From: an uncultured Eubacteriales bacterium
Lineage (GTDB): Bacteria; Actinomycetota; Coriobacteriia; Anaerosomatales; JAAXUF01
Length of the DNA stretch: 64,000 nt
NCBI GenBank assembly: GCA_964388455.1
Contig: CAYMAN010000005.1
Location: 2,920-66,919, forward strand
Direction: 5' to 3'
Shown here: positions 1-64,000 of the stretch, piece after piece
How positions within the stretch are numbered: the stretch's first letter is position 1
Layout of the letters: each line of letters begins with the position of its first letter
Translations under genes and position numbers: made by a program
Notes under the pieces: generated by a model
Seen by the model: only the letters and a program-made list of their open reading frames with translations
Databases searched by the model: none
What the model was told of the DNA's origin: nothing

Positions 1-1947
1 GCCGATGATCCAGTTCGTGACGGCACCGGTGATGTAGGAAGCGGAGTCCGTGTACGCCGTGAGGATGGTCGAGTTCGCCAGCCCGATGATGTTGGTGTCA
101 ACACCCGGGTTGCCGAGCTTGCCGACCACGACACCGAGCGCAGGAACATGCAGCTCAGCGAGACCCTCGCGGAGCAGTGCGACAGCGAGGTCCGCACCGA
201 CCATCTTGGGATCGAGGCCGTTGCCCGAAACGTGGACGTAGTCCGCGTAGTCGGCCAGGCCGAACGGGGTGAGATCCACGCTGGTGGCAAGCGCAACGTT
301 GTCCTTGAACAGGCCCATGATGAACATGCGAGCCATGGGACCGCCTTCGGCCGAGTTGCCGTTCCAGCGCGGAGCCTTGAGCCAGCTGTACTTCGAGGCA
401 TCGCCACGAAGCGGGATGGTGCGGTTGACCACGTGCGGGTCCGACACACCGTTGGCGGGGTACCCGGCTGCGACGGCAGCGGGTGACGTGGTGTCATACC
501 GCGCAAACGTGCAGTCCTCACGCAGGTTGGCGTACACATCAGCCGTGTTGATCGACTGAGCAGCGGCGGCGGGCGTCATGCCGGGCTTGTAGCCACGGGC
601 GAGAGCGAGCGAGCCGTCGGACTGCGGGAACGCGCCCCATGAGAGGAACTTCTTGATGCCGGCGCCGTAGCCGGAGCCGCCGTTGTTCACATTGTCGAAC
701 GGAGTGTAGAGCGCCCCGAGCGCAAGAACCAACGGTACGTACTCCTTGACGATGAACTCTCCGACCTCAGCGATCATGGCACGGAACTTCGTGCACTTGA
801 CCGTCAGGTTCTCGGTGTGGTCTGTGGTGACTCCACCGGCGACAAAGGTTGAGGTCATCGGCATACGACCTGCGAACAGCGCGCCTGCCTCGAACGTGAG
901 GCGACGGATGCGCAGTGCCTTGATGTACTGGTTGATGACAGCCGACCACAGGTCAGTCGAGAAGCCGTTGTCTTCGTCCTTCAGAGGAAGAACGCCGGTA
1001 CCGGCTCCACCATCAGTGCCGTGACCCGCCGAGAGCAGCAGCGGGTGATAGTAGCTGGTGTCGAAGTACGGAGTCCACGGCGCCATGTTGGGGCCCTGAA
1101 CGTAGCTCGGCGCAGCCAGGTGATAGAAGTGCGTGATGCTCGACATCAAGTACTCCGCAGCAAGCACAAGGTTGCGGATGTGCACCGCCTTGGCGGGCAC
1201 GCCCTTACCGTTGGCGCCGGGGGCACCGATCATCGGTGTCTGGAAGTTGTCGTTGTAGCCGTAGACCGACTCAACGGCGAACATGGCCGTGGTGCCGTGG
1301 GGTACGGGGCACACGCCACAGATGCGCTGAACGAACGTGATCGCATCGTTAGGGTTGCGGCCGAGCAGGAAGTTCTCGAAGCCACGCCACAGGTTTCCGT
1401 GAACGTCGGCTTCGGTCACGAGACCGTCGGCACCCGTCGTGAGCTTGACGCCGAGGTGCCCCTCGATGCGGGAGATCGGATCGACCTCCACCTCACCGGA
1501 GCTGAGAATTCCAGCCATCACGGAAATCGCGCGAGTGGCGCGGAATTCTGCGCCCAGCGACACATCCGTTGCATCGACGAAATCAGCAGCGAACGTGTAG
1601 GTACCTGCGGAAGCACCAGCGGCAAAAGTCACGCGAAGGTTTCCGGTGACATTCGCACCGCCGGCGATTGGGACGACGTCGTTCGGGGGCGGGTAGTTCG
1701 GATACGTGCCGAAGAGCGATGAACCCACGAGGGTAACCGGAAGCGCCTCCCAGACACCTGCATTGTTCACCGTGTCTTCAAATTCCATGCTCACAAGTCC
1801 GGCGGCGAGCCCGCTGCCGGCGATTGAGAACTGGAACTTGCCGAGAACGCTGGCTACGTCCGTGTTGGTGACAGTAACGCTCGTAACAAGCGGCGTACCT
1901 TTCACAAACGGCTTGTTAAAGCCATTGAGAACGTAAGTGAATCCCAT
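1..1947 (-). CDS. [NiFe]-hydrogenase large (catalytic) subunit; 3' end lies outside the window; carries a ~150-aa N-terminal extension
   Basis: Absent from the ORF track because it runs off the window. My translation starts at ATG 1947 (SD GAGGAGG upstream): MGFTYVLNGFNKPFVKG... The conserved DPISRIEGHLG sits at about aa 156, followed by the Ni-binding motif QRICGVCPVPHG. The gene lies directly downstream of the small-subunit gene. Confidence 0.85.
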   Translation of the reverse strand, partial: MGFTYVLNGFNKPFVKGTPLVTSVTVTNTDVASVLGKFQFSIAGSGLAAGLVSMEFEDTVNNAGVWEALPVTLVGSSLFGTYPNYPPPNDVVPIAGGANVTGNLRVTFAAGASAGTYTFAADFVDATDVSLGAEFRATRAISVMAGILSSGEVEVDPISRIEGHLGVKLTTGADGLVTEADVHGNLWRGFENFLLGRNPNDAITFVQRICGVCPVPHGTTAMFAVESVYGYNDNFQTPMIGAPGANGKGVPAKAVHIRNLVLAAEYLMSSITHFYHLAAPSYVQGPNMAPWTPYFDTSYYHPLLLSAGHGTDGGAGTGVLPLKDEDNGFSTDLWSAVINQYIKALRIRRLTFEAGALFAGRMPMTSTFVAGGVTTDHTENLTVKCTKFRAMIAEVGEFIVKEYVPLVLALGALYTPFDNVNNGGSGYGAGIKKFLSWGAFPQSDGSLALARGYKPGMTPAAAAQSINTADVYANLREDCTFARYDTTSPAAVAAGYPANGVSDPHVVNRTIPLRGDASKYSWLKAPRWNGNSAEGGPMARMFIMGLFKDNVALATSVDLTPFGLADYADYVHVSGNGLDPKMVGADLAVALLREGLAELHVPALGVVVGKLGNPGVDTNIIGLANSTILTAYTDSASYITGAVTNWIIG

Positions 1948-1967
1948 CTGCTATCCTCCTCTCTTTC

Positions 1968-3320
1968 TTATCGAACGATGAACGGCAGGAAGCTGTCAGG
2001 ATATCCGGCTTCCGTGCAGCCCATGCAGGGGGCTCCGCCGGCGACACAGTTGCCGCCCTTGGCGCCGTGCACGGTCTGAATGCCGTAGTCCCATGAAGCG
2101 TTGTTGGTCGGCTGCTGGCCGTTCCAGCCGTGAGCAGCACACAAGGTCATGGTCTGCATGCCCTTGCAGCCAAGAAGCTGCAGGCAACCCGGATCACCGG
2201 ACTTGGCGGCGAACTTGCCGTCGAGGAAGTCCTGGTAGCGGGTACAGAACGCCCCGTGCAGAGTCTGGCCGTAGACAGCCTTGAGACGACGCTGGCTGTC
2301 GACCGCAGCGCCGTTGATGCTGCCGTCACTCTTCAGAATACCCAGAGGGCCGTTGGCCGCAGTTGCTGCACCGGGACCATTGGTGAAGTCAACGAGCCAC
2401 GCGACGACCGTGAGGATGAACCACCACGGGTTGGTCGGGCAACCGGGAACCGCAACGACCTTGTTCTTGGCAAGTGAACCTCGGTGCTCGAGGAACTGGT
2501 ACGTCCCCATCGCTCCGGTCTGACCTTCGCCGAGAAGCGGAGACACGCAGGCGGGGTATCCGCCAAAGCATGCGCACTGGCCGATCGGGATGACCGCAGC
2601 GCACTCTGCCTGCGTCGCAAGCTCGAAGACGACGTCGTCGAACTCCAGTTCGTGTGGCGTCGGCTCGTTGGGGGTGCCATCGACACCGATCGAGCACCAC
2701 GGTGCGGCACCCGTTGCATCCCAGTATCCGCCCAGTTCCTTGGGCTGAATCGCACCCTCGACGATGAGCACAAACGGCGCACCGGGGGTGTCCATGCTGT
2801 CCTTGAGCCACTGGTAGGCCAAGTCCGAACCCATGCCCATGATCGTCTCATGGTACTGAAGGTCGATGAAGTCGATCAGAACGTCCGCGACATCGATGAT
2901 GTACGGATCGTCATCGTTTGCGACAGCGTTGAAGTCCGAACCCGTGACGCTGCCGGTCTTGCTGATGGTGCGGTGACCGTACGGATGAGTAGTATCGCCG
3001 TAGGGATCGGAGCCGAGCACGTGTGCTCCGCTGCCATCTCCTCCCACCGCAAGGTCAAGCGCCGCAACGGTCGTATAGCTAGCGCCCTCGATAGCTTTAC
3101 CGGTGGCGTTCTCAAACAGGCTGAGCAGAGATACCGAACAGCCGGTGCACTCAGCGCCATGCACCCAGACCACCTTCGGCTTCGTGGTCCAAGATGCACC
3201 CGCCCATGCGGAACCATGGGCAAACGCCTCGCCGACCTTTGCAAGGTCGAGCTGGCTCATGCCCATGGCTGCAGCCAAGGTTCCCAGCCGAGTAACAAAC
3301 TGACGTCTTGTTATCGCCAT
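1968..3320 (-). CDS. [NiFe]-hydrogenase small subunit, Tat-exported, no C-terminal membrane anchor
   Basis: Twin-arginine signal MAITRRQFVTRLGTLAAAMGMS; cluster motifs HGAECTGCSVS and CVAGGAPCMGCTEAGYPDSF. ATG 3320 (SD GAAGGAGG ~10 nt upstream) is preferred over the track start 3341. Confidence 0.9.
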   Translation of the reverse strand: MAITRRQFVTRLGTLAAAMGMSQLDLAKVGEAFAHGSAWAGASWTTKPKVVWVHGAECTGCSVSLLSLFENATGKAIEGASYTTVAALDLAVGGDGSGAHVLGSDPYGDTTHPYGHRTISKTGSVTGSDFNAVANDDDPYIIDVADVLIDFIDLQYHETIMGMGSDLAYQWLKDSMDTPGAPFVLIVEGAIQPKELGGYWDATGAAPWCSIGVDGTPNEPTPHELEFDDVVFELATQAECAAVIPIGQCACFGGYPACVSPLLGEGQTGAMGTYQFLEHRGSLAKNKVVAVPGCPTNPWWFILTVVAWLVDFTNGPGAATAANGPLGILKSDGSINGAAVDSQRRLKAVYGQTLHGAFCTRYQDFLDGKFAAKSGDPGCLQLLGCKGMQTMTLCAAHGWNGQQPTNNASWDYGIQTVHGAKGGNCVAGGAPCMGCTEAGYPDSFLPFIVR

Positions 3321-3381
3321 GCTTTCCCAAACCTCCTTCACGCACTCCTAGTGCTAGTAAGACTTGCCGAGAACGAGCACG

Positions 3382-3437
3382 AAAAAAGGCCCACCTCCTG
3401 TCGAACTGCTCCGTCTCTCGGAACACAGGTGGAGGGC
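3382..3437 (-). terminator. Intrinsic-terminator-like hairpin plus U6 inside the hydrogenase 5' leader (candidate attenuator)
   Basis: Minus-strand arms GCCCUCCACCUGU / ACAGGAGGUGGGC pair at 11 of 13 positions and are followed directly by UUUUUU. The element lies ~60 nt upstream of the small-subunit ATG. Confidence 0.55.
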
Positions 3438-3570
3438 GATATCGGGACGATGGCAGAAGCACCCTGTGTAGGTTGGTAGATTGCTTCCGACTGCGCCTTG
3501 GTCCGAGTACCGGCTCCGACCTGCAAGTACACAGCTGTATGCGACTAAGAATCGCTAAAACTGGCGCCCT

Positions 3571-3628
3571 TGTAACAGGTGTTACATTGGCTCATGCCTA
3601 TGCTACCTCTGCGCCGGCATGTGGTCAA
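3571..3628 (-). promoter_or_regulatory. Sigma70-like promoter plus palindromic operator of the hydrogenase operon
   Basis: -35 TTGACC (3623-3628), 17-nt spacer, -10 TAGCAT (3600-3605). The 16-bp dyad TGTAAC-N4-GTTACA lies at 3571-3586, 13 nt downstream of the -10. Confidence 0.6.
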
Positions 3629-3717
3629 CGAGAAATCCGCAATTCCTACACATTGCGGAGGCGACCTTCATGCCTCGGACAACTGTGTGGAATCCCTCGG
3701 AATTGGCCCGGAATAGG

Positions 3718-5220
3718 CTAGGACCTGGACCCAGAACCGTCCTTGGGCGCCCCGAACCGGTTGATGAACTCGAGGTGATCCACGGTCGGGACCTCGAGCA
3801 CCCGTCCGATACGGCGCAGTTCGCCACTCTCGGTGCAGAAGAGTCGCGCGCGTTGCGCGATCGACATCACGATCGCGTCCGACTCCGTGAGCTCATAGCG
3901 ATCCTTGAGCGCCTGAGAGTCCGACGGCGAATGCTCGACGGGATTCAGCAGCTCCTCCATGTTCGCGCGACCCTGAATCAGCCCGCGCAGCAGCTCGTAA
4001 TCCTCGAGCGTGACCTCCCAGCGCACTCGACGCTGAATCATGCGCTCAGCTTCCTCAGCGGCGATCATGGCGGTCACGAAGTCAGCGGTGGCGAAGAAGC
4101 GACGCTTGCGGAGGAGCAGGAGCAGCGGCAGAAGGAGGAGGGGCGTCAGGCAAAGAGTCCAGCCGGTGGCCGTGGTCGGAACAGGAATCGGGTTGGCAAC
4201 CGAGGGCCATCCCCATACCTGGATGCGTCCGTTGTTACTGTCGGTTATGAAGATCTTGCGCTTGGAGTCGATGGATACATCGTTGGGGTAGTTGAACTGG
4301 CCTTCCAAGACACCCTTTGCACCAAAGGTCAGGACCTTCTCGGAGGTCGAGGAGTCCCAGATGGTGGCGTCGTGGGCGAGTGTGTCAACGACTACCAGGC
4401 GTAGCGGCTCCTCAGGGTCAAGTTTGGGAAGGAAGGCCAACCCGCGCGGAAGACCCTGGGTAACCTGCATGCGCTTGAACTCGCCTCGGCGGCTAAAGAC
4501 CTGAATGCGACGATTGTTGGAGTCGGCGACCCATACCTCGTCGCCGCGGACCTTGACGGAGTTGGGGAACTGGAAGACGGACTCACCCTGGGTCGGATCA
4601 TTGATCATGCCAAACGTCCCGACGCTGCGGTTGAACGCTCCGTCGGGACGGAAGATCAGCAGGCGGTGCCCGTTGAGAATCTCAGTGACGTAGAGCGTCC
4701 CATCAGGTGCGAACGCCAGAGCGAGCGGTGCCCACTGAACACCCTTGGGAACCTTGATCGTGGGCAGCTGATCCTTGGGAAGCTTGGGATCGAAGACCCG
4801 AAGGAACTTCCCCTCAGAGCTGAAGATGGCGATGCTTCGCGTGCGGCGATCGCTCACCCACAGTTCACCGGTCTTGGGATGCTTTGCGACGTAGAGCGGC
4901 ACGACCAGCTTGCCCTTACCCCACGAGGCGATCTTGGTGCCGGTCTTGGTGAACACGTCGAGCACGCCGCGACGGGAATCCGTCACGTATACCCGATTCC
5001 CGCTCACGAGAACGCCCAACGGACGGACCAGTCTGTCCTGACCCTCGCCACTGAAGGAATACAGGTACTGCGGCATGGGAAGCAGATCCGCCTCGTTGAC
5101 CTGAATGTCGATACCCAACGACCTGGTCGAGCGATAGTTCACGAACGCAGCTGCGAGCAACGCAAGGAGTATGACGAGTACGACGATCGCGATGATTTGG
5201 CGCATCCGCTTACGGGACAT
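3718..5220 (-). CDS. Bitopic membrane protein: TM, NHL-repeat beta-propeller, TM, ~135-aa PIN-like C-terminal domain (paralog A)
   Basis: N-terminal TM IIAIVVLVILLALLAAAF. NHL-type blades include VYVTDSRRGVLDVF, LWVSDRRTRSIAIF, VWVADSNNRRIQVF and IFITDSNNGRIQVW. A second TM (TLCLTPLLLLPLLLLL) is followed by RKRR. SD AGGAGGAA precedes the start. Confidence 0.8.
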   Translation of the reverse strand: MSRKRMRQIIAIVVLVILLALLAAAFVNYRSTRSLGIDIQVNEADLLPMPQYLYSFSGEGQDRLVRPLGVLVSGNRVYVTDSRRGVLDVFTKTGTKIASWGKGKLVVPLYVAKHPKTGELWVSDRRTRSIAIFSSEGKFLRVFDPKLPKDQLPTIKVPKGVQWAPLALAFAPDGTLYVTEILNGHRLLIFRPDGAFNRSVGTFGMINDPTQGESVFQFPNSVKVRGDEVWVADSNNRRIQVFSRRGEFKRMQVTQGLPRGLAFLPKLDPEEPLRLVVVDTLAHDATIWDSSTSEKVLTFGAKGVLEGQFNYPNDVSIDSKRKIFITDSNNGRIQVWGWPSVANPIPVPTTATGWTLCLTPLLLLPLLLLLRKRRFFATADFVTAMIAAEEAERMIQRRVRWEVTLEDYELLRGLIQGRANMEELLNPVEHSPSDSQALKDRYELTESDAIVMSIAQRARLFCTESGELRRIGRVLEVPTVDHLEFINRFGAPKDGSGSRS

Positions 5221-5276
5221 GTACTGCGTTCCTCCTGGATCGTCACGGCGTACGCCGCAGTGGCCATTCGAGCGGT

Positions 5277-6317
5277 TTACTTGGCTCCGAGCTCAGCCAA
5301 CATGTTCTTCAGAGCGGTGTCGTCGGGCAGGGTAGCCAGCGCGGCCTTGACCACTTTCTGGGCACCGGCTGTGTCGCCGTCGGCCTTGAGCACTTCTGCG
5401 TGGAAGATGACGGCGTCTACGTTCTCGGGGTCCAGTGCCGTCGCCAACAGCGCTGCATCGATGGCGTCCTTGAGTTGACCCGCCTTCAGCCGGGCACGAC
5501 CGTCTTCAACCGCCTGCTTCGAGGTACCAAGCTTCTTCAGCGCATCGACGGGCTGGTCCTGCTCGGGTGCCAGGTCGGCAGCCTTGCGGAGATGAATAGC
5601 GGCGTTGATCTTGTCGCCTTGATCGAGCAGGATCATCCCGTAGAGGTAGTGCGCCTCAGGATAGTTGGGATCGAACGCGAGCGCGGCGTTGAGTTGCTTG
5701 ACCGCCGCCACGTCCTCCCCCATACCGCGCAGAGACTGCGCGAGGAGGTAGTAGGTGTCCGAGGCGTCCTTGCGGATTCGCAGCGCTCCCTTGAAGTAGC
5801 CCGCGGCATCCTCGTAGCGTCGCTGACTCAGCGCGATCTCGCCCAGATGGAAGAGAGCCTGCTCGCGGCGCTCGTTCATCGCCTCGAACTGAGTCGCCTG
5901 CGTAAGCTCGACGACTTTGGTGAAGTACTTCTCGGCGGGGCCGTACTCCTTGTTTTCCATTGCGATGATGCCCAGGTCGAGGTAGGCGCCCGTGTGGTTC
6001 TTGTCGAGCTTCACTGCGATCTGGAACTGCTCGGCTGCCGGCTTGAGCTGGCCGGCTGCGGCGAGTGCCTCCCCGAATCGGACGCGTGCGGCCGCACTAT
6101 TGGGGGACTTTCTGACCACCGCCTCGATATCCTTGATCGCGCGCTGCGCGGGAGTTGCGGTGAGCTCTGCCTGCCTCCCCTGCCACACGGAATAGCCGAG
6201 AAGGGCGCCGAGGCCTATGACCGCGGACACGAGAACGATGATGACGATGCGAAGGATGCCGTCGGCGCCTTCAGGCGAGCGCTTCAATCGGCGTGTTGCA
6301 GGCGCGTTCTCACTCAT
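5277..6317 (-). CDS. Membrane-anchored TPR-repeat protein (paralog A)
   Basis: Single N-terminal TM (ILRIVIIVLVSAVIGLGALLGY) followed by tandem TPR-like helix pairs, e.g. AVKLDKNHTGAYLDLG and ALAFDPNYPEAHYLYG. ATG 6317 (SD TAAGGA) is preferred over the track TTG 6323. Confidence 0.75.
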   Translation of the reverse strand: MSENAPATRRLKRSPEGADGILRIVIIVLVSAVIGLGALLGYSVWQGRQAELTATPAQRAIKDIEAVVRKSPNSAAARVRFGEALAAAGQLKPAAEQFQIAVKLDKNHTGAYLDLGIIAMENKEYGPAEKYFTKVVELTQATQFEAMNERREQALFHLGEIALSQRRYEDAAGYFKGALRIRKDASDTYYLLAQSLRGMGEDVAAVKQLNAALAFDPNYPEAHYLYGMILLDQGDKINAAIHLRKAADLAPEQDQPVDALKKLGTSKQAVEDGRARLKAGQLKDAIDAALLATALDPENVDAVIFHAEVLKADGDTAGAQKVVKAALATLPDDTALKNMLAELGAK

Positions 6318-6455
6318 GCACAAGTCCTTACCCGTGACGTCGTACGCGCTGGAGCCTGCCGGGGCTCACATGGGGCGCGAAGACTGCTGACTGACAATAC
6401 CTGCGGTGCCAAAGTGCCGTCAACACGACGACGCCTGGCGACACGCAGGACTCAC

Positions 6456-7301
6456 CTACGGAAGCTGCTTTGCGACGGCGATCAGGGCGTTCTTGAGACC
6501 CGCCTGCTTACCGGGATCGGCCGCCATCTCCACCTGGATAAGCACAGCACCTTGCGTGAATGCAAGAATCGCATACCGAGTGTTGTCGGTGCCAAAATAC
6601 GCAGAATGTCCATTGACTTTCACCGTGCTCGCACCCATGGAGTAGGGGCGCTTCGAGTACGCCTCGAGAGCGGCTGCGGCGTAGCCCTTGTCCCGGAACT
6701 GCTCAACGTCGATGACCAGAGCGCGCACCTTGGACCCTGATGCCGGGACGTACTGACGTGTGAGGTTAAAGGCGCCCGCCACTGGCTTGGCCGCCTTGAA
6801 CCCTGTCAAGGTTCCGGGAGCCCACTTCAGCAGCGTTTTGACCGGACCGGTAATCTCGTCGTCACCGGGCTTCGCGGTACCCGTGGTGGGATTGGAGCCA
6901 CCGGATCCGGGGTTCGCAGTGTCGGGTGTCGGCTTCTTGCCGGACTTGATGACGGCCAGCTGCTTTGCCGCCTGACGGAATGCAGGGTCGTCGGCGACGA
7001 TCTGGGCGAGCTTCAACTGCGCTGCGGCCATATCACCCTTGGTGATGTCGGCCTGTGCTGCCGCGTAGAGAGCGTCAAGCTTCTTATGCCGATCACAGGT
7101 GATAGTGACGGTCTCGGCCTTGCGCAGGGTAGCCTCCTCGGCGGGGACGCTCACCGTTTTGATGGTGTTTGAGACGACCTCACCGTAAGTGCAGAGGGTG
7201 CGTGTCCCGGACTGGACCTCAACCTTCTTCTGACAGCCCCCTGTCGCGACCAATGAAGCCGTCAGTGCCGCAAGCGCGAGTATGGATCCAAGACGTCTCA
7301 T
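6456..7301 (-). CDS. Lipoprotein of unknown function
   Basis: MRRLGSILALAALTASLVATGGC is a signal peptide with a lipobox. The ATG 7301 overlaps the upstream stop as ATGA. The track start at 7493 adds an Arg-rich extension that overlaps the upstream gene, so I rejected it. Confidence 0.7.
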   Translation of the reverse strand: MRRLGSILALAALTASLVATGGCQKKVEVQSGTRTLCTYGEVVSNTIKTVSVPAEEATLRKAETVTITCDRHKKLDALYAAAQADITKGDMAAAQLKLAQIVADDPAFRQAAKQLAVIKSGKKPTPDTANPGSGGSNPTTGTAKPGDDEITGPVKTLLKWAPGTLTGFKAAKPVAGAFNLTRQYVPASGSKVRALVIDVEQFRDKGYAAAALEAYSKRPYSMGASTVKVNGHSAYFGTDNTRYAILAFTQGAVLIQVEMAADPGKQAGLKNALIAVAKQLP

Positions 7302-8764
7302 ACGTTCTCCTTCGGTGGCGAAGCGACAGACGCACTGCCCGCGCTGAGACGGCGCACGAGTGTCACGATCAGCAACACGCATGCCCCTGCCGAAAGCGCG
7401 AGAGCGGTGTATCGGACGAGGTGAGGAGCGACTTCCAAGGACAAGCGAGCATATTCCGTGCCGTAGGCCTGCTGGATCTCCGCAGGAATCCATCTCGTCC
7501 AGGTATGAAGCGGAGTGGATACAACGAGGGGATAGGCGGCAGCAGCCAACAGCGCCGAAACGGCAGCGAAGAGCGCCTCACGGACCCCGACCATTCGCCG
7601 GGACTCGATGGCTGTTGCCAGTGCGAGGAGGGACACGCTCAGCAGGAGCCATCCGACTGCTGCCTCGGCTCCGCTGAACGTCCAGTTCGCCGCGAATGCG
7701 GCGCCCGCCTCAGTGGTACCTACGACCGATGCGTTGAACGCGGGCAGAAAGAGCGCGGCGGTCGAAACCGCTGTCGCAATGCCCGCAAGCGCGATCGCCG
7801 CAATCGATTCCGGGGCCCGAGGAGCGGCGGATAAGACTTCCGCAGCCTCGGTGCAATGCGCGGTGTGCAAGACCAGTAGGCCGAGGACCACCAGCACGGA
7901 TCCACCAGCGGCCCCGGTCCACACGATCGGCGCAGGACCGAAGGCGCCCGTGAGTCGCTCGACTACTGTCAGAGCGGTGAGCGCCATCGGTGTCACGACC
8001 ATCCACGCAGTGGCTCTGACGACACCCCGTGAGCCTGCGAACCCGGCGAGTCCGGTAGCCATCGTCGACAACGCCACACCCGCGAGCATCAGCTGCGGCC
8101 ATGTGCGGCTGTAAGCGGCCGCTGCGGGCATGGTGTCGGGCAATGCGACCACAACAGACAGAGTGGTAGCGGCAGCGACACCGATCCAGAGCGAGGAGCG
8201 AAGTCCCATCAGTCCTGCGCTTCGACGAGCACCGATCAGTCCTAGGGCGAACACCCCACCAGCGCCAAAAATGATCGCCTCCTGTAGGGGGAACTTCATG
8301 AACGGCGAGAATGAACTGGGTCGCTCCCAATTGCCGAGAAGCGCTGCGGTGCCGAGGATCGTCATCAGGACAGCGGCGGACTGGACGTACGTCGGCCGCT
8401 CACGGCGAAAGAACGACGCCGCGAGCGCGGAGGCGAGCAACGCACCCGCTGTGGTGAAGAACAGGGTCTCGGTTCCTGACGGCGCGTCAGTGGCCCGCTG
8501 TGACAGCACGATCAAGGGGGCCAGGTACCACGCGAGAACACCCGCCGCACCAGCAAGAACGGTCTCGCGACGCCCGGCCGCTTTCACGCGAGCCGGTACA
8601 GCGCTGCCCACGAAGCCCGAGATGAACGCGATGGCCACCACAAGCGATGCGGCCATGATGACCGAATCGGGAACCTCGCCGATCAGGAGCGTGGACACGA
8701 CGAACCACGCGGCCGAACCAGCAACGATCATGGCGACACAGAGCGACTGATTGGACAATCTCAC
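7298..8764 (-). CDS. Polytopic integral membrane protein (~14 hydrophobic helices), unknown function
   Basis: Hydrophobic Ala/Leu/Gly/Val-rich segments run throughout the protein. GTG start with SD GGAGGAG. I recognise no cofactor or transporter motif. Confidence 0.6.
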   Translation of the reverse strand: MRLSNQSLCVAMIVAGSAAWFVVSTLLIGEVPDSVIMAASLVVAIAFISGFVGSAVPARVKAAGRRETVLAGAAGVLAWYLAPLIVLSQRATDAPSGTETLFFTTAGALLASALAASFFRRERPTYVQSAAVLMTILGTAALLGNWERPSSFSPFMKFPLQEAIIFGAGGVFALGLIGARRSAGLMGLRSSLWIGVAAATTLSVVVALPDTMPAAAAYSRTWPQLMLAGVALSTMATGLAGFAGSRGVVRATAWMVVTPMALTALTVVERLTGAFGPAPIVWTGAAGGSVLVVLGLLVLHTAHCTEAAEVLSAAPRAPESIAAIALAGIATAVSTAALFLPAFNASVVGTTEAGAAFAANWTFSGAEAAVGWLLLSVSLLALATAIESRRMVGVREALFAAVSALLAAAAYPLVVSTPLHTWTRWIPAEIQQAYGTEYARLSLEVAPHLVRYTALALSAGACVLLIVTLVRRLSAGSASVASPPKENV

Positions 8765-8808
8765 AACGAAGCTCCTCCAGGAATGCTGTCGATCGTATCG
8801 TCCACAAA

Positions 8809-8840
8809 GGAAGGGCCGGGAAGCGTTCCCCGGCCCTTCC
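8809..8840 (-). terminator. Very stable GC-rich hairpin between the hexaheme cytochrome gene and the membrane-protein gene
   Basis: GGAAGGGCCGGG..CCCGGCCCUUCC forms a 12-bp perfect stem, extended by 2 bp after a one-nt bulge, with loop GCG. It is followed by UUUGUGG on the minus strand. Confidence 0.5.
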
Positions 8841-8875
8841 GACAGTACCAGACTCTTGATGCATTGAGTGCTGAA

Positions 8876-10114
8876 CTACTTGTTGTGGCAGTTCTCACAC
8901 ACGCCGCGGTTGTCCATACGGAGCAGTGCCGAAGGCGTGCTGGAAACGAACGGCGGCAGGCCCGAGCCAGATGTGTCGACTGAGAAGCCGGACATCTGCG
9001 CGACCGTGCCGTGTGCCCTGTGGCACGTGAGGCACTCGACCCAGTCGGTCGCTGTCGTCGAAGGGTTGCCCTTCTCGGAGAGATTGTTCGCGACCGGAAG
9101 TGCCAGACCAGCTACGTTCAGCGGCGTGGCGGTCGAGTTGTAAGAAGCGAGCTCCACGTTGATCGGGTGCTTGTGGCGCAGCGTCAGCGCGGCCCCATCG
9201 CCAGCGTTATACGTGCTGGCGAGCGACTGGTAGACGACACCCAGGCTGCTGGTGAACTGCTCCGTCGCGTCACCGACATACGTCGAGTGACAGCCGGCGC
9301 ACCAACCGCTCATGCCCTTGTCAGGGTTCTCGACGCCCGTGGCCATGTCATAGCCCTTGGCGTACATCGGAGTGGTGTAGTTAGGCTCGTACGCGGGGTA
9401 GCCGCCAGGATTGTGAAGACGGAAGCCCTTGTCGGGCCATCCGGTCTCTACCGACGAGACGAAGCCGTCTGGCGTCGGGTCGGCCGGGGCGGTAGCGGAT
9501 GTCACGTAGCCACCGACGTAGTTGCCGTTGACGAGCGACTTCAGGATGCGGTAGTTCGAGCTGCCGTGAGGATCATGGCAGGTGGCGCAGTCCATGGCGA
9601 TCTTGTTGGACTCGCCCGCAAGGTTGCTGGTCAGAGGGTTGCCGGTTTCGGTGTAGTTACCGGTCGCACCCGCAGTGCCCTTGCCGAAGTAGCCACCGCC
9701 GTAGGCACCCCACGCGGCACCGTTGGCGATATGCCACGACGTGGTGGCACTATCATCGAAGGACTCAAAGCCACCTGCGTTGAGTATGCCCATGTTGGTA
9801 CCGTAGTCGGTTCCGTAGTACAGACCATCGCTGACGTTGGTATCCGCGCTCTGTCCAGCTGAGTCGTGACACGCGTAGCAGAACTCCTGCATTGTCGTGG
9901 CCGACGAGACCAGCAAAGCACTGTGCTCAGTCGTTCCACTCGCGTCAGTCCACGTGAGCGAACTGACAGAAGTGTGTGCACGGTGACAACCAGCGCAAGC
10001 GTCGGTGTCGTTCACGTAGTTGCCATGGATCGCGAAGTTGGCGAACGCTGCCGAGGGAACGAGGATGGCTGCGAATGCGACGATCGCGAGCAGAATCGAG
10101 AATCTCTTCGTCAT
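8876..10114 (-). CDS. Secreted hexaheme c-type cytochrome
   Basis: Signal peptide MTKRFSILLAIVAFAAILVPSAAFA. Six CxxCH motifs: CAGCH, CYACH, CATCH, CAGCH, CLTCH, CENCH. SD GGGAGGTG. Confidence 0.85.
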   Translation of the reverse strand: MTKRFSILLAIVAFAAILVPSAAFANFAIHGNYVNDTDACAGCHRAHTSVSSLTWTDASGTTEHSALLVSSATTMQEFCYACHDSAGQSADTNVSDGLYYGTDYGTNMGILNAGGFESFDDSATTSWHIANGAAWGAYGGGYFGKGTAGATGNYTETGNPLTSNLAGESNKIAMDCATCHDPHGSSNYRILKSLVNGNYVGGYVTSATAPADPTPDGFVSSVETGWPDKGFRLHNPGGYPAYEPNYTTPMYAKGYDMATGVENPDKGMSGWCAGCHSTYVGDATEQFTSSLGVVYQSLASTYNAGDGAALTLRHKHPINVELASYNSTATPLNVAGLALPVANNLSEKGNPSTTATDWVECLTCHRAHGTVAQMSGFSVDTSGSGLPPFVSSTPSALLRMDNRGVCENCHNK

Positions 10115-10119
10115 ATCAG

Positions 10120-11010
10120 CTACACCTCCCCGCCGGTCACGGCGTCTGCTTCGTTCTTGGCTCTGCGTGAGGATATCGCCATCAGGCCACCGACTACAAG
10201 CGTCGGAAGCACGACGGCCTTTGCGAGCGAGCCAGTAAGCATGCCACTCACCATCGGAGCGACATGGTCCTCGATGAACGGATCCGCCTTGGGCGGAGCC
10301 AAGAGCGTCTTGCGACTCGCCCAGAACATCGAGTCACCACCGATGACGTTCACGGTGCCGTCGGCGAAGGTGTAGCCGTTGGCGGGATCCTGAACGTATG
10401 CGGCGATGTTGGCGCGAGTGTCCCACATCATGGCCTTCGCAGGACACGTTGAGACGCAGGCCGGCTCGTGAGCGCGACCGGGCGACGCAGCGATCTCGGC
10501 GGCGGTTGCACGGGTCTGCAGGGGCGGAAGGCCTGAGCCTGCCACATCCGCATCGGAACCGGCGCGACCGGCGCACAGGATGCACTTGTTCATCAGCGTG
10601 GACTCATTGCCGATGTAGGGCTTACCGATCTTGGGATAGCCGCCGCGCTGGCAGTTAACCTGGCACGGATACTGACCAAAACGGTCCTTGCACGCTGCCG
10701 GATCACAGAGGTTCGGATCCACGGCAACGGCGCCTGTACTGGGATTCCAGGTCAGGGCAGCCTTGCCGCTCGCGTCCTTGACGGGACACGCACGGGCGCA
10801 AGGAGCGTCGACGCAGTGCCAGCACGAGAACCGAATGAACGGGCCCATGTCGACACGCTTCTGGCTCTTGATCGTCACACGCTGATCATACGCAACGTTG
10901 TGAACGCCGATCGTCTCGGCGCGGATGTTCCACTCGCGCTTACAGGCAACGACACAGCCATTGCACCGCATGCACTTGTCCACATCTTGCAGAATTGCCA
11001 TCACAGTCAT
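10120..11010 (-). CDS. 4x[4Fe-4S] ferredoxin-type electron-transfer subunit (FdnH/DmsB-like) with C-terminal TM anchor
   Basis: Cys clusters CMRCNGCVVACK, CWHCVDAPCARACP, CILCAGR and CVSTCP. C-terminal helix VVLPTLVVGGLMAISS. SD GGGAGGTG. Confidence 0.85.
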   Translation of the reverse strand: MTVMAILQDVDKCMRCNGCVVACKREWNIRAETIGVHNVAYDQRVTIKSQKRVDMGPFIRFSCWHCVDAPCARACPVKDASGKAALTWNPSTGAVAVDPNLCDPAACKDRFGQYPCQVNCQRGGYPKIGKPYIGNESTLMNKCILCAGRAGSDADVAGSGLPPLQTRATAAEIAASPGRAHEPACVSTCPAKAMMWDTRANIAAYVQDPANGYTFADGTVNVIGGDSMFWASRKTLLAPPKADPFIEDHVAPMVSGMLTGSLAKAVVLPTLVVGGLMAISSRRAKNEADAVTGGEV

Positions 11011-11023
11011 CAGTCACACCTCC

Positions 11024-14000
11024 CTACATCTTCTTGATACGGCAGAGGCAGATCTTGTACTCAGGAATCAAAGTGTTTGCATCCCAGGCATCGATGGTGA
11101 GGTCGTTTGCACGCGAGCCGGTTGAGAGGCCCTTCTCACCCCAGTGCCATGGAATCGCGACTACACCGACGCCTACACGCTGGTTGGTGCTCTGTCCAAC
11201 GCCCACCTTGGCGCGCCAGCCCGCTCCGTAAGGAAGAAGCTTCTGGTCTGCAAGGCCCTCGGTGCGCTTCGTGATGATCTGGACCAAGTCACCATCCTGG
11301 ATGCCGTGGGCACGCGCATCGATGGAGTTGAGCTCGATCCACGGCTCGGGCTCGAGCTCATGGTTGTACGCGTTGTTTCGCGTGATCGGGCCACCCTGGA
11401 AATGCTCGACGCAACGAATCGTGGTGAGCATGAGCGGGTAGGTGTCCACGGTACCGATGGGCGACCGCGCGTCTGAAGTGGTGATCAGGTTCGCGGAGGT
11501 GCCGGTTGTGCCGTTCTTGCCCCACGTGAGCGCGAGCGTAGGCTCTGGGGTCTCGTACGGCTCGGTGTGGCCGGGGAAGCGGCCGGTGAGCACGTGCGGC
11601 GCGGTCGAGCCACCGATGCTGGGCAGATCCTTGAGGTTGTGGTGCTTGCGATAGTTGTTGTTCGCATAGTCCATGAGATCCGTGCTGAGCGTCGAGAAGA
11701 GTCTCGAGACGCGGTCCGGACCCTGGAACCCGTCCATCTGATCGCCAGGAACCTCAGCTGTGGCATCGACCGCTGCATTGTTGTTGTACAGAACGCGACG
11801 GTTGACCAGCCAAGAGTAGCCCCACTTGTGGAAGCCATAGGACTTGTAGGGATCTTCCTGTGAGCGACTCTTCGAGCGATTGGCAACTGTCCATGCAGTG
11901 TAGTCGGCACCGAGACGCGACTTGTTGAGAGTAGAGCTGTACGCCTCGTGGTAGATCCAGATCGTTCCGCCACCGGCGTTTGAGACGACGGTGCACATCT
12001 GGCGATACAACTTCTCCGCGACGTACTCGGCGCCCGTCATCGCGCCCGTCTTGATGCCACCCTCGTGGGTGAATCCGGACTCGGTCGCGTCCTTGAAATC
12101 ATCGACGGTAGCCGTTGCGTTCGGCGTCCAGCCGTACTGGCGACCGAACAGTGAGTCATACACCGATACGAAGGTGCCAGGTGTCGCACCGTCCGTGCTT
12201 GCTGCGAACGCTGCGCCCTTAGTCCATCCGAGACCGCCGGATGCCTTGGCCGTGGTCCACTTGTTCTCGATGTGCGAGAACACGCTCTTCTCGTCAAGCT
12301 TCTTGGCGAGACGAAGCAGCAGCTCGAGATCGGTCTTGCTGTTGCCGCTGGGGAGTTTGGCCTGATAGCGCCACTGCAGTACGCGACCGGAGTTGGTTGC
12401 GCTACCGGCCTGCTCGACGTGCGCGGCAGCCGGAATCAGGTACGTTACTGCACCATCCTTACGCGGAATAGCGGCCGTCTCAGTCTCGAAGACATCCTGT
12501 ACGACCAACAGATCGAGGTTCTTGAGGCCGTCGCGCACCACACCCTGGTTGGGCTCGGTCACGGCCGGGTTCTGGCCAAGAATGAACGCAGCCTTCGTGC
12601 CGCCTGCGACCATCTTGCGGAACATGGAGATGTGATCATCGCCGTTACCCTTTGGCCAGAGGTCGTACACAGCGTTGACCTTCGTGCGCCTGTCGGCGAT
12701 GGCTGCCGTGGCGGCGTCATCAACGTAGTCGTCGGCACCAGCGGCGTAGTTCGGAGCGAACCACCGCATGGTCATGTTGTAGAAGCCCTTGGACTGCAGG
12801 TTCAGGGGTCCCGTGCCTACCAAGCCCCATGTGCTACGAGTGAACGCGTCATCGTACGGGTTGGTGCCCATGTTCATGCGGTTGCCCCACAGGCCGTCCA
12901 TGTACTTACCGAACGCATTGACGTCATTCTTAGTCGAGTCCGAGTGACCAGCGCTCATCACCGTCGGGTTGCCCGAGTACGCAGGGATGTTGCCGAACAG
13001 CAGACCCATATCCGTGGAGCCCTGAACGTTGTGGATTCCACGAAGGGCGTTGATTCCGCCGCCCGCACGACCCGCGTTACCCAGAATGGTCTGGAGGTTG
13101 GCGAAGCCCTTGACGTTCTGCGAGCCACACGTGTGCTGGGTGATTCCCATTGCGTAGAGAATCGTGGTCGCACGATAGCCGGATGCGTAGGGCGTCTTGA
13201 CAAGACCCGTCAGCGGATCCGCGTCGCCTGCGCCGGTGTAGCTAGCCATGCGGCTGTGCTTGATCATTTCTTCGGCAACCGCAACAAGCTCGGCCGGGGT
13301 ACACCCGCAGATATCGGCAACAGTGGCCTCGTCATACGGTGCGACCTGGGCTTTGAGCTTCTGGAAAACACTGTCCGCATCGGTGATGTCGTTCGCGGCA
13401 ACAGGAAGCGCCGTGAACTGGAATGCAGCGTCCCACCAGCCCATACCGAAGTACAGGTTTGCCAGGCTATCTGAATACCAGAGTGCCCAGCTGGTACCGA
13501 CCTGGGCGACCACTGGACGCGCGGTGCCTGCGCTGGCGGTCACGCCCGGCAAACCCTTGATGTAACCGGTCAATCCGGCAGCCACAACAGGCCGCGTGAA
13601 GGTCAGGCCATCGGCGGAAGTTGCCGTGCTGATCTTCTGGATCTGATCCGTCAAGCTGTACCCAACGTACAGGAGCTGGTATGCAGCGCCGTTCTTGACA
13701 ACCATCGGGTGCATGACGCGATAGCTATCCCAGCCAGTCGCCGCAGGTGAAAGAGCCGGTACGGGACCGCCGACGACAGCCTCGAACGAGGCGTTGAAGG
13801 TGGTTGCGTCCCAGGTACCGGGCGCGTCCGTCGTGAAGCCCTGATACAGCTTGTACTCAGCGGCTGGATTCCCACGACCCTGGAAGTAGAGGCGATATGT
13901 CGCTCCATCCTTCAGGACCATAGGACGGTCGTACTTGTAGATGGTCATGCCCGCACTGTCGGTGACAGGTGTCGTCACCGGATCGAGGATGACGGCTTCG

Positions 14001-15526
14001 GCGCCCCATGTCAGGCCATCAGCAGAGCTGCGAATGGTGAGTTTACGATCCGCATCGTTGTTGACCATGTAGTACACGCCGGACTCAAGCCAGACGAACG
14101 GTGCATCGGCGCCGTCGGAGACGTTGGTATCGACACCCGTCGTCCACGTGTTGCCGTCCTTGGAGGTCGCGAACTGGATGTTCGTCTCCGCGCCTACAGC
14201 CGAGACGTACCACATCTTGTACTTCTTGGCGGCGTCAGTCTCCGCTGCGTCAAACACAACTGTCGGTGTGTTAGCGGCATATCCGGTTGCAGCAGCCTTG
14301 TTGTAGCGCTGATAGTCGCTGCCCACCGAGTTGATCTTCAGGCGTGCATCGGTGTACTTGGAGCGATCCGCGGCCGTAGCTACGCCGCCCCTAGCACCGT
14401 CGGGGATGAACGTCTGCGTCTGCTTCTGGTTAAGGAAGGCGTCGAAGTGAGTCTTGTACTTCTCCGTTGCAGCTGCGCCGTCCGCGATGTTGTTGATGAT
14501 GTAACGAATCAGGCCGTTCTGGAACGCGATGTCTGTTCCGGGACGGATACGCACATACATGTCCGCCTGCGTCGCGGTGCGCGTCTTGCGCGGATCGATG
14601 ACGATCATCTTCGCCGCGGGCTTTGCACTTATGTCGCCGTTAGGCAGAACCTGGTTGGCGGTCTTGGCGCGGTTGATGTGCGCCATGCACGCCGGATGGT
14701 TCTCTGCCGGATTAGCTCCCCACGCGATGACAAGCGTCGAGTTCGCGATATCTGTCCAGCTGTTGGTCATTGCTCCACGTGCGAATGCGGCGGCCAGACC
14801 GGCCACCGTTGACGAGTGTCATATTCGCGCCTGATGCTCGACGTTGCTGGTACCGAAGTTCGCGATGAGTTTGCGGTACAGATAGTTGCCTTCGCTGTTC
14901 ATGTGCGAACTACCGAAGAACGCAACGCCCTTACTGTTGTAGCCGTTCGCGGCCGACGGTGCTGAAACACCGGCGCCACCAACGTTGTCACGTGCGGCCT
15001 TGAGGCCGTCTGCGATCTCATCCATCGCCTGGTCTAGCGGCATCGCCGTCCACGCGGTGTTAACGCCTGATGCAGTTCCTGTGGACTTGTACGCGACGCC
15101 GTTAGGAGCAGCCGGGTCGGCAAGGAAGGCATTGCTGCCTGCAGGGTGGTTGAGACTGCCGCCGAGCTCAGGCGAGCCAGCTTCCCACGCACCGATACGA
15201 CGAGAGTTGTTCACGAGCTGAAGAGAGCCCGCACCCTTGGAGCACAGACCGCCGGTATTGAAGACGGACTCGAAATCGCCATAGATGTCGACGACCTTGC
15301 CAGATGATTTCTCAACGACTACTCGCTGCCCGCAACTAGCGGAACAGTAAGGACAGGTGGTTGTGGTGATCGTGTAGGCGGCCATTCCCTCGTACGCCGC
15401 TGCCTTTGCAGGGTCGTATGCGAAGTTGAGACCGCAACCAACCACCGCTGTTGCAGCAGCGGATGACTTCAGAAAGTCTCTACGTGAGAGTCCTGAGGCC
15501 CCCTGCCCGGTGTCTTTAGTTGCCAT
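11024..15526 (-). CDS. Tat-exported selenocysteine-containing molybdo/tungstopterin oxidoreductase, formate dehydrogenase (FdnG)-like, 1500 aa with internal beta-propeller-like insertion
   Basis: Track ORFs 14819..15526 and 11024..14806 are in the same frame and separated only by TGA 14819-14821. The joined reading is ...NVEHQARI-U-HSSTVAGLAAAFARGAMTNSW, which matches the FdnG/FdhF Sec context. Tat signal SRRDFLKSSAAATAVVG. N-terminal FeS motif CPYCSASCG...C. C-terminal pterin-binding region ...LTTIRCVEHFQGG... Confidence 0.85.
14789..14807 (-). promoter_or_regulatory. SECIS-like hairpin 11 nt 3' of the UGA codon
   Basis: GGUGGCC-GGUCU-GGCCGCC forms a 7-bp stem with one G-U pair. The GGUCU loop resembles the E. 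coli fdhF SECIS apical loop. Confidence 0.65.
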
Positions 15527-15654
15527 ACTGCGTTCCTCTCTGATTGGCAGAGATCAGAAAAATCTCCGTGCTCCTGTGCCCTGAATGAGCGCGCATCGAT
15601 GACGTGTTTTGCCCATCCTCCTCTCGCGTGCCATCGCTGCTTACCGGGGAGCGA

Positions 15655-15705
15655 AAATGAAAAACCGGGCGCGACACAGCACTGCGCTGTGAACACACTC
15701 CGGTT
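15655..15705 (-). terminator. Terminator-like structure with U-run in the FDH-operon leader
   Basis: Outer stem AACCGG/CCGGUU encloses the inner hairpin CACAGC-GCAGU-GCUGUG. It is followed by UUUUUCAUUUU. It lies between the riboswitch-like element and the start codon. Confidence 0.4.
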
Positions 15706-15792
15706 CTAGAACCCATATTGGACAGCCCTCTTCCCTTACCCGGGGAAACACGAGCATGGGCGAGCCGTGGTGACCGGGGCTCGCCGTACTCG

Positions 15793-15893
15793 CAGTCTCC
15801 TTTCCAAGTGGGGAGGCGCCACCGTTTCCAGTGACACCCCGGCCCGACAACCATGGCGCGGATGCGCTGTAGGTCCGAAGGGCTCGGAGACTG
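15793..15893 (-). ncRNA. Moco/Tuco-riboswitch-like element in the FDH-operon leader
   Basis: An 8-bp closing stem CAGUCUCC...GGAGACUG encloses CUCCGAGCC, an internal GGAAACGG loop, GCGCCUCCCC and UUGGAAAGG. These are the conserved blocks I recall from the Moco RNA motif. A paralogous element lies at 34340-34442. Confidence 0.6.
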
Positions 15894-15948
15894 TCTTATT
15901 CGGTTGAATCAAGCACGATCTACGCGTTCACGACCCTGTGAGGTCGAG

Positions 15949-16009
15949 TTTGTAACACGTGTTACAAAGACCGCACATGTATCGTAATCCTCGCTTGCAG
16001 ACCTGTCAA
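15949..16009 (-). promoter_or_regulatory. Sigma70-like promoter plus palindromic operator of the FDH-like operon
   Basis: -35 TTGACA (16004-16009), 17-nt spacer, -10 TACGAT (15981-15986). A perfect 20-bp palindrome TTTGTAACACGTGTTACAAA lies at 15949-15968. Confidence 0.65.
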
Positions 16010-16046
16010 CGCACACGCAATCTCCACAGTGTGCGGGTAGCAGCAC

Positions 16047-17543
16047 CTAGCGTTCATTCTGCCGATCGTTTGCGCCGAAATATCGTGCAATGAACTGCTC
16101 CGCATCAAATGTGCCAATCTCCGCTAAACGCGCAAGGCGCCGGAGATCCAAATCCTCGGTGCACAGACCCCGAGCACGATCAGCAAGTGCAAGGAGAATC
16201 GCCTCGCGCTCACCGATGTCGAGCTTCTCGCGCATCGCACGCACATCGGACTCCGAGTACTCCTCGGCCTGGATAAGCGTGCCAAGATCGACGTCGCCAA
16301 CGATGCGGCCCGCGTATAGCGCGTGGTCCATCTCAGGACAGAGCAGACGCAGCTTGCGCTTGGAGGCCACTTCGGCGATCACATCGCGCTGAATGAGCAC
16401 CTCGACGAACTCCGGTGAGACGACTAGGCGGACCTTTCTGAGCATCAACGGAATCAGGAGCAGAAGGAGCGGCAGGAGACACAGCGCCCAACCCCACGGC
16501 GTGCTGGGGGTGACAACTCTCGGGATGGGAGCAACCGGCCAGCCCCATACCTGGACCTGATCGTTCTCGCGGTCGGTGACGTAAATGCGGCCGTTCTTAT
16601 CGAGCGCCACATCTGCGGGATAGTTGAACTGACTGGGACCAAATCCCTTGGAACCGAACTGAACCAGCTGCTTGCCATCGAGATCGTAGATGTCCACGAC
16701 ATGTGCGAGAGCGTCGACCGCGAACAGATGCTTGGAATCCACAGCCAGACCGCGAGGAATACCCGATGAGTCGATGATGCGGATCAATTCGCCGGTTGGC
16801 TTGAACACCTGAATGCGACGGTTGTTGGAATCCGAGACGTAGACAGCGCCGTTCTTCGCCACAGCGATACCACTTGGAAAGAAGAACTCGCTCGGCGAAT
16901 CGATCACCGAGTTGGCCTGAACTGTCTTGCCGAACGTGACCGTTCGGCTGCCCTCGGTGGAGAAGAAGATGACTCTGTGTCGGTCCGTTGCGCCGACATC
17001 AGTGACTCTCGGCGCACCTGATGTGTCAAAGGAGATTGCCAGTGGAGCCCAACTGAACTTGGGTTCACCCTCCGGCGTGAACGTCCTCAGGTACTTACCC
17101 TCGAGGTCGTAGACGTAGATGGTCCTGAAGCGGCGCTCGGTTACCCACACCTCGGAGCCCTTGATGGCGACGTTCACTGGCGAGCGAAGTCGACCCTTGC
17201 CAGTGGTGCCGAACGAGAAGAGATACCTGCCGCGCGGAGCGAACACGCTCATCCGCCGATTGCCCGCGTCAACGACGTACACGCGGCCATCCGCGCCGAT
17301 ATCGACTCCGGCAGGGCGTCTGATCTGACCCTTGCCTTCGTCTCCGGTGATGGAGAACAGATACTGCGGCGCTGTCAACGCCGCTTGTGGCTCTCCCAAC
17401 TTCACAGACGGCAGGCTCTGGTTCCTCACAAAGTAGAACGTCGCATATGAAAGCAACGCGAGCAGCAAGAGGAGCAGAGCAAGCAGGATGACACGTTTGC
17501 GCTTCTGACGACGAGTTAGAGGCTGACGCGTGCTACTTGCCAT
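16047..17543 (-). CDS. Bitopic membrane protein: TM, NHL-repeat beta-propeller, TM, PIN-like C-terminal domain (paralog B)
   Basis: Same architecture as 3718..5220. Blades include VYVVDAGNRRMSVF, VWVTERRFRTIYVY, VYVSDSNNRRIQVF and IYVTDRENDQVQVW. TM2 is ALCLLPLLLLLIPLML, followed by RK. The start overlaps the upstream TPR gene by 11 nt. Confidence 0.8.
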   Translation of the reverse strand: MASSTRQPLTRRQKRKRVILLALLLLLLALLSYATFYFVRNQSLPSVKLGEPQAALTAPQYLFSITGDEGKGQIRRPAGVDIGADGRVYVVDAGNRRMSVFAPRGRYLFSFGTTGKGRLRSPVNVAIKGSEVWVTERRFRTIYVYDLEGKYLRTFTPEGEPKFSWAPLAISFDTSGAPRVTDVGATDRHRVIFFSTEGSRTVTFGKTVQANSVIDSPSEFFFPSGIAVAKNGAVYVSDSNNRRIQVFKPTGELIRIIDSSGIPRGLAVDSKHLFAVDALAHVVDIYDLDGKQLVQFGSKGFGPSQFNYPADVALDKNGRIYVTDRENDQVQVWGWPVAPIPRVVTPSTPWGWALCLLPLLLLLIPLMLRKVRLVVSPEFVEVLIQRDVIAEVASKRKLRLLCPEMDHALYAGRIVGDVDLGTLIQAEEYSESDVRAMREKLDIGEREAILLALADRARGLCTEDLDLRRLARLAEIGTFDAEQFIARYFGANDRQNER

Positions 17544-18537
17544 TGTTCACCTTTTCCAGACCGGCCTTCGCCGACGCATTGTTGGGTTCGATCACCAGGA
17601 CGCGCTGATACATCTCTGCGGCATGCTTCTTGGCACCCGTCTTGACCGCCAGGTCGCCGAGCAGGATGAGTGCCTCGACGTTCTGTGGTTCAAGAGCCAC
17701 CGCGATGCGTGCCTCGATCAGCGCGGCTTTGGGGTCCTTGGCTGCCTTGGTCTTGGCCGCGGCGAGGCGATCACTGAAGGGCCCGAGCTCATCCAGTGCA
17801 TCCTGCGGCAAGTCCACATTGGGGGCCGCGGCGATCGACGTGCGCAGGTGTTCTGCGGCCCCGGCCTTGTCGCCGTCCTTGAGGAGGAGGAGTGCGTAGT
17901 CGTAGTTCGCCTCGGGCATCTTGGGGTCGAACAGCAGCGTGTTCTCGAGCTCCTCGCGGTACTTTGAATCAGAACCCAGCTTGCTGTAGGTGAAAGCCAA
18001 TGCATAGTGCGTGTCCGAGGCGTCGCGTCGGAGAAGAATGGCCTTCTTGTAGTAGTTCGCGGCCTCCTCGTACTCCTTCTGCTCCATGAGCGCAGTGCCC
18101 AAGTAGAAGTACGCGATCTCGAGTTGCGCATCCGGACCGCTCTTGTGCTTGGGCTCGAGTATCGCGATCACTCGGCGGAAGTACGTCTCCCCCTCGGCGA
18201 ACTGCTTGCGCTGCAGGGCGAGAAAACCGATGCCTGAGATCGCAGGCGCGAAGTCCTTGCTGATCTTGAGTGCGGCCTCGTACTGCACCACCGCGTCCTT
18301 GTCCCGACCGGCGACCGCGAGAGCCTGCGCGAGCTGCATGCGTGCGTCGATGTCATTGGGGTTCTTGCGAACCCTGGCCTCGACAGCAGCGACCGCGCGC
18401 GCAGCGGGCGTTGAGTCAACGATCTGACGGCCCTGAGCCCAGACCGAATAGCCAAGATATGCGCCAAGAACAAGCACCACAACGGCTATGGCTGCTATGA
18501 CGGCGTCAAGCGGGCGGATGTTTCTGACAGTGGACAC
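17533..18537 (-). CDS. Membrane-anchored TPR-repeat protein (paralog B)
   Basis: N-terminal TM AVIAAIAVVVLVLGAYLGY followed by TPR-like repeats, e.g. ALKISKDFAPAISGIGFLAL and TLLFDPKMPEANYDYALLLL. GTG start with SD AAGGGAG. Confidence 0.75.
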   Translation of the reverse strand: MSTVRNIRPLDAVIAAIAVVVLVLGAYLGYSVWAQGRQIVDSTPAARAVAAVEARVRKNPNDIDARMQLAQALAVAGRDKDAVVQYEAALKISKDFAPAISGIGFLALQRKQFAEGETYFRRVIAILEPKHKSGPDAQLEIAYFYLGTALMEQKEYEEAANYYKKAILLRRDASDTHYALAFTYSKLGSDSKYREELENTLLFDPKMPEANYDYALLLLKDGDKAGAAEHLRTSIAAAPNVDLPQDALDELGPFSDRLAAAKTKAAKDPKAALIEARIAVALEPQNVEALILLGDLAVKTGAKKHAAEMYQRVLVIEPNNASAKAGLEKVNNGK

Positions 18538-18580
18538 GCGAGTCTCCCTTGTGGGTTGCAGCCCGTAAACAGTGAGCGTG

Positions 18581-20221
18581 CTAGATGTTCAGGTCGGTAT
18601 GGCAGCGCAAGCACAACGACGCTCCGGGATACGGAGCGATGATCTGATTCTGATAGTCGACCGCACCGTGGCAGCCATAGCACAAGCGAACGTCGTGCCC
18701 TGCGTTCGGCAGACTCCCGGCGGTCCCATCGTGCGCTGGCGACGACGCAGCGGTTGAGAACCCGATATGGCAGTCATCACAAGTGTACGGCTTCCCATCG
18801 TACGGTTTGCCACCTCGGGTCGTTCCGGTTTTGAAGTGCACGGCGTGCTCGGCGAAGCCCTTGTTCTTGATGGAAGTGGGCGGCTTCTTCGTCATCTCTT
18901 CATGGCACGGTACGCAGTTCTTCGAGATGAGCTCCGCCTTGGCGACCTTCTGGTGGTGGCAGTTCTGACACGTGGCCCGATTCGTGTGGCACACATTGCA
19001 GTCATCGGTCGTCACGCCGGGAGCCGGCCGGTGATTCTCGATCCAGCCGGTGGGGTGCGGCATGACGGTCTTGTGGCATCGCTGGCACGACTTCGCGTCA
19101 TGACACGAACCACACGCGCCCTTGCCGCCAAGGTACAGCGGTCCGTGCTTGGTCTTCCAGTCGGCCTTGAGATGGTCCTTCGGTACGACCGACTTGGCGG
19201 GCGCATTTGGCGATTCACTCTTGCCTGTGTGGCACTTCACACAGAAGGCGGACTTGTGACACATGGCGCAGTACGCAGGGTCAGCGTTGGCCGTCTTCTG
19301 GTGTTTGCCCCGCACAAACGACTTGGTGTGATTCTTGGGAACCAGGTCGAAGCTCTTGGGGTGGCACTTGAGACACGCGTCCCCGGCGACGAGCCCCTGT
19401 GTCGAATGCTCGAGCCCGTGGCACCGGTAGCAGGACAGCATCTCGGGCTTGGTCGCGCCATCTGCCGTGTGTCCGAACGTCGGGTGGCACACGCTGCATT
19501 TGTAGTTGCGCTCGACGTGCGCCGAGTGGGCGAAGATGAGCGGCCCGGGCATGAAAGCGTCAAGATTGGGATGGCAGTAAGAGCACTGCGACATCGTCGT
19601 CGAACCCGTCGGATAGATCTTGATCGATGGGTCTTTCGCCTTCTCGGTGATTATTGAAGCGTATGTGGGAGGCATGGGCGGGATATCGAGATTCTTGTCC
19701 TTGTGGCAGACGTCGCAGTCTTTGACGGACTCATGGCACATCATGCACTGGTTGACACCGGAATCGTTGGCGACGTCGGCGTGGGGCTTGTTGGGCCAGT
19801 CTTTGACGTGACTCTTGGGGCGCAGCGTCTTTGACTTCGTGTGGCACTTGTTGCACTCGGCGGTTGCGAGTTCGCCCTGAGGTCCATGCGAAACGCCGTG
19901 GCACGCGAAGCACACTTCCATCGGGACCGTCTCCGTGACGCCGTCCCGGTGGGGCATGCGGGCATGGCAACCGTCGCAAGCGACCATGAGATGGTTTCCG
20001 TGGCTGAAGATCAATCCCGGCTGGTTGACCGAGCCCAAGTCGAGGTGACACGGCACGCACTGTGAGCGGTCGACGGAAGCTGCGGTGTCGATGACCGGAT
20101 CGGGCGAACCTGGTGTCGCGGCCAATCCGAAACGCACAGAAGCAAGCAGGAAGGCGGCCACGAGAACAGTCGCGGCCACCCCCCAAACCCAGTTATGTCG
20201 ATTGTGTCGTGCGTCAATCAC
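18581..20221 (-). CDS. Membrane-anchored multiheme c-type cytochrome, 20 CxxCH motifs
   Basis: N-terminal TM VWGVAATVLVAAFLLASV. I count 20 CxxCH motifs, from CVPCH and CDGCH through CYGCH and CLRCH. GTG start with SD TAGGGAG. Confidence 0.85.
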   Translation of the reverse strand: MIDARHNRHNWVWGVAATVLVAAFLLASVRFGLAATPGSPDPVIDTAASVDRSQCVPCHLDLGSVNQPGLIFSHGNHLMVACDGCHARMPHRDGVTETVPMEVCFACHGVSHGPQGELATAECNKCHTKSKTLRPKSHVKDWPNKPHADVANDSGVNQCMMCHESVKDCDVCHKDKNLDIPPMPPTYASIITEKAKDPSIKIYPTGSTTMSQCSYCHPNLDAFMPGPLIFAHSAHVERNYKCSVCHPTFGHTADGATKPEMLSCYRCHGLEHSTQGLVAGDACLKCHPKSFDLVPKNHTKSFVRGKHQKTANADPAYCAMCHKSAFCVKCHTGKSESPNAPAKSVVPKDHLKADWKTKHGPLYLGGKGACGSCHDAKSCQRCHKTVMPHPTGWIENHRPAPGVTTDDCNVCHTNRATCQNCHHQKVAKAELISKNCVPCHEEMTKKPPTSIKNKGFAEHAVHFKTGTTRGGKPYDGKPYTCDDCHIGFSTAASSPAHDGTAGSLPNAGHDVRLCYGCHGAVDYQNQIIAPYPGASLCLRCHTDLNI

Positions 20222-20244
20222 GCGGGTATCAGACTCCCTAGCGA

Positions 20245-21585
20245 CTAGTCGCCGCCCAGCCCACGAATGCGGGCGATCAGTTGAAGCAGTGCGTTCTGTT
20301 CCTGGGCCTCGCCCTTACGATGGATCAGTTCGCCCGCGGCGGCACCGAACTCCTCGCTCGATCCCTTGTGGCAACCTTCCTGGCCGCACGTCGTGCCGAT
20401 GTTCTTGGTCGAGACGCTGGATGCGGCATTCGCACTAGGAAGAACCTCGTGCGCCTCATGGCACTGCCAACATGCGGGTGAATCTGCGGCGCCGTTCTTG
20501 TATGCACGCCCATGATAGTAGTCATTGTACGTCGCGTAATCGTCGCCGTGCTGCTTACAGCGGGCGCAGGTGCGATAAGCCGATCCATGCATACGCAGCT
20601 TGCCGGCCTCTGTCGCGGTACTGTAGATGAAGTGACCGCCGTGGCAGGATGCGCAGGTGGCCGACTCGTAGTCACCTTCGAGCAGCTTCTCGGAGTGAAC
20701 CGACTTGCCGTACTCGGCGACCGGGTCCTTGAGCTTCGGCTCCTCGAGATCCTGATGGCACGTGCCACACGCGATGCCGGCGTTGATGTTCCATAGCTTG
20801 GTCACACCTGGCTTGTCGTCGTAACGATAGTCCGGGTGACACTGCTGGCATGTGTTTTCGCGGTGCGCAGAGTCATCGACTCCGGCCACCTCGAACGATT
20901 TGGCTGCGCCGGCCGACTGCTTCAAGAGCGTCGAACTGCCGTGACACGACTGACAGCCGTTGTCACTGTCGAAGTCCCACCCGGTCGACGGGGTCCAGTC
21001 GATGTTCTCGCGGAGGTGACAGTCCACGCAGTCGGCAGCCTTATGACACATCATGCACTTGGTGTTGAGCGCATCGTTCGAAGGCTTGACGTGCGGTTTC
21101 TGTGCCCAATCCGCGGTGTGGAAGGCGGGGCGAAGACGCCACTTAGGCGTCACGTGACAGGCATCGCAATTGTCCTTGGCGATGATACCCATCGAGCCGT
21201 GGCGCAGTCCGTGGCAGTCGAAACAGCCCTTCATGGTCGGGCGCTCAGTGCCGGTCTTACGGTGAGGGAATCGCGGGTGACAACCGCTGCACTGCACGAT
21301 GATGTGGTTGCCGTGCGAGAACTTGATCGACGATGAGTAATTCTTGGAAAGTGCGATGTTGCCGTGACACAACGTGGTGCACGCTGCACCATCGACCTGC
21401 GAGCCAGCGAGCTGGTCGAAGAGCTGTGTGATAGAAGCGGAGCCCGTCGTGAGATCGATCTCGTCGACCGGCACGGCGTCCGCAGCGAAGACGAACGACG
21501 TTGATGCGATAACGGTACAGAACGCTGCCGTCGCGAGTGCGAAGGCGAGCAGCCTGCCGGGGCGTGCTCTGAACCTGAAGGTCAT
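20245..21585 (-). CDS. Secreted multiheme c-type cytochrome: 10 CxxCH plus CX3CH, CxxCK and CX4CH sites
   Basis: Signal peptide MTFRFRARPGRLLAFALATAAFCTVIASTSFVFA, from ATG 21585 with SD GGAGAAGGGG; the track start 21816 is rejected. Variant motifs are CTTLCH, CARCK and CGQEGCH. The N-terminal half is homologous to the 20-heme protein and the C-terminal part to the 7-heme protein. Confidence 0.8.
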   Translation of the reverse strand: MTFRFRARPGRLLAFALATAAFCTVIASTSFVFAADAVPVDEIDLTTGSASITQLFDQLAGSQVDGAACTTLCHGNIALSKNYSSSIKFSHGNHIIVQCSGCHPRFPHRKTGTERPTMKGCFDCHGLRHGSMGIIAKDNCDACHVTPKWRLRPAFHTADWAQKPHVKPSNDALNTKCMMCHKAADCVDCHLRENIDWTPSTGWDFDSDNGCQSCHGSSTLLKQSAGAAKSFEVAGVDDSAHRENTCQQCHPDYRYDDKPGVTKLWNINAGIACGTCHQDLEEPKLKDPVAEYGKSVHSEKLLEGDYESATCASCHGGHFIYSTATEAGKLRMHGSAYRTCARCKQHGDDYATYNDYYHGRAYKNGAADSPACWQCHEAHEVLPSANAASSVSTKNIGTTCGQEGCHKGSSEEFGAAAGELIHRKGEAQEQNALLQLIARIRGLGGD

Positions 21586-21644
21586 GCTGTCGTACCCCTT
21601 CTCCCCGTTGGGCCCTCTTGGGAGCGCCCAACGCACTGATGGTC

Positions 21645-22646
21645 CTATCCTGCGAACAGTGATCTGACTGAATCGATCATCGATCGAACCGCAGTCCGTA
21701 CCGTGCTCACAGCCGCGTACAGAGGGTTCTCGTCGTACACCTGCTGCGCGCTGTGCACGAGCACGCCGAAGTCGAGGAACGTATCGTCCATCTCGCCTGC
21801 GTGACAGGTGCCACACGTCTCAGGAAGGTTGTTGCGGTTGACCGCAGACTTGCGGTCGTCGGCAGCAAGCACTTGATGCGTCTCGTGACACTGCCAGCAG
21901 GCAGGAGCGTCTGATGCGCCCACCTGATAGGCGCGGCCATGGTAGTAGTCCATGTACTCGACCGTGTACTTCTCGTGGCACGACCCGCACATGGCGACCG
22001 CTGAGGCGCGAACGGCCTCGTTGCCCGCCGTGTCTTCTTTGCTGGGAATACCGTGTCCGCCGTGGCAGTCGCCACACAGAGGACGCGGCTTGCCCGGTGC
22101 CGAGGAATCGGCTGCGCCGACGGTGGACGAGCTGTCTCCGGGACGGCCTGCCGGCGAGTGCGCCCCACTGGTGTAGAGCGTGAACGCGTCTTTGTGGCAG
22201 TTCTTGCAGGACAGCTTGGCCACCTCGCGCCACTCTTCACCGTTCTTTACGATGGTGTCATGGGGCGTCTTGTACGCGAAGTCGACGTGGCAGCTGGTGC
22301 ACGGCACGTTCTTGTGCGCCGAGCCCTGAATTATCTCCGTGTCGACGTACAGGGAGATGATCTTGCCGGCCTGGATCCGCATGAGATTCTGGTCACCGTG
22401 GCACACGCCGCAACCCGACTTGCCGGCGGTCGGCAACGTCCAGTCGAGGTCGTACGTGGGTTTCAGCGGAGCCTTCTTGGTGACAGTCGCGGTCTTGGTC
22501 GCCGACTTAGACGAGGCAGTGACCGACGCGGGGACAGCTGGCATCGCCGTTGAAGTGGTGGCGGGGGCCGCCAAAGAGACCCCCGGAAGCCCAATGGCTA
22601 CCGCAAGCGCACCAGCAACAATGGTCGAGCGCAGAATCATCCGCAA
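21645..22646 (-). CDS. Secreted heptaheme c-type cytochrome
   Basis: Signal MRMILRSTIVAGALAVAIGLPGVSLA. Seven CxxCH motifs: CGVCH, CTSCH, CKNCH, CGDCH, CGSCH, CWQCH, CGTCH. The start is TTG 22646 or ATG 22640. Confidence 0.85.
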   Translation of the reverse strand: MRMILRSTIVAGALAVAIGLPGVSLAAPATTSTAMPAVPASVTASSKSATKTATVTKKAPLKPTYDLDWTLPTAGKSGCGVCHGDQNLMRIQAGKIISLYVDTEIIQGSAHKNVPCTSCHVDFAYKTPHDTIVKNGEEWREVAKLSCKNCHKDAFTLYTSGAHSPAGRPGDSSSTVGAADSSAPGKPRPLCGDCHGGHGIPSKEDTAGNEAVRASAVAMCGSCHEKYTVEYMDYYHGRAYQVGASDAPACWQCHETHQVLAADDRKSAVNRNNLPETCGTCHAGEMDDTFLDFGVLVHSAQQVYDENPLYAAVSTVRTAVRSMIDSVRSLFAG

Positions 22647-22658
22647 CTTCGTTGCTCC

Positions 22659-23522
22659 CTAGACCTGGTCTGCCACGGGTACCGCCGGAGCGTGCTCCAT
22701 ACCGGGAGCCTTGGCATCGTGCGCACGGTCATCGCCATGTGCGTCACCGTGATCGCCATGCTCGGCGTGGGGCCTGTCCAGAAAACCCAGACCGAAGAAG
22801 TCCAGGAACGCCGGGAGGTCCTCGGTGACTGAGAGGTACACGTGAATCGTGGTGAGAACAATGAACAGCCAGTTGATGAGGTAGTGGATGGTTCTGACCC
22901 ACCACACACCGCTGGCGCCGATGAGTCCGGCAACAAGCTGCTGGAGGCTGACATCGACGATCGGCAACATGAGTCGCCAGAGCATCAGGCCGGTGATGGC
23001 CTGTGCGATCAGCAGCGGCACGAACAGCGTGTACGTGCCCTTCTGCATGATGTTGTACTTGCCCAGGTGCGGCTTGGACGGCTTCACGAAGATGTAATAC
23101 AGAATGACCTTCGGGGCCGTGGTGAGGTCGCGCTTGCTGATGGCGAACTCGCGATAGTCACGACGGCGCGAGCCGAACGCGTACCACAGGCGCACGATCA
23201 GGTTGACGATCACGATGATCATCGCGATGTAGTGCACCCACTGCATGAACGCACGGCCACCGTTGAAGAACGGGAACCGAATGTACATGCCCGACACGCC
23301 CAGCGCGATCATGGCAGCGACGTGCTGGAAGTGCAGAAGCTTGGGAAGTGCAGGAATAGGTCCGCCTTCATGCGCAGGCCACTCCCAACCGACAAACCTT
23401 CGTTTAGCGCGACCAGTCAGGATGTTGCCGAGGAAGTGGCCTGAGAGCGCCACAACAATCACCACATAGAGCGTGGTGAACACGACATCGATCCAGACGT
23501 TAAGCTGCGTCAGTCCGATCAA
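22659..23522 (-). CDS. Integral-membrane b-type cytochrome (Ni/Fe-hydrogenase / FdnI-type cytochrome b family-like) with His/Asp-rich C-terminal tail
   Basis: Four to five TM helices carry conserved His residues (LLHFQHVAAMIAL, WVHYIAMIIV, VRTIHYLINWLFIVLTTIHVYL). Tail: RPHAEHGDHGDAHGDDRAHD. TTG start with SD GGGAGTAGGGGG. Confidence 0.65.
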   Translation of the reverse strand: MIGLTQLNVWIDVVFTTLYVVIVVALSGHFLGNILTGRAKRRFVGWEWPAHEGGPIPALPKLLHFQHVAAMIALGVSGMYIRFPFFNGGRAFMQWVHYIAMIIVIVNLIVRLWYAFGSRRRDYREFAISKRDLTTAPKVILYYIFVKPSKPHLGKYNIMQKGTYTLFVPLLIAQAITGLMLWRLMLPIVDVSLQQLVAGLIGASGVWWVRTIHYLINWLFIVLTTIHVYLSVTEDLPAFLDFFGLGFLDRPHAEHGDHGDAHGDDRAHDAKAPGMEHAPAVPVADQV

Positions 23523-23644
23523 CTGACACCCCCTACTCCCTTGTATCCGTCACCTGTCAGGTACGGCTGATGCGTAGTTAGGCACGTGCAGGCACGCAAA
23601 GTCCGCAGGCGATTACCGGCCACCGGCGGCGCAGCCCCTACGCT

Positions 23645-23693
23645 TGTAACAGCAGTTACACGCATACTAGGGTGCTGCACGACGGAGTGTCAA
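23645..23693 (-). promoter_or_regulatory. Sigma70-like promoter plus palindromic operator of the cytochrome operon
   Basis: -35 TTGACA (23688-23693), 18-nt spacer, -10 TAGTAT (23664-23669). The dyad TGTAAC-AGCA-GTTACA lies at 23645-23660, starting 3 nt after the -10. Confidence 0.6.
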
Positions 23694-23727
23694 CGAACAC
23701 GCCGAGCCGATACTTGTCGCGCATCGA

Positions 23728-23970
23728 TTACACGTCCTCGATTAGTCCGCGCGCGTTGATCAGGATACCCGCCGCATCGAGGTACGTGGCGGCCCGCTCT
23801 TCGTCGGCGAGTTCGAGACGCAGGGCGATGCCACACCTCGAACCGAGCGTCTTGGGTGCCGGCATCGGAACGACATCTATCCCGAGGTCACCGAGCAGCG
23901 CCTCGGCGTCGAGCGCCGCGTGCGTCGACTCGAAGCCGAATGCGGCGAACTCACGTGGGGCCCGGGTCAC
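23728..23970 (-). CDS. Small DUF3343-like putative S/Se carrier protein
   Basis: 80 aa, FGFESTHAALDAEALL...PMPAP...SRCGIALR. The GTG start overlaps the cysteine desulfurase stop as GTGA. I know this family from selenium/sulfur-mobilisation neighbourhoods; the call is by recall only. Confidence 0.5.
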   Translation of the reverse strand: MTRAPREFAAFGFESTHAALDAEALLGDLGIDVVPMPAPKTLGSRCGIALRLELADEERAATYLDAAGILINARGLIEDV

Positions 23971-25157
23971 GGCTGCTCACCCGCGAGCTCCGCGAGCGCG
24001 GACAGCGCGGCGTCCACGTCGCTGTCCGTGTTACCGAAGCCGATGCCGAACCGCAGCGCCCCAGTGTCGAGCGTGCCGAGCGTGCGGTGGGCCCACGGCG
24101 CACAATGAAGCCCGGCTCGGGCAGCGATTCCATAGCGGCGATCCAGGGCGAATGCGAGCCTGTCCGCATCGATGCGCTCATGTGTGACTGACAGCACCGG
24201 CACGCGAACCTCCGCCGGCTCAGGCCCGAGCACGCGGAACCCGCCGATGCCGAGAATCCCCTCATGGAGCCGGCGCGAGAGGCGACGCTCCTCGAGACGC
24301 TGTGCTGTGGCGTGAACGCTCAGGAAGCGTGCGGCGGCACCCAGCCCTGCGATGCCGGGAGTGTTGGGAGTCCCGGCCTCGTAGCGATCAGGTCGCGCGG
24401 CGGGCGCCCCCTCGTCCTCGCTCGAGCCGCCGCCGGTGCCGCCGAGCACCAGTGGATTGGGGTTCACATCCGGCGACAGATACAGGACGCCGACACCCTG
24501 CGGTCCGAGCAACCCTTTGTGGCCCGAGCAAGCCCAGGCATCCGCACCCAGGGTCGCGAGGTCAACGTCGATGTGTCCGCCCGCCTGCGCCCCGTCCACC
24601 AGCATCATAGCGCCGTGCGCGTGGGCGATATCCGCGAGATCCGCGACGGGCTGGATTGCGCCGGTCAGGTTGCTGGCGTGTTGACAGACAACAGCCGCAG
24701 TTCGAGCGGCGGCTACGGCGGTCTCGACCTCGTCGGGATCGACCGTGCCGGTCTCGTCGGCCTCTACGACCACGAGTTCGACGCCGAGCGCCGCCAGCGC
24801 GTAGAGCGGCCTGGCGACGGCGTTGTGCTCCATCGAGCATGCCACGACCCGGTCGCCCGGCTTGATCAGGCCACGGAGCACCATGTTCATCGCCTCGGTG
24901 CAGCCGGGCTGAAAGAGCAGATCACGCGCGTTGGGCGCGCCGAGAAGCGCTGCGATGTCACGACGGGACTCGTGGATGAGGCGCGTGGTCGCCATCGCGA
25001 GTCGGTACGCACCGCGTCCGGGATTGCCACCATAAAGCGTCAGCGCATCATGGACCGCCGACACGACCTCAGGCGGCTTGGGCCACGACGTCGCCCCGTG
25101 GTCCAGATAGATGGTCTCGGCGTTGACCGTCGTCTGGCTGTCGCGCGTGTCAGTCAC
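23967..25157 (-). CDS. Class V aminotransferase / cysteine (or selenocysteine) desulfurase family protein
   Basis: IYLDHGATSWPKP, PLP-lysine context ACSGHKGLLGPQG, and active-site Cys context AGLHCAPWAHRTLGT. Confidence 0.8.
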   Translation of the reverse strand: MTDTRDSQTTVNAETIYLDHGATSWPKPPEVVSAVHDALTLYGGNPGRGAYRLAMATTRLIHESRRDIAALLGAPNARDLLFQPGCTEAMNMVLRGLIKPGDRVVACSMEHNAVARPLYALAALGVELVVVEADETGTVDPDEVETAVAAARTAAVVCQHASNLTGAIQPVADLADIAHAHGAMMLVDGAQAGGHIDVDLATLGADAWACSGHKGLLGPQGVGVLYLSPDVNPNPLVLGGTGGGSSEDEGAPAARPDRYEAGTPNTPGIAGLGAAARFLSVHATAQRLEERRLSRRLHEGILGIGGFRVLGPEPAEVRVPVLSVTHERIDADRLAFALDRRYGIAARAGLHCAPWAHRTLGTLDTGALRFGIGFGNTDSDVDAALSALAELAGEQP

Positions 25158-25160
25158 GCG

Positions 25161-25646
25161 CTAGCCGTGCCCGCCGCCGCACACCATCTCGACCGCATGC
25201 TCGAGCTGGGGTGCGATGAAGCCGAATGACTCTCGGGCGGCCTTCTCGGAACCGGGAAGGTTGATGATGACGGTCTGGCCGCGCTGCGCGGCGGTCGCGC
25301 GCGAGAGCATGGCGCGCTTGGTGACTTTGAGTGACTCGGAGCGGAGGTACTCGGCGATGCCGGGGACGGGGCGCTCAGCGATGTCCATGGTGGCTTCGGG
25401 GGTTACGTCGCGCGGACCGAGGCCGGTGCCGCCGCACGAGAAGACGATATCGGCATCCTCGACGTCACACATCTCGGCGAGCGAGGCGGCGATACACTCA
25501 CGATCGTCGGGGCAGACGTGGTAGGCGACTACCAGCCAGCCGGCTGCCTCGGCGAGCTCGATGAGCGCGCGGCCGGCGGTGTCCTCGGCCTCACCTGCAG
25601 AACGGGTGTCGGAGCAGGTCAGGACGCCGATGCGGAGTTCTGCCAC
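25161..25646 (-). CDS. MogA/MoaB-family molybdopterin adenylyltransferase-like protein
   Basis: VAELRIGVLTCSDTRS...FSCGGTGLGPRDVTPEA...INLPGSEKAA. GTG 25646 with SD GGAAGGGGAG; the track start 25892 (Pro/Arg-rich) is rejected. Confidence 0.8.
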   Translation of the reverse strand: MAELRIGVLTCSDTRSAGEAEDTAGRALIELAEAAGWLVVAYHVCPDDRECIAASLAEMCDVEDADIVFSCGGTGLGPRDVTPEATMDIAERPVPGIAEYLRSESLKVTKRAMLSRATAAQRGQTVIINLPGSEKAARESFGFIAPQLEHAVEMVCGGGHG

Positions 25647-25650
25647 GGTG

Positions 25651-26256
25651 CTACTCCCCTTCCGGGCTTGTGGTGACGCGGTTGCAGTTCTTCTCCGAGC
25701 GGGCCTCGGCTTTGGCGGCCTCCTCGGCGGCCTCCTTGGCGCGCTCGGCTGCGAACTCGGCGATGGACTCGGGCGAGGTGCGATCGCAGGTGCCGTCGCC
25801 GATAGAGAGCGTGGTGATGGTGTCGCCGACCTCGACGTCGCCGGCCTGGCGGACCACGGCGAAGATGCCCTCGCGCGGCATGACACAGTCACCGGCCTGG
25901 TAGTAGATGGCGCACTTGGTGTGGCAGACCTTGCCGATCTGGCTGATCTCGAGAATCACCGAGTCACCGATCTGGATCTGGCTGCCCATGGGCAACGCGA
26001 GCAGGTCGATGCCGGTGGTGGTGATGTTCTCGGCGAAGTCCCCGGCGTCCACGTCGAGGCCCTTGGCCTGCATGGTGCCGATCGACTCTGCCGAGAGGAG
26101 CGAGACCTGGCGATGCCAGTCGCCCGCGTGCGCGTCGGTGTCGAATCCTCGGTCGAGGATGAGGGTGCCGCGGGTGCCGGGTGTCTTGCGCATGGTCTTC
26201 TTGGGGCTCAGGTTGACCGAGGTTACGGTGCCGGGGCCGGGCAGGGGTGCTGTCAT
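25651..26256 (-). CDS. MOSC-domain protein
   Basis: Beta-barrel MOSC-like core ...HRQVSLLSAESI...GDFAENITTTGIDL...GKVCHTKCAIY. ATG 26256 overlaps the moaC stop as TGATG. Confidence 0.65.
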   Translation of the reverse strand: MTAPLPGPGTVTSVNLSPKKTMRKTPGTRGTLILDRGFDTDAHAGDWHRQVSLLSAESIGTMQAKGLDVDAGDFAENITTTGIDLLALPMGSQIQIGDSVILEISQIGKVCHTKCAIYYQAGDCVMPREGIFAVVRQAGDVEVGDTITTLSIGDGTCDRTSPESIAEFAAERAKEAAEEAAKAEARSEKNCNRVTTSPEGE

Positions 26257-26876
26257 CAGGTGTTCTCCTCGCGGGTCCACAGGCCGGACTTGCCGCCTTC
26301 TTTGCGAAGCAGGCAGACGTCTGAGATGACCATGCCTCGGTCAACGGCCTTACACATATCGTACACGGTCAGCGCAGCGACGCTGGCTGCCGTGAGCGCT
26401 TCCATCTCGATGCCGGTCTTGCCGTCGACTTCGACGGTGGCCGTGATGCGGATTCCGGTGCGCGCGCTGAGTGCCGGGCCGTTCGACGGCGCGGGAACGG
26501 CGGAACGCTCCGGCACGAGCTCGACGGCAGCGTGGGTGATGTTGAGCGGGTGGCACATCGGGATGAGCTCGGCGGTGCGCTTGGCGGCCATGATGCCGGC
26601 GATGCGCGCCGTGGCGAGCACGTCGCCTTTGGGTGCCGAGCCGGTCACGATCATCTCGAGGGTGGCAGGTGCCATCGCGATGAAAGCGCCGGCGACGGCC
26701 ACGCGATGGGTGACGGGCTTGTCGGCGACGTCGACCATACGTGCGGCGCCCGTGGCGTCCAAGTGCGTGAGTGCGCCCGGCGCGACGTGGACGGCGGGGT
26801 GCTGCGGGGTGTCGGGCGCGGCGGTGGGGGTGTCGGGTGTGCCCGTGGGGGGCGTGTCGGGGGTCTCGGCGGGCAT
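26256..26876 (-). CDS. moaC: Cyclic pyranopterin monophosphate synthase MoaC with Pro/Thr-rich N-terminal repeat
   Basis: [16 protein letters not shown]...[29 protein letters not shown]...[23 protein letters not shown]. Confidence 0.9.
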
Positions 26877-26879
26877 GGG

Positions 26880-27913
26880 TCAGCCTCCGATCTGGGACAT
26901 GCGACGGTCGGTTCCGACGCGGTCCTGGTGGTTTTCGGGCTTGTCGTGCAGGCTCTGGCGGATGACGGCGCGGATGTCGTCGTCGGTGCCGGAGCGGAGT
27001 ACAGAGCGCACGTCGAGTTCTGCGTCCGAGAAGAGACACGGACGCAGGCGACCGTCGGCGGTGAGTCTCAGGCGGTTGCATTCACTGCAGAAGTGGTGCG
27101 ACAGCGGCGAGATGACGCCGATGGTCCCGGGCGCGCCGGAGAAGCGGTAGTACTTCGCGGGTCCCCAACCGCCCGGTGCCGAGTCGCGCTCGACGGCGAC
27201 GAGCTCGCCGAGACCGGCAGCGACACCCTCGGCTGAGATGCGGGCGATGACCTCGTCGGACGGCATGGTGTCGTCGCGCGTCCAGCCGTCGGTCTCTACG
27301 CCGCCGTCGGAGTGGCAACCCGCGCCCTCCTCGGCGATTCCGACGGGCATGTACTCGATGAAGCGTACGTGCAGCGGACGATCGAGCGTGAGCTTCGCGA
27401 AGCCGAGCAGGTCCTGCTGAAGCGAGCGGACCACGACGACGTTGAGCTTGATGGGCTTGAAGCCGACGTCGAAGGCCGCGTCGATGCCGGCGAGTGCGTC
27501 GGCGAGCTTGCCTCCGCGGGTGATGCGCTCGTAGACGTCGGGGTCAAGCGAGTCGAGGCTGATGTTGACGCGCTCGAGGCCGGCGTCGCGCAGATCGTGC
27601 GCGAACTTGGGCAGCAGCGTGGCGTTGGTAGTCAACGCGATGGACTCGAGGCCGGTGATGGCGCGGAGGCGACGCACGTGGTCGACGACACCGTGTCGGA
27701 CCAGCGGCTCGCCGCCGGTGAGGCGGATCTTGCCGATGCCTTCACCCACGGCGATTCCGGCGAAGCGTTCGATCTCCTCGAGGGAGAGCATCTCGTCATG
27801 CGGCTTGAAGGCTACGCCCTCGGCGGGCATGCAGTAGACGCATCGCAGGTTGCAGCGATCTGTCAAGGAGATGCGGAGGTAGTCTATGCGGCGACCGAAT
27901 GTGTCTGTGGCCA
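26880..27913 (-). CDS. moaA: GTP 3',8-cyclase MoaA (radical SAM)
   Basis: DTFGRRIDYLRISLTDRCNLRCVYCMP, and C-terminal CSECNRLRLTADGRLRPCL. GTG 27913 follows the mobB TAG directly, with SD GGAGGAG. Confidence 0.9.
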
Positions 27914-28519
27914 CTAGATCTCTCCTCCGTCCGGCGTGGTCCCCGAGGGCACCGTGCTCAGACAGTCCTCGTCGCCTTCGGCTCCTGCGGAACTGCGCGC
28001 GGTACCCCCGGGGACCACGCCTGCCAGGTAGCGGGTGCACACCATATCTGCCACTGCGATTGCATCCTCTAGACCGAACAGCGGGACGCCTTCAGGTGCT
28101 AGATCCGGGTTGTCGGTCACCAAGGCCACTAGCTCCTCCGGGGTGGAGATCAGGGACTCGCTTCTTGCTCGCCTCGATATCTCGATGCGTTGAGTGGCCT
28201 CGCGCTTGAAGCCCTCGGTGAGGAGGATATCGGCGCCAGAGTCAGTGGCGATCGTCGCCAGCTCTGGCAGCGTGTACTCGCGCTCTACTTTTGCGATGAG
28301 ACTGAACTTATCGGGGCTTGAGACCATTGTGGTGACGGCGCCGGCTCGGGCGTGGCGCCAGGAGTCCTTACCGGGGACGTCGATGTCGTAGTCGTGGACG
28401 TGGTGCTTCACGGTGGCTACGCGCACGCCTCGGCTCGAGAGCTCGCGGATGAGCTTCTCGAGGAAGGTGGTCTTGCCGGAGTCGCCCTTGCCGACGATGG
28501 AAACGATCGGAACCGTCAC
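27914..28519 (-). CDS. mobB: Molybdopterin-guanine dinucleotide biosynthesis adapter MobB
   Basis: P-loop IVSIVGKGDSGKTTFLEKLI...VATVKHHVHDYDIDVPGKDSWRH. The GTG start overlaps the upstream TAG as TAGTG. Confidence 0.85.
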   Translation of the reverse strand: MTVPIVSIVGKGDSGKTTFLEKLIRELSSRGVRVATVKHHVHDYDIDVPGKDSWRHARAGAVTTMVSSPDKFSLIAKVEREYTLPELATIATDSGADILLTEGFKREATQRIEISRRARSESLISTPEELVALVTDNPDLAPEGVPLFGLEDAIAVADMVCTRYLAGVVPGGTARSSAGAEGDEDCLSTVPSGTTPDGGEI

Positions 28520-28737
28520 TAGAAGCAGCCGAGATCGCAGTTGTGGACGCGCACTCCGGCCATATCCGCGGCGGTACCGGCGACCTTGTACGGGATGCCG
28601 GTGTCCTCGGCGAACTTGCGAAGCACAGGGCATGTGACCTTTTCGTCGACGGACTTGGCCTTGATGGCGTCCATCATTTCAGGTGTGACCTGCTCGACCC
28701 AGCGGGGATCGTGTGTCTTGGGACCCTTGTCGCTCAT
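28519..28737 (-). CDS. Small conserved-looking protein of unknown function, C-terminal HNCDLGCF
   Basis: 72 aa, translationally coupled on both sides (ATGA with moeA, TAGTG with mobB). Codon usage looks coding. I recognise no family. Confidence 0.5.
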   Translation of the reverse strand: MSDKGPKTHDPRWVEQVTPEMMDAIKAKSVDEKVTCPVLRKFAEDTGIPYKVAGTAADMAGVRVHNCDLGCF

Positions 28738-30044
28738 ACGGTGCCTTCTTCCATGTCGAGCCGGACGCAGTCGACCTGCGTGCCGGCGGGGAACACGCCT
28801 TCGTCCGCGGGGAGGACGACGAAGCAGTTGCCGCGGTGGGCGGCGGTGAGCAACGCCGAGGACTGGCTGTGCGGCAGCGACGCCAGGTAGCCGTCGCCGG
28901 ACGGATCACGCTCGATTCTGCCGCGCAGGTAGTAGCGACGGTCCTGCTTCTTCTTCACGTCATGCGCGAGTCGTGCCACCGTCACCGGCCGATCGATCGC
29001 CGAGAAGCCCATCATGCGACGGAGCGCCGGGCGCACGAAGATCTCGAAGCCGACGTAGGTGCTGGTGGGATTGCCCGGCAGGCCGAAGAACGGCACTCCC
29101 CGGATCGAGCCGAGCGTCTGCGGATTGCCGGGGCGCATCTTGACCTTGGCGAACGCGAGCTCGCCGAGTTCCTCGAGAATCGGCTTCACGAAGTCGAAGT
29201 CGCCCACTGACACGCCGCCGCTGGTCAGGATGAAGTCGCACTCCTCGGCGGCGAGATTGAAGGCGTCGCGCGTGGCATCGAGGTCGTCGAGGACGATCGG
29301 GTAGCGGACGGGAATCGCGCCGGCTGCAAGAACCTGAGCGGCGATCGAGTAGCTGTTGGAGTTGCGGATCTTGCCCGGACCCGGCTTCTCGGCGACCTCG
29401 ACGAGTTCGCTGCCGGTCGAGAGCACGGCGACGCGCGGGCGGCGGCGGACGCTGACGGTGGCGTGGCCGGTCGACGCGAGCAGGCCGATGCCCGCCGGGC
29501 CGAGCACGTCGCCGGCCTCGATGACGACGTCACCGGCGCACACCTCCTCGCCCTGCAGCCGGATGTGCTCGCCCAGGCGCGGCTCGAGCTCGAAAGCGAC
29601 CGTGGAGCCGAGACCACCATCGCCGGCGACCACGCGGGTGCGCTCGACCATCACGACGCTGTCGGCGCCTGAGGGTACGGCGGCACCAGTCATGATGCGG
29701 GCGGCCTCGCCGGGACCGACTTGGATGCCGGCGACGTCGTCGCCGGCGCCGATGTGTGCGATGACGAGCAGCTGGCCGGGGTTCTCGGCGGTAGCGCCTT
29801 CGAGGTCGGCGGCGCGAACGGCGAACCCGTCCATCGCCGAGTTATCGAACGGCGCAACGTCGATGTCGCTCACCGCGTCCTCGGCGAGAACGCGGCCGAG
29901 CGCGTCGAGCAGCGATACCTGCTCGGCGGGCATCGGCGCGATGCGGTCGAAGACGAGCTCGCGCGCCTCCTCGACGGTCATGACCGGAATCGACACGTCG
30001 GAATCCGCGATGGGCCTGGGTGCGGGAGTCGGGGTCGGGCTCAT
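28734..30044 (-). CDS. moeA: Molybdopterin molybdenum/tungsten transferase MoeA
   Basis: ...SDIDVAPFDNSAMDGFAVRA...ILTSGGVSVGDFDFV...FGLPGNPTS... The ATG follows the upstream TGA directly. Confidence 0.9.
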   Translation of the reverse strand: MSPTPTPAPRPIADSDVSIPVMTVEEARELVFDRIAPMPAEQVSLLDALGRVLAEDAVSDIDVAPFDNSAMDGFAVRAADLEGATAENPGQLLVIAHIGAGDDVAGIQVGPGEAARIMTGAAVPSGADSVVMVERTRVVAGDGGLGSTVAFELEPRLGEHIRLQGEEVCAGDVVIEAGDVLGPAGIGLLASTGHATVSVRRRPRVAVLSTGSELVEVAEKPGPGKIRNSNSYSIAAQVLAAGAIPVRYPIVLDDLDATRDAFNLAAEECDFILTSGGVSVGDFDFVKPILEELGELAFAKVKMRPGNPQTLGSIRGVPFFGLPGNPTSTYVGFEIFVRPALRRMMGFSAIDRPVTVARLAHDVKKKQDRRYYLRGRIERDPSGDGYLASLPHSQSSALLTAAHRGNCFVVLPADEGVFPAGTQVDCVRLDMEEGTV

Positions 30045-31481
30045 TCAGTCCTCCTCGGGAGGGGCGAGTACGCGCTGGGGGTGCGTGTAGACGGTGAGTT
30101 TGCCGCCGCGGGCGTAGCCGACAAGCGTGATGCCCAGCTCGGCACCGATCTCTGCCGCAAGGTCGGTGACCGCCGAGCGCGACGCGACGATGGGGACCGC
30201 GGCCTTGGCTGCCTTGACAGCCATCTCGTAGCTGATGCGGCCGGTGGAGATGAGCACGGTGTTGCGCGTGGAGACGCGGTCGAGCCAGGCCCGACCGAGC
30301 AGCTTGTCGAGCGCGTTATGGCGGCCGACGTCCTCGCGGACGAGCGCGAGTTCGCCGCCGAACGCCAGGCCGCACGCGTGCATGCCGCCGGTGTCGCGGT
30401 AGAGCGTGGCGGCGCGCGCCATATCGCCGACGTAGCGATAGAGCTCGTCGGCGGTGACGGTGAGGTCGCCGGTGACCGGCTCGAGACCGCGGGCGTGGCC
30501 GACGCTCGAGAACGTCACGCCCTTCCCGCAGCCGCTGGTCAGGTACCGCGTGCGGTGCACAAGGTCCTCGGGCACGACCTCGTCGCTGGTGACCCAGACG
30601 AAGCCGCGTTTGGCGTCGACGTCGACGGTGCGCAGCGCTTCGCGGTCCTCGAGCAGACCCTCCGAGACGAGGAAGCCTACGGCGAGCTCCTCGAGGTCGC
30701 TGGGCGTGGACTGCGTCGTGGCGACCTCGACGTCGTTGAGGTAGATGGTGACCGGACGCTCGCTGGGCATACCCCGCGAGCGACGCGTGGCGACTTCGAC
30801 GACCTCGATCTTGATGGGGCCGGCGTAGTGATCGCGCTTACTGCCCTGCTTGTCGGGCACCTCAGCGGTCTCGCGCGCCTCGGCGAGGTCGGCGGGGGTG
30901 TTCACGTTCACGAGCGAGCGCAGCTCGGGGTCGACGGCTCGCAGCGCCTCGAGCGGCAACTCGGCGACGCGCAGGGTCGAGATCATGGCGATGATGCGAC
31001 GACGACCGGTGGAGAGCGCAGCACGTGCGGCCGGGAGGCAGGCTTCGACGCGGTAGAGGGCGAGAAGCGGCTCCGGACCCTTCTCGCCGACCGGCAGGAC
31101 GACGTCCACGCCTTCTCGGACATCCCAGAGCGCGCGGATGACGTCGGGTTCGAGGTGCGGCATGTCGGCGGCCACGGCGAGAACCCACTCGTCTCCGGCG
31201 GCGGCCATGGCTGTGGCAAGGCCACCGAGCGGACCCTGGTACGCGACCTCGTCGGAGAGAATGCGGACGTCGGCGGGCAGCCCGGCTTCAGCGAGGGCTT
31301 CGGGACGGTTGGTGACGACGACCGTGTGATCGCAGACGCTTTGCACGACACCGACGACGCGCGACACCAACGGCTCGCCATCGACGGCGAGCAGCGTCTT
31401 GTCGACACCCATGCGCACCGACCGTCCACCGGCCAATACAGCCGCGGTGAGCGGCAGCGACGTGTGAACCCGCTGCGTCAT
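30045..31481 (-). CDS. Fusion protein: MobA (Moco guanylyltransferase) N-terminal domain plus FdhD (FDH sulfurtransferase/accessory) C-terminal domain
   Basis: The N-terminus LTAAVLAGGRSVRMGVDKTLL...GPLGG is MobA-like. The C-terminus ...GGMHACGLA...VGRHNALDKLLG...STGRISYEMAVKAAKAAVPIVASRSAVT is FdhD-like. Confidence 0.8.
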   Translation of the reverse strand: MTQRVHTSLPLTAAVLAGGRSVRMGVDKTLLAVDGEPLVSRVVGVVQSVCDHTVVVTNRPEALAEAGLPADVRILSDEVAYQGPLGGLATAMAAAGDEWVLAVAADMPHLEPDVIRALWDVREGVDVVLPVGEKGPEPLLALYRVEACLPAARAALSTGRRRIIAMISTLRVAELPLEALRAVDPELRSLVNVNTPADLAEARETAEVPDKQGSKRDHYAGPIKIEVVEVATRRSRGMPSERPVTIYLNDVEVATTQSTPSDLEELAVGFLVSEGLLEDREALRTVDVDAKRGFVWVTSDEVVPEDLVHRTRYLTSGCGKGVTFSSVGHARGLEPVTGDLTVTADELYRYVGDMARAATLYRDTGGMHACGLAFGGELALVREDVGRHNALDKLLGRAWLDRVSTRNTVLISTGRISYEMAVKAAKAAVPIVASRSAVTDLAAEIGAELGITLVGYARGGKLTVYTHPQRVLAPPEED

Positions 31482-31589
31482 CTTCCCTTACCCTTCACGG
31501 CCGTAAGCAGCCGATGCTTCGTGGCGAGGCGATGCCTCGATTGTCGCACACACGCGGAATCCGGAGTGCCGGCCCGGGTTCGCGCGTTC

Positions 31590-32708
31590 CTAGTCGGTGA
31601 TGGGTGCCCACCGTACCGCGGTGGCCTTGAAGAGCGCGAGTACCGGAGCTCCCGGCACCAGCCCGAGCTCGTCTGTAGCCGCACGGGACACACTTGCAGC
31701 AAGTCGCAAGCCGTCGGCATCGAGCACCACGTGGTTGCTCGCGCCACGGGGACTCACCGACTCGACTGACGCGCGAACACGGTTGCGCGCCGTCGTCGCC
31801 GGCAGCTCCGCCGTGATCTCGAACAGCATGACGTCCTCGGGGCGCACAGCCAGTCGCACGCGCGCGCCCACAGCCGCCGAGCCCGAAACGAACACCTCGA
31901 CGCCCTGCGCCGCACCCTGCACCGCGATGGTCACAAGCCCCTCGTCGGATGCTGTGACGATTCCGCGCGACGCCTCCTCCATGCCGAGGAACGCGGCGCT
32001 CCAGTCGTCTTCGGGGAGCCCCATCACCTCGTCGGCGGGTCCGCAGGCGACTATGCGGCCGGCGTTCATGATCGCGACCTGGTCGGCGATCACGAGCGCC
32101 TCGTCTTGATCGTGCGTAACGTAGACAACGGTCACGCCCGTCTCGCGCAGGATCGAAGCGAAGTCATGGGTGAGCTGACGCTTCAGCAGCGGGTCGAGGC
32201 TGGCCAGCGGTTCATCGAGCAGCAGCACCTGCGGCTCGACCACGAGCGCTCGGGCCAGCGACACGCGCTGCGCCTCTCCACCGGACAGCGCGAGCGCGCT
32301 GCGCTTCTCGTACCCGGCAAGGCCCACACGCTCGAGCGCGGCCGCAACCCGTGGCCCGCGCTCCGCCCGCGGTACGCCGCGCGCCGCGAGGCCGTACGCG
32401 ACGTTTCCTCCGACCGACCCCTTGAACAGGTACGGCCGCTGGAACACCGCCGCCATCGCAAGATGCCCCGCCCGATCGCCCATGGACACCGGAGCGCCGC
32501 CGAGAAGGATCGTCCCCGCATCAGGTTGCTCGAGAAGTCCGAGCACCGAGAGCAGCGTCGATTTTCCCGACCCACTGGGGCCGATGATCGCGAGCACACT
32601 GCCCGCTGCGACCTCCACCTCCGGGACGTCGAGCAGGAAGCCGCTCCTGGGGAACGTGCGTCGCACTCCGGTCGCTGAGATCGACAGCGGCGTCACTGAC
32701 GCATTCAT
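31590..32708 (-). CDS. tupC: Tungstate/molybdate ABC transporter ATPase with C-terminal TOBE domain
   Basis: Walker A GPSGSGKST, signature LSGGEAQRVSLARAL, Walker B LLLDEPLASLD, and a TOBE-like tail. Confidence 0.75.
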   Translation of the reverse strand: MNASVTPLSISATGVRRTFPRSGFLLDVPEVEVAAGSVLAIIGPSGSGKSTLLSVLGLLEQPDAGTILLGGAPVSMGDRAGHLAMAAVFQRPYLFKGSVGGNVAYGLAARGVPRAERGPRVAAALERVGLAGYEKRSALALSGGEAQRVSLARALVVEPQVLLLDEPLASLDPLLKRQLTHDFASILRETGVTVVYVTHDQDEALVIADQVAIMNAGRIVACGPADEVMGLPEDDWSAAFLGMEEASRGIVTASDEGLVTIAVQGAAQGVEVFVSGSAAVGARVRLAVRPEDVMLFEITAELPATTARNRVRASVESVSPRGASNHVVLDADGLRLAASVSRAATDELGLVPGAPVLALFKATAVRWAPITD

Positions 32709-33418
32709 CGGCTGTCACGCTCCCAGCGGTCGGCCGAAGTCTGGAGCCCTGTGAGAATCACGTTGACGAAGAGCACGATCGCCATGAGGATCGCCGCTAG
32801 GGCCAGGGCCTCACCGTAGCGGCCCATGCGCGTGAACTGCATGATGCCCGTCGTCATGACGCGCGTGTCGCCTTCGAGGTTGCCTCCCACCATCTGCACG
32901 GCACCGACCTCGGAGATGATTGCGCCGAACCCTCCGGCTACAGCAGCGATCAGGCCCATACGGGCTTCCGAGAGCGTGAGAATCGAGCGGCGCCATCGCC
33001 CCGCACCGAGCGAGCGCGCTTGGAGGATGAGCTCTCTGGGCACCGCGGCGACGGATGCGGCGGTGATCGCCATGACAATGGGAATCGCGATCACGACCTG
33101 CGCGATGACCATCGCCTGCTGCGAATACAGCAGCCCCAGATCGCCGAGCGGACCACGGCGCGAGAGCGTCATCGCGACGATCAGGCCGACGACGACCGGC
33201 GGCAGACCCATGCCGGCGTTGAAGATGACCAGCGCGGCACGCCTGCCGATGAAGCGCTTGGTGCCGACCAACAGGCCGACGGGTAGCCCGATGACAAGCG
33301 CGATCAACGTCGCGGTTCCCGACACGCGAACCGACGTGAACACGATCGTCCATACATCGACGGAGCCGGAGGAGAGCATCGCCCACCCCTCGCGCCACGC
33401 GTCCGTGAACAGCTGCAT
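32705..33418 (-). CDS. tupB: Tungstate/molybdate ABC transporter permease
   Basis: Six-TM permease with an EAA-like loop (ARSLGAGRWRRSILTLSEARMGL). Overlaps both neighbours. Confidence 0.75.
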   Translation of the reverse strand: MQLFTDAWREGWAMLSSGSVDVWTIVFTSVRVSGTATLIALVIGLPVGLLVGTKRFIGRRAALVIFNAGMGLPPVVVGLIVAMTLSRRGPLGDLGLLYSQQAMVIAQVVIAIPIVMAITAASVAAVPRELILQARSLGAGRWRRSILTLSEARMGLIAAVAGGFGAIISEVGAVQMVGGNLEGDTRVMTTGIMQFTRMGRYGEALALAAILMAIVLFVNVILTGLQTSADRWERDSR

Positions 33419-33442
33419 CAGGCTACCCGTCCCCGGTTGCTG

Positions 33443-34336
33443 CTACTCGGCGTTCGGGACGAACAGCTGCTGTCCGAACTCCGCCACGCCGTACTCGCCG
33501 ATGACCTTCTGGCCATCAGCCGACAGGATCCAGTCGTTGAACGCCTGTGCGCCGACCTGGTTCTTGGCATCGGTCACCACGATGACGCCGTACTGGTTGA
33601 GCAGTCCCTTGTCCTTCTCGTACAGCACGACCAGGTCGGGATTGGCCTTCTGCGACGACAGGTAGGTGGCACGGTCGACGAGCGTGTAGGCGGCCTTGTC
33701 GTTGGCGACCTTGAGCGTCTCGCCCATGCCCTGACCGGTGGAGAGGTACCACGCGTCCGCATCAGGCGTCGGCGTGGGTGTCACACCGGCGTTCGCCCAG
33801 AGCTTCAGTTCCTTCTTGTGGGTTCCGGAATCGTCGCCACGAGAAACGTATAGTCCCTTGCCGGACTTGCCGGACTTCTGGATTGCGAGCATCGCAGCGG
33901 TGGTATCAGCCGAACCCTTGATCGCAGCAGGATCGGACGCGGGACCCACCAGAACGAAATCGTTGTACATGACGCTCTTGCGCTCGACTCCGAAACCACC
34001 GGCCACGAACTTCTCTTCGTCCGCCTTGGCGTGCACGAGCAGCACGTCTGCGTCCTTGGTCTCGCCCAACTTGAGCGCTTCACCGGTACCGACGGCGATG
34101 ACCTTGACCTTGTACTCAGGATTGGCCTTCTCGAACGCAGGAATCAGCACGTCAAACAGTCCTGAATCCTGTGTCGAGGTTGTTGAGGCCAAGACGACAT
34201 CGCTTGTCGTCGGGGTCTCGGCGGCTATAGGCGCTTCGGCTTTCTGCCCGCAACCCACAAGCGCCAATACCAGTACGACGGCGAGCGAGATGCCCGCCAG
34301 GCGCCTCTTGCGAGGCGCGGCGTTCGGGTGGTGCAT
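33443..34336 (-). CDS. tupA: Tungstate-binding lipoprotein TupA
   Basis: Lipobox LALVGC. TupA-type motifs LASTTSTQDSGLFDVLIPAFEK, VGTGEALKLGETKDADVLLVHA and SRGDDSGTHKKE. Confidence 0.8.
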   Translation of the reverse strand: MHHPNAAPRKRRLAGISLAVVLVLALVGCGQKAEAPIAAETPTTSDVVLASTTSTQDSGLFDVLIPAFEKANPEYKVKVIAVGTGEALKLGETKDADVLLVHAKADEEKFVAGGFGVERKSVMYNDFVLVGPASDPAAIKGSADTTAAMLAIQKSGKSGKGLYVSRGDDSGTHKKELKLWANAGVTPTPTPDADAWYLSTGQGMGETLKVANDKAAYTLVDRATYLSSQKANPDLVVLYEKDKGLLNQYGVIVVTDAKNQVGAQAFNDWILSADGQKVIGEYGVAEFGQQLFVPNAE

Positions 34337-34339
34337 ATG

Positions 34340-34442
34340 AATCCCCTTTCCACCGGGAGGCAGGGCCGTTTCCGTGCCCTACCCTATCGGTCCGGCATCC
34401 TTGGCCCATCATGGGCGGTAGGCGTACCGGACTCGGAGACTT
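34340..34442 (-). ncRNA. Moco/Tuco-riboswitch-like element abutting the tupA start codon
   Basis: AAGUCUCCGAGUCCGG...CCUACC...GGUAGG...CACGGAAACGG...CUGCCUCCCGGUGGAAAGGGGAUUCAUAUG. The 3' block closely resembles the E. coli moaA leader as I recall it (GCCUCCC...UGGAAAGG...AUG). The SD lies inside the conserved GGAAAGG. Confidence 0.7.
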
Positions 34443-34484
34443 TGGCCGCGCGGGTGCGCGACGGATTCCAGCATAGCGCACGAC

Positions 34485-34518
34485 CGCGCCCGGCACAGCA
34501 TCAACTTTTCCGGGCGCG
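34485..34518 (-). terminator. 9-bp GC hairpin downstream of mop
   Basis: CGCGCCCGG-N16-CCGGGCGCG, 9 nt after the mop stop. No clear U-tract follows. Confidence 0.35.
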
Positions 34519-34526
34519 AGTAGTGA

Positions 34527-34733
34527 CTATTCCTTGCCGAGAAGTACGTGGTCGGCCTTGATGATCGCAACGACTTCGTCGCCGACCGCGATGCCCATCT
34601 CTTTGACTGCGTCGACCGTGATAACGGACGTGATCATCTGACCACCGACATCCATCTTTACGAGCGCCTCTACGGCGCCTTCGCGGACTTCGGTGACCGT
34701 TCCCTTCAGTTGGTTGCGCGCGCTGAGCTTCAT
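34527..34733 (-). CDS. mop: Mop/TOBE molybdate-tungstate binding protein (molbindin)
   Basis: 68 aa, MKLSARNQLKGTVTEV...GQMITSVITVDAVKEMGIAVGDEVVAIIKADHVLL. Confidence 0.85.
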   Translation of the reverse strand: MKLSARNQLKGTVTEVREGAVEALVKMDVGGQMITSVITVDAVKEMGIAVGDEVVAIIKADHVLLGKE

Positions 34734-34849
34734 GACAAACCACCTTCCGACGAGTTAGCGGATTCTGCGGGCGCGTCGCAAGGCGCGCCTCACACATGAT
34801 TCATGCCCGCAAGTCGCACTCGTGAACCCGGCGGCGCAACTCGTCGGCT

Positions 34850-35740
34850 CTACGCAAGCCGCTCGCGCAGAAACGCCGAGAACGCCTCGGCTGCGTGGGT
34901 CGGCGTGCCCTTGGGGAGCACGGCGAAGTAGGTACGAATCGCCGGCGGCGTCGCGAGGTCCACGCGCGCGACCGTCCCTAGCGCAAGCGCCTTACCAGCG
35001 ACGTGCGACGAGAGCATCGCGACGCCCAGACCACCCTCGATCGCCGAGACAATCGCCTCACCGGTGCCGAGCTCCACCGCGACACGGAGCTCAGCGGGAT
35101 CGAGTCCGTTCTCGGCCAGGAAGCTCTCGCTGATCTGACGCGTGCCGGAACCGGACTCTCTTGTGACCCAGTTCGCGTCGGCGAGATCGGCCAGCGGCGC
35201 GGCTTTGCGCGTGGCAAGCGGTGAGGACGGCGGGCAGATGACGACCAGTTCGTCGGTGCCGAGTGGAGTGAAGTTGACCTTCGCACCCTTGACGATCGCG
35301 CCGGTCACGCCGAAGTTCGCGCGACCGTTCTCGACGGCCTCGACGACTTCGGTCGTGTCGTGAACGGTGATCGTGACTCCGACCTGCGGGTTCTCGGCGA
35401 GGAAGGGGCCGAGGAGGCGGGGAATCACGTAGACGCCGGGGGTCGTGCTCGCGGCGATGACGAGGCGACCGGTCACGGCTCCGGACAGCGCGGCTATCCC
35501 CTCGCGGGCGCATTCGAGCTCGGCGAGCACCTTGCGCGCGTAAGGCAGCAGCACGCGACCGGCCTCGGTGAGGTCGATGCGGCGGTAGCGACGATCAAGA
35601 AGCGTCGCGCCGGCGTCGGCCTCGAGCGCCTGGACCTGCATGGTGACCGCCGGTTGCGAGATCCCCATCTGGCGTGCCGCCTCCGAGAAGGAGCCGGCGT
35701 CGACGACAGTCACAAACGTACGCAGCTGTGGGATGTTCAT
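34850..35740 (-). CDS. LysR-family transcriptional regulator
   Basis: N-terminal wHTH MNIPQLRTFVTVVDAGSFSEAARQMGISQPAVTMQVQALE, followed by a substrate-binding domain. Confidence 0.9.
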   Translation of the reverse strand: MNIPQLRTFVTVVDAGSFSEAARQMGISQPAVTMQVQALEADAGATLLDRRYRRIDLTEAGRVLLPYARKVLAELECAREGIAALSGAVTGRLVIAASTTPGVYVIPRLLGPFLAENPQVGVTITVHDTTEVVEAVENGRANFGVTGAIVKGAKVNFTPLGTDELVVICPPSSPLATRKAAPLADLADANWVTRESGSGTRQISESFLAENGLDPAELRVAVELGTGEAIVSAIEGGLGVAMLSSHVAGKALALGTVARVDLATPPAIRTYFAVLPKGTPTHAAEAFSAFLRERLA

Positions 35741-35877
35741 AAGGTTCCCGTCAAGCGTGGTTGGCTGTCACTCGAGTCTAGCGCATAAGCGTGCGTTATA
35801 GCTTCCGTTGGGTATACTCTGGGGGCTAGATGCGAACGATTCTCATGTAGTGCACCCGAAATCTTGGAAGGAGACCT

Positions 35878-36327
35878 GTGGCTCCACGTGTCCCGCAGTC
35901 TGCGGAGCCCGGTCGAGACGCGTCGCCGTACGGCGGCGGCCGCGTGACCCCCCAGCGCCGACTGGTTGCCGCGGTGGCCGGCGCATGGTCCGGCGCTTTC
36001 ACTGTGGACGAGCTCGCAGCCGCGGTACGGACCCGCGACCGTGCCGCGAGCGTCGCCACCGTGTATCGCAGCGTCGCCGCGCTGGCCGAGAACGGCTGGC
36101 TGGAGCGCGTCGGCGAGCGCGACGGTGCCGCGCTCTTCACGCGCTGTGCCGCCGGCGCCCACCATCACCATCACGTGGTGTGCGACGGCTGCGGCCGCGT
36201 CGAAGTCGCGGAGTGTCCCGTGAAGCCCGCGGTCTCGGCGAATGTAGCTGGCGGGTTCGTCATCACGCGCCACGAGGTCACGCTGTACGGCCTCTGCCCC
36301 GCGTGCGCCAACGGGACGGTGAGCTAG
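35878..36327 (+). CDS. Fur-family metalloregulator (possibly Ni-responsive)
   Basis: wHTH region ...ASVATVYRSVAALAENGWL. Metal sites HHHHHVVCDGCG and CPAC. GTG start with SD GGAAGGAG. Stop and start are contiguous with the downstream ECF transporter (TAGATG). Confidence 0.75.
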   Translation: MAPRVPQSAEPGRDASPYGGGRVTPQRRLVAAVAGAWSGAFTVDELAAAVRTRDRAASVATVYRSVAALAENGWLERVGERDGAALFTRCAAGAHHHHHVVCDGCGRVEVAECPVKPAVSANVAGGFVITRHEVTLYGLCPACANGTVS

Positions 36328-37128
36328 ATGTCGCACATCCACATCCCGGACGGCGTGCTGCCGCTGTGGCTCGTGGCGCTGGGTTGGCTCGTAACCACGG
36401 TGATCGTCGGCCTGGCCGTGCGTCACGGCTCGCGCGCAGACCTCGGGCGTCGCGTACCGCTGCTCGGCGCCATCGGCGCACTTATGCTGGTGGCGATGTC
36501 GAGCGAGCTCATCCCGATCGCCTATCACGTCAACCTCACGGTGGTCGCCGGCATCCTGCTGGGGCCCTCGCTGTCGGTCGTCGCTGCCGCGATCGTGGTG
36601 ACGCTGCTGGCGTTACTCGGCCATGGCGGGGTCACGGTGATCGGCCTCAACGTGATGGTCATCGCCGCCGAGATGGTCGTGGGATGCCTGCTCTTTCGTG
36701 GCCTGCTGCGTCTTATGGGTCGCCCGCGCGCGTCGTGGGCCGCCGGTGTGGCGACCGTCGTCACACTTGCGCTGACCTCCACGATGCTGGTCGGGATAGT
36801 GTGGCTCGGGGGTGCGGGGGCGGCGACACGCGAGAGCGGCGCGCTCGACCCGTCGACGCTGCGGTTCGAGAGCCCTCTCGCGGGCGGCATCTTCACCAAC
36901 GCCATCGTCGCGCCCGAGACCGAACCAGAGGTCCCGGATGCGCCTCTCTCGGTCGCCCGGTTCGCGCTGATGGTTTACGCGCTGGGGTCCATCGGTTGGG
37001 TGCTGGAGGCAATGATCACCGGCGCGATCGTGGGTTACACCGCCAAGATCCGGCCGTCGCTGGTGTTCGAAGGCGCGACGCGCACCGCAGCCTCTCCCCC
37101 ACCGGGCGATGAGGGGCTGAGCGCCTGA
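36328..37128 (+). CDS. ECF transporter substrate-capture subunit, CbiM/NikM family (Ni or Co)
   Basis: The N-terminus MSHIHIPDGVLP resembles the CbiM/NikM MHIPDG metal-binding N-terminus. Multi-TM protein. Confidence 0.75.
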   Translation: MSHIHIPDGVLPLWLVALGWLVTTVIVGLAVRHGSRADLGRRVPLLGAIGALMLVAMSSELIPIAYHVNLTVVAGILLGPSLSVVAAAIVVTLLALLGHGGVTVIGLNVMVIAAEMVVGCLLFRGLLRLMGRPRASWAAGVATVVTLALTSTMLVGIVWLGGAGAATRESGALDPSTLRFESPLAGGIFTNAIVAPETEPEVPDAPLSVARFALMVYALGSIGWVLEAMITGAIVGYTAKIRPSLVFEGATRTAASPPPGDEGLSA

Positions 37129-37949
37129 TGCGGATCGCAGACGTCGATACGATAGCGGTGCTGGGCGACTCGTCGCTGCACCGCATCGGGGCGCCCACCA
37201 AGCTCGTCGCGTTCGCGTTGGTGCTCTCGGCGGTACTGGTAACCACCAACGTGCTTCTCATCCTGGCGCTCGCACTCGCTCTGATCGCGGTGGTGGTGGG
37301 GCAGCGACTGCCGGCGCGCACGCTGCTGGGCTTCGCGGCGTATCCGGCGCTGTTCGCGGCGCTGTTCGCTTTGGCGACGACCGCGGGGATGCTCGGCGTG
37401 GCGCTGGTGGTTGGTAAGGCGCTGTGCGCGGCGCTCGCTGCGGTGCTGCTGACATTCACGACGCCATACCCCTACATCTTCGCCCCTATTCAGCGTGGGC
37501 TGCCAGCGCTTCTCGGCGATGCGGCGCTGATGACGTATCGCTCACTGTTCCTGCTGCTGGACCGCATGGACAAGACGCTGACTTCGGTGCGGCTGCGAGC
37601 TGGTCGACCGCGGTCGTTCGCCGCGGGAGCGCGGATGGTGACGACTGCGCTGGGCGGTACGCTCTTCTACTCGATCGACCTGTCGCAGCGCACCTATGAC
37701 GTGATGCGACTCCGAGGCTACGAAGGCCGCCTCGCAGTCGCCCCCCAGCCGAGGGGTCCGCTGGTGACGCGCGTGGCGACCGTGGCAATCGCTGCGGGGC
37801 TGCTCGGCGTGTCGGTGCTGTGGCGTGTGGAGTGGGCGCGACTTAACCCGATATCGTGGCTGCCTCCGCTGCTCGCGGCGCTGGTTCTGCTCGGCGCTGT
37901 TGCTGCCCGCGTGACCCGAACCATCCGTAGCCGGAAGGAACGCTCATGA
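37128..37949 (+). CDS. ECF transporter T component (CbiQ/NikQ-like)
   Basis: Hydrophobic protein between the M and O components, with overlapping start and stop. Contains the MRLRGY region typical of the Ala-Arg-Gly-type coupling helices. Confidence 0.7.
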   Translation: MRIADVDTIAVLGDSSLHRIGAPTKLVAFALVLSAVLVTTNVLLILALALALIAVVVGQRLPARTLLGFAAYPALFAALFALATTAGMLGVALVVGKALCAALAAVLLTFTTPYPYIFAPIQRGLPALLGDAALMTYRSLFLLLDRMDKTLTSVRLRAGRPRSFAAGARMVTTALGGTLFYSIDLSQRTYDVMRLRGYEGRLAVAPQPRGPLVTRVATVAIAAGLLGVSVLWRVEWARLNPISWLPPLLAALVLLGAVAARVTRTIRSRKERS

Positions 37950-38842
37950 GCACCACCTGCGATCCCGTGCACACGCATCTCGCGTCTGAGCCGTGCCCCG
38001 ATGACGTCGTGCGCGTCAGCTGCGTGCGCCACGCCTACGAGGACGGCACGCGCGTCGATCTGTGCGGCATGGACTTTGTGGCGCACCGCGGTGCGCGGGT
38101 GGCATTGCTGGGACCCAACGGCTCGGGCAAGACCACCCTGCTCTACCACATCCTCGGCCTGCTCAAGGCGCAGGAGGGCCACGTCAGCGTCTTCGGCCTC
38201 GACCCGGCGACACAGTGGCGCGAGATCCGGGCACGTGTGGGAGTGGTGCTCCAGAACGTCGACGAGCAGATCATCATGCCGACCGTCGCCGACGACGTCG
38301 CGTTCTCGCCGCGCCAGTACGGCCTGCCCGAGGACGAGGTAACCCGCCAAGTGGACCGCGCGCTTGACCTGCTCGGCATCGCCGAACTCGCCGGTCGCGT
38401 GCCGCACCACCTGTCGGGAGGGCAGAAGCGCAAGGTCGCGCTGGCGGGGGCGCTGGTGATGGAGCCGGAACTGCTGGTGCTCGATGAGCCGTTCGAGGGG
38501 CTCGACCCTGCAGCGCGCGGGGCGCTGGTGGAGCTCATCGGCCGGTTGGCGCGTGAGCAGCAGGTGACTGTGGTGATGACGACGCACGACATCGACTCGG
38601 TGTCGGAGCTCGCGGACTTCGCCTACGTGCTGGCCCCGGGCGGCGAGATCGTGCTGCGAGGGACGCCGGCCGAGGTGTTCGCGAACGTGGACGCCATCGC
38701 TGCGAGCAACATCAGGCCGCCGCTGTTGGCGGAGCTGTTCGCGGCGCTGGCCGCCGAGTCGGGCGATGCGCCGGCGCCGGAACTCGATGTCGCGGCTGCA
38801 ACTTCCGCGTTGCTACGCTGGCGGGACGAGACGAGCCGTTAG
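37946..38842 (+). CDS. ECF transporter ATPase (CbiO/NikO-like)
   Basis: Walker A GPNGSGKTT, signature LSGGQKRKVALAGAL, Walker B LVLDEPFEGLD. Confidence 0.85.
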   Translation: MSTTCDPVHTHLASEPCPDDVVRVSCVRHAYEDGTRVDLCGMDFVAHRGARVALLGPNGSGKTTLLYHILGLLKAQEGHVSVFGLDPATQWREIRARVGVVLQNVDEQIIMPTVADDVAFSPRQYGLPEDEVTRQVDRALDLLGIAELAGRVPHHLSGGQKRKVALAGALVMEPELLVLDEPFEGLDPAARGALVELIGRLAREQQVTVVMTTHDIDSVSELADFAYVLAPGGEIVLRGTPAEVFANVDAIAASNIRPPLLAELFAALAAESGDAPAPELDVAAATSALLRWRDETSR

Positions 38843-40056
38843 CCCTGCTCCTCGACGCCCTTCATCTTCACGAGCTCGGCGAAGCTGGCGCCCCACGCCT
38901 GAGCCTCCTCGATGTCCTCGGCAGTGGGTTTGTACTTGCAGGTGAAGTCGGGCTGGGGCATCTCGAAGCCGATCTCTTCGAGCCGCGCCGTCATCTGCTT
39001 GGTGGCGCCGCTCGACCAGCCGTAGCTGCCAAAGGCTCCCGCGAGCTTGTTCTTGGGCTTGAGGCCGGCGATGTACTGCAGGTACGCCGCAGTGCGGTAC
39101 AGCATCCCGTGGTGCAGCGTGGGGCTTCCCAGGAGCAGTGCGCGGCTGTCGAGCAGGTGGCGCGTGATCTCAGCCAGCGGCGTGACGGCGATGTCAAAGA
39201 GCTGGACCTCGACGCCGGCACGAGCGGCGCCGTCGGCGATCTCACGGGCCAGGATGTCGGTCGAGCCCCACATGGTCGAGTACGCGACGACGAGCTTGTC
39301 CTCGGTCTCGCCGGCGGTAAGGCGGTCGTACGCGTCGATGACGGTCGGGACCGAGTCATGACGCCAGATGACGCCGTGGCTCGGCGCGATGGTGGAGCAT
39401 GTCCAGCCGTTCTCGACGACCTTGGAGACGGCCTTGGAAACCTGCGACCCCAGCGGCATGAGGATGTTGGCGTAGTAAGCGGTCAGCTCTTCGACCGCGA
39501 ACGTCAGTCCGACCTCGTCGGCGAATCTGGCCGAGGACGCGAGGTGCTGGCCGAAGGCGTCGTTGGGCATGAGCGTGCACGACTCGGCACAGTACGTGAA
39601 CATCGAGTCGGGCCAGTGAACCATCGGCATCGGGAGAAACTGCAGCGTCTTGCCGCCCAGGTCGATGGTGTCATCCGCGCCGACCGGCGAGACCTGCGAC
39701 GCGATGTCGTCACCGTGGTAGCCGAGGATGCCTCGCACGCCGCCGGCGCTTGCGACGACCTTGGCCTGCGGAAGCGCCTCCATGACAGCGCGGAGCCCAC
39801 TGTTGTGGTCGGGCTCGACGTGGTTGACGACGATGTAGTCGATCTTCTCCAGCGCCACGACGTCCGCGCAACGTTCAAGCAGCTCGGGCACGAACGGCAA
39901 CTTCACCGTGTCGATCAGGGCGACGTGATCATCTCCCACGACGAGGTACGCGTTGTAGGTCGTGCCATGCGGCGTCTCGTAGCCGTGGAAGTCACGGAGG
40001 TTCCAGTCGATCACACCGACCCAGTGAATTCGGTCAGAAACAGGAACAGATTTCAT
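38839..40056 (-). CDS. Flavodiiron protein (FprA-type O2/NO reductase)
   Basis: Metallo-beta-lactamase-like diiron motif VNHVEPDHNSG, plus a C-terminal flavodoxin-like domain (VVAYSTMWGSTD...). Confidence 0.85.
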   Translation of the reverse strand: MKSVPVSDRIHWVGVIDWNLRDFHGYETPHGTTYNAYLVVGDDHVALIDTVKLPFVPELLERCADVVALEKIDYIVVNHVEPDHNSGLRAVMEALPQAKVVASAGGVRGILGYHGDDIASQVSPVGADDTIDLGGKTLQFLPMPMVHWPDSMFTYCAESCTLMPNDAFGQHLASSARFADEVGLTFAVEELTAYYANILMPLGSQVSKAVSKVVENGWTCSTIAPSHGVIWRHDSVPTVIDAYDRLTAGETEDKLVVAYSTMWGSTDILAREIADGAARAGVEVQLFDIAVTPLAEITRHLLDSRALLLGSPTLHHGMLYRTAAYLQYIAGLKPKNKLAGAFGSYGWSSGATKQMTARLEEIGFEMPQPDFTCKYKPTAEDIEEAQAWGASFAELVKMKGVEEQG

Positions 40057-40113
40057 CGCCAGAGGTCCTTCCCTCGGTCATTGCCCACCAGTGGTGTGTA
40101 CCCGAGACGAACG

Positions 40114-41121
40114 CTACGAGTTACGCTTGATGAAGAAGTCCGCCATCGAGCCGAGAAGATCGCGCGCCTTGGTTCTGGGCAGATCGCGTTCGAGCGCGTC
40201 TTTCGCCTGGAGCACCAGTGATTCAGCGTACTCGTTGGCGAAGTCGATGGAACCGGCCTCGCGCATGATCTCAACCGCCTCGTCGAGCACGGTCGAGTCG
40301 GTCTCATGTGCCGAGAGGATCTCGAGCAGACGGTCGCGATGGGCCGAATTGTGCAGCGCGTGCACCGCAACAAGCGTCCGCTTGCCCTCGGCAACGTCGC
40401 TTCGGAAGTCCTTCTTGGTCGCCTCACGTGTGCCGACGAGGTTGAGAACGTCGTCCTGGATCTGGAACGCCAGGCCGGTGCTCATGCCGAATCCGCGCAA
40501 TGCGGTGATCTGCGGCTCAGTGCCGCCGCCGATGATTGCGCCGACCGCAAGCGGCACGGCACCGGAGTAATACGCGGTCTTGTGGTTCGCCATCAGCAGA
40601 TAGTCGTCGACCGAGAGGTCGAAGCGGTTGTCGCGCGCCCATCCGATGTCGAGCGCCTGTCCCTCGATGGTGCGGGTGGTCATCTCGACGAGCTCATGGA
40701 GGACGCGCAGCTTGGTGGCGTCATCGAGACCGGGATCGTCGACGACGGTGCCGGTAACGAGCGACAGCGCGAGGTCGCCCGCGTTGACGGCCAGGCCTTC
40801 ACCCTCGCGAATGTGCAGGCAGGGTTCGCCTCGGCGGGTCTGGGAGGCGTCTTCGATGTCGTCGTGGATGAGTGCAGCGGTGTGGAAGTGCTCGATCGCC
40901 GCAGCCGCTGGCCACGAACGCTTGGGGTCGCCGCCGACGGCCTCGGTTGCGAGCAGACAGATGAGGGGGCGGTGACGCTTACCCGCGTTCTCGGAGAACT
41001 GCGCGAGCGGACCGTAGAGGTAGCGCTTCATGTCCGGGTGGGTTCCGTCGACAAAGAATCTGCCGAGGTAGTCATCGAACTTCTTGGAGTTGAGTTTGAG
41101 GTAGAGCTCGAAACCGATCAT
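40114..41121 (-). CDS. Polyprenyl diphosphate synthase
   Basis: First Asp-rich motif LIHDDIED and second Asp-rich motif FQIQDDVLN. Confidence 0.85.
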   Translation of the reverse strand: MIGFELYLKLNSKKFDDYLGRFFVDGTHPDMKRYLYGPLAQFSENAGKRHRPLICLLATEAVGGDPKRSWPAAAAIEHFHTAALIHDDIEDASQTRRGEPCLHIREGEGLAVNAGDLALSLVTGTVVDDPGLDDATKLRVLHELVEMTTRTIEGQALDIGWARDNRFDLSVDDYLLMANHKTAYYSGAVPLAVGAIIGGGTEPQITALRGFGMSTGLAFQIQDDVLNLVGTREATKKDFRSDVAEGKRTLVAVHALHNSAHRDRLLEILSAHETDSTVLDEAVEIMREAGSIDFANEYAESLVLQAKDALERDLPRTKARDLLGSMADFFIKRNS

Positions 41122-41238
41122 GACCCTCCCCGAAAGGACTGCGGGTGGCAGTCGTGCGAGTATCGTCGGGTGACGGCGCGAGTTGCGACGCCGACGCGTG
41201 CGGTTCGCGCGTAATCGTAGCAGACGAGATGTGTGCGA

Positions 41239-41586
41239 CTACGGCAGAAGCATCCAGCCCCACACAGAACCGCCGCCATAGATCACCAGGAAGGCGACGT
41301 GCTTGATGATGAGTGCGCGGCGCTTCTGTGCGAGTTCAGTGGGCGGAGTGGTCGCGCGCCAGTAGAAGAGTCGCAGGGCACCGGTAACGCTGACGACGAT
41401 CAACGCGCCGATGAGCAACCAGAACACCAGCACCATCGACTCACCGACTGCAGCGGAGGCCTCGGTGGGCATGCCGACAATCTCACTGTTGAGCACCCAG
41501 AGCACCATGAGGCATGCGGCCCAGGTACCCGTGGCCATGTCGTGGAAGAAGTTGTTGGTGATGCGAACGTAGGCGTTATCGAGCAT
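41239..41586 (-). CDS. Small membrane protein (3 TM), unknown function
   Basis: Three hydrophobic segments. Overlaps the fetB stop by 11 nt, so it is probably co-transcribed. Confidence 0.45.
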   Translation of the reverse strand: MLDNAYVRITNNFFHDMATGTWAACLMVLWVLNSEIVGMPTEASAAVGESMVLVFWLLIGALIVVSVTGALRLFYWRATTPPTELAQKRRALIIKHVAFLVIYGGGSVWGWMLLP

Positions 41587-42388
41587 CGTCGCGAAAGCCC
41601 TTCTCGAGGAAGACGCCGTCGGCGGTGAACCGTCGGCGATAGGTCAGTACCAGAGCAAGTACACTGCCCAATGCGGTTGCGGCGGCGACCATCAGCATGA
41701 CGACGATCTGGTAGCCGGTCGCCGTCACAGGATCGGCACCAGCGAGAATCTGGCCGGACATCATGCCGGGGATGAAGACGATGCCCGCTGCGGCCATCGA
41801 GTTGATGGTTGGGATGAGGCCGGCGCGCAGGGCATCTCGGATGGCAGGGTGAGCGGCCTCCCAAGGTGTGGCGCCAAGAGCTGTGAGCGCGAGGACCTCG
41901 CCTTCTCGGCGGTCGAGGTCGGCGAACATGCGCTCGAGCGCCAGCGCGATACCGTTCATGGAGTTGCCGATGACCATGCCGGCGAGCGGAATCACGTACT
42001 GCGGCAGGTACCACGGATCGACCTGGATGATGACGCCCGTGACCGAGAAGGTGACGAGAAACCCGGTGAGCGCCATCGAGACGAATGCGCTGCCGAAGAT
42101 GCCGGGTGGCGCGTCGGGACTGCGCTTGACCAGGATGCGGGCTGCGGCGAGCACCATGAGCAGCACCAGTCCCAGCACCAGCCACGCTGAGTCGATGCCG
42201 AACACCCAGCGCAGCACAAAGCCGAGCGCGAGCAGCTGCACGTAGGTGCGCACGGTCGCGACTGCGAGATCTTTGGTGATGCCGAGCGAGAGCCGAATCG
42301 AGAGCACGCCGACGAAGACGACGAACAGCGTCGCGAGCGCAAGCTGCCACGGACCGATGAGGATGACGCCACCGACGGTATCGGTCAC
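41576..42388 (-). CDS. fetB: FetB/YbbM (UPF0014) putative iron-export ABC permease
   Basis: Close to E. coli YbbM as I recall it: VIPLAGMVIGNSMN...LGATPWEA...IRDALRAGLIPTINSMAAAGIVFIPGMMSGQILAG. Confidence 0.8.
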   Translation of the reverse strand: MTDTVGGVILIGPWQLALATLFVVFVGVLSIRLSLGITKDLAVATVRTYVQLLALGFVLRWVFGIDSAWLVLGLVLLMVLAAARILVKRSPDAPPGIFGSAFVSMALTGFLVTFSVTGVIIQVDPWYLPQYVIPLAGMVIGNSMNGIALALERMFADLDRREGEVLALTALGATPWEAAHPAIRDALRAGLIPTINSMAAAGIVFIPGMMSGQILAGADPVTATGYQIVVMLMVAAATALGSVLALVLTYRRRFTADGVFLEKGFRDDAR

Positions 42389-43062
42389 AGCGACACCTCC
42401 GTCAGCGTCCCGGCTTCGAGACGATAACGCGCGGTGGTGAGGCCGTCGCTCCGGTGATGCCGAACTCGCACGACGGCTCCGCCGGCGTCCGCGAAGTCGC
42501 GGAACAGGACTCCGACCGCATCGGCGGACACATCGTCGAGGGCCGCATCCGGTTCATCGAGCAGTAGAACTCGTGGGCGGGTGAGCAGCACTCGCAGGAG
42601 GGCGACGCGGGCCCGCTGGCCAACGCTCAGTCGGGCGGCGTCGCGATCGAGTGCGACATCGTCGAGTCCAACGCTCTCGAGCGCGGTGATCAGGGCCGCA
42701 TCGGCGGGAGGTGTGTGGCCGTGACGGGCCTTCAGTGTCCAGGGGAGTCGCAGGTTCTCGCCCACGCTGCCCGAGAAGATCGCGGGCTTCTGTGGCAGTA
42801 GTGCGACAGCGGCACGCCACGCAGTCGGAGAGATGCTGGTCGCGGGGATGCCGTCGAGGGTGAGCGAGCCGGTCACCTCGGGGAGCAGGCGAGCCAGAGC
42901 GCGCAGGAGGGTGGTCTTGCCGGACCCCGACGGGCCGGTGACGTCAACGATGTCGCCGGGGGCGATGGCGAGCGAGACACCCTCGAGCCTGCACACGTCT
43001 CGGCCGTCGGCGCGCAGGAGCGCGACGAGGTCGGAGGCGACGAGCAGCGCGGGCTGGGACAT
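42385..43062 (-). CDS. fetA: FetA/YbbL ABC ATPase
   Basis: Walker A GPSGSGKTT, LSVGQRARVALLRVL, LLLDEPDAALD. ATG 43062 (SD GAGGGAG) is preferred over the track start 43104. Confidence 0.8.
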   Translation of the reverse strand: MSQPALLVASDLVALLRADGRDVCRLEGVSLAIAPGDIVDVTGPSGSGKTTLLRALARLLPEVTGSLTLDGIPATSISPTAWRAAVALLPQKPAIFSGSVGENLRLPWTLKARHGHTPPADAALITALESVGLDDVALDRDAARLSVGQRARVALLRVLLTRPRVLLLDEPDAALDDVSADAVGVLFRDFADAGGAVVRVRHHRSDGLTTARYRLEAGTLTEVSL

Positions 43063-43137
43063 ACGGACAGGACTCCCTCGGCGGATGTGGTCGGGCGAGT
43101 CCATGCTACCGCACGTGGCCGGGTCGGGGCCGATTCG

Positions 43138-46100
43138 CTAGGGGTTCAGCAGACTTCTGAAGCTCGTCTCCTGGGCGATCGGCACGACTGCGGTGCCACC
43201 GATGACCCAACCTTGGTCGATCTTAGCCTTGTGCGTGGTGATGAACGTCTTGGACGTGGACTGGATGCCGGCCGACGACTCGGTGAACAGCATGATGCCG
43301 CCCATGCGTCCGAGGAATGCGCCGCCGGTCAGCGCGTCGGGGAGCTTGGAGGCAAGCGCCGTGTCCGCGCGGCTCGTCCAGGTGCGGTCGACGGCGACGA
43401 ACTTGGCGATCTGCGTCGCCGCCGTGAAACGGTTCGAACTCGTGGTCATGCGCGTGGCGCCCGCCGCGGGTACCGACCCGATGTAGGTGGCCGAGGAGGC
43501 CGCATAGCGTGGCTTACCCTTGAGTGCTGCGGACTTGAGCACGTTGCCCACCGACGTTGGGACGCCGCCCTTCTTGACCGAGAGCATCGGCATCGTCTGT
43601 GCGTAGGCGACCGGGGAAGCTGCCAGCGCGTCGTAGAAGGCCGAAGGGTTGTCGCCTGCGATCAGGATGACACCGTTGACGGCGGCTGCTCCCTTGACGC
43701 TTACCATGCGGGTCGCCATGAGGGCAGAGGTCTCGTAGCGGTCACGACCGGCGAAGCGGTCCTTGACCTGACTCACGCCCGGGATCCGCTTGATGTCGTT
43801 CCAGCGCGCGTCAGGCACGACCGCCGTGCCACCGACGATGTGGATCCTCACACCGGGGTTCTTCTTGGCGATTTCGGTGATGGCGGTCTTGGTGGCGCCG
43901 GGGACCTTGCCGACCTGCACGGTGAGGACCGGCGCGTCGTAGACGCCTGCGAGTCCGGCAGCTGAGAGCGGGTCTGACTCTTTGCCCGGCTCACCGTTGG
44001 CGACGATGATGTGCTTCACGCCACTCCAGGCCAGCTTGCCCGTGGGATCCCAGCCCTTACGAGCGAGCGCTGCGGCGGTACCGTAGCGGTCGGAGCCGTA
44101 GGCCCTGGTCACGGGACGTACGGTGCGCGCGAAAGTGGCGCCTATGGTGTGGCTCGCGGTCACGTTGGAGAACGTCACGCTCGAACTCGCACCGATGGAG
44201 ATGCCGTCCTTGGTGACGTTCACGATGTGGTACCCGGCGGCAGGTGTGACCGTGAACGTTCGACTCGACCCGTGCGCGACCGTCTGGGGGCTTCCGGGAG
44301 AGATGGTGCCATTGGCGCCGGCAGTCGGCGTGATGGCGTAGGTGTTGATAGCGAAGGTGGCACCGATGGTGTGGTTGGCTGTCACGTCGGCGAAGGTCAC
44401 AGACTGGCTGGTGCCGATCGAGACCCCATCCTTGGTGACGCCGACGATGTGATAGCCGACATTCGGAGTCACTGTGAACGTCTTGTCGGTGCCGTAGCCG
44501 ACAGTCTGTACCCCGCTGGGCGATATCACACCGTTGGCGCCGGCAGTGGGGGTGATGGTGAACGTATCGATAGCGAAGGTGGCACCGATGGTGTGGTCAG
44601 CGTTCACATCGGCGAAGGTCACCGACTGACTGGTGCCGATCGAGACCCCATCCTTGGTGACGTCGACAATGTGATAGCCGACGTCCGGAGTCACGGTGAA
44701 CGTCTTGTCGTTGCCACCGGAGACAAGCTGTACGGTTCCCGGATTGATCGATCCGTGGGGACCGACCATCGGTGTGATGGCATGAGTGCCGACCGCGTTC
44801 TGGGCGAATGTGGCACTGAGTGTGTGACCCCCCGTGACGTTGTAGAAGGTAACGACCGAGACGGCGCCGACCGAGACACCATCTTTCAACACGTCGGCGA
44901 TGTGATAGCCAGGCGCAGCCGTCACCGTGAAGGTCTTATCGGATCCGTGAACCACCGTCTGCGCGCCGCTGGGCGAGATGGCACCGTTGGGGCCGGCAGA
45001 TGGGGTGATGGTGTAGGTGTTAATAGCAAACGTGGCAGCGAGTGTATGGTTTGCGGCCACATTGGTGAATGTCACCGACTCGCTAGCCCCTATCGAGACA
45101 CCGTCCTTCTTCACGTCGGCGATATGGTAGCCGGTGGCGGGGATGACGGTGAACGTCTTGTCGGCTCCGTTCTCTACCGTCTGAGCGGCACCGGGCGAGA
45201 TGGCACCGTTGGGGCCTGCAGACGGGGTGATGGTGTATGTCTTGACGACGAATGGTGAGCTGTTCGTGGACTGCCCCACTGCGTCTGTCGCACGGGCAGT
45301 GACGGTGTACGTGTGCGAACCGACCTCGGTCGGGTCCGGAGCCCACGCCCAGCCCCACGTGTCCCACCCATTGCTTGTCGTAGCCGCATTCCAGTACTGA
45401 GCGGTGACCCAGCCGACTCCAGCCCTCCAATACTTGCCGTCGTCACGCAGGATCGAGACGCCGACCGATGTCACGCCCGCACCTACATCCGAGGAGGTGC
45501 CGGCGACGATTCTAGTGGTGGCGGATGGCGAGTCGTACTCCACCGGTGTGGTCAACGTCACCTTGGGAGGCGTCGCCGTTGTCCAGGTCCACGTCGCGCC
45601 GCCGTCGTTGGTGCGGCCGATGGTCTCGTTGTCTCCCACGACGATCCACTTGGTGGCGGTGATCATGGATATCGAGCGAAGTCTCCCGGCAACCCCACCA
45701 TCCTTGAAGCTCCAAGACGCACCACCGTTCGTGCTTATCTGGAGCGAGCCGGTGCCTAGATTGGTGCGGCCAACGGCAACTATGAGCGAGGTTCCAAACG
45801 AATCGATCCCGTACAGGGTTTCAGGTCTGATCGCCGGAGTTGGAGCCTGCGCATATGTCGACCAGGCTGTCCCGTTGGTTGTCTGGAGCACTGTACGCCC
45901 CGCGCCACCCACAGCGAACGCGTGTGTTGGGTCAGTCACGACAATGTCATTGAATGCGCTGCTCAACGTGGCAGGTGCATTCTGAGAGCTCCACGATGCA
46001 CCGCCGTTTGAGGTTTTGTAGATCAGTACGCGCTTGAAAGCAGCGGTACTGTAGAGCGGACTGGTCCACTCGGATCCGATGGCCCAGCCGGTCAGTCCGT

Positions 46101-46680
46101 CGGGCGCGAAAGCGATTGCATCCATATGAGCCCATGTTGCAGGCCCCGGGGTGTAATCGCCTGATATCGGATCGGTGGTCCCAGGATAGATAGGCCCGCG
46201 GAATCGCTCGGTCCAGCCAGAGATGCCGTTCGCGCTGGTGTAGATGATGCCGACATCTCCGTCAGCGGTGCCTTGGCGCTTGCCCACCGCCACATACCCG
46301 GTCGAGCTCTTGACGACAGCTGAGAAGCTCGCGCCACCACCTACAACCGGTGCGTTTCGAGACCAGGTCGCCCCGGCATCGCCGGTCGACAGCACGAGGT
46401 CGTCGGTATCGCTCACGGCTCGAGCCGTCGAGGTCCCGTTCATGGCAAGCCCTATCGGCGAGCTCTGCCCGGTCAGGATCGCGTGCCACGTCGCACCACC
46501 GTCGTTGGTGGTCGACATGAAGCCGCTGCGTGGGTTGTTGCCATACCATCCGCCAAGATATCCGCGATTCGCGTCGGCGAAATCGACGGTTCCAAGATAA
46601 GAAGCCCCAAACGCCGGGACCGCCGAGAACACAAAGATGAAGGCCGCTACAGCCAGAAGGATTCTGCGAGTCGATCGCAT
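43138..46680 (-). CDS. Large secreted cell-wall-anchored protein: Asp-box/BNR (Ycf48/sortilin-like) beta-propeller, five ~75-aa Ig-like repeats, three CWB2-type cell-wall-binding repeats
   Basis: Signal RRILLAVAAFIFVFSAVPAFG. Asp-box-like motifs TNDGGATW, TGDAGATWS, SNGGASWS, TNGGASWS, TNDGGATWT. Repeats have the form TYTITPSAGPNGAISP...GYHIADV.KDGVS.G...VTF.NV...HT..ATFA. The C-terminus has RYGTAAALA/RYETSALMA/RFTAATQIA modules. ATG 46680 with SD AAAGGTGG. Confidence 0.75.
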   Translation of the reverse strand: MRSTRRILLAVAAFIFVFSAVPAFGASYLGTVDFADANRGYLGGWYGNNPRSGFMSTTNDGGATWHAILTGQSSPIGLAMNGTSTARAVSDTDDLVLSTGDAGATWSRNAPVVGGGASFSAVVKSSTGYVAVGKRQGTADGDVGIIYTSANGISGWTERFRGPIYPGTTDPISGDYTPGPATWAHMDAIAFAPDGLTGWAIGSEWTSPLYSTAAFKRVLIYKTSNGGASWSSQNAPATLSSAFNDIVVTDPTHAFAVGGAGRTVLQTTNGTAWSTYAQAPTPAIRPETLYGIDSFGTSLIVAVGRTNLGTGSLQISTNGGASWSFKDGGVAGRLRSISMITATKWIVVGDNETIGRTNDGGATWTWTTATPPKVTLTTPVEYDSPSATTRIVAGTSSDVGAGVTSVGVSILRDDGKYWRAGVGWVTAQYWNAATTSNGWDTWGWAWAPDPTEVGSHTYTVTARATDAVGQSTNSSPFVVKTYTITPSAGPNGAISPGAAQTVENGADKTFTVIPATGYHIADVKKDGVSIGASESVTFTNVAANHTLAATFAINTYTITPSAGPNGAISPSGAQTVVHGSDKTFTVTAAPGYHIADVLKDGVSVGAVSVVTFYNVTGGHTLSATFAQNAVGTHAITPMVGPHGSINPGTVQLVSGGNDKTFTVTPDVGYHIVDVTKDGVSIGTSQSVTFADVNADHTIGATFAIDTFTITPTAGANGVISPSGVQTVGYGTDKTFTVTPNVGYHIVGVTKDGVSIGTSQSVTFADVTANHTIGATFAINTYAITPTAGANGTISPGSPQTVAHGSSRTFTVTPAAGYHIVNVTKDGISIGASSSVTFSNVTASHTIGATFARTVRPVTRAYGSDRYGTAAALARKGWDPTGKLAWSGVKHIIVANGEPGKESDPLSAAGLAGVYDAPVLTVQVGKVPGATKTAITEIAKKNPGVRIHIVGGTAVVPDARWNDIKRIPGVSQVKDRFAGRDRYETSALMATRMVSVKGAAAVNGVILIAGDNPSAFYDALAASPVAYAQTMPMLSVKKGGVPTSVGNVLKSAALKGKPRYAASSATYIGSVPAAGATRMTTSSNRFTAATQIAKFVAVDRTWTSRADTALASKLPDALTGGAFLGRMGGIMLFTESSAGIQSTSKTFITTHKAKIDQGWVIGGTAVVPIAQETSFRSLLNP
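44122..45240 (-). repeat. Five tandem coding repeats (~222-231 bp each) within the surface protein
   Basis: Protein-level repeats of 74-77 aa. Repeats 3 and 4 share long identical stretches (KDGVSIGTSQSVTFADV). Confidence 0.8.
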
Positions 46681-46838
46681 GCACAACCACCTTTACCCGT
46701 GACGCTTCACGAAGACCTCACCGCGGCCGTTGTCCGGCGTCCGCGCTGGGATTCGATTCTATCACCGTTCAGGCGCGTGGCCTTCTCGGCGGGGATTGAC
46801 CTGCAACCTTCGTGCCGCGGTGACGTGGCGGCGATCGA

Positions 46839-47351
46839 CTAGGACCAGCGCTCCTGGTGCACGAAGTCGGGATTGTAGCGGGTCACGTCGGCGCCCGCGC
46901 CGTCGGGAACCCCGACCGCGACGAGGCACAGAACCCGCATATCGTCTGCGACTCCCAGGAGCTCGACCACGGCGGCCTCGCGCTCGGCCTCCGGGAATAC
47001 GCCGATCCAGCAGGTGCCCAGACCGCTGGCGTGTGCGCTGAGCAGTATGTTCTGTGTCGCCGCCGAGCAGTCCATGGTCCAGCGGTCGGGCGCCTTGGTC
47101 GACGTGGGATGGGCCAGAACCGCGATTGCCACTGACGCGCGGGCGACCGGTCCGGCGTACGGCGATATCTCCGAGAGCTTCGCGCGCATATCGGCGTCTC
47201 TGATCACGACGAACCGCCATGGCTGCTCGTTCATCGCCGAGGGTGCCGCCATTGCGGCGCGCAGCAAGCGATCCACCTGCGGCTGAGTAACCTCCGTGTC
47301 GGTGAATCGACGGACACTGCGGCGGGTGTGGATGGCGTTGAGAACGTCCAT
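46839..47351 (-). CDS. Nitroreductase-family flavoprotein
   Basis: MDVLNAIHTRRSVRRFT...LRAAMAAPSAMNEQPWRFVVI... Confidence 0.8.
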   Translation of the reverse strand: MDVLNAIHTRRSVRRFTDTEVTQPQVDRLLRAAMAAPSAMNEQPWRFVVIRDADMRAKLSEISPYAGPVARASVAIAVLAHPTSTKAPDRWTMDCSAATQNILLSAHASGLGTCWIGVFPEAEREAAVVELLGVADDMRVLCLVAVGVPDGAGADVTRYNPDFVHQERWS

Positions 47352-47364
47352 GTGGTGCCTCCGG

Positions 47365-48405
47365 TCAGATGGCGTCGGGCGCTGTTGCGCTAGCGGGTGC
47401 GGGTGCGGGTGCGGGTACCGCGTCTGGTGCGACCTCGGGCGCGATGGCCTCGCGCTCGCGAGCGGCGACGCGGCGGCCGTCTCGGCGAATCACGGGGCTG
47501 GTTCCAAAGAGGAGGTCATTCTCGAAGGACACTCGCTCTAGAATCGTGAGCTCGCGGGCGAGCTGATCGACGTTCATGCGGACCTCGGGCGAGTCGATCG
47601 TCAGGTCGTGCAGGTCGACCCCCTCGAGTTGACCCTTCTTCTTGGCGTGCACATACGTCTTGAACATCGCGCCGCGGATGCGCTGCTTGGTCGAGGGCTT
47701 TCGCAGCGCGTCGAGGATGCGGGCTCGCACTGCCTCGAGTTCCTCGGCGGGGGCGCGTTTGGGGAGCGCGGCCAAGGTGCGACCGATGTCGTCGGCAACG
47801 GGCCGGGCGGTCTCCTGGATGATGAACTTCACCACGTGCCAGGCGTCGAAGAGGTCGCGCGCCGAGGAGATCTCGCGGTTGCGCAGCCACAGCCACGCGT
47901 GCAGCCGGCGTCGTGCGTCCCACCACAGGAGCGAGTTCGCCAGCGCCTCATCGGAGATGAGGAACAGCCCGCTCGTCGCCAGCATCGCGCCGAAGACGCC
48001 GGCGCCCAGCTGCTCGGTACGACGCTTGCCGACGCGCGCCTTGGCCAATCCGCAGGTGGGTGACGCCTCTTTGGCGATGAACGCCACTACGCCCGCGCGC
48101 TCAATGGCGGCCATCGCATCGCGCGAACCGGCGACGACGCGCGCGGTGACGTCGTTGTTGCGGCGGTCTCGAACGGTGGCGGTACCGGCGAGCACCTCGG
48201 CGCCGGTGCCGGTCAGGTGGATCGGCGCGCGCGGAACGCCGAGTCCGGCCAGGCACTCGGGACACACAGGCGTGAACACGAAGTCCGCGCGCTCCCGGCC
48301 CATGGTCGCGAGAGCGTCGAACGCATGCCCGTTGTAACGAACCGGGCAGTTGAACGCGCATGCGCTGATGCCGATGGGTACCTTAGTGGTGATGACCGCA
48401 GCCAC
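47365..48405 (-). CDS. DUF523 plus DUF1722 fusion protein (YbgA-like)
   Basis: PIGISACAFNCPVRYNGH...SPTCG is DUF523-like. The C-terminal ...LLWWDARRRLHAWLWL... region is DUF1722-like. The start is uncertain: GTG 48405 is proposed and the track start 48648 adds an Arg-rich extension. The gene is divergent from the photolyase. Confidence 0.6.
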   Translation of the reverse strand: MAAVITTKVPIGISACAFNCPVRYNGHAFDALATMGRERADFVFTPVCPECLAGLGVPRAPIHLTGTGAEVLAGTATVRDRRNNDVTARVVAGSRDAMAAIERAGVVAFIAKEASPTCGLAKARVGKRRTEQLGAGVFGAMLATSGLFLISDEALANSLLWWDARRRLHAWLWLRNREISSARDLFDAWHVVKFIIQETARPVADDIGRTLAALPKRAPAEELEAVRARILDALRKPSTKQRIRGAMFKTYVHAKKKGQLEGVDLHDLTIDSPEVRMNVDQLARELTILERVSFENDLLFGTSPVIRRDGRRVAAREREAIAPEVAPDAVPAPAPAPASATAPDAI

Positions 48406-48500
48406 GATGCCGCCCTTCGCAGTTGATGGGTGTATCGCGGCATCGAACCTTACCGCGTACCCAGTATGTACCCGAGCCCGAGGCAGGAGCCGCCACGTCA

Positions 48501-49880
48501 ATGCCACGCACCGCGATCGCCTGGTTCCGGCGCGACCTGCGACTCGCCGATAACCCCGCGCTGACCTACGCCATCGAGCATGCGGACACGGTCGTACCGG
48601 TGCATGTCGCCGACGACCCCGCAGCACCGTTCGCTCCCGGCGCCGCATCGAGGGCGTGGCTGGAGGGCTCGCTAGCTGCCCTTGGCGAGTCGCTGATGGC
48701 GCGTGGCGCGGACCTCTCTCGCCTCGACGGTCCTGCGGTCAGCACGCTGCCGGAGTTCGCCGCGGCGTGCGGCGCGCAACTCGTGACCTGCACACGCGAC
48801 TGGTCCCCCGCCGCCGTGGCCGAGGAGGACGATGTCCGCAGTGCGCTCGCGTCAGCGGGAATCGAGCTGTTCGTGGCCGAGAGCCAACTCCTCGTGGAAC
48901 CAGACCGCGTGCGCACCGGAGGCGGAACGCCGTACTCGGTGTTCACGCCGTACTCGCATGCGTGGGCCGCTGCATGGCGCCCGAGCGAGCCTTTACCCGC
49001 GCCGGCGCGAGTCCCTGGTATGGCCCCCTCGAGCGCTGGAGTGCCGCACTCCTCGTGCGGCCTCGTGTTGGACGGCGCGTCCCCGACCCCAGGCGATCTC
49101 ACTGCGTGGTGGACACCGGGTGAGCTAGGCGCCCAGCAGCGACTCGCGGCGTTCTCGGCGGTGTGCGTGGGCGACTACGATCGTGATCGCGACCTGCCGG
49201 CCGTCTCCGGCACCAGCGAGCTCTCGGCGCACCTCGCGTTTGGCGAGCTGTCTCCTCGGCAGGTCGTGGCGGCGGTGCTCGCGAAATCCGAGGAGTCGGT
49301 GGCGTGGGCGTTCATTCGGCAGCTTGCGTGGCGGGAGTTCAGTTACCACGTTCTGCATGCGCATCCCAAGACCCAGAGCGAGCCGCTGAGGCCGCAGTAC
49401 GCCGCGTTCCCGTGGCGTGACGACGCACGCGGTACGGCCGCATGGCTCGACGGTCGCACTGGGTTTGCGCTGGTGGACGCGGGGATGCGCCAACTCGCCG
49501 CAACGGGCTGGATGCACAATCGCGTGCGCTTGGTCGTGGCGTCATTCCTGGTCAAGGACCTGCTGGTGCCGTGGCAGACCGGCGAAGCCGCGTTTCGCGA
49601 GCGGCTGGTCGACTACGACCCGGCGGCCAACGCGTTCAACTGGCAGTGGGTCGCCGGATCCGGAGCCGACGCGGCACCGTACTTCCGCGTCTTCAACCCG
49701 GCGACGCAGGCCAAGCGGTTCGATCCGCTCGGCGAGTATGTGCGTCGATGGGTGCCCGAGTACGGCACGCCGGAATACCCTGCGCCGATCGTCGACCACG
49801 CCGAAGCGCGGACCCGTGCACTCGCAGCGCTTGCCGCAATGAGCTCGGCCGCCGCAACGCAGCTCGGGGCCACTACTTAG
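48501..49880 (+). CDS. phr: Deoxyribodipyrimidine photolyase / cryptochrome family
   Basis: IAWFRRDLRLADNPAL...TSELSAHLAFGELSPRQV...GWMHNRVRLVVASFLVKDL...DADPAANAFNWQW-type motifs. ATG 48501 with SD AGGAG. Confidence 0.9.
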   Translation: MPRTAIAWFRRDLRLADNPALTYAIEHADTVVPVHVADDPAAPFAPGAASRAWLEGSLAALGESLMARGADLSRLDGPAVSTLPEFAAACGAQLVTCTRDWSPAAVAEEDDVRSALASAGIELFVAESQLLVEPDRVRTGGGTPYSVFTPYSHAWAAAWRPSEPLPAPARVPGMAPSSAGVPHSSCGLVLDGASPTPGDLTAWWTPGELGAQQRLAAFSAVCVGDYDRDRDLPAVSGTSELSAHLAFGELSPRQVVAAVLAKSEESVAWAFIRQLAWREFSYHVLHAHPKTQSEPLRPQYAAFPWRDDARGTAAWLDGRTGFALVDAGMRQLAATGWMHNRVRLVVASFLVKDLLVPWQTGEAAFRERLVDYDPAANAFNWQWVAGSGADAAPYFRVFNPATQAKRFDPLGEYVRRWVPEYGTPEYPAPIVDHAEARTRALAALAAMSSAAATQLGATT

Positions 49881-50349
49881 GAGTCACGACCACGCTGACT
49901 TGGGTCGTCGAAGTGTCCGTCGACCTGGTGAGGGTGAACAGCGCGTCGAACTGCTTCACGGTTGCTGCGAGAATCGCGACCTTCTCGGTGTCTGTGCTGG
50001 CATCGGTCGCCTCGGTGGTCCAGCCCGACTTCTCGAGCCCGACACCGAAGCCCTTCACGACCGCATCGAACTCGTCGTCTGTGGTGAAGGTGGCGTTCCA
50101 GCTGATGCCGGTAGGAGCGCGCGTGGTACTGGACGTTGTGACCGTGGAGCCCGGCCACAACGGAAGCGACTCGGGTCGACCCTCGACCAGCTGCTCGCCG
50201 GCCAATGTCGCCTCGACGCTCGCGACTTGCGGAGCCAGCGTGACGACCGCAGGCGCGGGCGTGAACTTCTCCTTGAGCGTCCCGCATCCTGACGCCGACA
50301 AGCCGACAGCCACCAGGACCGCCACATACACAAGTCTCAAACCGCGCAT
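49873..50349 (-). CDS. Small lipoprotein, unknown function
   Basis: MRGLRLVYVAVLVAVGLSASGC is a lipobox signal. ATG 50349 with SD AAGGGAG. The track start 50634 would run through selC and is rejected. Confidence 0.6.
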   Translation of the reverse strand: MRGLRLVYVAVLVAVGLSASGCGTLKEKFTPAPAVVTLAPQVASVEATLAGEQLVEGRPESLPLWPGSTVTTSSTTRAPTGISWNATFTTDDEFDAVVKGFGVGLEKSGWTTEATDASTDTEKVAILAATVKQFDALFTLTRSTDTSTTQVSVVVTPK

Positions 50350-50456
50350 CGAACTCCCTTTCGTCCCACTCCAGCCGAGAAGCCACCCGCATCGTGACGG
50401 CTCCGGTGACACAAGCGCCCCGCCGAGAACCCCGGCGGGACGCTGATTCCGCGCAA

Positions 50457-50553
50457 TGGCGGAAGCGTGTGCGAATCGAACACACCCGGGAGGCTCTTCA
50501 CCCCCCACACTGGTTTTGAAGACCAGGGGCCCCACCAGGAACCATCCGCCTCC
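50457..50553 (-). tRNA. selC: tRNA-Sec (anticodon UCA), 97 nt with encoded CCA
   Basis: Minus-strand sequence: GGAGGCGGAUGGUUCCUGGUGGGGCCCCUGGUCUUCAAAACCAGUGUGGGGGGUGAAGAGCCUCCCGGGUGUGUUCGAUUCGCACACGCUUCCGCCA. It has a 6-bp D-stem with a 4-nt loop, an anticodon loop CUUCAAA, a long variable arm (6-bp stem), a T-arm GUGUG-UUCGAUU-CGCAC, and a 7-8 bp acceptor. An upstream TTGACA-17-GACAAT promoter lies at 50563-50591 and a downstream hairpin at 50419-50439. Confidence 0.85.
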
Positions 50554-50711
50554 ATCTGGGGCATTGTCCCGACGCGGATAGGCCCTGTCAAACGCCGGCT
50601 GACTGATGTCGCCGTATGAGGATGTTCTCATCACGCTCTCATGCGCCCTTCACGACCGTTGTCGATTCTAGGTATAGGCACTTCTCCCGCACCCGGCAGA
50701 CAGGCGAGACG

Positions 50712-52205
50712 ATGGCGCAGGCAAAGGCGTGGATCGCGAGGAATCGGTTCTTCGCGATCTTGGGCGGCCTGGCACTGGCGATGGTCCTCGGCGCCGCGTT
50801 CGTCGGTGTGGCCGGCGCGACCAGCTCGCCTTCCTTCTGTCGCGCCGCGTGTCATGAGATGAGGCCGTACCACGACGCTTGGGCCACCGGCCCACACAAA
50901 GGCATCTCCTGTATCGAGTGTCACGTCGATCCCGGTGCCGTCGCTCAGCTCAAACACAAGGTGGTCGCCCTCGGCGAAGTCGCCACCCACTTTCGCGGCG
51001 ACACGTCGTTCCCACGCGAGGTGCAGGCCGAGGTTCCCAGTGAACGATGCGTCCGTTGCCACTCCAAGATCTCGATCGTCAGCACCGGGTTCGATCATGC
51101 CGTCCACGCCAGGCGCGGCCCCTGTACGCAGTGCCATGCGGATGCAGGCCACAAGGTCACCATCACCGCGCTGAAGGCTGCCGGCTACTACAGCGGGTTC
51201 ACAGGCACCGGCGCGTCAGCCGAGAGCACCACCGCGATCGTCGATCGTGGCCGGGCCGACCTTCCCGGCCACGTGAGCATCTCGTGCTCGCGCTGCCACG
51301 TGATGTCGGCAAACACGTGCTCGGGATGCCATAAACCCAAGCACCCCGCCCGCGGCGAATGCGGCACCTGTCACGCGACAGGCGCGGAGTTCATCTTCAC
51401 GCACCCCGTTGACCGACCCGACTGCAAGTCCTGCCACACTCCCAAGCCCACGCACACGAAGTCTTCTTCCCCGACGACCCGGTGCGTGACCTGTCACAAG
51501 CAGCCGGGCGTCAAGTGGTCGTTCACGCACCCTTCGAAGACCTCCGATTGTGAGTCGTGCCACGCCCGTCCCGCCAAGCACCGCGCCGGTACCTGCACTC
51601 AGTGTCACGCGGCCGGCGGCAGCTGGAAGTTCAAGCATCCCGCCGCAAAGTCAGACTGCCAGTCCTGCCACAACAGGCCGTCCGGCCACAGATCCGGCTC
51701 GTGCACGACGTGCCACTCCGTCGGCTCCTCTTGGGCATTCAGGCACCCGAGCAACGGTTCCTCCTGCGCGACATGTCACAACCGCCCGTCCGGTCACCGC
51801 TCAGGTTCGTGCACCTCGTGTCACTCGACCGGCTCTCGATGGAGCTTCAGGCACCCTGGCAACGGCGTATCGTGCTCGTCATGTCACAACCGTCCCTCTG
51901 GTCACAAGTCCGGATCGTGCAGCACGTGTCACTCCGTCGGCAAGCGCTGGACCTTCAGGCACGGATCATCGAGCAAGTGTTCCTCGTGCCACCGGGCACC
52001 GTCGAAGCACTACGGCACAAGCTGCTCACGCTGCCACTCGCCGAGCAGATCGTGGAAGAGCGCATCGTTCCGTCACCCAGGCATACCGGGCGGAGAGCAC
52101 CGCTACACCTCGTTCTCCTGTGTGAAGTGCCACCCCGGTGACGGTCGCGGCCCTGGTCACTACTGCAGCTGCCACGGCAACACGTCTGGTCCCGACGACG
52201 ATTAG
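50712..52205 (+). CDS. Membrane-anchored NapC/NirT/NrfH-like cytochrome fused to a long tandem di-heme repeat region (about 20 heme sites)
   Basis: TM FFAILGGLALAMVLGAAFVGVAG. NapC-like FCRAACHEM (one residue longer than the canonical FCxSCHEM), then CIECH, CVRCH and CTQCH, followed by 16 further CxxCH motifs. ATG 50712 is preferred over the track start 50616. Confidence 0.8.
   Translation: MAQAKAWIARNRFFAILGGLALAMVLGAAFVGVAGATSSPSFCRAACHEMRPYHDAWATGPHKGISCIECHVDPGAVAQLKHKVVALGEVATHFRGDTSFPREVQAEVPSERCVRCHSKISIVSTGFDHAVHARRGPCTQCHADAGHKVTITALKAAGYYSGFTGTGASAESTTAIVDRGRADLPGHVSISCSRCHVMSANTCSGCHKPKHPARGECGTCHATGAEFIFTHPVDRPDCKSCHTPKPTHTKSSSPTTRCVTCHKQPGVKWSFTHPSKTSDCESCHARPAKHRAGTCTQCHAAGGSWKFKHPAAKSDCQSCHNRPSGHRSGSCTTCHSVGSSWAFRHPSNGSSCATCHNRPSGHRSGSCTSCHSTGSRWSFRHPGNGVSCSSCHNRPSGHKSGSCSTCHSVGKRWTFRHGSSSKCSSCHRAPSKHYGTSCSRCHSPSRSWKSASFRHPGIPGGEHRYTSFSCVKCHPGDGRGPGHYCSCHGNTSGPDDD
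51516..52055 (+). repeat. Five tandem 108-bp (36-aa) coding repeats, each with two CxxCH
   Basis: Unit W.F.HP....C.SCH.RPS.H.SGSC..CHS.G.., repeated from aa 301 to ~480 in track numbering. More degenerate copies lie upstream. Confidence 0.8.
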
Positions 52206-52332
52206 CCACACGGAACATCGCCCGCCGCTGAGCGGACAAGCCCCGGCACCGGCCCCGACACCGCGGTGCACCCTCAGCCCCAGACGATGGTCCAGCACGA
52301 GAATAGGGCACAATGTAGGTGTGGACATTTGA

Positions 52333-52866
52333 TTGAGTGAAAGCGATACAGCAGTGAACAGAGTACTTCGCACAGCACTCGTATCCGCATCCGTTCTCCT
52401 GTCGGGAACGGTCGCTTTCGCCGTTGCGGCCGCCATCGCCCCTCCCGGTGTCGACGGCGTCGACGTGGTCGTCACCAATCGGCCGGTCCTGTCCTTAGCT
52501 GCAGCCGCGACGCCACGTCCCGCGACCACGACCTTTGCCACAGCCACGCCAGTGGACCGCTCTGAGAAGCGGGCGGGAACGACCATGACTGCCCCGCGGA
52601 GCAAGACCGTCGTCACCGGTGGCGATTCTGGGACTCGGCCCATCGGCGCTGTAGCTCCTACCGTAAAGCCCAGACCGCCGGTCAGCACGGTCGTCGAAAC
52701 CGAATCCGACCGCGAGGTCGTGACTCCGCCGGTTCGAGATGATGACCATGACGAACCGGACGACGACGATGATGATGAGCGCCCGAGCGACTCGTCCCCT
52801 TCAGTCGATACCGAGAACGAGGCGCGAGAGGACATCTCGCGCCCGTCCGGCACCAAGGGGGACTGA
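52333..52866 (+). CDS. Single-TM protein with Pro/Thr-rich and strongly acidic C-terminal regions, unknown function
   Basis: TM ALVSASVLLSGTVAFAVAAAIA; acidic tail DDDHDEPDDDDDDE. TTG start, so the exact start is uncertain. It lies immediately upstream of the response regulator. Confidence 0.4.
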   Translation: MSESDTAVNRVLRTALVSASVLLSGTVAFAVAAAIAPPGVDGVDVVVTNRPVLSLAAAATPRPATTTFATATPVDRSEKRAGTTMTAPRSKTVVTGGDSGTRPIGAVAPTVKPRPPVSTVVETESDREVVTPPVRDDDHDEPDDDDDDERPSDSSPSVDTENEAREDISRPSGTKGD

Positions 52867-52868
52867 CC

Positions 52869-53537
52869 GTGCGTATCCTGGTCGTCGAAGACGAGGACTC
52901 GATCGCCTCGTTCGTGGTGAAAGGTCTCTCGGCGGAGGGACACACGGTCGAGCGCGCCGACACGGCCGCAGAAGGTGCAGCGCTCGGGATGACCTACGAT
53001 TTCGACCTGGTGCTGCTCGACCTCATGCTTCCCGACGGCAGCGGCATGGACGTTCTCAGGCGCATCCGTACCGAGAAGCCCGAACTACCGATCATCGTCG
53101 TCAGCGCGCTGGGTGAGATCGACGATAAGGTCAACCTGCTCGATGCCGGCGCAGACGACTACCTCGTCAAGCCGTTCGCATTCGCCGAGCTGGCCGCACG
53201 CGTGCGAGCAGCCGGAAGACAGGGCGCGGCCTCATCGCACACCTTGTGCGTCGGAGATCTGATGCTGGACACGAGAACTCGGGTTGCCAAGCGCGGCGAC
53301 GACATCGCAGCAGACCTGCCCAGCAGGGAGTTCGCACTGCTCGAGTACCTCATGCGCCATGCCGGCCACATACTCACTCGCCAGCAGCTGCTCGACGCTG
53401 TGTGGGGGATCGGCTTCGATGCCGGCAGTAACGTCGTGGACGTCTACGTCAGCTACCTGCGGCGCAAGCTCGATCGCACGAGCGAGGCCTCGGTGATCGA
53501 GACCGTACGCGGCGCGGGATACCGTGTCCGAGCGTAA
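52869..53537 (+). CDS. OmpR-family response regulator
   Basis: Receiver domain MRILVVEDEDSIA...DLVLLDLMLPDGSG..., plus a winged-helix domain ...REFALLEYLMRHAGHILTRQQLLDAVWG...VRGAGYRV. Confidence 0.9.
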   Translation: MRILVVEDEDSIASFVVKGLSAEGHTVERADTAAEGAALGMTYDFDLVLLDLMLPDGSGMDVLRRIRTEKPELPIIVVSALGEIDDKVNLLDAGADDYLVKPFAFAELAARVRAAGRQGAASSHTLCVGDLMLDTRTRVAKRGDDIAADLPSREFALLEYLMRHAGHILTRQQLLDAVWGIGFDAGSNVVDVYVSYLRRKLDRTSEASVIETVRGAGYRVRA

Positions 53538-54936
53538 GCGGAAGTTCCTCTCGGCAAGCGGACGCGTCGTCGCTGCGATGACCACGCTCTTGGCTGTGGC
53601 CGTGATCGCGTTGTGTGTGCTCGCCTACTTCATCACCCTGCGAAATCTGTCCGCCGACGTCGACCGAGCGCTTGCACGCGAGGCGTCCGCGTACTCCGCC
53701 GCGGTGCGCAGCGCACCCGCAAGTGAGGCTCTGGTCACGGCCACACGCGAGTATCTGCAGGGTCGCGAGACGGCCACGTCCGGCTTCAGCCCGGTGCTGC
53801 TCCTATCGTTGGAGAGCGGACGCGTGATCTCCAACTCCACACTCAAACTCGAGGCTGCGGCGGGCAACCTCGCACTCGTCACCCCTGTCGCCTCGCCCGG
53901 GTACGTCACCGTCACGCTAGGCGACGCCGAGTACCGCACACTCTCCGTACCGGTACTGAGCAGCAGCGGGGTCCGGCTCGGCACGTTTCAGGTCGCACTT
54001 TCCGCCGAGACGCCGCGAACCGTCGCTGCCGGCGTTGCGGCGTCGCTTGGTGCGGCGGGCTTCGTCGTATTGCTGCTGGGGGCGCTCGTCTCGGTCTGGG
54101 CGGCTCGCGGCGCACTGGCACCGCTCACGCAGATGGCGAGCGACGCAACTGCGATCACGCTTGCCAAGCCCGGCAACGGTATCGCGTACAACGGACCCCG
54201 GGACGAGCTGGGCACGCTTGCCGAGGCGCTCAACGCCATGCTGGAGCGGCTCGAGCGCGCCTACGACGATCAGCGGCGTTTCGTTGCCGATGCCAGTCAT
54301 GAGCTGCGCACACCGGTCGCGATCGTACGCGGCAACATCGAACTGCTTCGCAGCGGTCACAGCACCGAGCGGGACGCAGAGGAATCACTCGCCATGATCG
54401 AGGCCGAAGCGATACGCATGAGCAAGCTGCTCGATGAGCTGCTCTCGCTCGCTCGTCTCGAAGGCGCTTCTCGACCGTTTCAGCCTCTCGAAGTGCGCAC
54501 GTTACTCGAAGAAGTCGCCGCACGAGCCCACACGCTCGGCAATCGCGACATCACGCTCGACGGGCCGTGCGGGCTGTGGATCGAAGGCGACCCCGACCTG
54601 CTCGATCAGGCGCTGGTGAACCTCATGCGCAACGCCATCGCGCACACTCGGGACGGCGGCTCGATCGTACTGGCTTGCCGGGCGGTGTCCTCGGCGATCC
54701 GCATCACCATCACAGACGATGGACCAGGTGTCCCCGAGGCCGATCTTGGCCGCATCTTTGATCGCTTCTACCGCGCGCCAGGTAAGCGTCCGGCGCGTGG
54801 CGGCGGAGCGGGGCTCGGACTGGCGATCTCCAAGCGTCTCATCGAGATCCACGGCGGCACGCTCCACGCCGAGAACGCGCAGCCCACCGGCGCACGCTTC
54901 ATCATCGAGCTTCCCGTGATCGACGAGCCGACGTAG
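53524..54936 (+). CDS. Sensor histidine kinase (two TM, HAMP, HisKA, HATPase_c)
   Basis: H-box FVADASHELRTP, N-box LMRNAIAHT, G-boxes DDGPGV and GGAGLGLAI. Confidence 0.9.
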   Translation: MSERKRKFLSASGRVVAAMTTLLAVAVIALCVLAYFITLRNLSADVDRALAREASAYSAAVRSAPASEALVTATREYLQGRETATSGFSPVLLLSLESGRVISNSTLKLEAAAGNLALVTPVASPGYVTVTLGDAEYRTLSVPVLSSSGVRLGTFQVALSAETPRTVAAGVAASLGAAGFVVLLLGALVSVWAARGALAPLTQMASDATAITLAKPGNGIAYNGPRDELGTLAEALNAMLERLERAYDDQRRFVADASHELRTPVAIVRGNIELLRSGHSTERDAEESLAMIEAEAIRMSKLLDELLSLARLEGASRPFQPLEVRTLLEEVAARAHTLGNRDITLDGPCGLWIEGDPDLLDQALVNLMRNAIAHTRDGGSIVLACRAVSSAIRITITDDGPGVPEADLGRIFDRFYRAPGKRPARGGGAGLGLAISKRLIEIHGGTLHAENAQPTGARFIIELPVIDEPT

Positions 54937-54949
54937 AGCGCATCGACCA

Positions 54950-56860
<1,911 letters not shown>

Positions 56861-56867
56861 CCTGGCG

Positions 56868-58268
56868 CTACGCTCCCAGAATCTCGCCGAGACGCGCGAC
56901 GACCGTGTCCGACTCGTCGGCACACAGCAGCGTGCGGGGGTCGATGAGGAGACGACCGTCCTTCACGCGCGCGATGATCGCCGGCTCCGCGCCGAGGCGC
57001 AGTCGCGACTCGAGATCTCCGACGCTCAGCGCGGCGGGTGCAACCGTCACGACGACGGTCGGGATCTCGGCCAGCGGCAGCGATCCGCCGCCGGCGCGCG
57101 CGATGTCGTCTACGCACTCGACCGTCGCCGCGCTTCCCACCGTCTCGCGAATGCGTGCGGCGAGCGCCTCGGCACGTACACGGACGTCGGCCTGAGGCTC
57201 GGTCAGCATTCGCAGCGTGGGGATGTCTTTGAGCGCGCGCTCCTCGTCGAGGTATGCACGCAACGTGGCCTCAAGCGCGGCGAGCGTCATCTTATCGAGC
57301 CGCACCGCACGCGCCATGGGGTGCTTCTTGAGCCTGGCGATGATCTCCCACCGGCCAACCAGGATGCCTGCCTGCGGTCCGCCCAGCAGCTTGTCGCCCG
57401 ACGCCGATACCAGGTCCGCCCCGGCCGCGATCGACGCGCCCACCGTAGGCTCATCGGGCAGGCCGTACTTCGCGAGGTCCACGAGCACACCCGAGCCCTG
57501 GTCCTCGAACACCGGCACACCCTGCGATGCGCCAAGCTTCACGAGGTCGGCAAGCGAGACCTCCTCGGTGAATCCGACCACGCGGTAGTTGCTCGAGTGA
57601 ACCTTGAGCAGCAGCCCCGTGTTCGCCGTCATCGCGCGTTCATAGTCCGAGAGGTGCGTCTTGTTGGTGGCGCCGATCTCGACCATCGTCGCGCCGGACT
57701 CGCGCATGATGTCCGGGATGCGGAAGCTCCCGCCGATCTCGACGAGCTGACCGCGCGACACGATCGCTTCCTTGCCGCGCGACAATGCCGCGATGCCGAG
57801 CATGACGGCTGCGGCGTTGTTGTTGACGGCCATCGCCGCCTCGGCGCCGGTGAGTCGACACAGCAGCGACTCCACATGCGCATGACGGCTGCCGCGCTCA
57901 CCGCTGTCGACGTCGTACTCCAGCGTCGAGTAGCTGGCGGCTACCTCCTGAACGGCGGCCGCGGCCTTCTCGGAGAGCACGCTGCGGCCGAGGTTGGTGT
58001 GCACGATGATGCCGGTGGCGTTGATGACCCGGCGCAGTGACGGCCGAGCAGCGAGTGCCGCGCGCGTCACGGCCTCGAGGGCGACGCTCGAAGCAGCGGG
58101 CTCGAACACCTCGCCGGCGAGCAGCCGTGCTCTGGCATCCTCGATCGCGCCGCGCACCGCGTCGAGAACGATCGCTCGTGGGTATACCGCCAGCGCGTCG
58201 GACAGCTCGGGCGTCGCAAGGACGTCGTCGGTCTTGGGAAGCGTTCGGAGTAGCGCATTAGTATCCAT
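56868..58268 (-). CDS. selA: L-seryl-tRNA(Sec) selenium transferase SelA
   Basis: LLRTLPKTDDVL N-terminus, INATGIIVHTNLGRS, and PLP-Lys context SGDKLLGGPQAG. The start is ATG 58268; ATG 58316 and the track start 58343 are alternatives. Confidence 0.85.
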   Translation of the reverse strand: MDTNALLRTLPKTDDVLATPELSDALAVYPRAIVLDAVRGAIEDARARLLAGEVFEPAASSVALEAVTRAALAARPSLRRVINATGIIVHTNLGRSVLSEKAAAAVQEVAASYSTLEYDVDSGERGSRHAHVESLLCRLTGAEAAMAVNNNAAAVMLGIAALSRGKEAIVSRGQLVEIGGSFRIPDIMRESGATMVEIGATNKTHLSDYERAMTANTGLLLKVHSSNYRVVGFTEEVSLADLVKLGASQGVPVFEDQGSGVLVDLAKYGLPDEPTVGASIAAGADLVSASGDKLLGGPQAGILVGRWEIIARLKKHPMARAVRLDKMTLAALEATLRAYLDEERALKDIPTLRMLTEPQADVRVRAEALAARIRETVGSAATVECVDDIARAGGGSLPLAEIPTVVVTVAPAALSVGDLESRLRLGAEPAIIARVKDGRLLIDPRTLLCADESDTVVARLGEILGA

Positions 58269-58342
58269 AGCTGGGATTCTACCCGACCCGTGCGCCGCGT
58301 GATGCAGCGACGGCATTTCCGTCGTGTATGACTCGTTAGCCA

Positions 58343-58678
58343 TCAGCCGACGGTCAGCACGTCATCTGCCATAAGCGCTGCCACTGCATCCGCCATGATT
58401 CCGACCTCACCGATCGCCAACCGATCCTTCAGGCCCAGGTAGTCGAGGCAGGTGCCGCACGCCTTGATCGGCACACCCTTCTCAGCGAGCAGTGTCAGAT
58501 CGTCGAGCGAGGTCGATCCTTCGCATGCGAGGAGCACGCCGGCGTTCATCAGCGTCACGGCGACCGGTGTCTCGGCGTTCCGTGCGAGCGTGTAGAGGAA
58601 GTTCCTCATGAGAACCGTACCAAGCTCATCGTCGCCATGCCCGATGCGATCGGAGGTGATGAAGACTCGTTTGGACAT
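58343..58678 (-). CDS. DsrE-like selenium-metabolism protein (C-terminal-half YedF-like)
   Basis: MSKRVFITSDRIGHGDDELGTVLMRNFLYTL...MNAGVLL...LAEKGVPIKACGTCLDYLGL. ATG 58678 with SD GAGGAG. It lies between selD and selA. Confidence 0.7.
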   Translation of the reverse strand: MSKRVFITSDRIGHGDDELGTVLMRNFLYTLARNAETPVAVTLMNAGVLLACEGSTSLDDLTLLAEKGVPIKACGTCLDYLGLKDRLAIGEVGIMADAVAALMADDVLTVG

Positions 58679-58811
58679 GAGCGCTCCTCTGCAGGATTCA
58701 GCGTCGCCGATAAGGGCGAACATATACGAGAGTTCCGTTGTGATTATAGCGCGCCGAGACCGCACATGCGCGACAGCCGCCTCGCAGGCGGCGACTCAGC
58801 CGGCTTGGGCG

Positions 58812-59852
58812 CTAGCGGACGACGATGCGCCCGGGAGTGTCAGCGATGCAGCGACCTATGCGCGCACCCAGCACTCCACGCGCGGCGAGTTCCGCCGCCA
58901 GGCGATCAGCGTCCTCAGTGGGTACCGCGATCATGAGGCCGCCGCTGGTCTGCGGGTCGCAGAGGATCCGCATCCACGTGCCCGGCTCGGACGCTCCTGC
59001 CCACAGCACGAACTCGTCGGCCCACGCGACCACGTCGGCTGTTCGCCCCGGAACGACTCCTTGCTCGGCGAAGTCAGCGACGCGGTCGAAGAGTGGCACG
59101 GCGGCAACGTTCAGCTCGGCGCCACATCCGCTCGCTTCGACCATCTCGTGTAGGTGACCGAGAAGCCCGAATCCGGTGACGTCTGTGCACGCGCTGACGC
59201 CGACCTCCACCATCGCCTCGCACGCGAGACGGTTCAGGGCCGCCATAGCCTCGATGCAGTCGCGCGCGGTCTCCTCGTTCTCCAGACCCTGCTTCAACGC
59301 GGTCCCGATGATGCCGGTTCCGATCGGCTTGGTAAGGAATATCTCGTCGCCCGCCCGCGCGCCGCGGTTGCGAACGACCCTGTCGGGATGAACGGTACCG
59401 AACACGGAAAGCCCGAACTTGGGCTCCTTATCGTCGATGGTATGACCGCCAACAGTGACCGCGCCGGCCTCGGTGACCTTTTCGGCGCCTCCGCGGACGA
59501 CTTCGCCCACGATGTCGGCGCCCATTGAGCACGGGAACGCGAGCAGGTTCATCGCCGTCAGCGGACGGCCGCCCATCGCATAGATGTCGGAGAGCGAGTT
59601 CGCCGCGGCTATCCGCCCGAAGTCGTACGGGTCATCCACGATGGGCGTGAAGAAGTCCACGGTCAGCAACGCCGCCATGTCATCTGACAGTCGATAGACC
59701 GCGGCGTCATCGCTCGTCTCGAAGCCGAGGATGAGCGCGTCGGACTGACCGGGAGCGATCTTGTCGAGCACTGCCTGGAGGTCCGCCGGACCCCACTTCG
59801 CCGCTCAACCAGCTTTGCTTGAGAGTTGCGTAAGTCGCACGCGCTCAGTCAT
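58812..59852 (-). CDS. selD: Selenide, water dikinase SelD, itself a selenoprotein (in-frame TGA at 59805-59807)
   Basis: The track ORF starts at 59771. Upstream in the same frame: ATG 59852 (SD GGGAGGTG), then MTERVRLTQLSSKAG-U-AAKWGPADLQAVLDKI..., which matches the SelD N-terminal LTQxSxxxG(C/U)xxK motif. A candidate hairpin lies at 59778-59794. Confidence 0.85.
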
Positions 59853-59924
59853 GTCCGATCACCTCCCGTTGAGAGCCAGAATTGGTTGCCGTTATCGCGC
59901 GACGTCGCACATCCGCGCAGACTA

Positions 59925-61295
59925 TCACGCAAGCGCGTACTGCCGAGCAGGCAGGTCGTCGTCGTCGGGGAACGGCTCGCTTGGCATCGCCATCAGGAAT
60001 CCCTGGCCGTACTTCACACCCAATGCCCGCAGCGCGTCCAGCTCTTCGACGGTCTCGATACCCTCGGCGATCAGCTTTGCCCCTACTCGCTCCGCCAGCG
60101 TCACCAGAGACTCGATCAGCGTCGCACGGATGTCATCGCTGTCGACGCCGCGAACCAGGGAGAGGTCGACCTTGAGCCACTCGGGGCGCACCTCTGAGAT
60201 GCACTGCAAAGAGCCGTAGCCGGCGCCCGCGTCATCGACCGCCACTGAGAAGCCCAGCGCACGCACGTACTCGAGCGTGGCGCGGAAGGAACAGAAATCG
60301 GTGATGGCAGCGCGCTCGGTGATCTCGAGCACCACACGGTTCGCAGGAAGCGAAGCCTCCTCAAGCAGCGAAGCGGTCACGATATCGCGTAGCTGTGGGT
60401 CTGCAATCGCCTCGGGCTCGATGTTGACGAAGAGCAGTCGCTCACCCTTCATGCCCGCCGCCGCCTGCAGCGCACGCTTGCGACAGATCCGCTCGAGACG
60501 CAAAACGAGATCGGAGTCGTAGGCTACCGCGAAGAGCTTGTCGGGCCGTTCGAACTCACTGCCTTCCGGACCGCGTGAAAGCGCCTCGTACCCGATGACC
60601 TCCATGGTCTCGAGCTGAAAGACCGGGTGCACCAGCGTGCGAACATCCTCACGCGTGATGATGTCGCGCAAACGCGCGATGCGCTCGGTGCCATCTTCAG
60701 CCTCGCGCGCGTAGGAGTCGGCCAACGCGCGTTCGAGGCCGTCGTATACGAGGCGCTCGACGCGCACCGACTCGTCCTGACAGACGGTCGCAGAACCGAC
60801 GTAGCAGCCGAACTTCTTGTACAGCGACGGCTCCATCCGCTCCTCGATCTTTGCGCGAAGCACCCCCTCGACGCGACGAGCGAGCTCGAGTCGAGAGTGT
60901 TGTTCGAGGCATGCCATCGTCCTGGGCGGTGAAAGAACGATCACAAAGGCGTTGCCGGATATCATAAGCTCGGCGATCACATCCGCGTCACGGAGTACCT
61001 CACCGGCGATCTCGTCGAGCACGACCGCGACCTCGCACATGACCCGGTCGAACGCCTTCCAACCAAAGATTTCTTCGATCCGCGAGTAGCGCGCAACGTT
61101 CACGCACAGCAGGGATACTTCGCCCCGCTCCTCGAGGAGCGCCGATATCCGAGGAAAGACAAGAGGAGTCGTCGGCAGACCGGTCACAGCGTCGAACAGC
61201 ATGCGCCGGACCTCGGGATTCACGTCGAGCGTCTTGTGCAGGTCGAGCCAGGACTCGAGTAGGAGCTTGGTGTTATCGAGCCGACCGTCCTCCAT
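59925..61295 (-). CDS. Degenerate GGDEF plus EAL domain protein (c-di-GMP phosphodiesterase-like)
   Basis: EAL motifs YEALSR, EITE, DDAGAGY, KVD, AEGIE and GQG. In the N-terminal GGDEF-like domain ISGNAF replaces GG(D/E)EF. Confidence 0.75.
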   Translation of the reverse strand: MEDGRLDNTKLLLESWLDLHKTLDVNPEVRRMLFDAVTGLPTTPLVFPRISALLEERGEVSLLCVNVARYSRIEEIFGWKAFDRVMCEVAVVLDEIAGEVLRDADVIAELMISGNAFVIVLSPPRTMACLEQHSRLELARRVEGVLRAKIEERMEPSLYKKFGCYVGSATVCQDESVRVERLVYDGLERALADSYAREAEDGTERIARLRDIITREDVRTLVHPVFQLETMEVIGYEALSRGPEGSEFERPDKLFAVAYDSDLVLRLERICRKRALQAAAGMKGERLLFVNIEPEAIADPQLRDIVTASLLEEASLPANRVVLEITERAAITDFCSFRATLEYVRALGFSVAVDDAGAGYGSLQCISEVRPEWLKVDLSLVRGVDSDDIRATLIESLVTLAERVGAKLIAEGIETVEELDALRALGVKYGQGFLMAMPSEPFPDDDDLPARQYALA

Positions 61296-61364
61296 GTAGC
61301 ACTCTCCCCATGTGGTCCGTCAATGCCGGCCCGTCGGCCGGAGCGTCACTAGTTTAGTATCGGC

Positions 61365-63407
61365 TTACGCGTACGCGAGCCTGAGCGCAACCGCGCCGTT
61401 CGCCTCGATCGGCACCCCGAACGCCGTCCCGCCCACGGCGACCGGTGCCCCGCCCCGAACGTCTGTCACCGATGAGACGCGTCTGTCGGTCGTCAGGTTC
61501 GCCGAGACCTTCTCGGGCGAGTGGTTCAGAAGCACCACGAGATCGTCGGCCTCGCCCTGCAGCAACGTGACCTCGACTTCCGGAACGTCGCACGCCACCG
61601 GCGCGCCACATCCGGCAGCTCGCGCCACGGCGCCATACACCTCGCGCAGCATCTTGCGAATGGGTGCTGGAGTCGCCCACGGATCACCCTGGGCGATCGA
61701 ACGCTCCACGGGCGCTGCGAGGTACACGGCTCGACCCTGACCGACCTGGTTGACGGTCAGCAGCGGACTGCCCTTCGCGTCGGTCGCGACGATGGTGGCG
61801 GTTCCGCCGGAGAGCAGCGCGTAGTTGGGGACGTCAAGGTTCACGTCGAACCCGTCGAGCGTGCCGAGGACGTCTTGCTGCGCCACACGACACGACAGCG
61901 TCGAGCGCGGACCCGCATCGCCCAGAAACTCGATGCCGAATATCTCGCGAATCGCCGGGTTCGCGTCGCCGCCCCCGTACGACAACAGCAGCGAGCCACC
62001 CGCCTGCACGAAACTGGCGAGCCGCTCCCAGGTCTTCTCGGCGAGTTCAAACGCGCTGGGAACGAGCAACACGGAGTACGCCGAGAAGTCGTCGGTCTCG
62101 AAGGCGACGGTCACCGGCAGATGGGCCTCTTTTGCGCCGATAAAGGACGCGAGGCACGAACGCGGGTCGAAGAGGCCCGCGAGATTCGGCAGAGGCAGGT
62201 ATCGCTCAGAGGGCATGATGACCGCGGTGCGCTCAGGCGTGGGCTCGAAGTGCCGCAGATCGATACGGGCCGCGGTCTTCACGAATGTGCGCATCTCGCC
62301 GAGAGCCGGCTTGGCCTTGCCGGCACCGTCGGTCACGCCGACGAGCGTCTCGAACGGATCGAGGAAATACGGCTCGCGCCGCTCGGTTTCCAGATCGCGG
62401 TACCGGCGAACGAGCGCGCCGGCCGCGCGGTTCACGAGTCCCGACCACAGCGCGAGTCGCAGCGCGGCAGCCTCCTCGCCGGGCGAGTTGTCGAGGCTGA
62501 GCACGCCGATCTCGTCGAGCAACACCGGCTTGCCTCGGCCGGCGGTGCGAAGAAGAAACGCGTCGAGGTACGTCGACGGACCGCTGGTGATGGGCCCCTC
62601 GGCGGCATACGCGCGGTAGGCGGCGGTGACGTGGCTGACCCCGAACTCGCAGGTGTCGACCGCCCCGCGCGCGTCGACTCCGGTCGCGCGGAAGAGCGCC
62701 TCCGGATCGATGCCCAGGGTGATCGGCCGCTCCTCGTCGAGTTCCCGGATCGCCTCGCGCAACTGGCGCGTCCACGCCTCGAGCGCCGAGGAGGTCTCGA
62801 AACCGCTGCAGAACGCCTCGTTGGCGAGCTGCCAGGCGAACACTCCCGCGTCAGAGCGGAAGCGCGCGACCAGTTTCTGGACCAGAGCGACTTCACGCTG
62901 CACGAGGTAGTTGTCGGTACGCGGATCGCGCTTCTTGCCCCACGGGACCTCGGTGAGCTCGGCGTGGCGATCGTCAGCGAAGAAACAGAGGATGACCTGC
63001 AGCTTGCGCTCCCGCGCAGCGGCGATCAGGTCCTCGAGTCTGTCGATGGCGCGCTCGTCGTACTGCCCTACCTGGGGCTCGAGCACCTTCCACGATACGA
63101 GCAACCTCACCAGCGCGAAGCGAGCCTCTCCGAGAGCGTCGAGATCCTCGGACTGGTCGCGCACGTACCAGTCGTTCCAGCTCTCCGTCTCGGTGTCGAG
63201 CGGGTAGATCGTGGCGCCCACCGGAAACAGCGGGTTGCGACGCGGTGGCTTGGGAGCCGGCGTCGCGGCAGACGCGGATTGCGAGGCCTTGGTCGACCCG
63301 GCCACTCCGGCCGGTGCCTCCTTGCGCGGTGCGGTCGCCGCTGCGGTGTTCTCGGCAGGTGCGATGCGCTGTCTGGGCTGGCGGGGTCCGCCTTTGCGTG
63401 TGGCCAC
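61365..63407 (-). CDS. Glycoside hydrolase-like protein (TIM-barrel GH5/GH42-like plus GH42-type trimerisation-like domain) with basic disordered N-terminus
   Basis: LVRLLVSWKVLEP..., a WQLANE (NE acid/base-like) motif, and a central ...YSVLLVPSAFELAEKTWERLASFVQAGGSLLLSYG region. GTG start. Confidence 0.5.
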   Translation of the reverse strand: MATRKGGPRQPRQRIAPAENTAAATAPRKEAPAGVAGSTKASQSASAATPAPKPPRRNPLFPVGATIYPLDTETESWNDWYVRDQSEDLDALGEARFALVRLLVSWKVLEPQVGQYDERAIDRLEDLIAAARERKLQVILCFFADDRHAELTEVPWGKKRDPRTDNYLVQREVALVQKLVARFRSDAGVFAWQLANEAFCSGFETSSALEAWTRQLREAIRELDEERPITLGIDPEALFRATGVDARGAVDTCEFGVSHVTAAYRAYAAEGPITSGPSTYLDAFLLRTAGRGKPVLLDEIGVLSLDNSPGEEAAALRLALWSGLVNRAAGALVRRYRDLETERREPYFLDPFETLVGVTDGAGKAKPALGEMRTFVKTAARIDLRHFEPTPERTAVIMPSERYLPLPNLAGLFDPRSCLASFIGAKEAHLPVTVAFETDDFSAYSVLLVPSAFELAEKTWERLASFVQAGGSLLLSYGGGDANPAIREIFGIEFLGDAGPRSTLSCRVAQQDVLGTLDGFDVNLDVPNYALLSGGTATIVATDAKGSPLLTVNQVGQGRAVYLAAPVERSIAQGDPWATPAPIRKMLREVYGAVARAAGCGAPVACDVPEVEVTLLQGEADDLVVLLNHSPEKVSANLTTDRRVSSVTDVRGGAPVAVGGTAFGVPIEANGAVALRLAYA

Positions 63408-63410
63408 CGG

Positions 63411-64000
63411 TTACGACCTTCCGCCGGCGTAGGTGTCGTAGAGCCGCCAGAAGAGTCCCTGGCGACGCGTGTCGTGGTAGGCGGCGCGGCGGACCTCCCA
63501 ATGTGCGCGGGAGTGCTCGCCCTCCGTCAGCAGTACGGCCGCGAGTCCGAAGCGGGCGCGAACGCACGCGGGATCGAGCTCAACCGCGCGCAGATACGAC
63601 GCCTTGGCCTGTCCATAACGCTGCAGCCCGAGAAGCGACTCCGCGAGAAGAACGTGCGGCATCGCGTCGTCAGGAACCGCCTTGGCGAGCGCACCGAAGA
63701 CGCGGGCGGCGTTGCGGTTGAGCCCCGGTCGCTTGGCGAATGACGCACCCAGAACGTAGACCGCGGTGGGTGTACGGGTCGAGACCGCCATGGCGCGTAG
63801 GGCAACGGCCATCGCCTCGTTGACCGCCTCCTGCTTGAGGTAGAGGTAGCCGGCGAGTGCAAGCGCCTCGGCGTCGTCGGGGTCCTCGTCGAGAATCAGT
63901 CTGATCAGATCGACCGCCGAGAAGAAATCCTCCTCGAAGGCCAGCTCGAGCGCCGCCTTGAGCCGCGCATCGCGATCCGGTGCGACATCGATGGGGTCCG
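63411..64000 (-). CDS. TPR-repeat protein, 5' end outside the window
   Basis: The frame stays open upstream of the track Met (63812) to the window edge (...LILDEDPDDAEALALAGYLYLKQEAVNEAMAV...). TPR-like helix pairs are present. Confidence 0.6.
   Translation of the reverse strand, partial: DPIDVAPDRDARLKAALELAFEEDFFSAVDLIRLILDEDPDDAEALALAGYLYLKQEAVNEAMAVALRAMAVSTRTPTAVYVLGASFAKRPGLNRNAARVFGALAKAVPDDAMPHVLLAESLLGLQRYGQAKASYLRAVELDPACVRARFGLAAVLLTEGEHSRAHWEVRRAAYHDTRRQGLFWRLYDTYAGGRS

Follow-up and report, generated by a model that had tools for sequence, protein, structure and literature searches.

A beta-sandwich domain, possibly recruited from cell-envelope proteins, at the N-terminus of the large subunit of a [NiFe] hydrogenase

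The window, a stretch of 64,000 nucleotides from an uncultured Anaerosomatales bacterium, encodes a [NiFe]-hydrogenase large subunit that begins with an accessory domain of about 145 residues. The domain has a predicted Ig-like beta-sandwich fold, is related to repeat modules of surface proteins, and behaves as an exchangeable cassette among related operons. We tentatively suggest, as a reading that falls just short of being probable, that this catalytic-subunit domain was recruited from secreted cell-envelope modules, has no catalytic function, and acts as a tether or adhesion module. Group 1 [NiFe] large subunits are held to be compact catalytic subunits, with an N-terminus buried in the logic of maturation and assembly. 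Literature searches found no earlier report of an Ig-like domain at the N-terminus of such a subunit.

Gene structure and start of translation

The relevant features of the window are as follows.
1..1497, minus strand: catalytic part of the large subunit, residues 151-649, ending at the window edge
1516..1947, minus strand: N-terminal accessory beta-sandwich domain of the large subunit, residues 1-144, with 11 predicted strands and a short linker
1516..1518, minus strand: internal Met144 codon, aligned with the start Met of extension-less homologs (alignment A1)
1947-1945, minus strand: start ATG of the [NiFe]-hydrogenase large-subunit ORF, which opens just past an in-frame TAG
1948..1967, minus strand: 20-nt intergenic spacer with the Shine-Dalgarno sequence GAGGAGG, 7 nt before ATG 1947
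1968..3320, minus strand: small subunit of 450 residues, start ATG 3320, with clear matches to PF01058 and PF14720

The large-subunit gene leaves the window at its left edge, so that 649 of about 815 residues lie inside. ATG 1947 is the earliest possible start, because an in-frame TAG is located at 1953-1951. The TAA stop of the small subunit (1970-1968) is separated from this ATG by the spacer gaaagaGAGGAGGatagcag. The same spacer and ribosome binding site are found in the extension-less locus L003, and nearly the same in the extension-bearing L001. The 20-nt gap between the two genes recurs in L084, L085 and L086, and is conserved in all orthologous operons. Hydrogenase homology starts only at residue ~151, the HMM matches to PF00374, NF033181 and NF045518 beginning at residues 151-153, and no Pfam or NCBIfam model matched residues 1-150. 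The DPISRIEGH motif spans D156-P-I-S-R160-I-E-G-H164, with RIEGH at 160-164. The original prediction had described an extension of about 150 residues, and its coordinates for ATG 1947, GAGGAGG, the spacer, DPISRIEGH and Met144 are all correct on the sequence.

The extension might not be made at all, if translation began at Met144 (1518-1516) and the upstream frame reflected the high GC content or an assembly error. In alignment A1, Met144 falls exactly on the start of the extension-less homologs (MAG.. against MAN..) and may be a vestige of an ancestral start, and at 64.5% GC long spurious ORFs are common. However, the 20 nt before Met144 (gccactcgcgcgatttccgtg) contain no purine-rich Shine-Dalgarno sequence, in agreement with what had been predicted, whereas ATG 1947 has a perfect one together with the conserved 20-nt spacer. 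Moreover, eight other large subunits from independent assemblies (P0001, P0002, P0003, P0004, P0010, P0024, P0066 and P0261) have an extension that is homologous and identically placed, and in none of the eight does a Met occur in the Met144 column of the alignment. The dN/dS ratio of the extension is 0.20-0.23, compared with 0.15-0.16 for the catalytic part, in pairs of P0001, P0003 and P0004; as metagenome contig scans found no close relatives of the window's own extension allele, these values describe the other allele class only. The confident fold prediction and the family HMM match discussed below also speak against a start at Met144, which would in addition imply about 450 nt of non-coding DNA before it, unlike in every sister operon.

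The length of the open frame points in the same direction. By a base-composition estimate, a stop-free run of 143 codons at 64.5% GC has a chance probability of roughly 0.02. The long frame in the window is exceptional, because 69 of the 84 related hydrogenase loci have at most 40 open codons upstream of the DPxSRxEGH motif. Since this rare frame also coincides exactly with the conserved ribosome binding site and start, chance is insufficient as an explanation. Judged from these comparative data, the Met144 start is effectively refuted and would be very surprising, and residues 1 to ~145 are almost certainly genuine and translated. Conserved sequence upstream of RIEGH is present in nine proteins, as the predicted extension demanded, but it is absent from most relatives.

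An exchangeable beta-sandwich cassette

When the extension was modelled alone with AlphaFold, an all-beta sandwich of 11 strands was obtained (pLDDT 80.7, pTM 0.77), and the sandwich was kept in the model of full-length P0002 (pLDDT 86.8, pTM 0.84). The Ig-like or beta-sandwich character proposed for residues 1-150 is borne out by this confident prediction. Foldseek returned generic beta-sandwich domains only, among them AvmM, the GH123 N-terminal domain, BslA, the pilin BcpA, and integrin and transglutaminase domains. The composition of the extension includes neither Cys nor His, so that it is not a redox domain, and a metal- or redox-binding role can be ruled out.

Profile searches identify the extension as a divergent member of an uncurated beta-sandwich repeat family with the signature LVGYFGPxxGFP. 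The A2 profile, built from the hydrogenase extensions only and thus providing independent support for the membership, found 158 matches at E<=1e-3 among 1.84 billion representatives, all in non-hydrogenase proteins. The family HMM A3 matches the window ORF with E=1.5e-31 over HMM positions 1-138; it was built from 30 sequences that include the window sequence and six hydrogenase extensions, and this match is therefore not independent. Among the 150 of the 158 matches that were listed, proteins carry 1-8 copies of the domain, and 96 start with a hydrophobic stretch that resembles a signal. The domains that accompany the module in the family proteins include CWB2 (cell-wall-binding), the Cu_amine_oxidN1 "stalk", DUF11, CARDB and Big_1. 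The family, with its 158 representative clusters, has no Pfam model and no solved structure. Pfam scans of 30 members gave only scattered sub-threshold matches to CARDB, Big and Filamin, the family alignment, used as a profile against the PDB, retrieved nothing but a nanobody by chance (E=0.8), and the CARDB, DUF11 and Big-like E-set domains appear to be distant kin.

The extension shares with the surface-protein modules significant profile homology, a size of ~120-140 residues and the predicted beta-sandwich. In the surface proteins, the modules are internal, arranged in tandem and placed behind a Sec-type signal, whereas the extension occurs once only, at the very start of an enzyme subunit that has no signal. 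A second domain copy, which would allow homotypic docking, was found neither in the window nor in the sister loci, and this possibility was rejected. The window allele also lacks the GYFGPxxGFP hallmark loop and has a Pro-rich loop in its place, which reads TYPNYPPPNDVVPIAGG. At this position the window has FGTYPNYPPPNDVVPIAGG and P0002 has VGYYPPVGTPAPNN, while the other hydrogenase alleles keep VGYFGPxxG.

At the nucleotide level, the window is mostly 85-98% identical to L084, L085, L086 and L003 across the small-subunit gene and again past the extension. Inside the extension, the identity to the same loci drops with sharp edges to 27-50%, or else this stretch has been deleted. Synonymous sites are saturated in the extension, whereas their divergence in the catalytic part is only 0.41, and GC3 is 0.65 compared with 0.81. 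On the catalytic-domain tree, branches with and without the extension are intermingled, and in the genome contig scan L004 is the only extension-bearing locus among the 80 listed (alignment A1). The extension is missing from most relatives, even from some whose catalytic domains are ~85% identical and whose ribosome binding site is the same; it is therefore an optional, exchangeable cassette and not a trait of the enzyme family. An origin by fusion with an upstream gene was rejected, as the small- and large-subunit genes are direct neighbours in extension-less operons.

These observations could also be explained if the domain were a hypervariable, exposed passenger without a role for the hydrogenase, which is either exchanged under diversifying pressure, such as that of phages or predators recognising proteins exposed on the envelope, or is simply an insertion tolerated at a permissive site. 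The sharp edges, the presence/absence polymorphism, the deep allelic divergence that extends to synonymous sites, and the lower GC3 would all be expected in this case. Unrelated modules at the same or at other permissive sites are found as well, namely an N-terminal beta-helix at the same site in P0093, from a more distant lineage, and large insertions elsewhere in P0067 and P0071 of the clade. However, a dN/dS of ~0.2 among members of one allele class is a sign that fold and sequence are under purifying selection and not neutral. Moreover, the extension is retained at the same position in P0024, P0066 and P0261, although their catalytic domains are only 51-61% identical to that of the window. 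A mere passenger is thus conceivable, but we consider it unlikely.

The hydrogenase, its operon and its export

The catalytic part has the RxEGH and RxCGxCxxxH motifs of a large subunit of Group 1, the Tat-exported uptake type, the latter as the first [NiFe]-binding motif RICGVCPVPH at residues 208-217. It matches PF00374 with E=3e-46, and NF033181 covers residues 153-548. The nearest solved structures are those of [NiFeSe] hydrogenases (1cc1, 4kl8, 5jsu), with homology from query residue ~148-156 (phmmer E~1e-66; target-normalised Foldseek TM 0.85-0.87), and residues 1-147 are covered by no solved hydrogenase. With 222, the score for NF045518 falls well short of the cut-off of 780. The DPUxxC selenocysteine motif of HysA is not found in the orthologs of full length, whose catalytic parts are 73-89% identical and which all end in DPCIACAVH; the window itself stops at residue 649. 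According to these sequences, the window enzyme is a Cys-type relative of the [NiFeSe] hydrogenases. The host organism uses selenocysteine (Sec) elsewhere.

The closest systems for comparison are the periplasmic [NiFeSe]/Group 1a-type [NiFe] enzymes of Desulfomicrobium baculatum (1cc1/4kl8) and Desulfovibrio vulgaris Hildenborough (2wpn/5jsu). They share with the window enzyme the export together with a small subunit that has a Tat signal, a cytochrome of the c type as the likely acceptor, and the ...CAVH end. They differ in having selenocysteine instead of Cys in the C-terminal motif, a catalytic part of about 490 instead of about 670 residues, the latter with several extra insertions, and a lipidated Cys instead of a ~145-residue folded domain as the N-terminal addition. 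A fused N-terminal domain of similar size (residues 1-151) is known from the [NiFe] large subunit HycE of the Group 4a formate hydrogenlyase of E. coli (PMC9474812). The HycE domain is a homolog of NDUFS3/NuoC of complex I, cytoplasmic, universal in its group, and part of the architecture of the complex. In contrast, the extension is an optional, all-beta Ig-like module on an exported Group 1-type enzyme, without a Pfam or NCBIfam match that would link it to NuoC/NDUFS3.

In Anaerosomatales, the operon of the Group 1i (Coriobacteriia-type) hydrogenase contains a cytochrome b subunit and a maturation endopeptidase (PMC9686372). The operons orthologous to that of the window instead encode a hexahaem cytochrome c, and no cytochrome b or protease is adjacent. 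Their gene order is TPR protein, NHL membrane protein, small subunit, large subunit, cytochrome. The full-length large subunits have no C-terminal peptide to cleave; that the extension compensates for the missing maturation peptide was rejected, since extension-less sisters also lack it.

The small-subunit gene lies directly upstream and ends 20 nt before the large-subunit start; a contig search gave no exact match to its product. Its product begins with a twin-arginine signal, MAITRRQFVTRL...AFA/HG, in which the RRQF motif can be read from the sequence; the score for TIGR01409 is borderline, at 16.5 bits just under the curated cut-off of 16.7 (E=0.008). A hydropathy scan of small-subunit orthologs found no TM segment and thus no C-terminal membrane helix. 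The Tat signal of the partner agrees with the earlier proposal that the large subunit is exported in folded form. The hexahaem cytochrome, encoded 3' of the large subunit in every orthologous operon, has a Sec signal and no anchor, and further multihaem cytochromes are encoded nearby.

Possible roles of the domain

In the favoured scenario, an Ig-like domain would have been recruited from the repeat modules of Gram-positive secreted cell-envelope proteins and fused directly ahead of the first strand of the catalytic core. It would fold in the cytoplasm, pass through the membrane as part of the large subunit, which itself would "hitch-hike" through the Tat system on the small subunit, and end up on the outer face of the cell. 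There, it would most likely serve as a tether or adhesion module for a soluble hydrogenase that has no anchor of its own, either in the envelope or on an external surface. The lipid anchor at the N-terminus of large subunits of [NiFeSe] hydrogenases would be its counterpart. For the D. vulgaris enzyme, PMC7349357, citing Valente et al. 2007, describes the large-subunit N-terminus as a lipid membrane anchor located opposite the distal Fe-S cluster.

Alternatively, the domain could be a docking adaptor that channels electrons to the secreted hexahaem cytochrome c or to the larger multihaem cytochromes encoded nearby. The presence of the cytochrome gene in every orthologous operon would fit such a role, and Ig-like domains commonly mediate protein-protein contacts. 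However, the cytochrome is the same, and its sequence ends are highly similar, whether or not the operon has the extension; its docking therefore does not depend on the domain. The domain also diverges far more than the cytochrome-facing subunits, and acceptors dock at the distal cluster, on the side away from the [NiFeSe] N-terminus in the cited description. Docking is therefore improbable, somewhat more so than the passenger explanation. As the domain is not a redox domain, and the [NiFeSe] anchor is opposite the distal cluster, we favour envelope tethering or adhesion over cytochrome docking. Attachment to the cell envelope appears better supported because the relatives of the domain are modules of secreted proteins, some of them with cell-wall-binding domains.

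The case for an anchor has its own weaknesses. Extension-less sister enzymes have the same operon context and are evidently functional. The domain is thus dispensable, and the enzyme must be retained in some other way, for instance by the NHL membrane protein. Wall binding in the family proteins can be attributed to other domains (CWB2), and the module itself may serve as a spacer or as an exposed region that varies, and not as an anchor. The window allele has also lost the hallmark loop.

A more far-reaching suggestion, which we regard as speculative and rather unlikely, is that the exported large-subunit N-terminus and some surface loops are a recombination hot-spot for swapped display modules (Ig-like alleles, beta-helix, lectin-like inserts) in this clade of monoderm Actinomycetota. 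Strains could then exchange their attachment specificity; candidate targets would be the S-layer or wall of the cell, surfaces of minerals or Fe(0), or partner cells that take part in interspecies H2 transfer.

Irrespective of its role, the domain must hinder neither the Hyp-dependent insertion of the cofactor nor the export of the folded heterodimer through Tat. At its attachment point, a hydrogenase naturally tolerates a fusion, and this permissive site could serve enzyme display or electrode tethering. The presence, absence and allele swap of the extension in operons that are otherwise 85-98% identical represent an unusually clean natural experiment. Tethering by such a domain would show how a cell without an outer membrane might position a soluble redox enzyme outside the cytoplasm. 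If the hot-spot suggestion holds true, the enzyme would be a modular, surface-displayed hydrogenase, in which a cellulosome-like logic is applied to a respiratory metalloenzyme that has to pass the Tat system fully folded.

Start and reality of the N-terminal extension

The original prediction placed the start of the [NiFe]-hydrogenase large subunit at ATG 1947, far upstream of RIEGH. Re-reading of the sequence confirmed all coordinates, including GAGGAGG, the 20-nt gap, RIEGH and an internal Met codon (Met144, 1518-1516) that is not preceded by a Shine-Dalgarno sequence.

1968-3320, minus strand: small-subunit gene, ATG 3320 to TAA 1970-1968, 450 aa, twin-arginine signal MAITRRQFVTRL
Between the subunit genes, minus strand: 20-nt spacer containing GAGGAGG, then ATG 1947 (from the sequence)

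As an in-frame TAG (1953-1951) lies upstream, ATG 1947 is the earliest possible start. The reading frame is open at the left edge of the window, with 649 codons visible, and RIEGH occupies residues 160-164. Hydrogenase family models (Pfam/NCBIfam) match only from residue 151-153 onward, and residues 1-150 match no model in either collection. The small subunit exceeds those of [NiFeSe] enzymes in length by ~130 residues. Its insertion (aa ~78-150, ATGKAIEGASYTT...DDDPYIIDV), located past the first cluster-binding region, has only a weak BigA-like match; similarity to NF045520 sets in again at aa 142.

The 649-residue query retrieved 444 large subunits, with MAG labels mostly of Coriobacteriia, Actinobacteria or Actinomycetes. 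The suggested check of orthologs for conserved sequence upstream of RIEGH gave a positive answer: homologous extensions of 144-160 residues are present in seven of the best 120 of the 444 (P0001-4, P0010, P0024, P0066), and a profile search added a ninth extension-bearing enzyme, P0261. Among the same 120, P0093 carries an unrelated N-terminal beta-helix of 320 residues, and the remaining proteins have RIEGH at position 10-31.

In the alignment, Met is absent from the Met144 column in every other extension-bearing protein, so that a short form is impossible for them; the Met-Ala of the window alone coincides with the Met-Ala start of short homologs. In a DNA comparison of three closely related alleles, dN/dS is 0.20-0.23 for the extension versus 0.15-0.16 for the catalytic part. 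The missing Met in the homologs and the dN/dS values argue that the extension is translated, and against Met144, considered as an alternative start, being the only one in use. In L003, the operon of the extension-less P0007, spacer and ribosome binding site gaaagagaggaggatagcagATG are identical to those of the window and lead directly into MANLPNIEVEVDPISRIEGH, and 69 of 84 related loci have at most 40 open codons upstream of the motif. Judged from these sequence comparisons, some operons truly have the extension and most truly lack it, and a mere difference in gene calling is excluded.

Fold and family of the extension

AlphaFold2 predicted an all-beta domain with 11 strands from an alignment of eight extensions (pLDDT 80.7, pTM 0.77), bearing out the proposed Ig-like or beta-sandwich fold at the level of a model. 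The full-length model of P0002 shows the same sandwich (pLDDT 86.8, pTM 0.84), and from residue ~150 on can be superposed on the large subunits of [NiFeSe] hydrogenases (target-normalised TM 0.85-0.87). In the structure and sequence comparison with the PDB, the N-terminal domain is covered by no solved hydrogenase. Foldseek searches of the PDB with the extension returned only generic beta-sandwich or Ig-like domains (TM-scores 0.4-0.68), namely AvmM, the GH123 N-terminal domain, hydrophobin BslA, pilin BcpA, and integrin and transglutaminase domains. The sequence of the extension contains neither Cys nor His, which rules out the usual modes of binding to haem, Fe-S clusters or Ni.

Scoring 1.84 billion representative proteins with a profile built from the hydrogenase extensions gave 158 matches at E<=1e-3, of which 35 reached E<=1e-10. 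The 150 listed of these 158, on which all following counts are based, include only one hydrogenase. The others have 1-8 domain copies in tandem, a signal-like N-terminus is seen in 96 of the 150, and several combine the domain with CWB2 cell-wall-binding repeats, a Cu_amine_oxidN1 'stalk', DUF11, CARDB or Big_1. The family consensus is ...F.Y.dG.W..LPLt..G..LVGYFGP..GFP...gY.ATt.FR.tF...G.Y...l.LvD...; there is no Pfam model for it, and no solved member by sequence. The window and P0002 alleles are divergent, with a Pro-rich loop, the lowest-confidence part of the model, in place of the GYFGPxxGFP loop.

Distribution among related operons

The window was compared in 90-nt bins with four sister operons (L084, L085, L086 and L003). 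Over the small-subunit gene and as far as the start codon of the large subunit, nucleotide identity is mostly 85-98% (except in the first bin, at the alignment start). It drops to 27-50%, i.e. unalignable, in the segment that follows, which is deleted in L003, and returns to mostly 85-95% at the EVDPISRIEGH region and beyond.

Window versus P0001
Catalytic part: amino-acid identity 89%, dS 0.41
Extension: amino-acid identity 29%, dS saturated

GC3 is 0.65 in the extension versus 0.81 in the rest of the gene. When the catalytic parts are placed on a neighbour-joining tree, proteins with the extension are interleaved with sisters that lack it, and also occur in clades only 51-61% identical to the window. 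The extension allele of the window is closest to that of P0002 (41%), versus ~30% for its catalytic-domain sisters P0001/3/4. The sharp drop in identity, the interleaving and the allele mismatch can only be accounted for by recombination at one fixed site, through which the extension was gained, lost or replaced by another allele more than once.

Other modules occur in the clade. The beta-helix of P0093 (L088, 4496-7384) is right-handed (PF13229), P0067 has an insertion of ~200 residues (aa 360-561), and in P0071 about 270 residues are inserted, in two blocks (aa 526-714 and 718-795).

Operon context and proposed role

These operons share a conserved order of TPR protein, NHL-repeat membrane protein, Tat small subunit, large subunit and Sec-exported hexahaem cytochrome c. 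No membrane anchor is found in the small subunit or the cytochrome. The TPR-NHL-hydrogenase-cytochrome order is kept even among distant relatives. In the window, two paralogous pairs of a TPR protein and a membrane-anchored NHL beta-propeller protein (~500 aa) are each located upstream of genes for a Tat-exported redox enzyme and a multihaem cytochrome; these proteins may serve to scaffold or anchor redox enzymes outside the cytoplasm. Extracytoplasmic electron-transfer modules are abundant in the window.

3718-6323, minus strand: first TPR/NHL pair; NHL protein (3718-5220) with N-terminal TM helix, second hydrophobic stretch and C-terminal tail
8876-10114, minus strand: multihaem cytochrome c, 412 aa, Paired_CXXCH, MtrC/MtrF-like, downstream of the molybdoenzyme
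10120-11010, minus strand: 4Fe-4S dicluster protein, 296 aa, downstream of the molybdoenzyme
11024-15526, minus strand: putative selenoprotein molybdoenzyme
15781-15900 and 34328-34446, minus strand: two Moco (molybdenum/tungsten cofactor) riboswitches (Rfam), one directly upstream of the molybdoenzyme operon
16047-18537, minus strand: second TPR/NHL pair
50461-50553, minus strand: tRNA-Sec gene (Rfam, 72.8 bits)

The molybdoenzyme region consists of two adjoining ORFs of 235 aa (Tat signal and Fe4S4 domain) and 1260 aa (molybdopterin domains), apparently one gene read through an in-frame TGA (14819-14821). The context EHQARI-U-HSSTVAGLAAAFARGAMTN is typical for formate-dehydrogenase-type selenocysteine sites, and a SECIS-like hairpin (GGUGGCC-GGUCU-GGCCGCC) follows 13 nt downstream, with an overall fold z-score that is not significant. 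The product appears to be a selenoprotein oxidoreductase of ~1,490 residues that is exported by Tat.

In hydrogenase export, the signal-less large subunit is carried across the membrane with the Tat small subunit. As the large subunit has no signal peptide, folding of its domain would have to take place in the cytoplasm, before Tat exports it as part of the heterodimer. The host carries the lineage label Actinomycetota, a group that we take to be monoderm. The lack of cofactor ligands and the relatives, which are exposed modules of secreted envelope proteins, point to attachment. So does the large-subunit N-terminus of the closest characterised enzymes, which bears the membrane anchor and faces away from the distal cluster according to the statement in PMC7349357 that cites Valente et al. 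2007. Attachment to the wall or surface appears more likely than cytochrome docking, and we tentatively favour tethering or adhesion. Docking is improbable, because the same cytochrome is encoded in operons with and without the domain. Alternatively, though less probably than attachment, the domain could be a tolerated or diversifying passenger, as the extension-less sisters evidently function.

To our knowledge, among [NiFe] large subunits only HycE (Group 4a) has a well-known fusion to an N-terminal domain. Its residues 1-151 are NDUFS3/NuoC-like (PMC9474812), and unrelated to the attachment candidate in fold, cellular location and distribution. The catalytic part of the window's enzyme is a Cys-type relative of the [NiFeSe]/Group 1a periplasmic enzymes; the enzyme does not fit the Group 1i operon, described as having cytochrome b and a protease (PMC9686372). 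All of the dozen full-length orthologs read (from P0001-P0120; the window's own C-terminus lies outside it) end exactly in DPCIACAVH, which is invariant or nearly so in the 74-sequence alignment A4. There is no C-terminal maturation peptide in the orthologs, so that no endopeptidase step is expected, and the operons showed no gene for a protease. Full-text literature searches turned up no report of an exported large subunit with an Ig-like domain at its N-terminus. The enzyme itself is known; its accessory domain, which is optional and recombining and belongs to an uncurated family of surface proteins, is previously undescribed.

Immature large subunits reportedly interact with the Ni chaperone HypA through their N-terminal tail, and in that case a domain of this bulk at the N-terminus would be a non-trivial addition for maturation. 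Modular surface display, if demonstrated, would raise the importance of the finding.

Follow-up and report, generated by a model that had tools for sequence, protein, structure and literature searches.

Gene content of the respiratory island

We analyzed a 64-kb window, the whole stretch of DNA under study, from the genome of an uncultured member of the Coriobacteriia related to Anaerosomatales (OPB41 lineage), a monoderm. An ORF listing of this window, combined with Pfam and NCBIfam scans, placed every gene from position 35740 down to 1 on the minus strand, and the features below lie on that strand unless marked (+). The single-strand gene series given for 1–34733 (hereafter the island) in a preliminary description of this DNA was borne out in order and content. 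The genes are co-directional through 34733, but the run really ends further on, at a LysR regulator gene (34850–35740). Its nearest family is the 'selenium metabolism-associated LysR' (NF040786, 234.7 bits vs. a cut-off of 250), and it adjoins the cluster in the related loci L018, L065, L076–L078 and L080.

The first genes of the island concern metal and cofactor supply. A Mop/TOBE molybdate- or tungstate-binding protein (34527–34733; PF03459; TIGR00638, 82 bits vs. a cut-off of 55) is followed by TupC, TupB and TupA of a tungstate-type ABC transporter (31590–34336), with best families TupA (207 bits, the sole family matched), TupB (143 vs. 95 bits for ModB) and WtpC (223 vs. 195 bits for ModC), all under equivalog cut-offs. 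The tupA leader contains the second of the Moco riboswitch aptamers (34328–34446; RF01055, 54 bits). Molybdopterin/tungstopterin cofactor genes (MobA-FdhD fusion, MoeA, MobB, MoaA, MoaC and MoaB/MogA; 25161–31481) come next, then a class-V cysteine desulfurase/selenocysteine-lyase-like enzyme (23967–25157) and an Se_S_carrier protein (formerly DUF3343; PF11823; 23728–23970), a pair syntenic with the cytochrome b gene in 24 loci. Of the dedicated supply proposed earlier, the W/Mo and S/Se genes, among them FdhD and the desulfurase for sulfuration, are in the island, but no nickel-supply gene was found within 1–34733, and the Sec machinery lies elsewhere in the window (50461–59771). A Fur-family regulator and a CbiM/Q/O-type ECF transporter for Ni or Co occupy 35878–38842 (+).

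The cytochrome operon starts with a dihaem cytochrome b of the FdnI/HyaC family (22659–23522; PF01292), the only copy in the island, as previously claimed. Its top families were hydrogenase cytochrome b and FDH gamma (TIGR02125, 74.7 bits; TIGR01583, 35.6 bits; both under equivalog cut-offs). The invariant His64/67, His97, His152, His213 and His227 reproduce the FdnI/HyaC histidine pattern, with His213 and His227 in one helix at a spacing of 14 residues. A 7-haem cytochrome c (MHC7; 21645–22640) starts 19 nt past the cytochrome b stop codon, or 13 nt if an upstream TTG is used, and carries a Ser/Thr/Ala/Pro-rich linker behind its signal or anchor. The next gene encodes a 12- to 13-haem cytochrome c (20245–21585) with ten CxxCH, one Cx3CH, one Cx4CH and one CxxCK; 12 haem sites are kept in 49 orthologues, whereas the CxxCK site is not. 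It is followed by a 20-haem cytochrome c with an N-terminal anchor or signal (MHC20; 18581–20221; 20 CxxCH; PF14522, PF22113, PF14537), whose 313 homologues are essentially all from Coriobacteriia. Across the island we counted 45–46 c-type haem motifs, in line with the approximately 46 reported before.

Two pairs of TPR and NHL genes are present. TPR protein 1 (17533–18537) and TPR protein 2 (5277–6317) are membrane-anchored and match TPR families; PF23914 scored just under its cut-off for the former (41.2 bits) and above it for the latter (49.9 vs. 42 bits), a CcmH/CycH-type match, and a single N-terminal TM was predicted for TPR protein 2. NHL propeller protein 1 (16047–17543; PF01436) has two TM helices, and its C-terminal domain is cytoplasmic and PIN-like (AF2 pLDDT 93.6); for this domain Foldseek returned VapC/PIN folds (TM 0.5–0.66). 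NHL protein 2, a six-bladed propeller (3718–5220; PF01436), shares 38% identity with it and is predicted to have an N-terminal TM, an outside propeller, a second TM and a PIN-like cytoplasmic tail of ~130 aa.

The formate dehydrogenase (FDH) operon begins with FdhA (11024–15526), a Tat-exported, Sec-containing W/Mo-bisPGD catalytic subunit of 1500 aa. An in-frame TGA at 14819–14821 (reading ...HQARI-U-HSSTVAGL) is kept in 54 loci, and this UGA is decodable because tRNA-Sec (50461–50553) and selB, selA, yedF and selD (54950–59771) are encoded in the window outside the island. DvFdhA matched FdhA with E = 3e-94, with both the U-H and NALRG arginine motifs present. We assign FdhA as a formate dehydrogenase because of its Sec-His, the NALRG arginine and its nearest solved relatives (D. 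vulgaris FdhA, D. gigas FdhA and E. coli FdnG). A net insertion of ~330 aa holds a GH130/GH43-like beta-propeller (about 13412–14254). The fdh leader contains a Moco/Wco riboswitch aptamer (15781–15900; RF01055, 64.8 bits vs. a gathering score of 36), found at the equivalent place in 6 of 7 relatives.

Downstream lie an FdhB/HybA-like FeS subunit (10120–11010; Fer4 families, NCBIfam HybA and FDH3_beta) with a predicted C-terminal TM anchor (residues 258–276) and a hexahaem cytochrome c (MHC6; 8876–10114; six CxxCH; PF09699). MHC6 has a signal peptide ending in AFA and six invariant non-motif histidines, and weakly matches the OmcE-like nanowire subunit 9yuq_N (E = 4e-4). A polytopic membrane protein (7298–8764) was modeled as a DMT/EamA-fold 10-TM core with an additional C-terminal domain (AF2 pLDDT 91.6); SLC35B1, LicB and YddG were its best Foldseek matches in the PDB (TMt 0.68–0.75). 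We rejected it as a quinone subunit: it has a DMT fold, the conservation analysis found no conserved His or Cys, and no NrfD or FdnI fold was among its PDB matches. The adjacent lipoprotein (6456–7301; lipobox LVATGGC; conserved Cys37, Cys69 and His72) matched no Pfam family and is syntenic in 31 loci.

The [NiFe] hydrogenase small subunit (1968–3320; PF01058, PF14720; best PDB match 2wpn_A) has a Tat signal (MAITRRQFV) and an internal insertion but lacks a C-terminal anchor, TM prediction having found no segment in the protein. The large subunit (1–1947; PF00374), whose 3' end is cut at the window edge, carries an N-terminal extension of ~145 aa and the RICGVCPVPH motif. It scored 229 bits against NCBIfam NiFeSe_hydrog, under the cut-off, and its best PDB matches were Desulfovibrio periplasmic [NiFeSe]/[NiFe] enzymes. 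In relatives, the third hydrogenase gene, past the window edge here, encodes a hexahaem cytochrome (MHC6') paralogous to MHC6, with the order HydS-HydL-MHC6' in nine of ten relatives with both subunits. These data agree with the earlier view that both dehydrogenases are exported, given their Tat signals, and that neither has a quinone-reactive subunit of its own: cytochrome b, FdnI and NrfD are lacking from both operons, the one membrane protein having the DMT fold.

Conservation and a shared operator

The window contains three exact copies of the palindrome TGTAAC-N4-GTTACA, whereas 0.01 would be expected in 64 kb. Each respiratory operon has one of them upstream, lying 3–14 nt past the -10 hexamer of a promoter-like site. 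These pairs are TTGACC-17-TAGCAT (3628–3600) and TGTAACACCTGTTACA (3586–3571) for the hydrogenase, TTGACA-17-TACGAT (16009–15981) and TGTAACACGTGTTACA (15966–15951) for fdh, and TTGACA-18-TAGTAT (23693–23664) and TGTAACTGCTGTTACA (23660–23645) for the cytochrome operon. In 1.33 Mb of related loci, GTAAC-N4-GTTAC was present in 86 copies, against about 0.5 expected from base composition: 41 upstream of fdhA, 18 of cytB, 12 of hydS and 3 of TPR genes. The other 12 had no island gene mapped within 700 nt downstream and were mostly close to locus ends. The single operator ascribed to the three units recurs in relatives and is putatively of the repressor type.

Among 78 related loci, FdhA-FeS-MHC6 order was found in 44, and CytB-MHC7-13-20-TPR-NHL lay directly upstream of fdh in 34 and of hyd in five, plus L080. 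Gene order recurs across them, as do the in-frame Sec codon, the operator and the fdh-leader riboswitch. With few exceptions, these loci and the NHL and MHC20 homologues came from genomes of Coriobacteriia/Anaerosomatales, a group in which the cultured members are Gram-positive, and a CWB2 cell-wall-binding surface protein is encoded in the window as well; both points support the monoderm host supposed earlier. Judged by sequence, the island is a clade-conserved, apparently co-regulated module of Gram-positive Coriobacteriia (Anaerosomatales and relatives).

Proposed electron path

We put a probability of about 0.55 on a scheme in which H2 and formate are oxidized at the membrane's outer face by the exported dehydrogenases, via hexahaem cytochromes, a multihaem network and a single cytochrome b. 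Electrons from both substrates would pass through the hexahaem subunits into a shared network; gene order by itself suggests the contacts among the hexahaem, 7-, 13- and 20-haem cytochromes and cytochrome b. The TPR and NHL proteins may serve in maturation, assembly or tethering of the exported cytochrome-enzyme complexes.

Because a chain wholly outside the membrane builds no proton gradient, lithotrophic growth requires a site of coupling at the membrane. Cytochrome b could be the single such point, one b subunit serving both dehydrogenases. FdnI and HyaC reduce menaquinone at the cytoplasmic side, and cytochrome b would do likewise. Geobacter CbcB, another member of this broad family, is regarded as a quinol oxidase, which counts against this direction. 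The island might possibly act as a redox loop to menaquinone or, also possibly, as a wire to the cell outside (extracellular electron transfer). For both cultured Anaerosomatales, however, quinones are listed as 'not detected' (PMC9686372, Table 2); their absence, if real, contradicts any quinone-based scheme. In the proposed path, MHC20 and other cytochromes would carry quinol electrons across the wall and on to Fe(III) minerals or electrodes. A candidate quinol-side partner is a 20-haem cytochrome encoded outside the island (50616–52205, +); it combines an N-terminal TM helix with a quinol-dehydrogenase module of the NrfH/NapC type. A two-component system comes after this gene.

Relation to known systems

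The combination had been considered undescribed, which does not hold. Its principle is classical: in Desulfovibrio, dehydrogenases without a quinone subunit give electrons to cytochromes c. The island resembles that arrangement, in which periplasmic FDH and hydrogenase feed cytochromes c, joined to a b/c module like Geobacter CbcBA and to Gram-positive electron-export cytochromes. It differs from classical enzymes in that a hexahaem cytochrome c gene takes the place of cytochrome b beside each dehydrogenase. New here are the common, putatively repressor-type operator, the paralogous hexahaem subunits for FDH and hydrogenase, the GH130/GH43-like propeller inside FdhA, the predicted DMT-fold permease within the fdh operon, and the PIN-like cytoplasmic tail of the NHL propeller proteins.

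Earlier work had noted homologous clusters in Parvivirga hydrogeniphila and the biocathode bacterium EMTCatB1 without dissecting them. By gene numbering and description alone, the 15-gene Parvivirga cluster proposed as an Fe(III)-reduction determinant (PMC9686372) fits this island, which is probably what enables such relatives to live on H2 or formate in combination with iron minerals or electrodes. On a cathode, we propose, the chain might run in reverse. In EMTCatB1, homologous FDH-FeS-hexahaem genes were highlighted in biocathode transcriptomes (PMC7943316). Homologous fdh and cytochrome genes, as well as a [NiFe] hydrogenase that is a candidate counterpart of ours (1c0058-61), were higher on the closed-circuit cathode; this co-induction is non-specific, because general growth genes such as tufB rose equally (PMC7943316). 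Cytochrome-operon transcripts were 5–20 times below those of fdh (PMC7943316).

Gene content of the island

ORF listing, translation and family scans showed that minus-strand genes tile positions 1-35740 of the window, with three promoter regions and two leaders as the only gaps, and they bore out the gene list and gene order of the preliminary description almost line by line. Downwards from 34733 (-), a supply block begins with mop (TOBE domain) and tupABC, whose best NCBIfam families are TupA, TupB and WtpC, each under its equivalog cut-off. The block continues with genes for a MobA-FdhD fusion, MoeA, MobB, MoaA, MoaC and MoaB and ends with those for a class-V cysteine desulfurase and an 80-aa Se_S_carrier protein (formerly DUF3343), all on the minus strand. 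The cytochrome operon (-) encodes a PF01292 cytochrome b, three cytochromes with 7, 10 plus 3 variant, and 20 haem motifs (MHC7, MHC13 and MHC20), a TPR protein and an NHL protein. The formate dehydrogenase (FDH) operon (-) encodes a Tat-type molybdopterin enzyme with an in-frame TGA (FdhA), an FeS subunit with a C-terminal TM helix (FdhB), a hexahaem cytochrome (MHC6), a 12-13-TM protein without a Pfam family, a lipoprotein and a second TPR/NHL pair. The small and large subunits of a [NiFe] hydrogenase (HydS and HydL; -) come last, the large subunit being truncated by the window edge.

The preliminary description had placed dedicated sulfur/selenium and nickel supply within 1-34733. The desulfurase and the Se_S_carrier protein do lie inside this interval, but the selenocysteine (Sec) machinery lies outside it (tRNA-Sec, 50461-50553; selB-selA-yedF-selD, 54950-59771), as does a candidate for nickel supply at 35878-38842 (+). 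There, the gene of a Fur-family regulator (His-rich, two CxxC motifs) directly precedes those of a CbiM/CbiQ/CbiO-type ECF transporter, with MSHIHIPDG as the start of the M component, possibly a Nur/Nik-like system for nickel or cobalt. The FdhD/IscS route installs the sulfido ligand of FDH cofactors, and, judged by known biochemistry, the presence of the desulfurase and MobA-FdhD in the same block fits such sulfuration at least as well as it fits selenium supply. The tungstate-type transporter genes may point to tungsten rather than molybdenum in the FDH. A tRNA-Leu(CAA) called by ARAGORN at 29295-29388 (+), on the opposite strand within moeA, has no Rfam support and is probably a false positive.

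Twelve motif positions of the '13-haem' protein are kept in 49 orthologues and the CxxCK site is not, which puts the island total at 45-46 haem sites, matching the estimate of about 46 c-type haems. The single CxxCK, a weak Cytochrome_C554 match in MHC7 and the nitrite reduction ascribed to the biocathode relative Coriobacteriaceae sp. EMTCatB1 (PMC7943316) could be taken to mean that the cytochromes belong as subunits to a multihaem enzyme that is already known (a reductase of nitrite, sulfite or tetrathionate, or hydroxylamine oxidoreductase) and merely neighbour the dehydrogenases. We consider this very improbable. The CxxCK site is missing in 38 of the 49 orthologues, none of the four cytochromes matches the NrfA, octahaem or HAO families of Pfam and NCBIfam, MHC20 lacks a solved-structure homologue, and gene order and operator bind the cytochromes to fdh and hyd. 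Since CxxCK is unconserved and enzyme-family matches are absent, we rejected the cytochromes as parts of a nitrite or sulfite reductase, a case that the preliminary description had raised against its own reading.

Distribution and host

The taxonomic and synteny searches proposed in the preliminary description placed the island in the Coriobacteriia/Anaerosomatales and found its gene order conserved in dozens of genomes. A scan retaining one genome per species yielded 78 loci, onto which the window proteins were mapped by BLAST. All 78 belong to genomes of Coriobacteriia, Anaerosomatales or Actinomycetota, some of them under records with 'Eubacteriales' in the title, and they include EMTCatB1 and HGW-Actinobacteria-1, -6 and -7. 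Homologue searches gave 549 matches for the NHL protein and 313 for MHC20, the named ones being from Coriobacteriia or 'Actinobacteria' metagenome-assembled genomes. The CytB-MHC7-(MHC13)-MHC20-TPR-NHL block stands immediately upstream of fdh in 34 loci, and immediately upstream of hyd in five loci and in the closed genome OW818687.1. The order FdhA-FeS-MHC6 is found in 44 loci and FeS-MHC6-membrane protein-lipoprotein in 31, while a TPR-NHL pair stands before fdh in 54 loci and before hyd in 12.

Co-directional runs are common in bacteria, and the respiratory genes (1-24000; GC 0.59-0.65) are poorer in GC than the cofactor and housekeeping genes (24000-64000; 0.66-0.70), mainly at codon positions 1 and 3, so three unrelated operons might have become neighbours by accident. 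Conservation of both the operator and the gene order, the latter across dozens of species-level genomes, already refutes this reading, which we regard as scarcely credible. Protein composition or an older transfer could explain the lower GC of the respiratory genes; the island is nonetheless spread widely and vertically through the clade.

The wall of cultured Anaerosomatales is Gram-positive (PMC9686372), and one gene of the window specifies a surface protein of the CWB2 cell-wall-binding type. Together these make the monoderm host proposed in the preliminary description a sound inference. The surface protein (43138-46686 (-); 1182 aa) combines BNR/sortilin-like propeller repeats, InlB-type B-repeats and three CWB2 domains, an architecture consistent with a monoderm envelope or S-layer.

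In EMTCatB1, gene order is identical to that of the island. Its genes 1c0406-1c0415, and the Parvivirga hydrogeniphila cluster MCL4079376-90, which we matched by its published numbering and description, are almost certainly the same island in relatives that have been cultured or enriched. The Parvivirga cluster comprises 15 genes with FDH at positions 7-8, as in the island, and has been proposed as an Fe(III)-reduction determinant (PMC9686372). The preliminary description had not recognized the combination as a described system; because it is glimpsed in two papers on relatives, it cannot be called undescribed.

A shared operator and a riboswitch

The palindrome TGTAAC-N4-GTTACA occurs exactly three times in the 64 kb (0.01 expected; at most one match per shuffle in 100 shuffles), at 3571, 15951 and 23645 (-), before hydS, fdhA and cytB, respectively. 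These sites sit 3-14 nt 3' of the -10 hexamer of sigma-70-like promoters (TTGAC[AC]-17/18-TAnnAT), a position typical for a repressor. The core GTAAC-N4-GTTAC was found 86 times in 79 related loci (1.33 Mb), against about 0.5 expected from base composition. Forty-one of these sites lie upstream of fdhA, 18 of cytB, 12 of hydS and three of the second TPR gene. For the other 12, no island gene was mapped in the 700 nt that follow; most of these are close to the end of a locus, with the gene downstream missing. This distribution constitutes a phylogenetic footprint, so the claim that one operator serves the three units holds, and holds across the clade.

The operator consensus is identical to the published motif of HcpR2, a CRP/FNR-family regulator, GTAACnnnnGTTAC (PMC1274295), and its overall form is also that of Rex operators. 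By other criteria the sites do not resemble an HcpR2-type regulon: the window holds no CRP/FNR or hcp gene, and the site is not at an activator-type position (about -41.5). A search of the window for the operator's regulator returned neither a CRP/FNR nor a Rex gene, only a LysR protein, the Fur-family protein and an OmpR-type response regulator. A Rex-like repressor and an HcpR2-type regulator are equally open as candidates. The LysR protein (34850-35740 (-)) scores slightly below the cut-off of the 'selenium metabolism-associated LysR' family and also matches 'multihaem cytochrome-associated LysR'; its gene flanks the cluster in several relatives, OW818687.1 among them.

The Moco/Wco riboswitch RF01055 (gathering score 36) was detected in the fdh leader (64.8 bits) and before tupA (54 bits), and the fdh-leader copy stands at the same place in six of seven relatives tested. 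About 250 nt (15527-15780 (-)) lie between its aptamer and the fdhA start codon. A GC hairpin with a T-run near 15660-15690 in this interval was not called by the terminator scan.

Formate dehydrogenase operon

FdhA carries a Tat signal and an N-terminal 4Fe-4S cysteine motif (PF10518, PF04879; SRRDFLK). Its segments HQARI-U-HSSTV and GGINALRGIHNVQG align to Desulfovibrio vulgaris FdhA at the Sec-His pair and at the catalytic Arg (N-A-L-R-G). The UGA is kept in the context EHQARI-U-HS(S/A)TV in 54 loci, among which we saw no Cys variant, and tRNA-Sec and selABD are encoded in the window. A SECIS-like hairpin 13 nt past the UGA folds no better than shuffled controls (z = -1.6, not significant), so the case for Sec decoding rests on conservation and machinery. 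Among proteins of solved structure, the best matches to FdhA were D. vulgaris W/Sec-FdhAB (E 3e-94), D. gigas W-FDH and E. coli FdnG. Its C-terminal ORF scores 336.5 bits against TIGR01553, under the equivalog cut-off of 814, with insertions splitting the match into four stretches. On sequence grounds, FdhA is probably a Sec-containing Mo/W-bisPGD formate dehydrogenase of the FdnG/FdhA type.

At 1500 aa, FdhA is longer than the usual length of about 1000 aa (orthologues, 1144-1578 aa). The main insertion spans query residues 348-758, versus about 80 residues in D. vulgaris FdhA, and matched no Pfam family at E up to 5. It holds a repeat-blade domain (13412-14254 (-)) whose relatives in a library of 1.8 billion proteins carry GH130, GH43 or GH32 five-bladed propeller families, and it may act as a glycan- or wall-binding tether.

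Neither dehydrogenase has a known quinone-reactive subunit of its own, in line with the preliminary description. The sole candidate for a hidden quinone subunit was the membrane protein at 7298-8764 (-). Its AlphaFold model (pLDDT 91.6) matched DMT/EamA transporters only (SLC35B1, LicB and YddG; TM-scores 0.68-0.75 on the target), and the protein has no conserved His or Cys. Its predicted structure and the fold search, which gave DMT only, rule it out as an NrfD- or FdnI-like quinone subunit. This DMT/EamA-fold protein is clade-specific, has an extra C-terminal beta-containing domain and is the product of a conserved fdh-operon gene, which is translationally coupled (ATGA overlap) to the lipoprotein gene downstream. 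Pfam searches at E up to 5 returned no family for the membrane protein, the lipoprotein or the C-terminal tail of the NHL protein.

Hydrogenase and its hexahaem partner

HydL contains the motif QRICGVCPVPH (RxCGxC), and HydS starts with the Tat signal MAITRRQFV, both of which are features of group 1 membrane/periplasmic uptake [NiFe] hydrogenases. The enzyme is closest to the periplasmic [NiFeSe]/[NiFe] hydrogenases of Desulfovibrio, the NiFeSe/Desulfovibrio-type families scoring below their cut-offs. Its HydL orthologue in OW818687.1 ends in ...SFDPCIACAVH, a DPCxxCxxH motif with Cys and not Sec, which argues for a [NiFe] rather than a [NiFeSe] enzyme. HydL has an N-terminal extension of about 145 aa (codons 1-145; 1513-1947 (-)) that is missing from this orthologue, and HydS has an insertion of about 75 aa (residues ~75-150). 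Neither matched any family (Pfam at E up to 5 for the HydL extension).

A hexahaem gene follows HydS-HydL in 9 of 10 loci. In OW818687.1 its product (445 aa) is clearly paralogous to the hexahaem of the fdh operon; both have the N-terminus ...AFA|NF..HG.YV.DTDACAGCHRAHTS and the C-terminus ...DNRGVCExCHNK. With a hexahaem in the hydrogenase operon of relatives, each dehydrogenase has its own hexahaem partner. The corresponding gene would lie just past position 1 in the genome of the window. In OW818687.1, a 452-aa protein without a Pfam family (19741-21099 (+) of that locus) is encoded after the hydrogenase hexahaem gene.

Cytochromes and accessory proteins

Cytochrome b scores 67.5 bits against PF01292 (gathering 30.1) and stays under the equivalog cut-offs of its best NCBIfam matches, TIGR02125, 'Ni/Fe-hydrogenase b-type cytochrome subunit' (74.7 vs 121.5), and TIGR01583, 'FDH gamma' (35.6 vs 115.9). 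His64/67, His97, His213 and His227 are invariant in 46 orthologues. His213 and His227, 14 residues apart on one helix, follow the FdnI/HyaC pattern. The gene belongs to a separate operon and is not the third gene of a dehydrogenase operon. A PDB sequence search gave no match for cytochrome b or MHC20. MHC7 has an N-terminal hydrophobic segment only and no C-terminal TM helix.

Another 20-haem cytochrome (19 CxxCH and one Cx3CH) with an N-terminal TM helix is encoded at 50616-52205 (+). In this protein, about eight dihaem repeats, nearly identical to one another, come after an NrfH/NapC-type module; the GTAAC-N4-GTTAC operator is absent upstream of its gene. Genes for an OmpR-type response regulator and a histidine kinase adjoin it at 52869-54936 (+).

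Both TPR proteins have one N-terminal TM helix, and one of them passes the Pfam threshold for the TPR domain of the apocytochrome chaperone CcmH/CycH. Both NHL proteins are predicted to comprise a TM helix, a six-bladed propeller on the outside, a second TM helix and a cytoplasmic domain of about 130 aa. The model of this tail (pLDDT 93.6) matched PIN/VapC folds with a Foldseek probability of about 1 and TM-scores of 0.5-0.66, at weak E-values. The two tails (16047-16460 and 3718-4131 (-)) are accordingly modelled as PIN/VapC-like, with acidic residues that are only partly conserved. NHL/TPR genes also stand beside multihaem clusters in Dethiobacter and 'Ca. Tenderia', and beta-propeller lipoproteins are companions in OmcE nanowire clusters.

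The C-terminal half of MHC6 resembles an OmcE-like filament subunit of Desulfuromonas soudanensis (9yuq_N), a weak match (E 4e-4) covering two haem motifs; a comparison of MHC6 with OmcS gave no match. The hexahaem family has six invariant non-motif His, one of them five residues past the predicted signal cleavage site. The hexahaem paralogues might conceivably polymerize in the manner of OmcE/OmcS into filaments leading from the anchored FDH and hydrogenase through the Gram-positive wall, with TPR and NHL-PIN proteins controlling assembly and length. This is a long shot, but, if true, it would mean enzyme-rooted cytochrome nanowires in an actinobacterium and would account for thin appendages that are formed by Parvivirga on ferrihydrite alone.

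Proposed electron flow and alternatives

While the observation behind the preliminary description is confirmed, its interpretation is supported in part only. The analysis establishes the makeup of the island, the export signals, the hexahaem paralogues, the presence of just one cytochrome b, the conserved adjacency of the units and the operator they have in common. In the scheme that we favor (probability roughly 0.55), H2 and formate would be oxidized outside the membrane, the hexahaems would hand the electrons to the 7/13/20-haem network, and the FdnI/HyaC-type cytochrome b would be the sole membrane contact point of the chain. An electron chain lying entirely outside the membrane builds no proton gradient, and we therefore favor cytochrome b as a shared menaquinone reductase, which would set up a redox loop. 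Quinol might then be re-oxidized by another cytochrome, such as the NrfH-type 20-haem protein at 50616-52205, with Fe(III) or electrodes as acceptors. A real caveat to the quinone scheme is that quinones were 'not detected' in both cultured Anaerosomatales (PMC9686372). In EMTCatB1, transcripts for FDH, its FeS subunit, the hexahaem, the 1c0412/0413 cytochrome and a hydrogenase rose 3- to 12-fold on current-consuming cathodes (PMC7943316). Growth and housekeeping genes shifted likewise, so these data are weakly informative: they are consistent with co-expression and do not prove it.

The main competing explanation reverses the role of cytochrome b. Together with the 7/13/20-haem operon it would form a quinol oxidase resembling Geobacter CbcBA, passing electrons from menaquinol out through the wall, and the hexahaems would inject electrons directly or reach quinone otherwise, for example through a group-1i hydrogenase with its own cytochrome b. 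Such a separate hydrogenase is present in cultured relatives (PMC9686372), and Khomyakova et al. called the related cytochromes 'quinol-oxidising' and tied the cluster to Fe(III) reduction (PMC9686372). CbcBA likewise has a dihaem b followed by a 7-haem c, its homologues are proposed markers of extracellular electron transfer, and the island cytochromes match MtrC/MtrF-domain and c7-type families. However, MHC7 lacks the C-terminal TM helix said to provide the fourth b-haem ligand in CbcA, whereas cytochrome b holds its own full set of invariant TM histidines, and we found no sigma-54/BccR-type regulator. Direct transfer from H2 to an outside acceptor would conserve no energy, a candidate NrfH-type 20-haem quinol dehydrogenase is already at hand at 50616-52205, and the cytB module always adjoins donor enzymes with which it has an operator in common. 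We consider quinol export unlikely, though a serious competitor.

Electrons might also run the other way, or in both directions. Drawn from a cathode, Fe(0), Fe(II) minerals or, through the hydrogenase, H2, they would reach the W/Sec-FDH acting as an extracytoplasmic CO2 reductase. The formate would either enter through the DMT-fold permease and supply the reductive glycine pathway or be passed on to partner organisms, for instance methanogens. Desulfovibrio W/Sec FdhAB enzymes, the best PDB matches, are efficient CO2 reductases; a transporter-fold protein is kept in the fdh operon, and tungstate-type uptake is encoded adjacent to it. In EMTCatB1, fdh and hyd rank with the most highly expressed genes when the biocathode consumes current (PMC7943316), although co-induction on the cathode is not gene-specific. 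Khomyakova et al. assigned the Parvivirga FDH (MCL4079382-3) to CO2 reduction in the reductive glycine pathway (PMC9686372). That published reading makes it the CO2 reductase of a cytoplasmic pathway, whereas the island FdhA is Tat-exported and is thus probably not a direct cytoplasmic CO2 reductase of the kind proposed for Parvivirga. Moreover, cultured relatives use formate and H2 as electron donors (PMC9686372), the DMT protein has no similarity to FocA/FdhC-type formate channels, and H2-to-CO2 transfer is near equilibrium and leaves cytochrome b unexplained. We accordingly regard such reverse or bidirectional use as improbable.

Relationship to known systems

The favored scheme, with H2 and formate feeding a shared menaquinone reductase, would combine the Desulfovibrio scheme with a module like Geobacter CbcBA and with the wall-spanning cytochromes of Gram-positive bacteria. 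The logic of the island is this combination. In Desulfovibrio, periplasmic W/Sec-FdhAB (and FdhABC3) and [NiFe]/[NiFeSe] hydrogenases, the closest solved relatives of FdhA, HydL and HydS, deliver electrons through the cytochrome c3 pool to Qrc, Hmc and Tmc. The island enzymes are similarly Tat-exported, include neither a cytochrome b nor an NrfD subunit and would use a multihaem cytochrome c as acceptor. Sec and tungsten, as well as a separate membrane module joining the cytochrome pool to menaquinone, would be further parallels. Unlike Desulfovibrio, the island host is monoderm and has no periplasm. Instead of the soluble tetrahaem c3, the acceptors are dedicated hexahaems of about 410-445 aa encoded in the operons, and in place of Qrc (molybdopterin-like protein plus NrfD) the membrane link is an FdnI/HyaC-type b with 7/13/20-haem partners. 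The propeller insertion of FdhA, the extensions of HydL and HydS and the TPR/NHL pairs are also absent from the Desulfovibrio systems.

The likeness to G. sulfurreducens CbcBA/CbcL is one of gene layout, a dihaem b gene beside a 7-haem c with a link to extracellular electron transfer. The island operon differs in holding two further, very large cytochromes together with TPR and NHL proteins, in adjoining H2 and formate dehydrogenases that have the same operator, and in its type of regulator. Its promoters are sigma-70-like with a palindromic operator, versus sigma-54/BccR for CbcBA. Given this different regulation and the missing C-terminal TM helix of MHC7, the island module is not CbcBA.

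FdhA shares its active-site motifs with E. coli FdnGHI, and FdhB has a C-terminal TM anchor as in FdnH. Cytochrome b belongs to the same Pfam family as its counterparts in FdnGHI, HyaABC and HybOABC and shows the same pattern of two His on one helix. In contrast to E. coli FDH-N and hydrogenases 1 and 2, hexahaems stand in between, and a single b would be common to two enzymes. As neither dehydrogenase operon encodes a b subunit, the island is not a strict member of the FDH-N/Hya type.

Thermincola potens and Carboxydothermus ferrireducens, whose chains are cited as an analogy in both papers on the relatives (PMC7943316, PMC9686372), are likewise monoderms with membrane- or wall-associated multihaem cytochromes that respire Fe(III) or electrodes. 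In the island, unlike in these bacteria, the donor enzymes are encoded and co-regulated with the cytochromes. Apart from the weak match of MHC6 to 9yuq, we detected no sequence match between the island cytochromes and solved OcwA or other PDB cytochromes.

The published accounts of Parvivirga and EMTCatB1 cover the cytochromes and the FDH only, and are without the operator, riboswitch, Sec codon, hexahaem pair, TPR/NHL-PIN proteins, DMT protein and FdhA insertion. The repressor-type operator across three operons, the control of fdh by riboswitch plus operator and the paired hexahaems appear to be new in the literature searched. So do the FdhA propeller insertion, the DMT-fold subunit and the NHL-PIN membrane proteins, for which this literature holds no described counterpart. 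The OPB41/Anaerosomatales lineage is widespread in the deep subsurface, sediments and biocathodes, and how it couples H2 and formate to minerals or electrodes is poorly understood. For such a Gram-positive lithotrophic chain the island offers a complete parts list, with two hexahaem-rebuilt donors, one putatively shared cytochrome b, very large cytochromes and a regulon-defining operator. Because a cultured relative exists, most of the predictions are directly testable.

As in the OmcE/OmcS nanowire clusters of Desulfuromonadia, the multihaem cytochromes of the island are encoded together with beta-propeller and TPR proteins. Unlike those clusters, the island, in keeping with its monoderm host, encodes no beta-barrel porin, and its propeller proteins are bitopic with a predicted PIN-like tail in the cytoplasm.

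Follow-up and report, generated by a model that had tools for sequence, protein, structure and literature searches.

A predicted five-bladed beta-propeller nested in a selenocysteine-containing formate dehydrogenase, a possible envelope-binding module

Introduction

The closest described systems are the periplasmic selenocysteine-containing W/Mo formate dehydrogenases (FDHs), for which FdhAB of D. vulgaris (6sdv/8cm4), the W-FDH of D. gigas (1h0h) and FdnGHI of E. coli (1kqf) served as the comparison set. The enzyme analyzed here has in common with them a Tat signal, an N-terminal [4Fe-4S] motif, the U-H pair of the active site, the conserved Arg in ...NALRG.HNVQGSTD, Molybdopterin and Molydop_binding domains, and a four-cluster partner of the FdhB/FdnH type with a C-terminal transmembrane helix. 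It differs from them in a catalytic subunit that is about 490 aa longer; in this subunit a predicted propeller of some 280 aa separates the RPGTD helix from the APY...ICGC helices, and query residues 110-157, 855-965 and 1079-1214 are additional lineage-specific extensions. Its partner directly downstream is a six-haem cytochrome c and not just a cytochrome b.

The propeller finds its best Foldseek and profile matches in the GH130 mannoside phosphorylases and hydrolases (Teth514_1788, 9gph/9fj8; Teth514_1789, 7fip; TM1225, 1vkd), which have five blades and share with it the blade motif P.V..DG..Y.MWY.G...IG.A.S.DG..W. GH130 phosphorylase groups lack signal peptides, and the catalytic proton donor of GH130 is an Asp preceded by E or Y, D104 in UhgbMP (PMC7660257). 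The propeller described below differs from GH130 in having neither the proton-donor Asp nor a PF04041 match, in resembling these enzymes at the level of single blades only, and in being nested and, by prediction, extracytoplasmic.

The genomic setting resembles that of Parvivirga hydrogeniphila (Anaerosomatales), which obligately reduces Fe(III) with formate or H2 (PMC9686372). As in the cluster studied here, its cluster MCL4079376-90 has an FDH-like molybdopterin oxidoreductase surrounded by multihaem cytochromes, and the bacterium is of the Coriobacteriia type with a single membrane; the paper on this organism nowhere mentions an inserted domain (PMC9686372).

Results

The host enzyme and its locus

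The window, i.e., the whole 64,000-nucleotide stretch of DNA analyzed, derives from an uncultured Eubacteriales bacterium. On its minus strand, 11024..15526 translates as one 1500-codon frame, the sole interruption being a TGA.

11024..15526, minus: fdhA, catalytic subunit, 1500 aa, a single gene through the in-frame TGA (translation, Pfam, PDB search)
15440..15490, minus: Tat (twin-arginine) signal, aa 13-29 (LSRRDFLKSSAAATAVV; Pfam PF10518)
14819..14821, minus: TGA, selenocysteine U236, followed by His237 (sequence; alignment with D. vulgaris FdhA)
14788..14808, minus: SECIS-like hairpin with an 8-bp G+C-rich stem and a GGUCU loop, starting 13 nt past the UGA (RNA fold)

Judging from its sequence, the fdhA product is a Tat-exported W/Mo-bisPGD formate dehydrogenase of the FdnG/FdhA type with selenocysteine. 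It matches the Pfam families TAT_signal, Molybdop_Fe4S4, Molybdopterin and Molydop_binding (PF00384 at 1e-36, PF01568 at 5e-15); the Tat signal scores 23.7 bits with PF10518 against a cut-off of 22.7, and the N-terminal [4Fe-4S] motif lies above the cut-off of PF04879 with 38 bits. A search of PDB sequences returned D. vulgaris FdhA (E 3e-94 to 1e-92), D. gigas 1h0h (6e-87) and E. coli FdnG 1kqf (3e-76), and the alignment to solved FDH alpha subunits runs in five collinear segments. U236, in the context EHQARI-U-HSSTVAGL, aligns with U192 of D. vulgaris FdhA, the U/C position of the motif EHQARI(U)HS, and the conserved active-site Arg in NALRGIHNVQGSTD matches that in NALRGESNVQGSTD of the same protein. 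All FDH catalytic motifs are intact.

Both the MFE and the centroid structure contain the hairpin past the UGA; however, its role as a SECIS is suggestive only, because the 72-nt segment around it is no more stable than shuffled sequences (z -0.5). The window also encodes genes for selenocysteine incorporation, a tungstate/molybdate-type ABC transporter, MoaA, MoeA and MobA-FdhD.

50457..50553, minus: tRNA-Sec, anticodon tca (ARAGORN)
54950..56923, minus: selB (Pfam SelB wing domains)
56868..58343, minus: selA (Pfam SelA, E 1e-154)
58812..59771, minus: selD (Pfam AIRS/AIRS_C)

Three genes that follow fdhA belong to a conserved cluster with many secreted multihaem cytochromes, TPR proteins and NHL proteins.

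10120..11010, minus: fdhB, 296 aa, 16 cysteines, four-cluster ferredoxin type with a C-terminal transmembrane helix (ORF, sequence)
8876..10114, minus: secreted cytochrome c, 412 aa, six CxxCH motifs (sequence, synteny)
7298..8764, minus: polytopic membrane protein, 488 aa, no Pfam family (sequence; conserved cluster member)

The syntenic counterparts of fdhB are Fer4_11 genes at every related locus, the six-CxxCH cytochrome is invariably immediately 3' of fdhB, and the position of the 488-aa protein is taken in L001, L002, L013, L014, L016 and L017 by genes of 472-485 aa that likewise have no Pfam family.

Limits of the insert

The initial annotation placed an insertion of about 290 aa at 13397-14269 (aa 420-710). 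The insertion is real, and alignment to insert-less relatives together with the strands of the AlphaFold2 model moves its limits by about ten residues.

13424..14296, minus: inserted segment with linkers, aa 411-701 (alignment of relatives with and without the insert)
13439..14275, minus: ordered five-bladed beta-propeller, aa 418-696 (AlphaFold2, Foldseek)

The flanks, ...KYTDARL.IN..G.DYQRYNK on one side and FQFTALPVAANDITDADSVFQKLKAQVAPY on the other, are conserved across the lineage, and in P0145, P0041, P0037 and P0066 the alignment joins them directly. The counterpart of query residues 347-759 in D. vulgaris FdhA (6sdv and related) is the stretch of chain residues 290-370, 80 aa as against 412 aa here. 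The spacing from RPGTD to YAMG.TQH is 463 aa in fdhA; among its 120 closest relatives it is at most 215 in 94, 216-330 in 18, and at least 430 in only 8. The propeller is absent from the remaining 112 and from solved FDH structures, which agrees with the earlier view that this is not an ordinary, lineage-typical FDH region. The assumption that the two blocks otherwise follow each other almost directly does not hold: the blocks are about 80-120 residues apart in canonical FDHs and 165-215 in this lineage. In the 1200-aa model of the host (pTM just 0.69) the flanks form short strands and the linkers have a pLDDT of 60-75. The nested propeller is carried on a surface loop, at the end of a small lineage-specific beta-hairpin that belongs to the pterin-binding part of the FDH.

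A propeller of the GH130 type

Structure prediction supports a genuine folded five-bladed beta-propeller with the GH130/GH117/GH43/GH32 fold. The AlphaFold2 model of the insert (pLDDT 82.1, pTM 0.85) has 17 strands and zero helices, and inside the host model the pLDDT of the propeller stays at 80-93; the segment is predicted to be an ordered all-beta propeller, neither disordered nor of another fold. The best Foldseek matches are GH130 9gph/9fj8 (E 7e-10, probability 1.00, TM 0.63-0.65; 7e-10 to 4e-9 and TM 0.59-0.65 for 9gph, 9fj8 and 7fip together), followed by GH43, GH117 and GH32. Compared with PDB sequences, the insert profile finds the GH130 entry 7fip at 3e-19, and a profile built from FDH inserts alone finds 4ak7 at 3e-10 and 9fj8 at 8e-9. 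A search of 5.8 billion proteins gave 27 matches with E down to 1e-18, all of the GH130/GH32/DUF377 type. The likeness to these propellers is far above chance.

The strings on which the propeller was first recognized (KMWYVSA, YRLYFQG, YQLLYVGY, WALWYSD, ATSKDGNTW, SSADGLTWG and ATSADGLTFT) all occur in the translation. Of the two propeller types then proposed, GH32/43/130 is borne out by Foldseek and the profiles, which extend it to GH117; BNR/sialidase is not. A six-bladed BNR/sialidase propeller (GH33 type) is rejected, as the model has five blades and Pfam BNR is absent; sialidase structures are missing from the Foldseek top 50, and the lone sialidase in the profile list (7mhu, 1.5e-4) ranks well behind GH130 and GH117. 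The insert does contain Asp-box turns (S-x-D-x-G-x-T-W: TSKDGNTW, SSADGLTW, TSADGLTF and the degenerate TTDAPGTW). However, the SxDGxTW-like turn is also found in GH130 and GH117 blades, and because GH117 chains have the same turn (e.g., 4ak7 YATSKDGLTWK) it is not specific to sialidases.

14117..14275, minus: blade 1, aa 418-470 (PTVVFDA...KYKMWYVSA...IQFATSKDGNTWTT; model strands 16-23, 34-40, 47-53, 63-68)
13985..14098, minus: blade 2, aa 477-514 (DAPFVWLESGVYYMVNN...TIRSSADGLTWG; alignments, model)
13751..13945, minus: blade 3, aa 528-592 (YKYDRPMVLKDGATYRLYFQG...FTTDAPGTWDA; alignment, model)
13556..13720, minus: blade 4, aa 603-657 (WDSYRVMHPMVVKNGAAYQLLYVGY...ISTATSADGLTFTRP; alignment, profiles)
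13439..13525, minus: blade 5, aa 668-696 (ARPVVAQVGTSWALWYSDSLANLYFG; model strands 266-274, 277-284, 289-294)

Blade 1 was aligned per blade against free-standing propellers. Blade 4 is the best preserved and the source of most database matches, and profile positions ~175-240 form a repeat unit with 5 to 66 matches in other proteins. By sequence, the insert is closest to free-standing secreted propellers labeled "predicted GH43/DUF377 family glycosyl hydrolase" (P0001, P0004-P0010 and others), with which the giant multi-propeller surface proteins P0148 and P0260 are grouped. They share with the insert five blades and the Asp-box-like turn at 22-27% identity (E down to 1e-18). These relatives have signal peptides, and some are fused to domains of surface proteins (subtilase/PA/Fn3, beta-helix, He_PIG, Big_13, cohesin, PKD or Por_Secre_tail). 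Their blades are near-identical repeats, each with G.WD, whereas the blades of the FDH inserts have diverged and only blade 4 retains the full motif.

Catalytic residues

In GH43 and GH32 (clans GH-F and GH-J) three axial carboxylates are provided by an Asp in blade 1, an Asp in blade 3 and a Glu in blade 4. Assigned by topology, only blade 3 has an invariant Asp in the eight inserts (Asp533, numbered D131 within the insert); the position preceding the first strand reads T/K/E/E/R/R/A/D in blade 1 and H/Q/A/A/H/H/H/H in blade 4. The GH130 proton-donor position, EDPR in 7fip, maps to blade 2 within ADAPF, the 7fip sequence GVEDPRI aligning with ADAPFV of the insert. In this sequence alignment, in which a shift of one residue is possible, the eight inserts have A, A, A, A, S, A, N and N in place of the donor Asp; just before it, six of them have D and the other two (P0030 and P0031) have N. 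Matches to GH130 chains span single blades, so that any sequence alignment of the phosphate-binding Arg/His pair of the phosphorylases, or of the second carboxylate base of the hydrolases, would be of low reliability.

The proposed Pfam check for BNR and glycosyl hydrolase families came out negative: the insert matches no family at E <= 1 and does not reach the PF04041 gathering threshold, which the free-standing relatives do pass. Since the insert neither conserves the catalytic residues of GH130, GH43 or GH32 nor reaches the threshold of any Pfam family, it is a divergent, probably non-catalytic member of the GH130-type propeller fold. The insert alignment has 27 invariant columns, among them W197-D198 and D131; the latter is present in 8/8 inserts, yet is not conserved among the free-standing relatives.

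Distribution and selection

The initial annotation knew of no described FDH with such an insertion. A full-text literature search, which returned nothing relevant on an FDH with a propeller insert, agrees, and a propeller-bearing FDH is not known to have been described before. The architecture itself is not unique: it occurs in at least ten more proteins from independent metagenomes (P0028-31, P0043, P0065, P0112, P0114, P0214 and P0283). The propeller is a real, rare addition to a known kind of enzyme.

The proteins with the insert form three small subclades within a single FDH clade, and presence and absence are patchy within a clade of 18 members. P0145, the nearest relative of P0114 (distance 0.21), has an identical junction and no insert. 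Since close relatives do without it, the propeller appears to be dispensable for formate oxidation. The insert has been kept among hosts that diverge by about 40-55% in their core sequences. Purifying selection acts on it: compared with the 97%-identical L015, dN/dS is 0.24 within the insert (23 synonymous and 18 non-synonymous changes) and 0.087 elsewhere in the gene. Some relatives carry other modules in this part of the enzyme, namely beta-rich units of about 70 aa (P0035, P0096, P0086 and P0143) or an approximately 100-aa segment (P0145).

Cluster content and order are the same at loci with the insert (L001, L002, L011 and L013) and without it (L014, L016 and L017), and the order of 17 genes of the FDH and multihaem-cytochrome cluster is identical between L001 (with insert) and L016 and L017 (without). 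None of these seven loci encodes a partner gene that co-occurs with the insert.

Discussion

The Tat signal, the transmembrane helix of FdhB, the secreted downstream cytochrome and the secreted free-standing relatives all place the propeller, by prediction, outside the cytoplasmic membrane. We tentatively favor the reading that it serves there as an accessory binding module, whose likeliest ligand would be a cell-envelope carbohydrate polymer and which would hold the FDH complex in the wall zone. A docking or cell-wall/glycan-binding role had been suggested at the outset and is plausible: it fits the Tat signal, the secreted or surface-fused relatives, the CWB2 wall-anchored surface protein encoded in the window and the loss of glycosidase catalytic residues. 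The analysis shows the fold of the propeller, its nesting, rarity and dispensability, the selection on it and its extracytoplasmic location; that a ligand is bound, and which, we infer. The ligand would be held in a conserved acidic or polar axial pocket formed by D/N of blade 2, the invariant D of blade 3, H/Q of blade 4 and R/K of blade 5; because these residues were assigned by alignment and the usual propeller topology and not from coordinates, the pocket may be packed against the FDH body. The propeller would thereby anchor a complex of FdhA, FdhB and the multihaem cytochrome in the wall zone, the host being a bacterium with a single membrane that may oxidize formate with extracellular electron acceptors.

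A broader extension of this reading, which we consider doubtful, is that the permissive hairpin of the catalytic subunit is a "module socket" of exported respiratory enzymes in such cytochrome-rich bacteria with a single membrane, at which swappable surface-binding domains dock the formate-oxidizing complex to a particular wall or extracellular glycan. The GH130-like propeller here and the small beta-sandwich units in relatives would then have been exchanged at one hairpin. If this were the case, the docked module would set the point of the envelope at which electrons are passed to the multihaem wire, a previously unrecognized mode of spatially organizing extracellular electron transfer.

Propellers are frequent interaction scaffolds, and the FDH cluster is full of multihaem cytochromes, TPR and NHL proteins. 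The propeller could be a docking platform for a redox partner or assembly factor (a multihaem cytochrome, an NHL-propeller membrane protein or a lipoprotein) and not for a glycan. However, this explanation is unlikely, as the genes of the cluster and their order are unchanged by the presence of the insert, no partner encoded at the locus tracks it, and both the fold family and the free-standing relatives are carbohydrate-associated. Also unlikely is a structural passenger with no specific ligand that stabilizes, shields or decorates the enzyme, for instance as steric protection or a wall spacer. The region is a hot spot that has taken unrelated modules (P0035, P0096, P0086, P0143 and P0145), the insert is patchily distributed in its clade, and selection on it is looser than on the core, all of which a passenger would explain; but its dN/dS still reflects clear purifying selection, and the conservation of insert-specific polar axial residues, such as D131, goes beyond the needs of folding.

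There is little to recommend a bifunctional protein, in which the propeller would still be an active glycoside hydrolase or phosphorylase. The fold is common to GH130, GH43, GH117 and GH32, and the D/N of blade 2 and invariant D of blade 3 are analogous to carboxylates of the GH130 EDPR and GH32 RDP motifs, so that the axis could still allow some chemistry. However, Ala, Ser or Asn stands at the GH130 donor position and Asn replaces even the adjoining Asp in P0030 and P0031, blades 1 and 4 are without the conserved acid that GH43 and GH32 need, and no glycoside hydrolase family of Pfam is matched even at E = 1, database matches being at the single-blade level. An artefact (assembly chimera, pseudogene or mis-joined frame) found no support and is effectively refuted by the unbroken frame, the same architecture at 41-97% identity in independent JGI, NCBI, ENA and Logan assemblies, the even G+C content of about 0.60 throughout the region, the purifying selection and the intact catalytic motifs.

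As to the host, the nearest insert-bearing genome is labeled "uncultured Eubacteriales", and the named relatives of fdhA come from Actinomycetota, Coriobacteriia and Anaerosomatales, the last being the order of Parvivirga hydrogeniphila. These relatives and the CWB2 protein point to a single-membrane envelope.

The host enzyme

On the minus strand, two open reading frames (14819..15526 and 11024..14806) constitute a single gene, fdhA, whose TGA at 14819..14821 is read through. In the 1500-aa product, FdhA, a Tat signal and an N-terminal Fe4S4 motif are combined with Molybdopterin and Molydop_binding domains. Solved formate dehydrogenases (FDHs) with selenocysteine match it over five collinear segments; these are D. 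vulgaris FdhA (E 3e-94), the D. gigas enzyme 1h0h (6e-87) and E. coli FdnG (3e-76). The TGA coincides exactly with the position of the selenocysteine (Sec) in D. vulgaris FdhA (EHQARI-U-HS), the active-site Arg is found in the motif NALRG.HNVQGSTD, and an 8-bp hairpin begins 13 nt past the UGA. A complete selenocysteine machinery is encoded 35-45 kb away from this Sec-containing gene:

Selenocysteine machinery in the window
50457..50553, minus strand, tRNA-Sec (ARAGORN)
54950..56923, minus strand, selB
56868..58343, minus strand, selA
58812..59771, minus strand, selD

Judged from its domains, the FDH alignments, the TGA at the Sec position and the Sec machinery, the host protein is a predicted exported, Sec-containing W/Mo FDH catalytic subunit.

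A nested domain at a variable site

The initial annotation described a domain of about 290 residues inserted in this subunit. All the motifs that it quoted are found in the FdhA translation, and the boundaries that it proposed were right to about 10 residues. With its linkers the insert spans residues 411-701 (13424..14296), and the ordered domain residues 418-696 (13439..14275). Compared with D. vulgaris FdhA, chain residues 290-370 are replaced in the query by residues 347-759. We scored the spacing between RPGTD and YAMG.TQH, the conserved motifs that flank this region, in the 120 closest relatives: it is at most 215 residues in 94 of them, 216-330 in 18 and at least 430 in eight, with 463 in the query. 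Local alignment with relatives reveals a clean junction. The left flank is the lineage-conserved ...KYTDAR...DY.R..., the right flank reads ...(I/F).(N/A)(F/L)P..A....D..(V)(Y/F/W)..L..HVAPY..., and the two are linked by a few residues in most relatives versus about 290 in the query.

This region appears to be a domain-insertion hot spot. In five proteins of the same FDH clade (P0035, P0096, P0086, P0143 and P0145) different modules are inserted in it. One type, present as a single or double copy, is a beta-rich module of about 70 aa with the motif (T)..DY.(V/L)(D/N)...G.I......I......V.V.Y.Y; it sits either before the KYTDAR hairpin or directly before YAMG. P0145 has, in place of this module, a segment of about 100 aa that follows GNRVVG. 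Some of the 18 relatives with intermediate spacing carry a precomputed PF27730 match that local Pfam searches did not reproduce.

The insert is a five-bladed propeller outside the known families

When the query insert, eight further FDH inserts and twelve free-standing relatives are aligned, they match one blade after another, with the blade pattern P.V..DG..Y.MWY.G....IG.A.S.DG..W. From this alignment AlphaFold2 predicts an all-beta structure with 17 strands in five groups (pLDDT 82.1, pTM 0.85), and the entire top 50 of a Foldseek search against the PDB consists of five-bladed propellers. The best matches are the GH130 1,2-beta-oligomannan phosphorylases 9gph and 9fj8 (E 7e-10, TM 0.63-0.65), followed by GH43, GH117 and GH32 structures. 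Profiles were required to recover this relationship from PDB sequences, where phmmer with the single insert sequence found no match: the mixed profile retrieved GH130 7fip at E 3e-19, and a profile built from FDH inserts only retrieved GH117 4ak7 (3e-10) and GH130 9fj8 (8e-9). In a 1200-aa model of the host with its insert (pLDDT 73, pTM 0.69) the propeller reaches pLDDT 80-93, the flanks form short strands and the linkers have pLDDT 60-75. The modelling thus confirms that the propeller is predicted to fold in its host context.

Of the two options in the initial annotation, AlphaFold2, Foldseek and the profiles bear out a propeller of the GH32/43/130 type, whereas membership in the BNR/sialidase group was rejected, since the insert has five blades, not six, and finds no Pfam or Foldseek support there. 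The Asp-box-like SxDGxTW turns are genuine; they are also common to GH117 and GH130 blades. The insert shares the fold of GH130, GH117, GH43 and GH32 but fits into none of these families. Pfam applied to the insert alone yields no genuine family match up to E = 1 (LtfC at E 0.099 is spurious), and solved enzymes match it one blade at a time, with blade 4 pairing with several blades of one target. In blades 1 and 4, GH43 and GH32 have carboxylates at the pre-strand positions, where the insert alignment shows no conserved acid. In GH130 the proton donor is an Asp preceded by E or Y (PMC7660257). The residue aligned with this Asp (EDPR in 7fip) is Ala, Ser or Asn in all eight inserts compared, and the preceding one is D (six inserts) or N (two). 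Near the axis some polar residues are kept, with D/N in blade 2, an invariant Asp in blade 3 (D131 of the insert, Asp533 of FdhA), H/Q/A in blade 4 and R/K in blade 5. Because these residues, whose positions were assigned by topology, are conserved, they suggest a putative ligand pocket.

Distribution, evolution and selection

An insert at the same junction is present in P0028, P0029, P0030 and P0031 (97%, 74%, 59% and 54% overall identity to the query) and in P0043, P0065, P0112 and P0114 (41-43%); P0214 and the N-terminally truncated P0283 also carry one. Among GTDB species representatives, a scan with a four-sequence alignment found the insert in only one genome, CAZHMA010000008.1, which encodes P0031; its other matches are free-standing propellers. 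GTDB genomes scanned with exact insert peptides revealed no relative. A word-indexed search of a set of 5.8 billion proteins with the insert alone returned no FDH, though P0028 is 97% identical across the insert; P0028 and other FDHs surfaced only when the whole ORF was the query, and absence from this search is therefore not evidence of absence. The propeller-FDH architecture is restricted to a handful of metagenomic lineages, and the named FDH relatives belong to the Actinomycetota, Coriobacteriia, Anaerosomatales.

A neighbour-joining tree built from the FDH core places the carriers in three subclades of an 18-member clade, to which nine proteins without the insert also belong. P0145, in which the flanks are joined directly, is the nearest relative of the insert-bearing P0114 (distance 0.21). 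The inserts are 29-51% similar among themselves versus 22-27% to free-standing propellers, and they share a degenerate-blade pattern. Because they are closer to each other and have this pattern in common, we infer that the insert probably was acquired once, with later losses or an exchange among FDH genes. A recent foreign acquisition was rejected on the basis of the G+C content, which is flat at about 0.60 across the insert region. Measured against locus L015, which is 97% identical, the insert shows 23 synonymous and 18 non-synonymous differences (dN/dS 0.24), and the remainder of the gene has a dN/dS of 0.087; the insert is under selection that is looser than that on the catalytic core.

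Gene neighbourhood

On the 3' side, fdhA is accompanied by fdhB (16 cysteines, C-terminal transmembrane helix) and genes for a secreted six-haem cytochrome c, a polytopic membrane protein and a lipoprotein. On the 5' side are genes for a TPR protein and a membrane NHL-propeller protein, three multihaem cytochromes and a cytochrome b, then a class-V aminotransferase.

Further features of the window
18581..23522, minus strand, three multihaem c-type cytochromes (20, about 10-12 and 7 CxxCH motifs) and a cytochrome b561-type gene
22659..23522, minus strand, the cytochrome b561-type gene
23967..25157, class-V aminotransferase (a Se_S_carrier gene adjoins its counterpart in related loci)
26880..34336, minus strand, cofactor supply genes adjoining the FDH cluster (MoaA, MoeA, a 478-aa MobA-FdhD fusion, an ABC ATPase with TOBE domain and a PBP_like_2 binding protein of tungstate/molybdate type)
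43138..46686, minus strand, CWB2 wall-anchored protein, 1182 aa (BNR/Sortilin-like propeller, three InlB B-repeat-like and three CWB2 domains)
50616..52205, plus strand, further multihaem gene

The order of about 17 genes is identical in four insert-bearing loci (L001, L002, L011, L013) and three insert-free ones (L014, L016, L017), and in this comparison no gene of the FDH locus co-occurs with the insert. The protein at 43138..46686, as a wall-anchored surface protein, is consistent with a single-membrane envelope. The densely packed c-type cytochromes of the window resemble gene clusters for extracellular electron transfer that have been described in Anaerosomatales. Parvivirga hydrogeniphila, a cultured member of this order and an obligate Fe(III) reducer, uses formate or H2 for growth, and its describers regard a multihaem-cytochrome cluster with a molybdopterin oxidoreductase as a possible determinant of iron reduction (PMC9686372).

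The window holds two paralogous pairs of a TPR protein and a membrane protein, the latter consisting of an N-terminal TM helix, an NHL propeller, a second TM helix and a C-terminal cytoplasmic domain of ~150 aa. One pair (16047..18537, minus strand) lies directly upstream of fdhA, the other (3718..6323, minus strand) directly upstream of the small subunit of a NiFe(Se) hydrogenase with a Tat signal (1968..3341), and the pairing recurs in L002. These pairs may be dedicated partners of exported respiratory enzymes. A 94-nt tRNA-Leu(caa) that ARAGORN placed at 29295..29388 (plus strand), inside and antisense to the MoeA gene (28734..30044, minus strand), is probably a false positive.

Possible function and significance

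Our results show that an exported FDH carries a folded and dispensable GH130-like propeller, which is under selection and in which the catalytic residues are missing. We tentatively favour the reading that this propeller is an accessory binding module. It would bind a ligand, most likely an envelope carbohydrate polymer, and binding would keep the FDH-FdhB-cytochrome complex in the wall zone close to the multihaem wire. It seems rather unlikely that the propeller is only a passenger, shield or spacer that sits without a ligand at a permissive loop, an explanation that draws support from the unrelated modules occupying the same region in other relatives. Docking of a protein partner is likewise doubtful; this explanation is weakened because the gene clusters are the same with and without the insert. 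It is very improbable that the propeller still acts as a glycosidase or phosphorylase, and an active GH130, GH43 or GH32 enzyme was rejected on the grounds that the catalytic residues are not conserved. That the insert is an artefact is hardly conceivable, and an assembly artefact is ruled out by the occurrence of the architecture in independent assemblies.

Mo/W FDHs have been studied intensively as catalysts for CO2 reduction and as points of entry into respiratory chains, and their catalytic subunit is viewed as a conserved four-domain core. To our knowledge, the organisation of electron transfer across the wall of single-membrane metal reducers is poorly understood. The FDH core can accommodate an entire foreign domain in one of its surface loops and still be under selection, and the permissive site so defined could serve the engineering or immobilisation of FDHs. 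If the propeller does act as an accessory binding module, it would offer a possible mechanism for placing an exported redox enzyme in the wall near multihaem cytochromes in bacteria without a periplasm. The nested propeller would surprise molybdoenzyme specialists, and it provides a testable idea of how bacteria with a single membrane position their exported respiratory enzymes. Enzyme and fold are each known; what is new is that one is nested in the other and that the insertion site varies. No such FDH was known to the initial annotation, and a full-text literature search turned up no FDH or other bis-PGD enzyme described as carrying a nested propeller; the Anaerosomatales paper (PMC9686372) does not mention one.

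Free-standing relatives of the propeller

The blade repeat is very common. The FDH-insert profile matches 13,710 cluster representatives among 1.84 billion at E <= 1e-3, many of them with 5, 10, 15 or as many as 66 blade matches. Among the free-standing relatives, the closest carry signal peptides, others are fused to surface-protein domains (subtilase/PA/Fn3, beta-helix, He_PIG, Big_13, cohesin, PKD, Por_Secre_tail), and the source annotation of free-standing relatives is "predicted GH43/DUF377 glycosyl hydrolase". These secreted repeat-blade propellers seem to form a very large, uncharacterised family, to which the FDH insert lends a functional context. Ten of the related proteins, P0148 (5844 aa) and P0149-P0157, are giants with 10-66 matches to the blade-4 unit, that is, many propellers in tandem.
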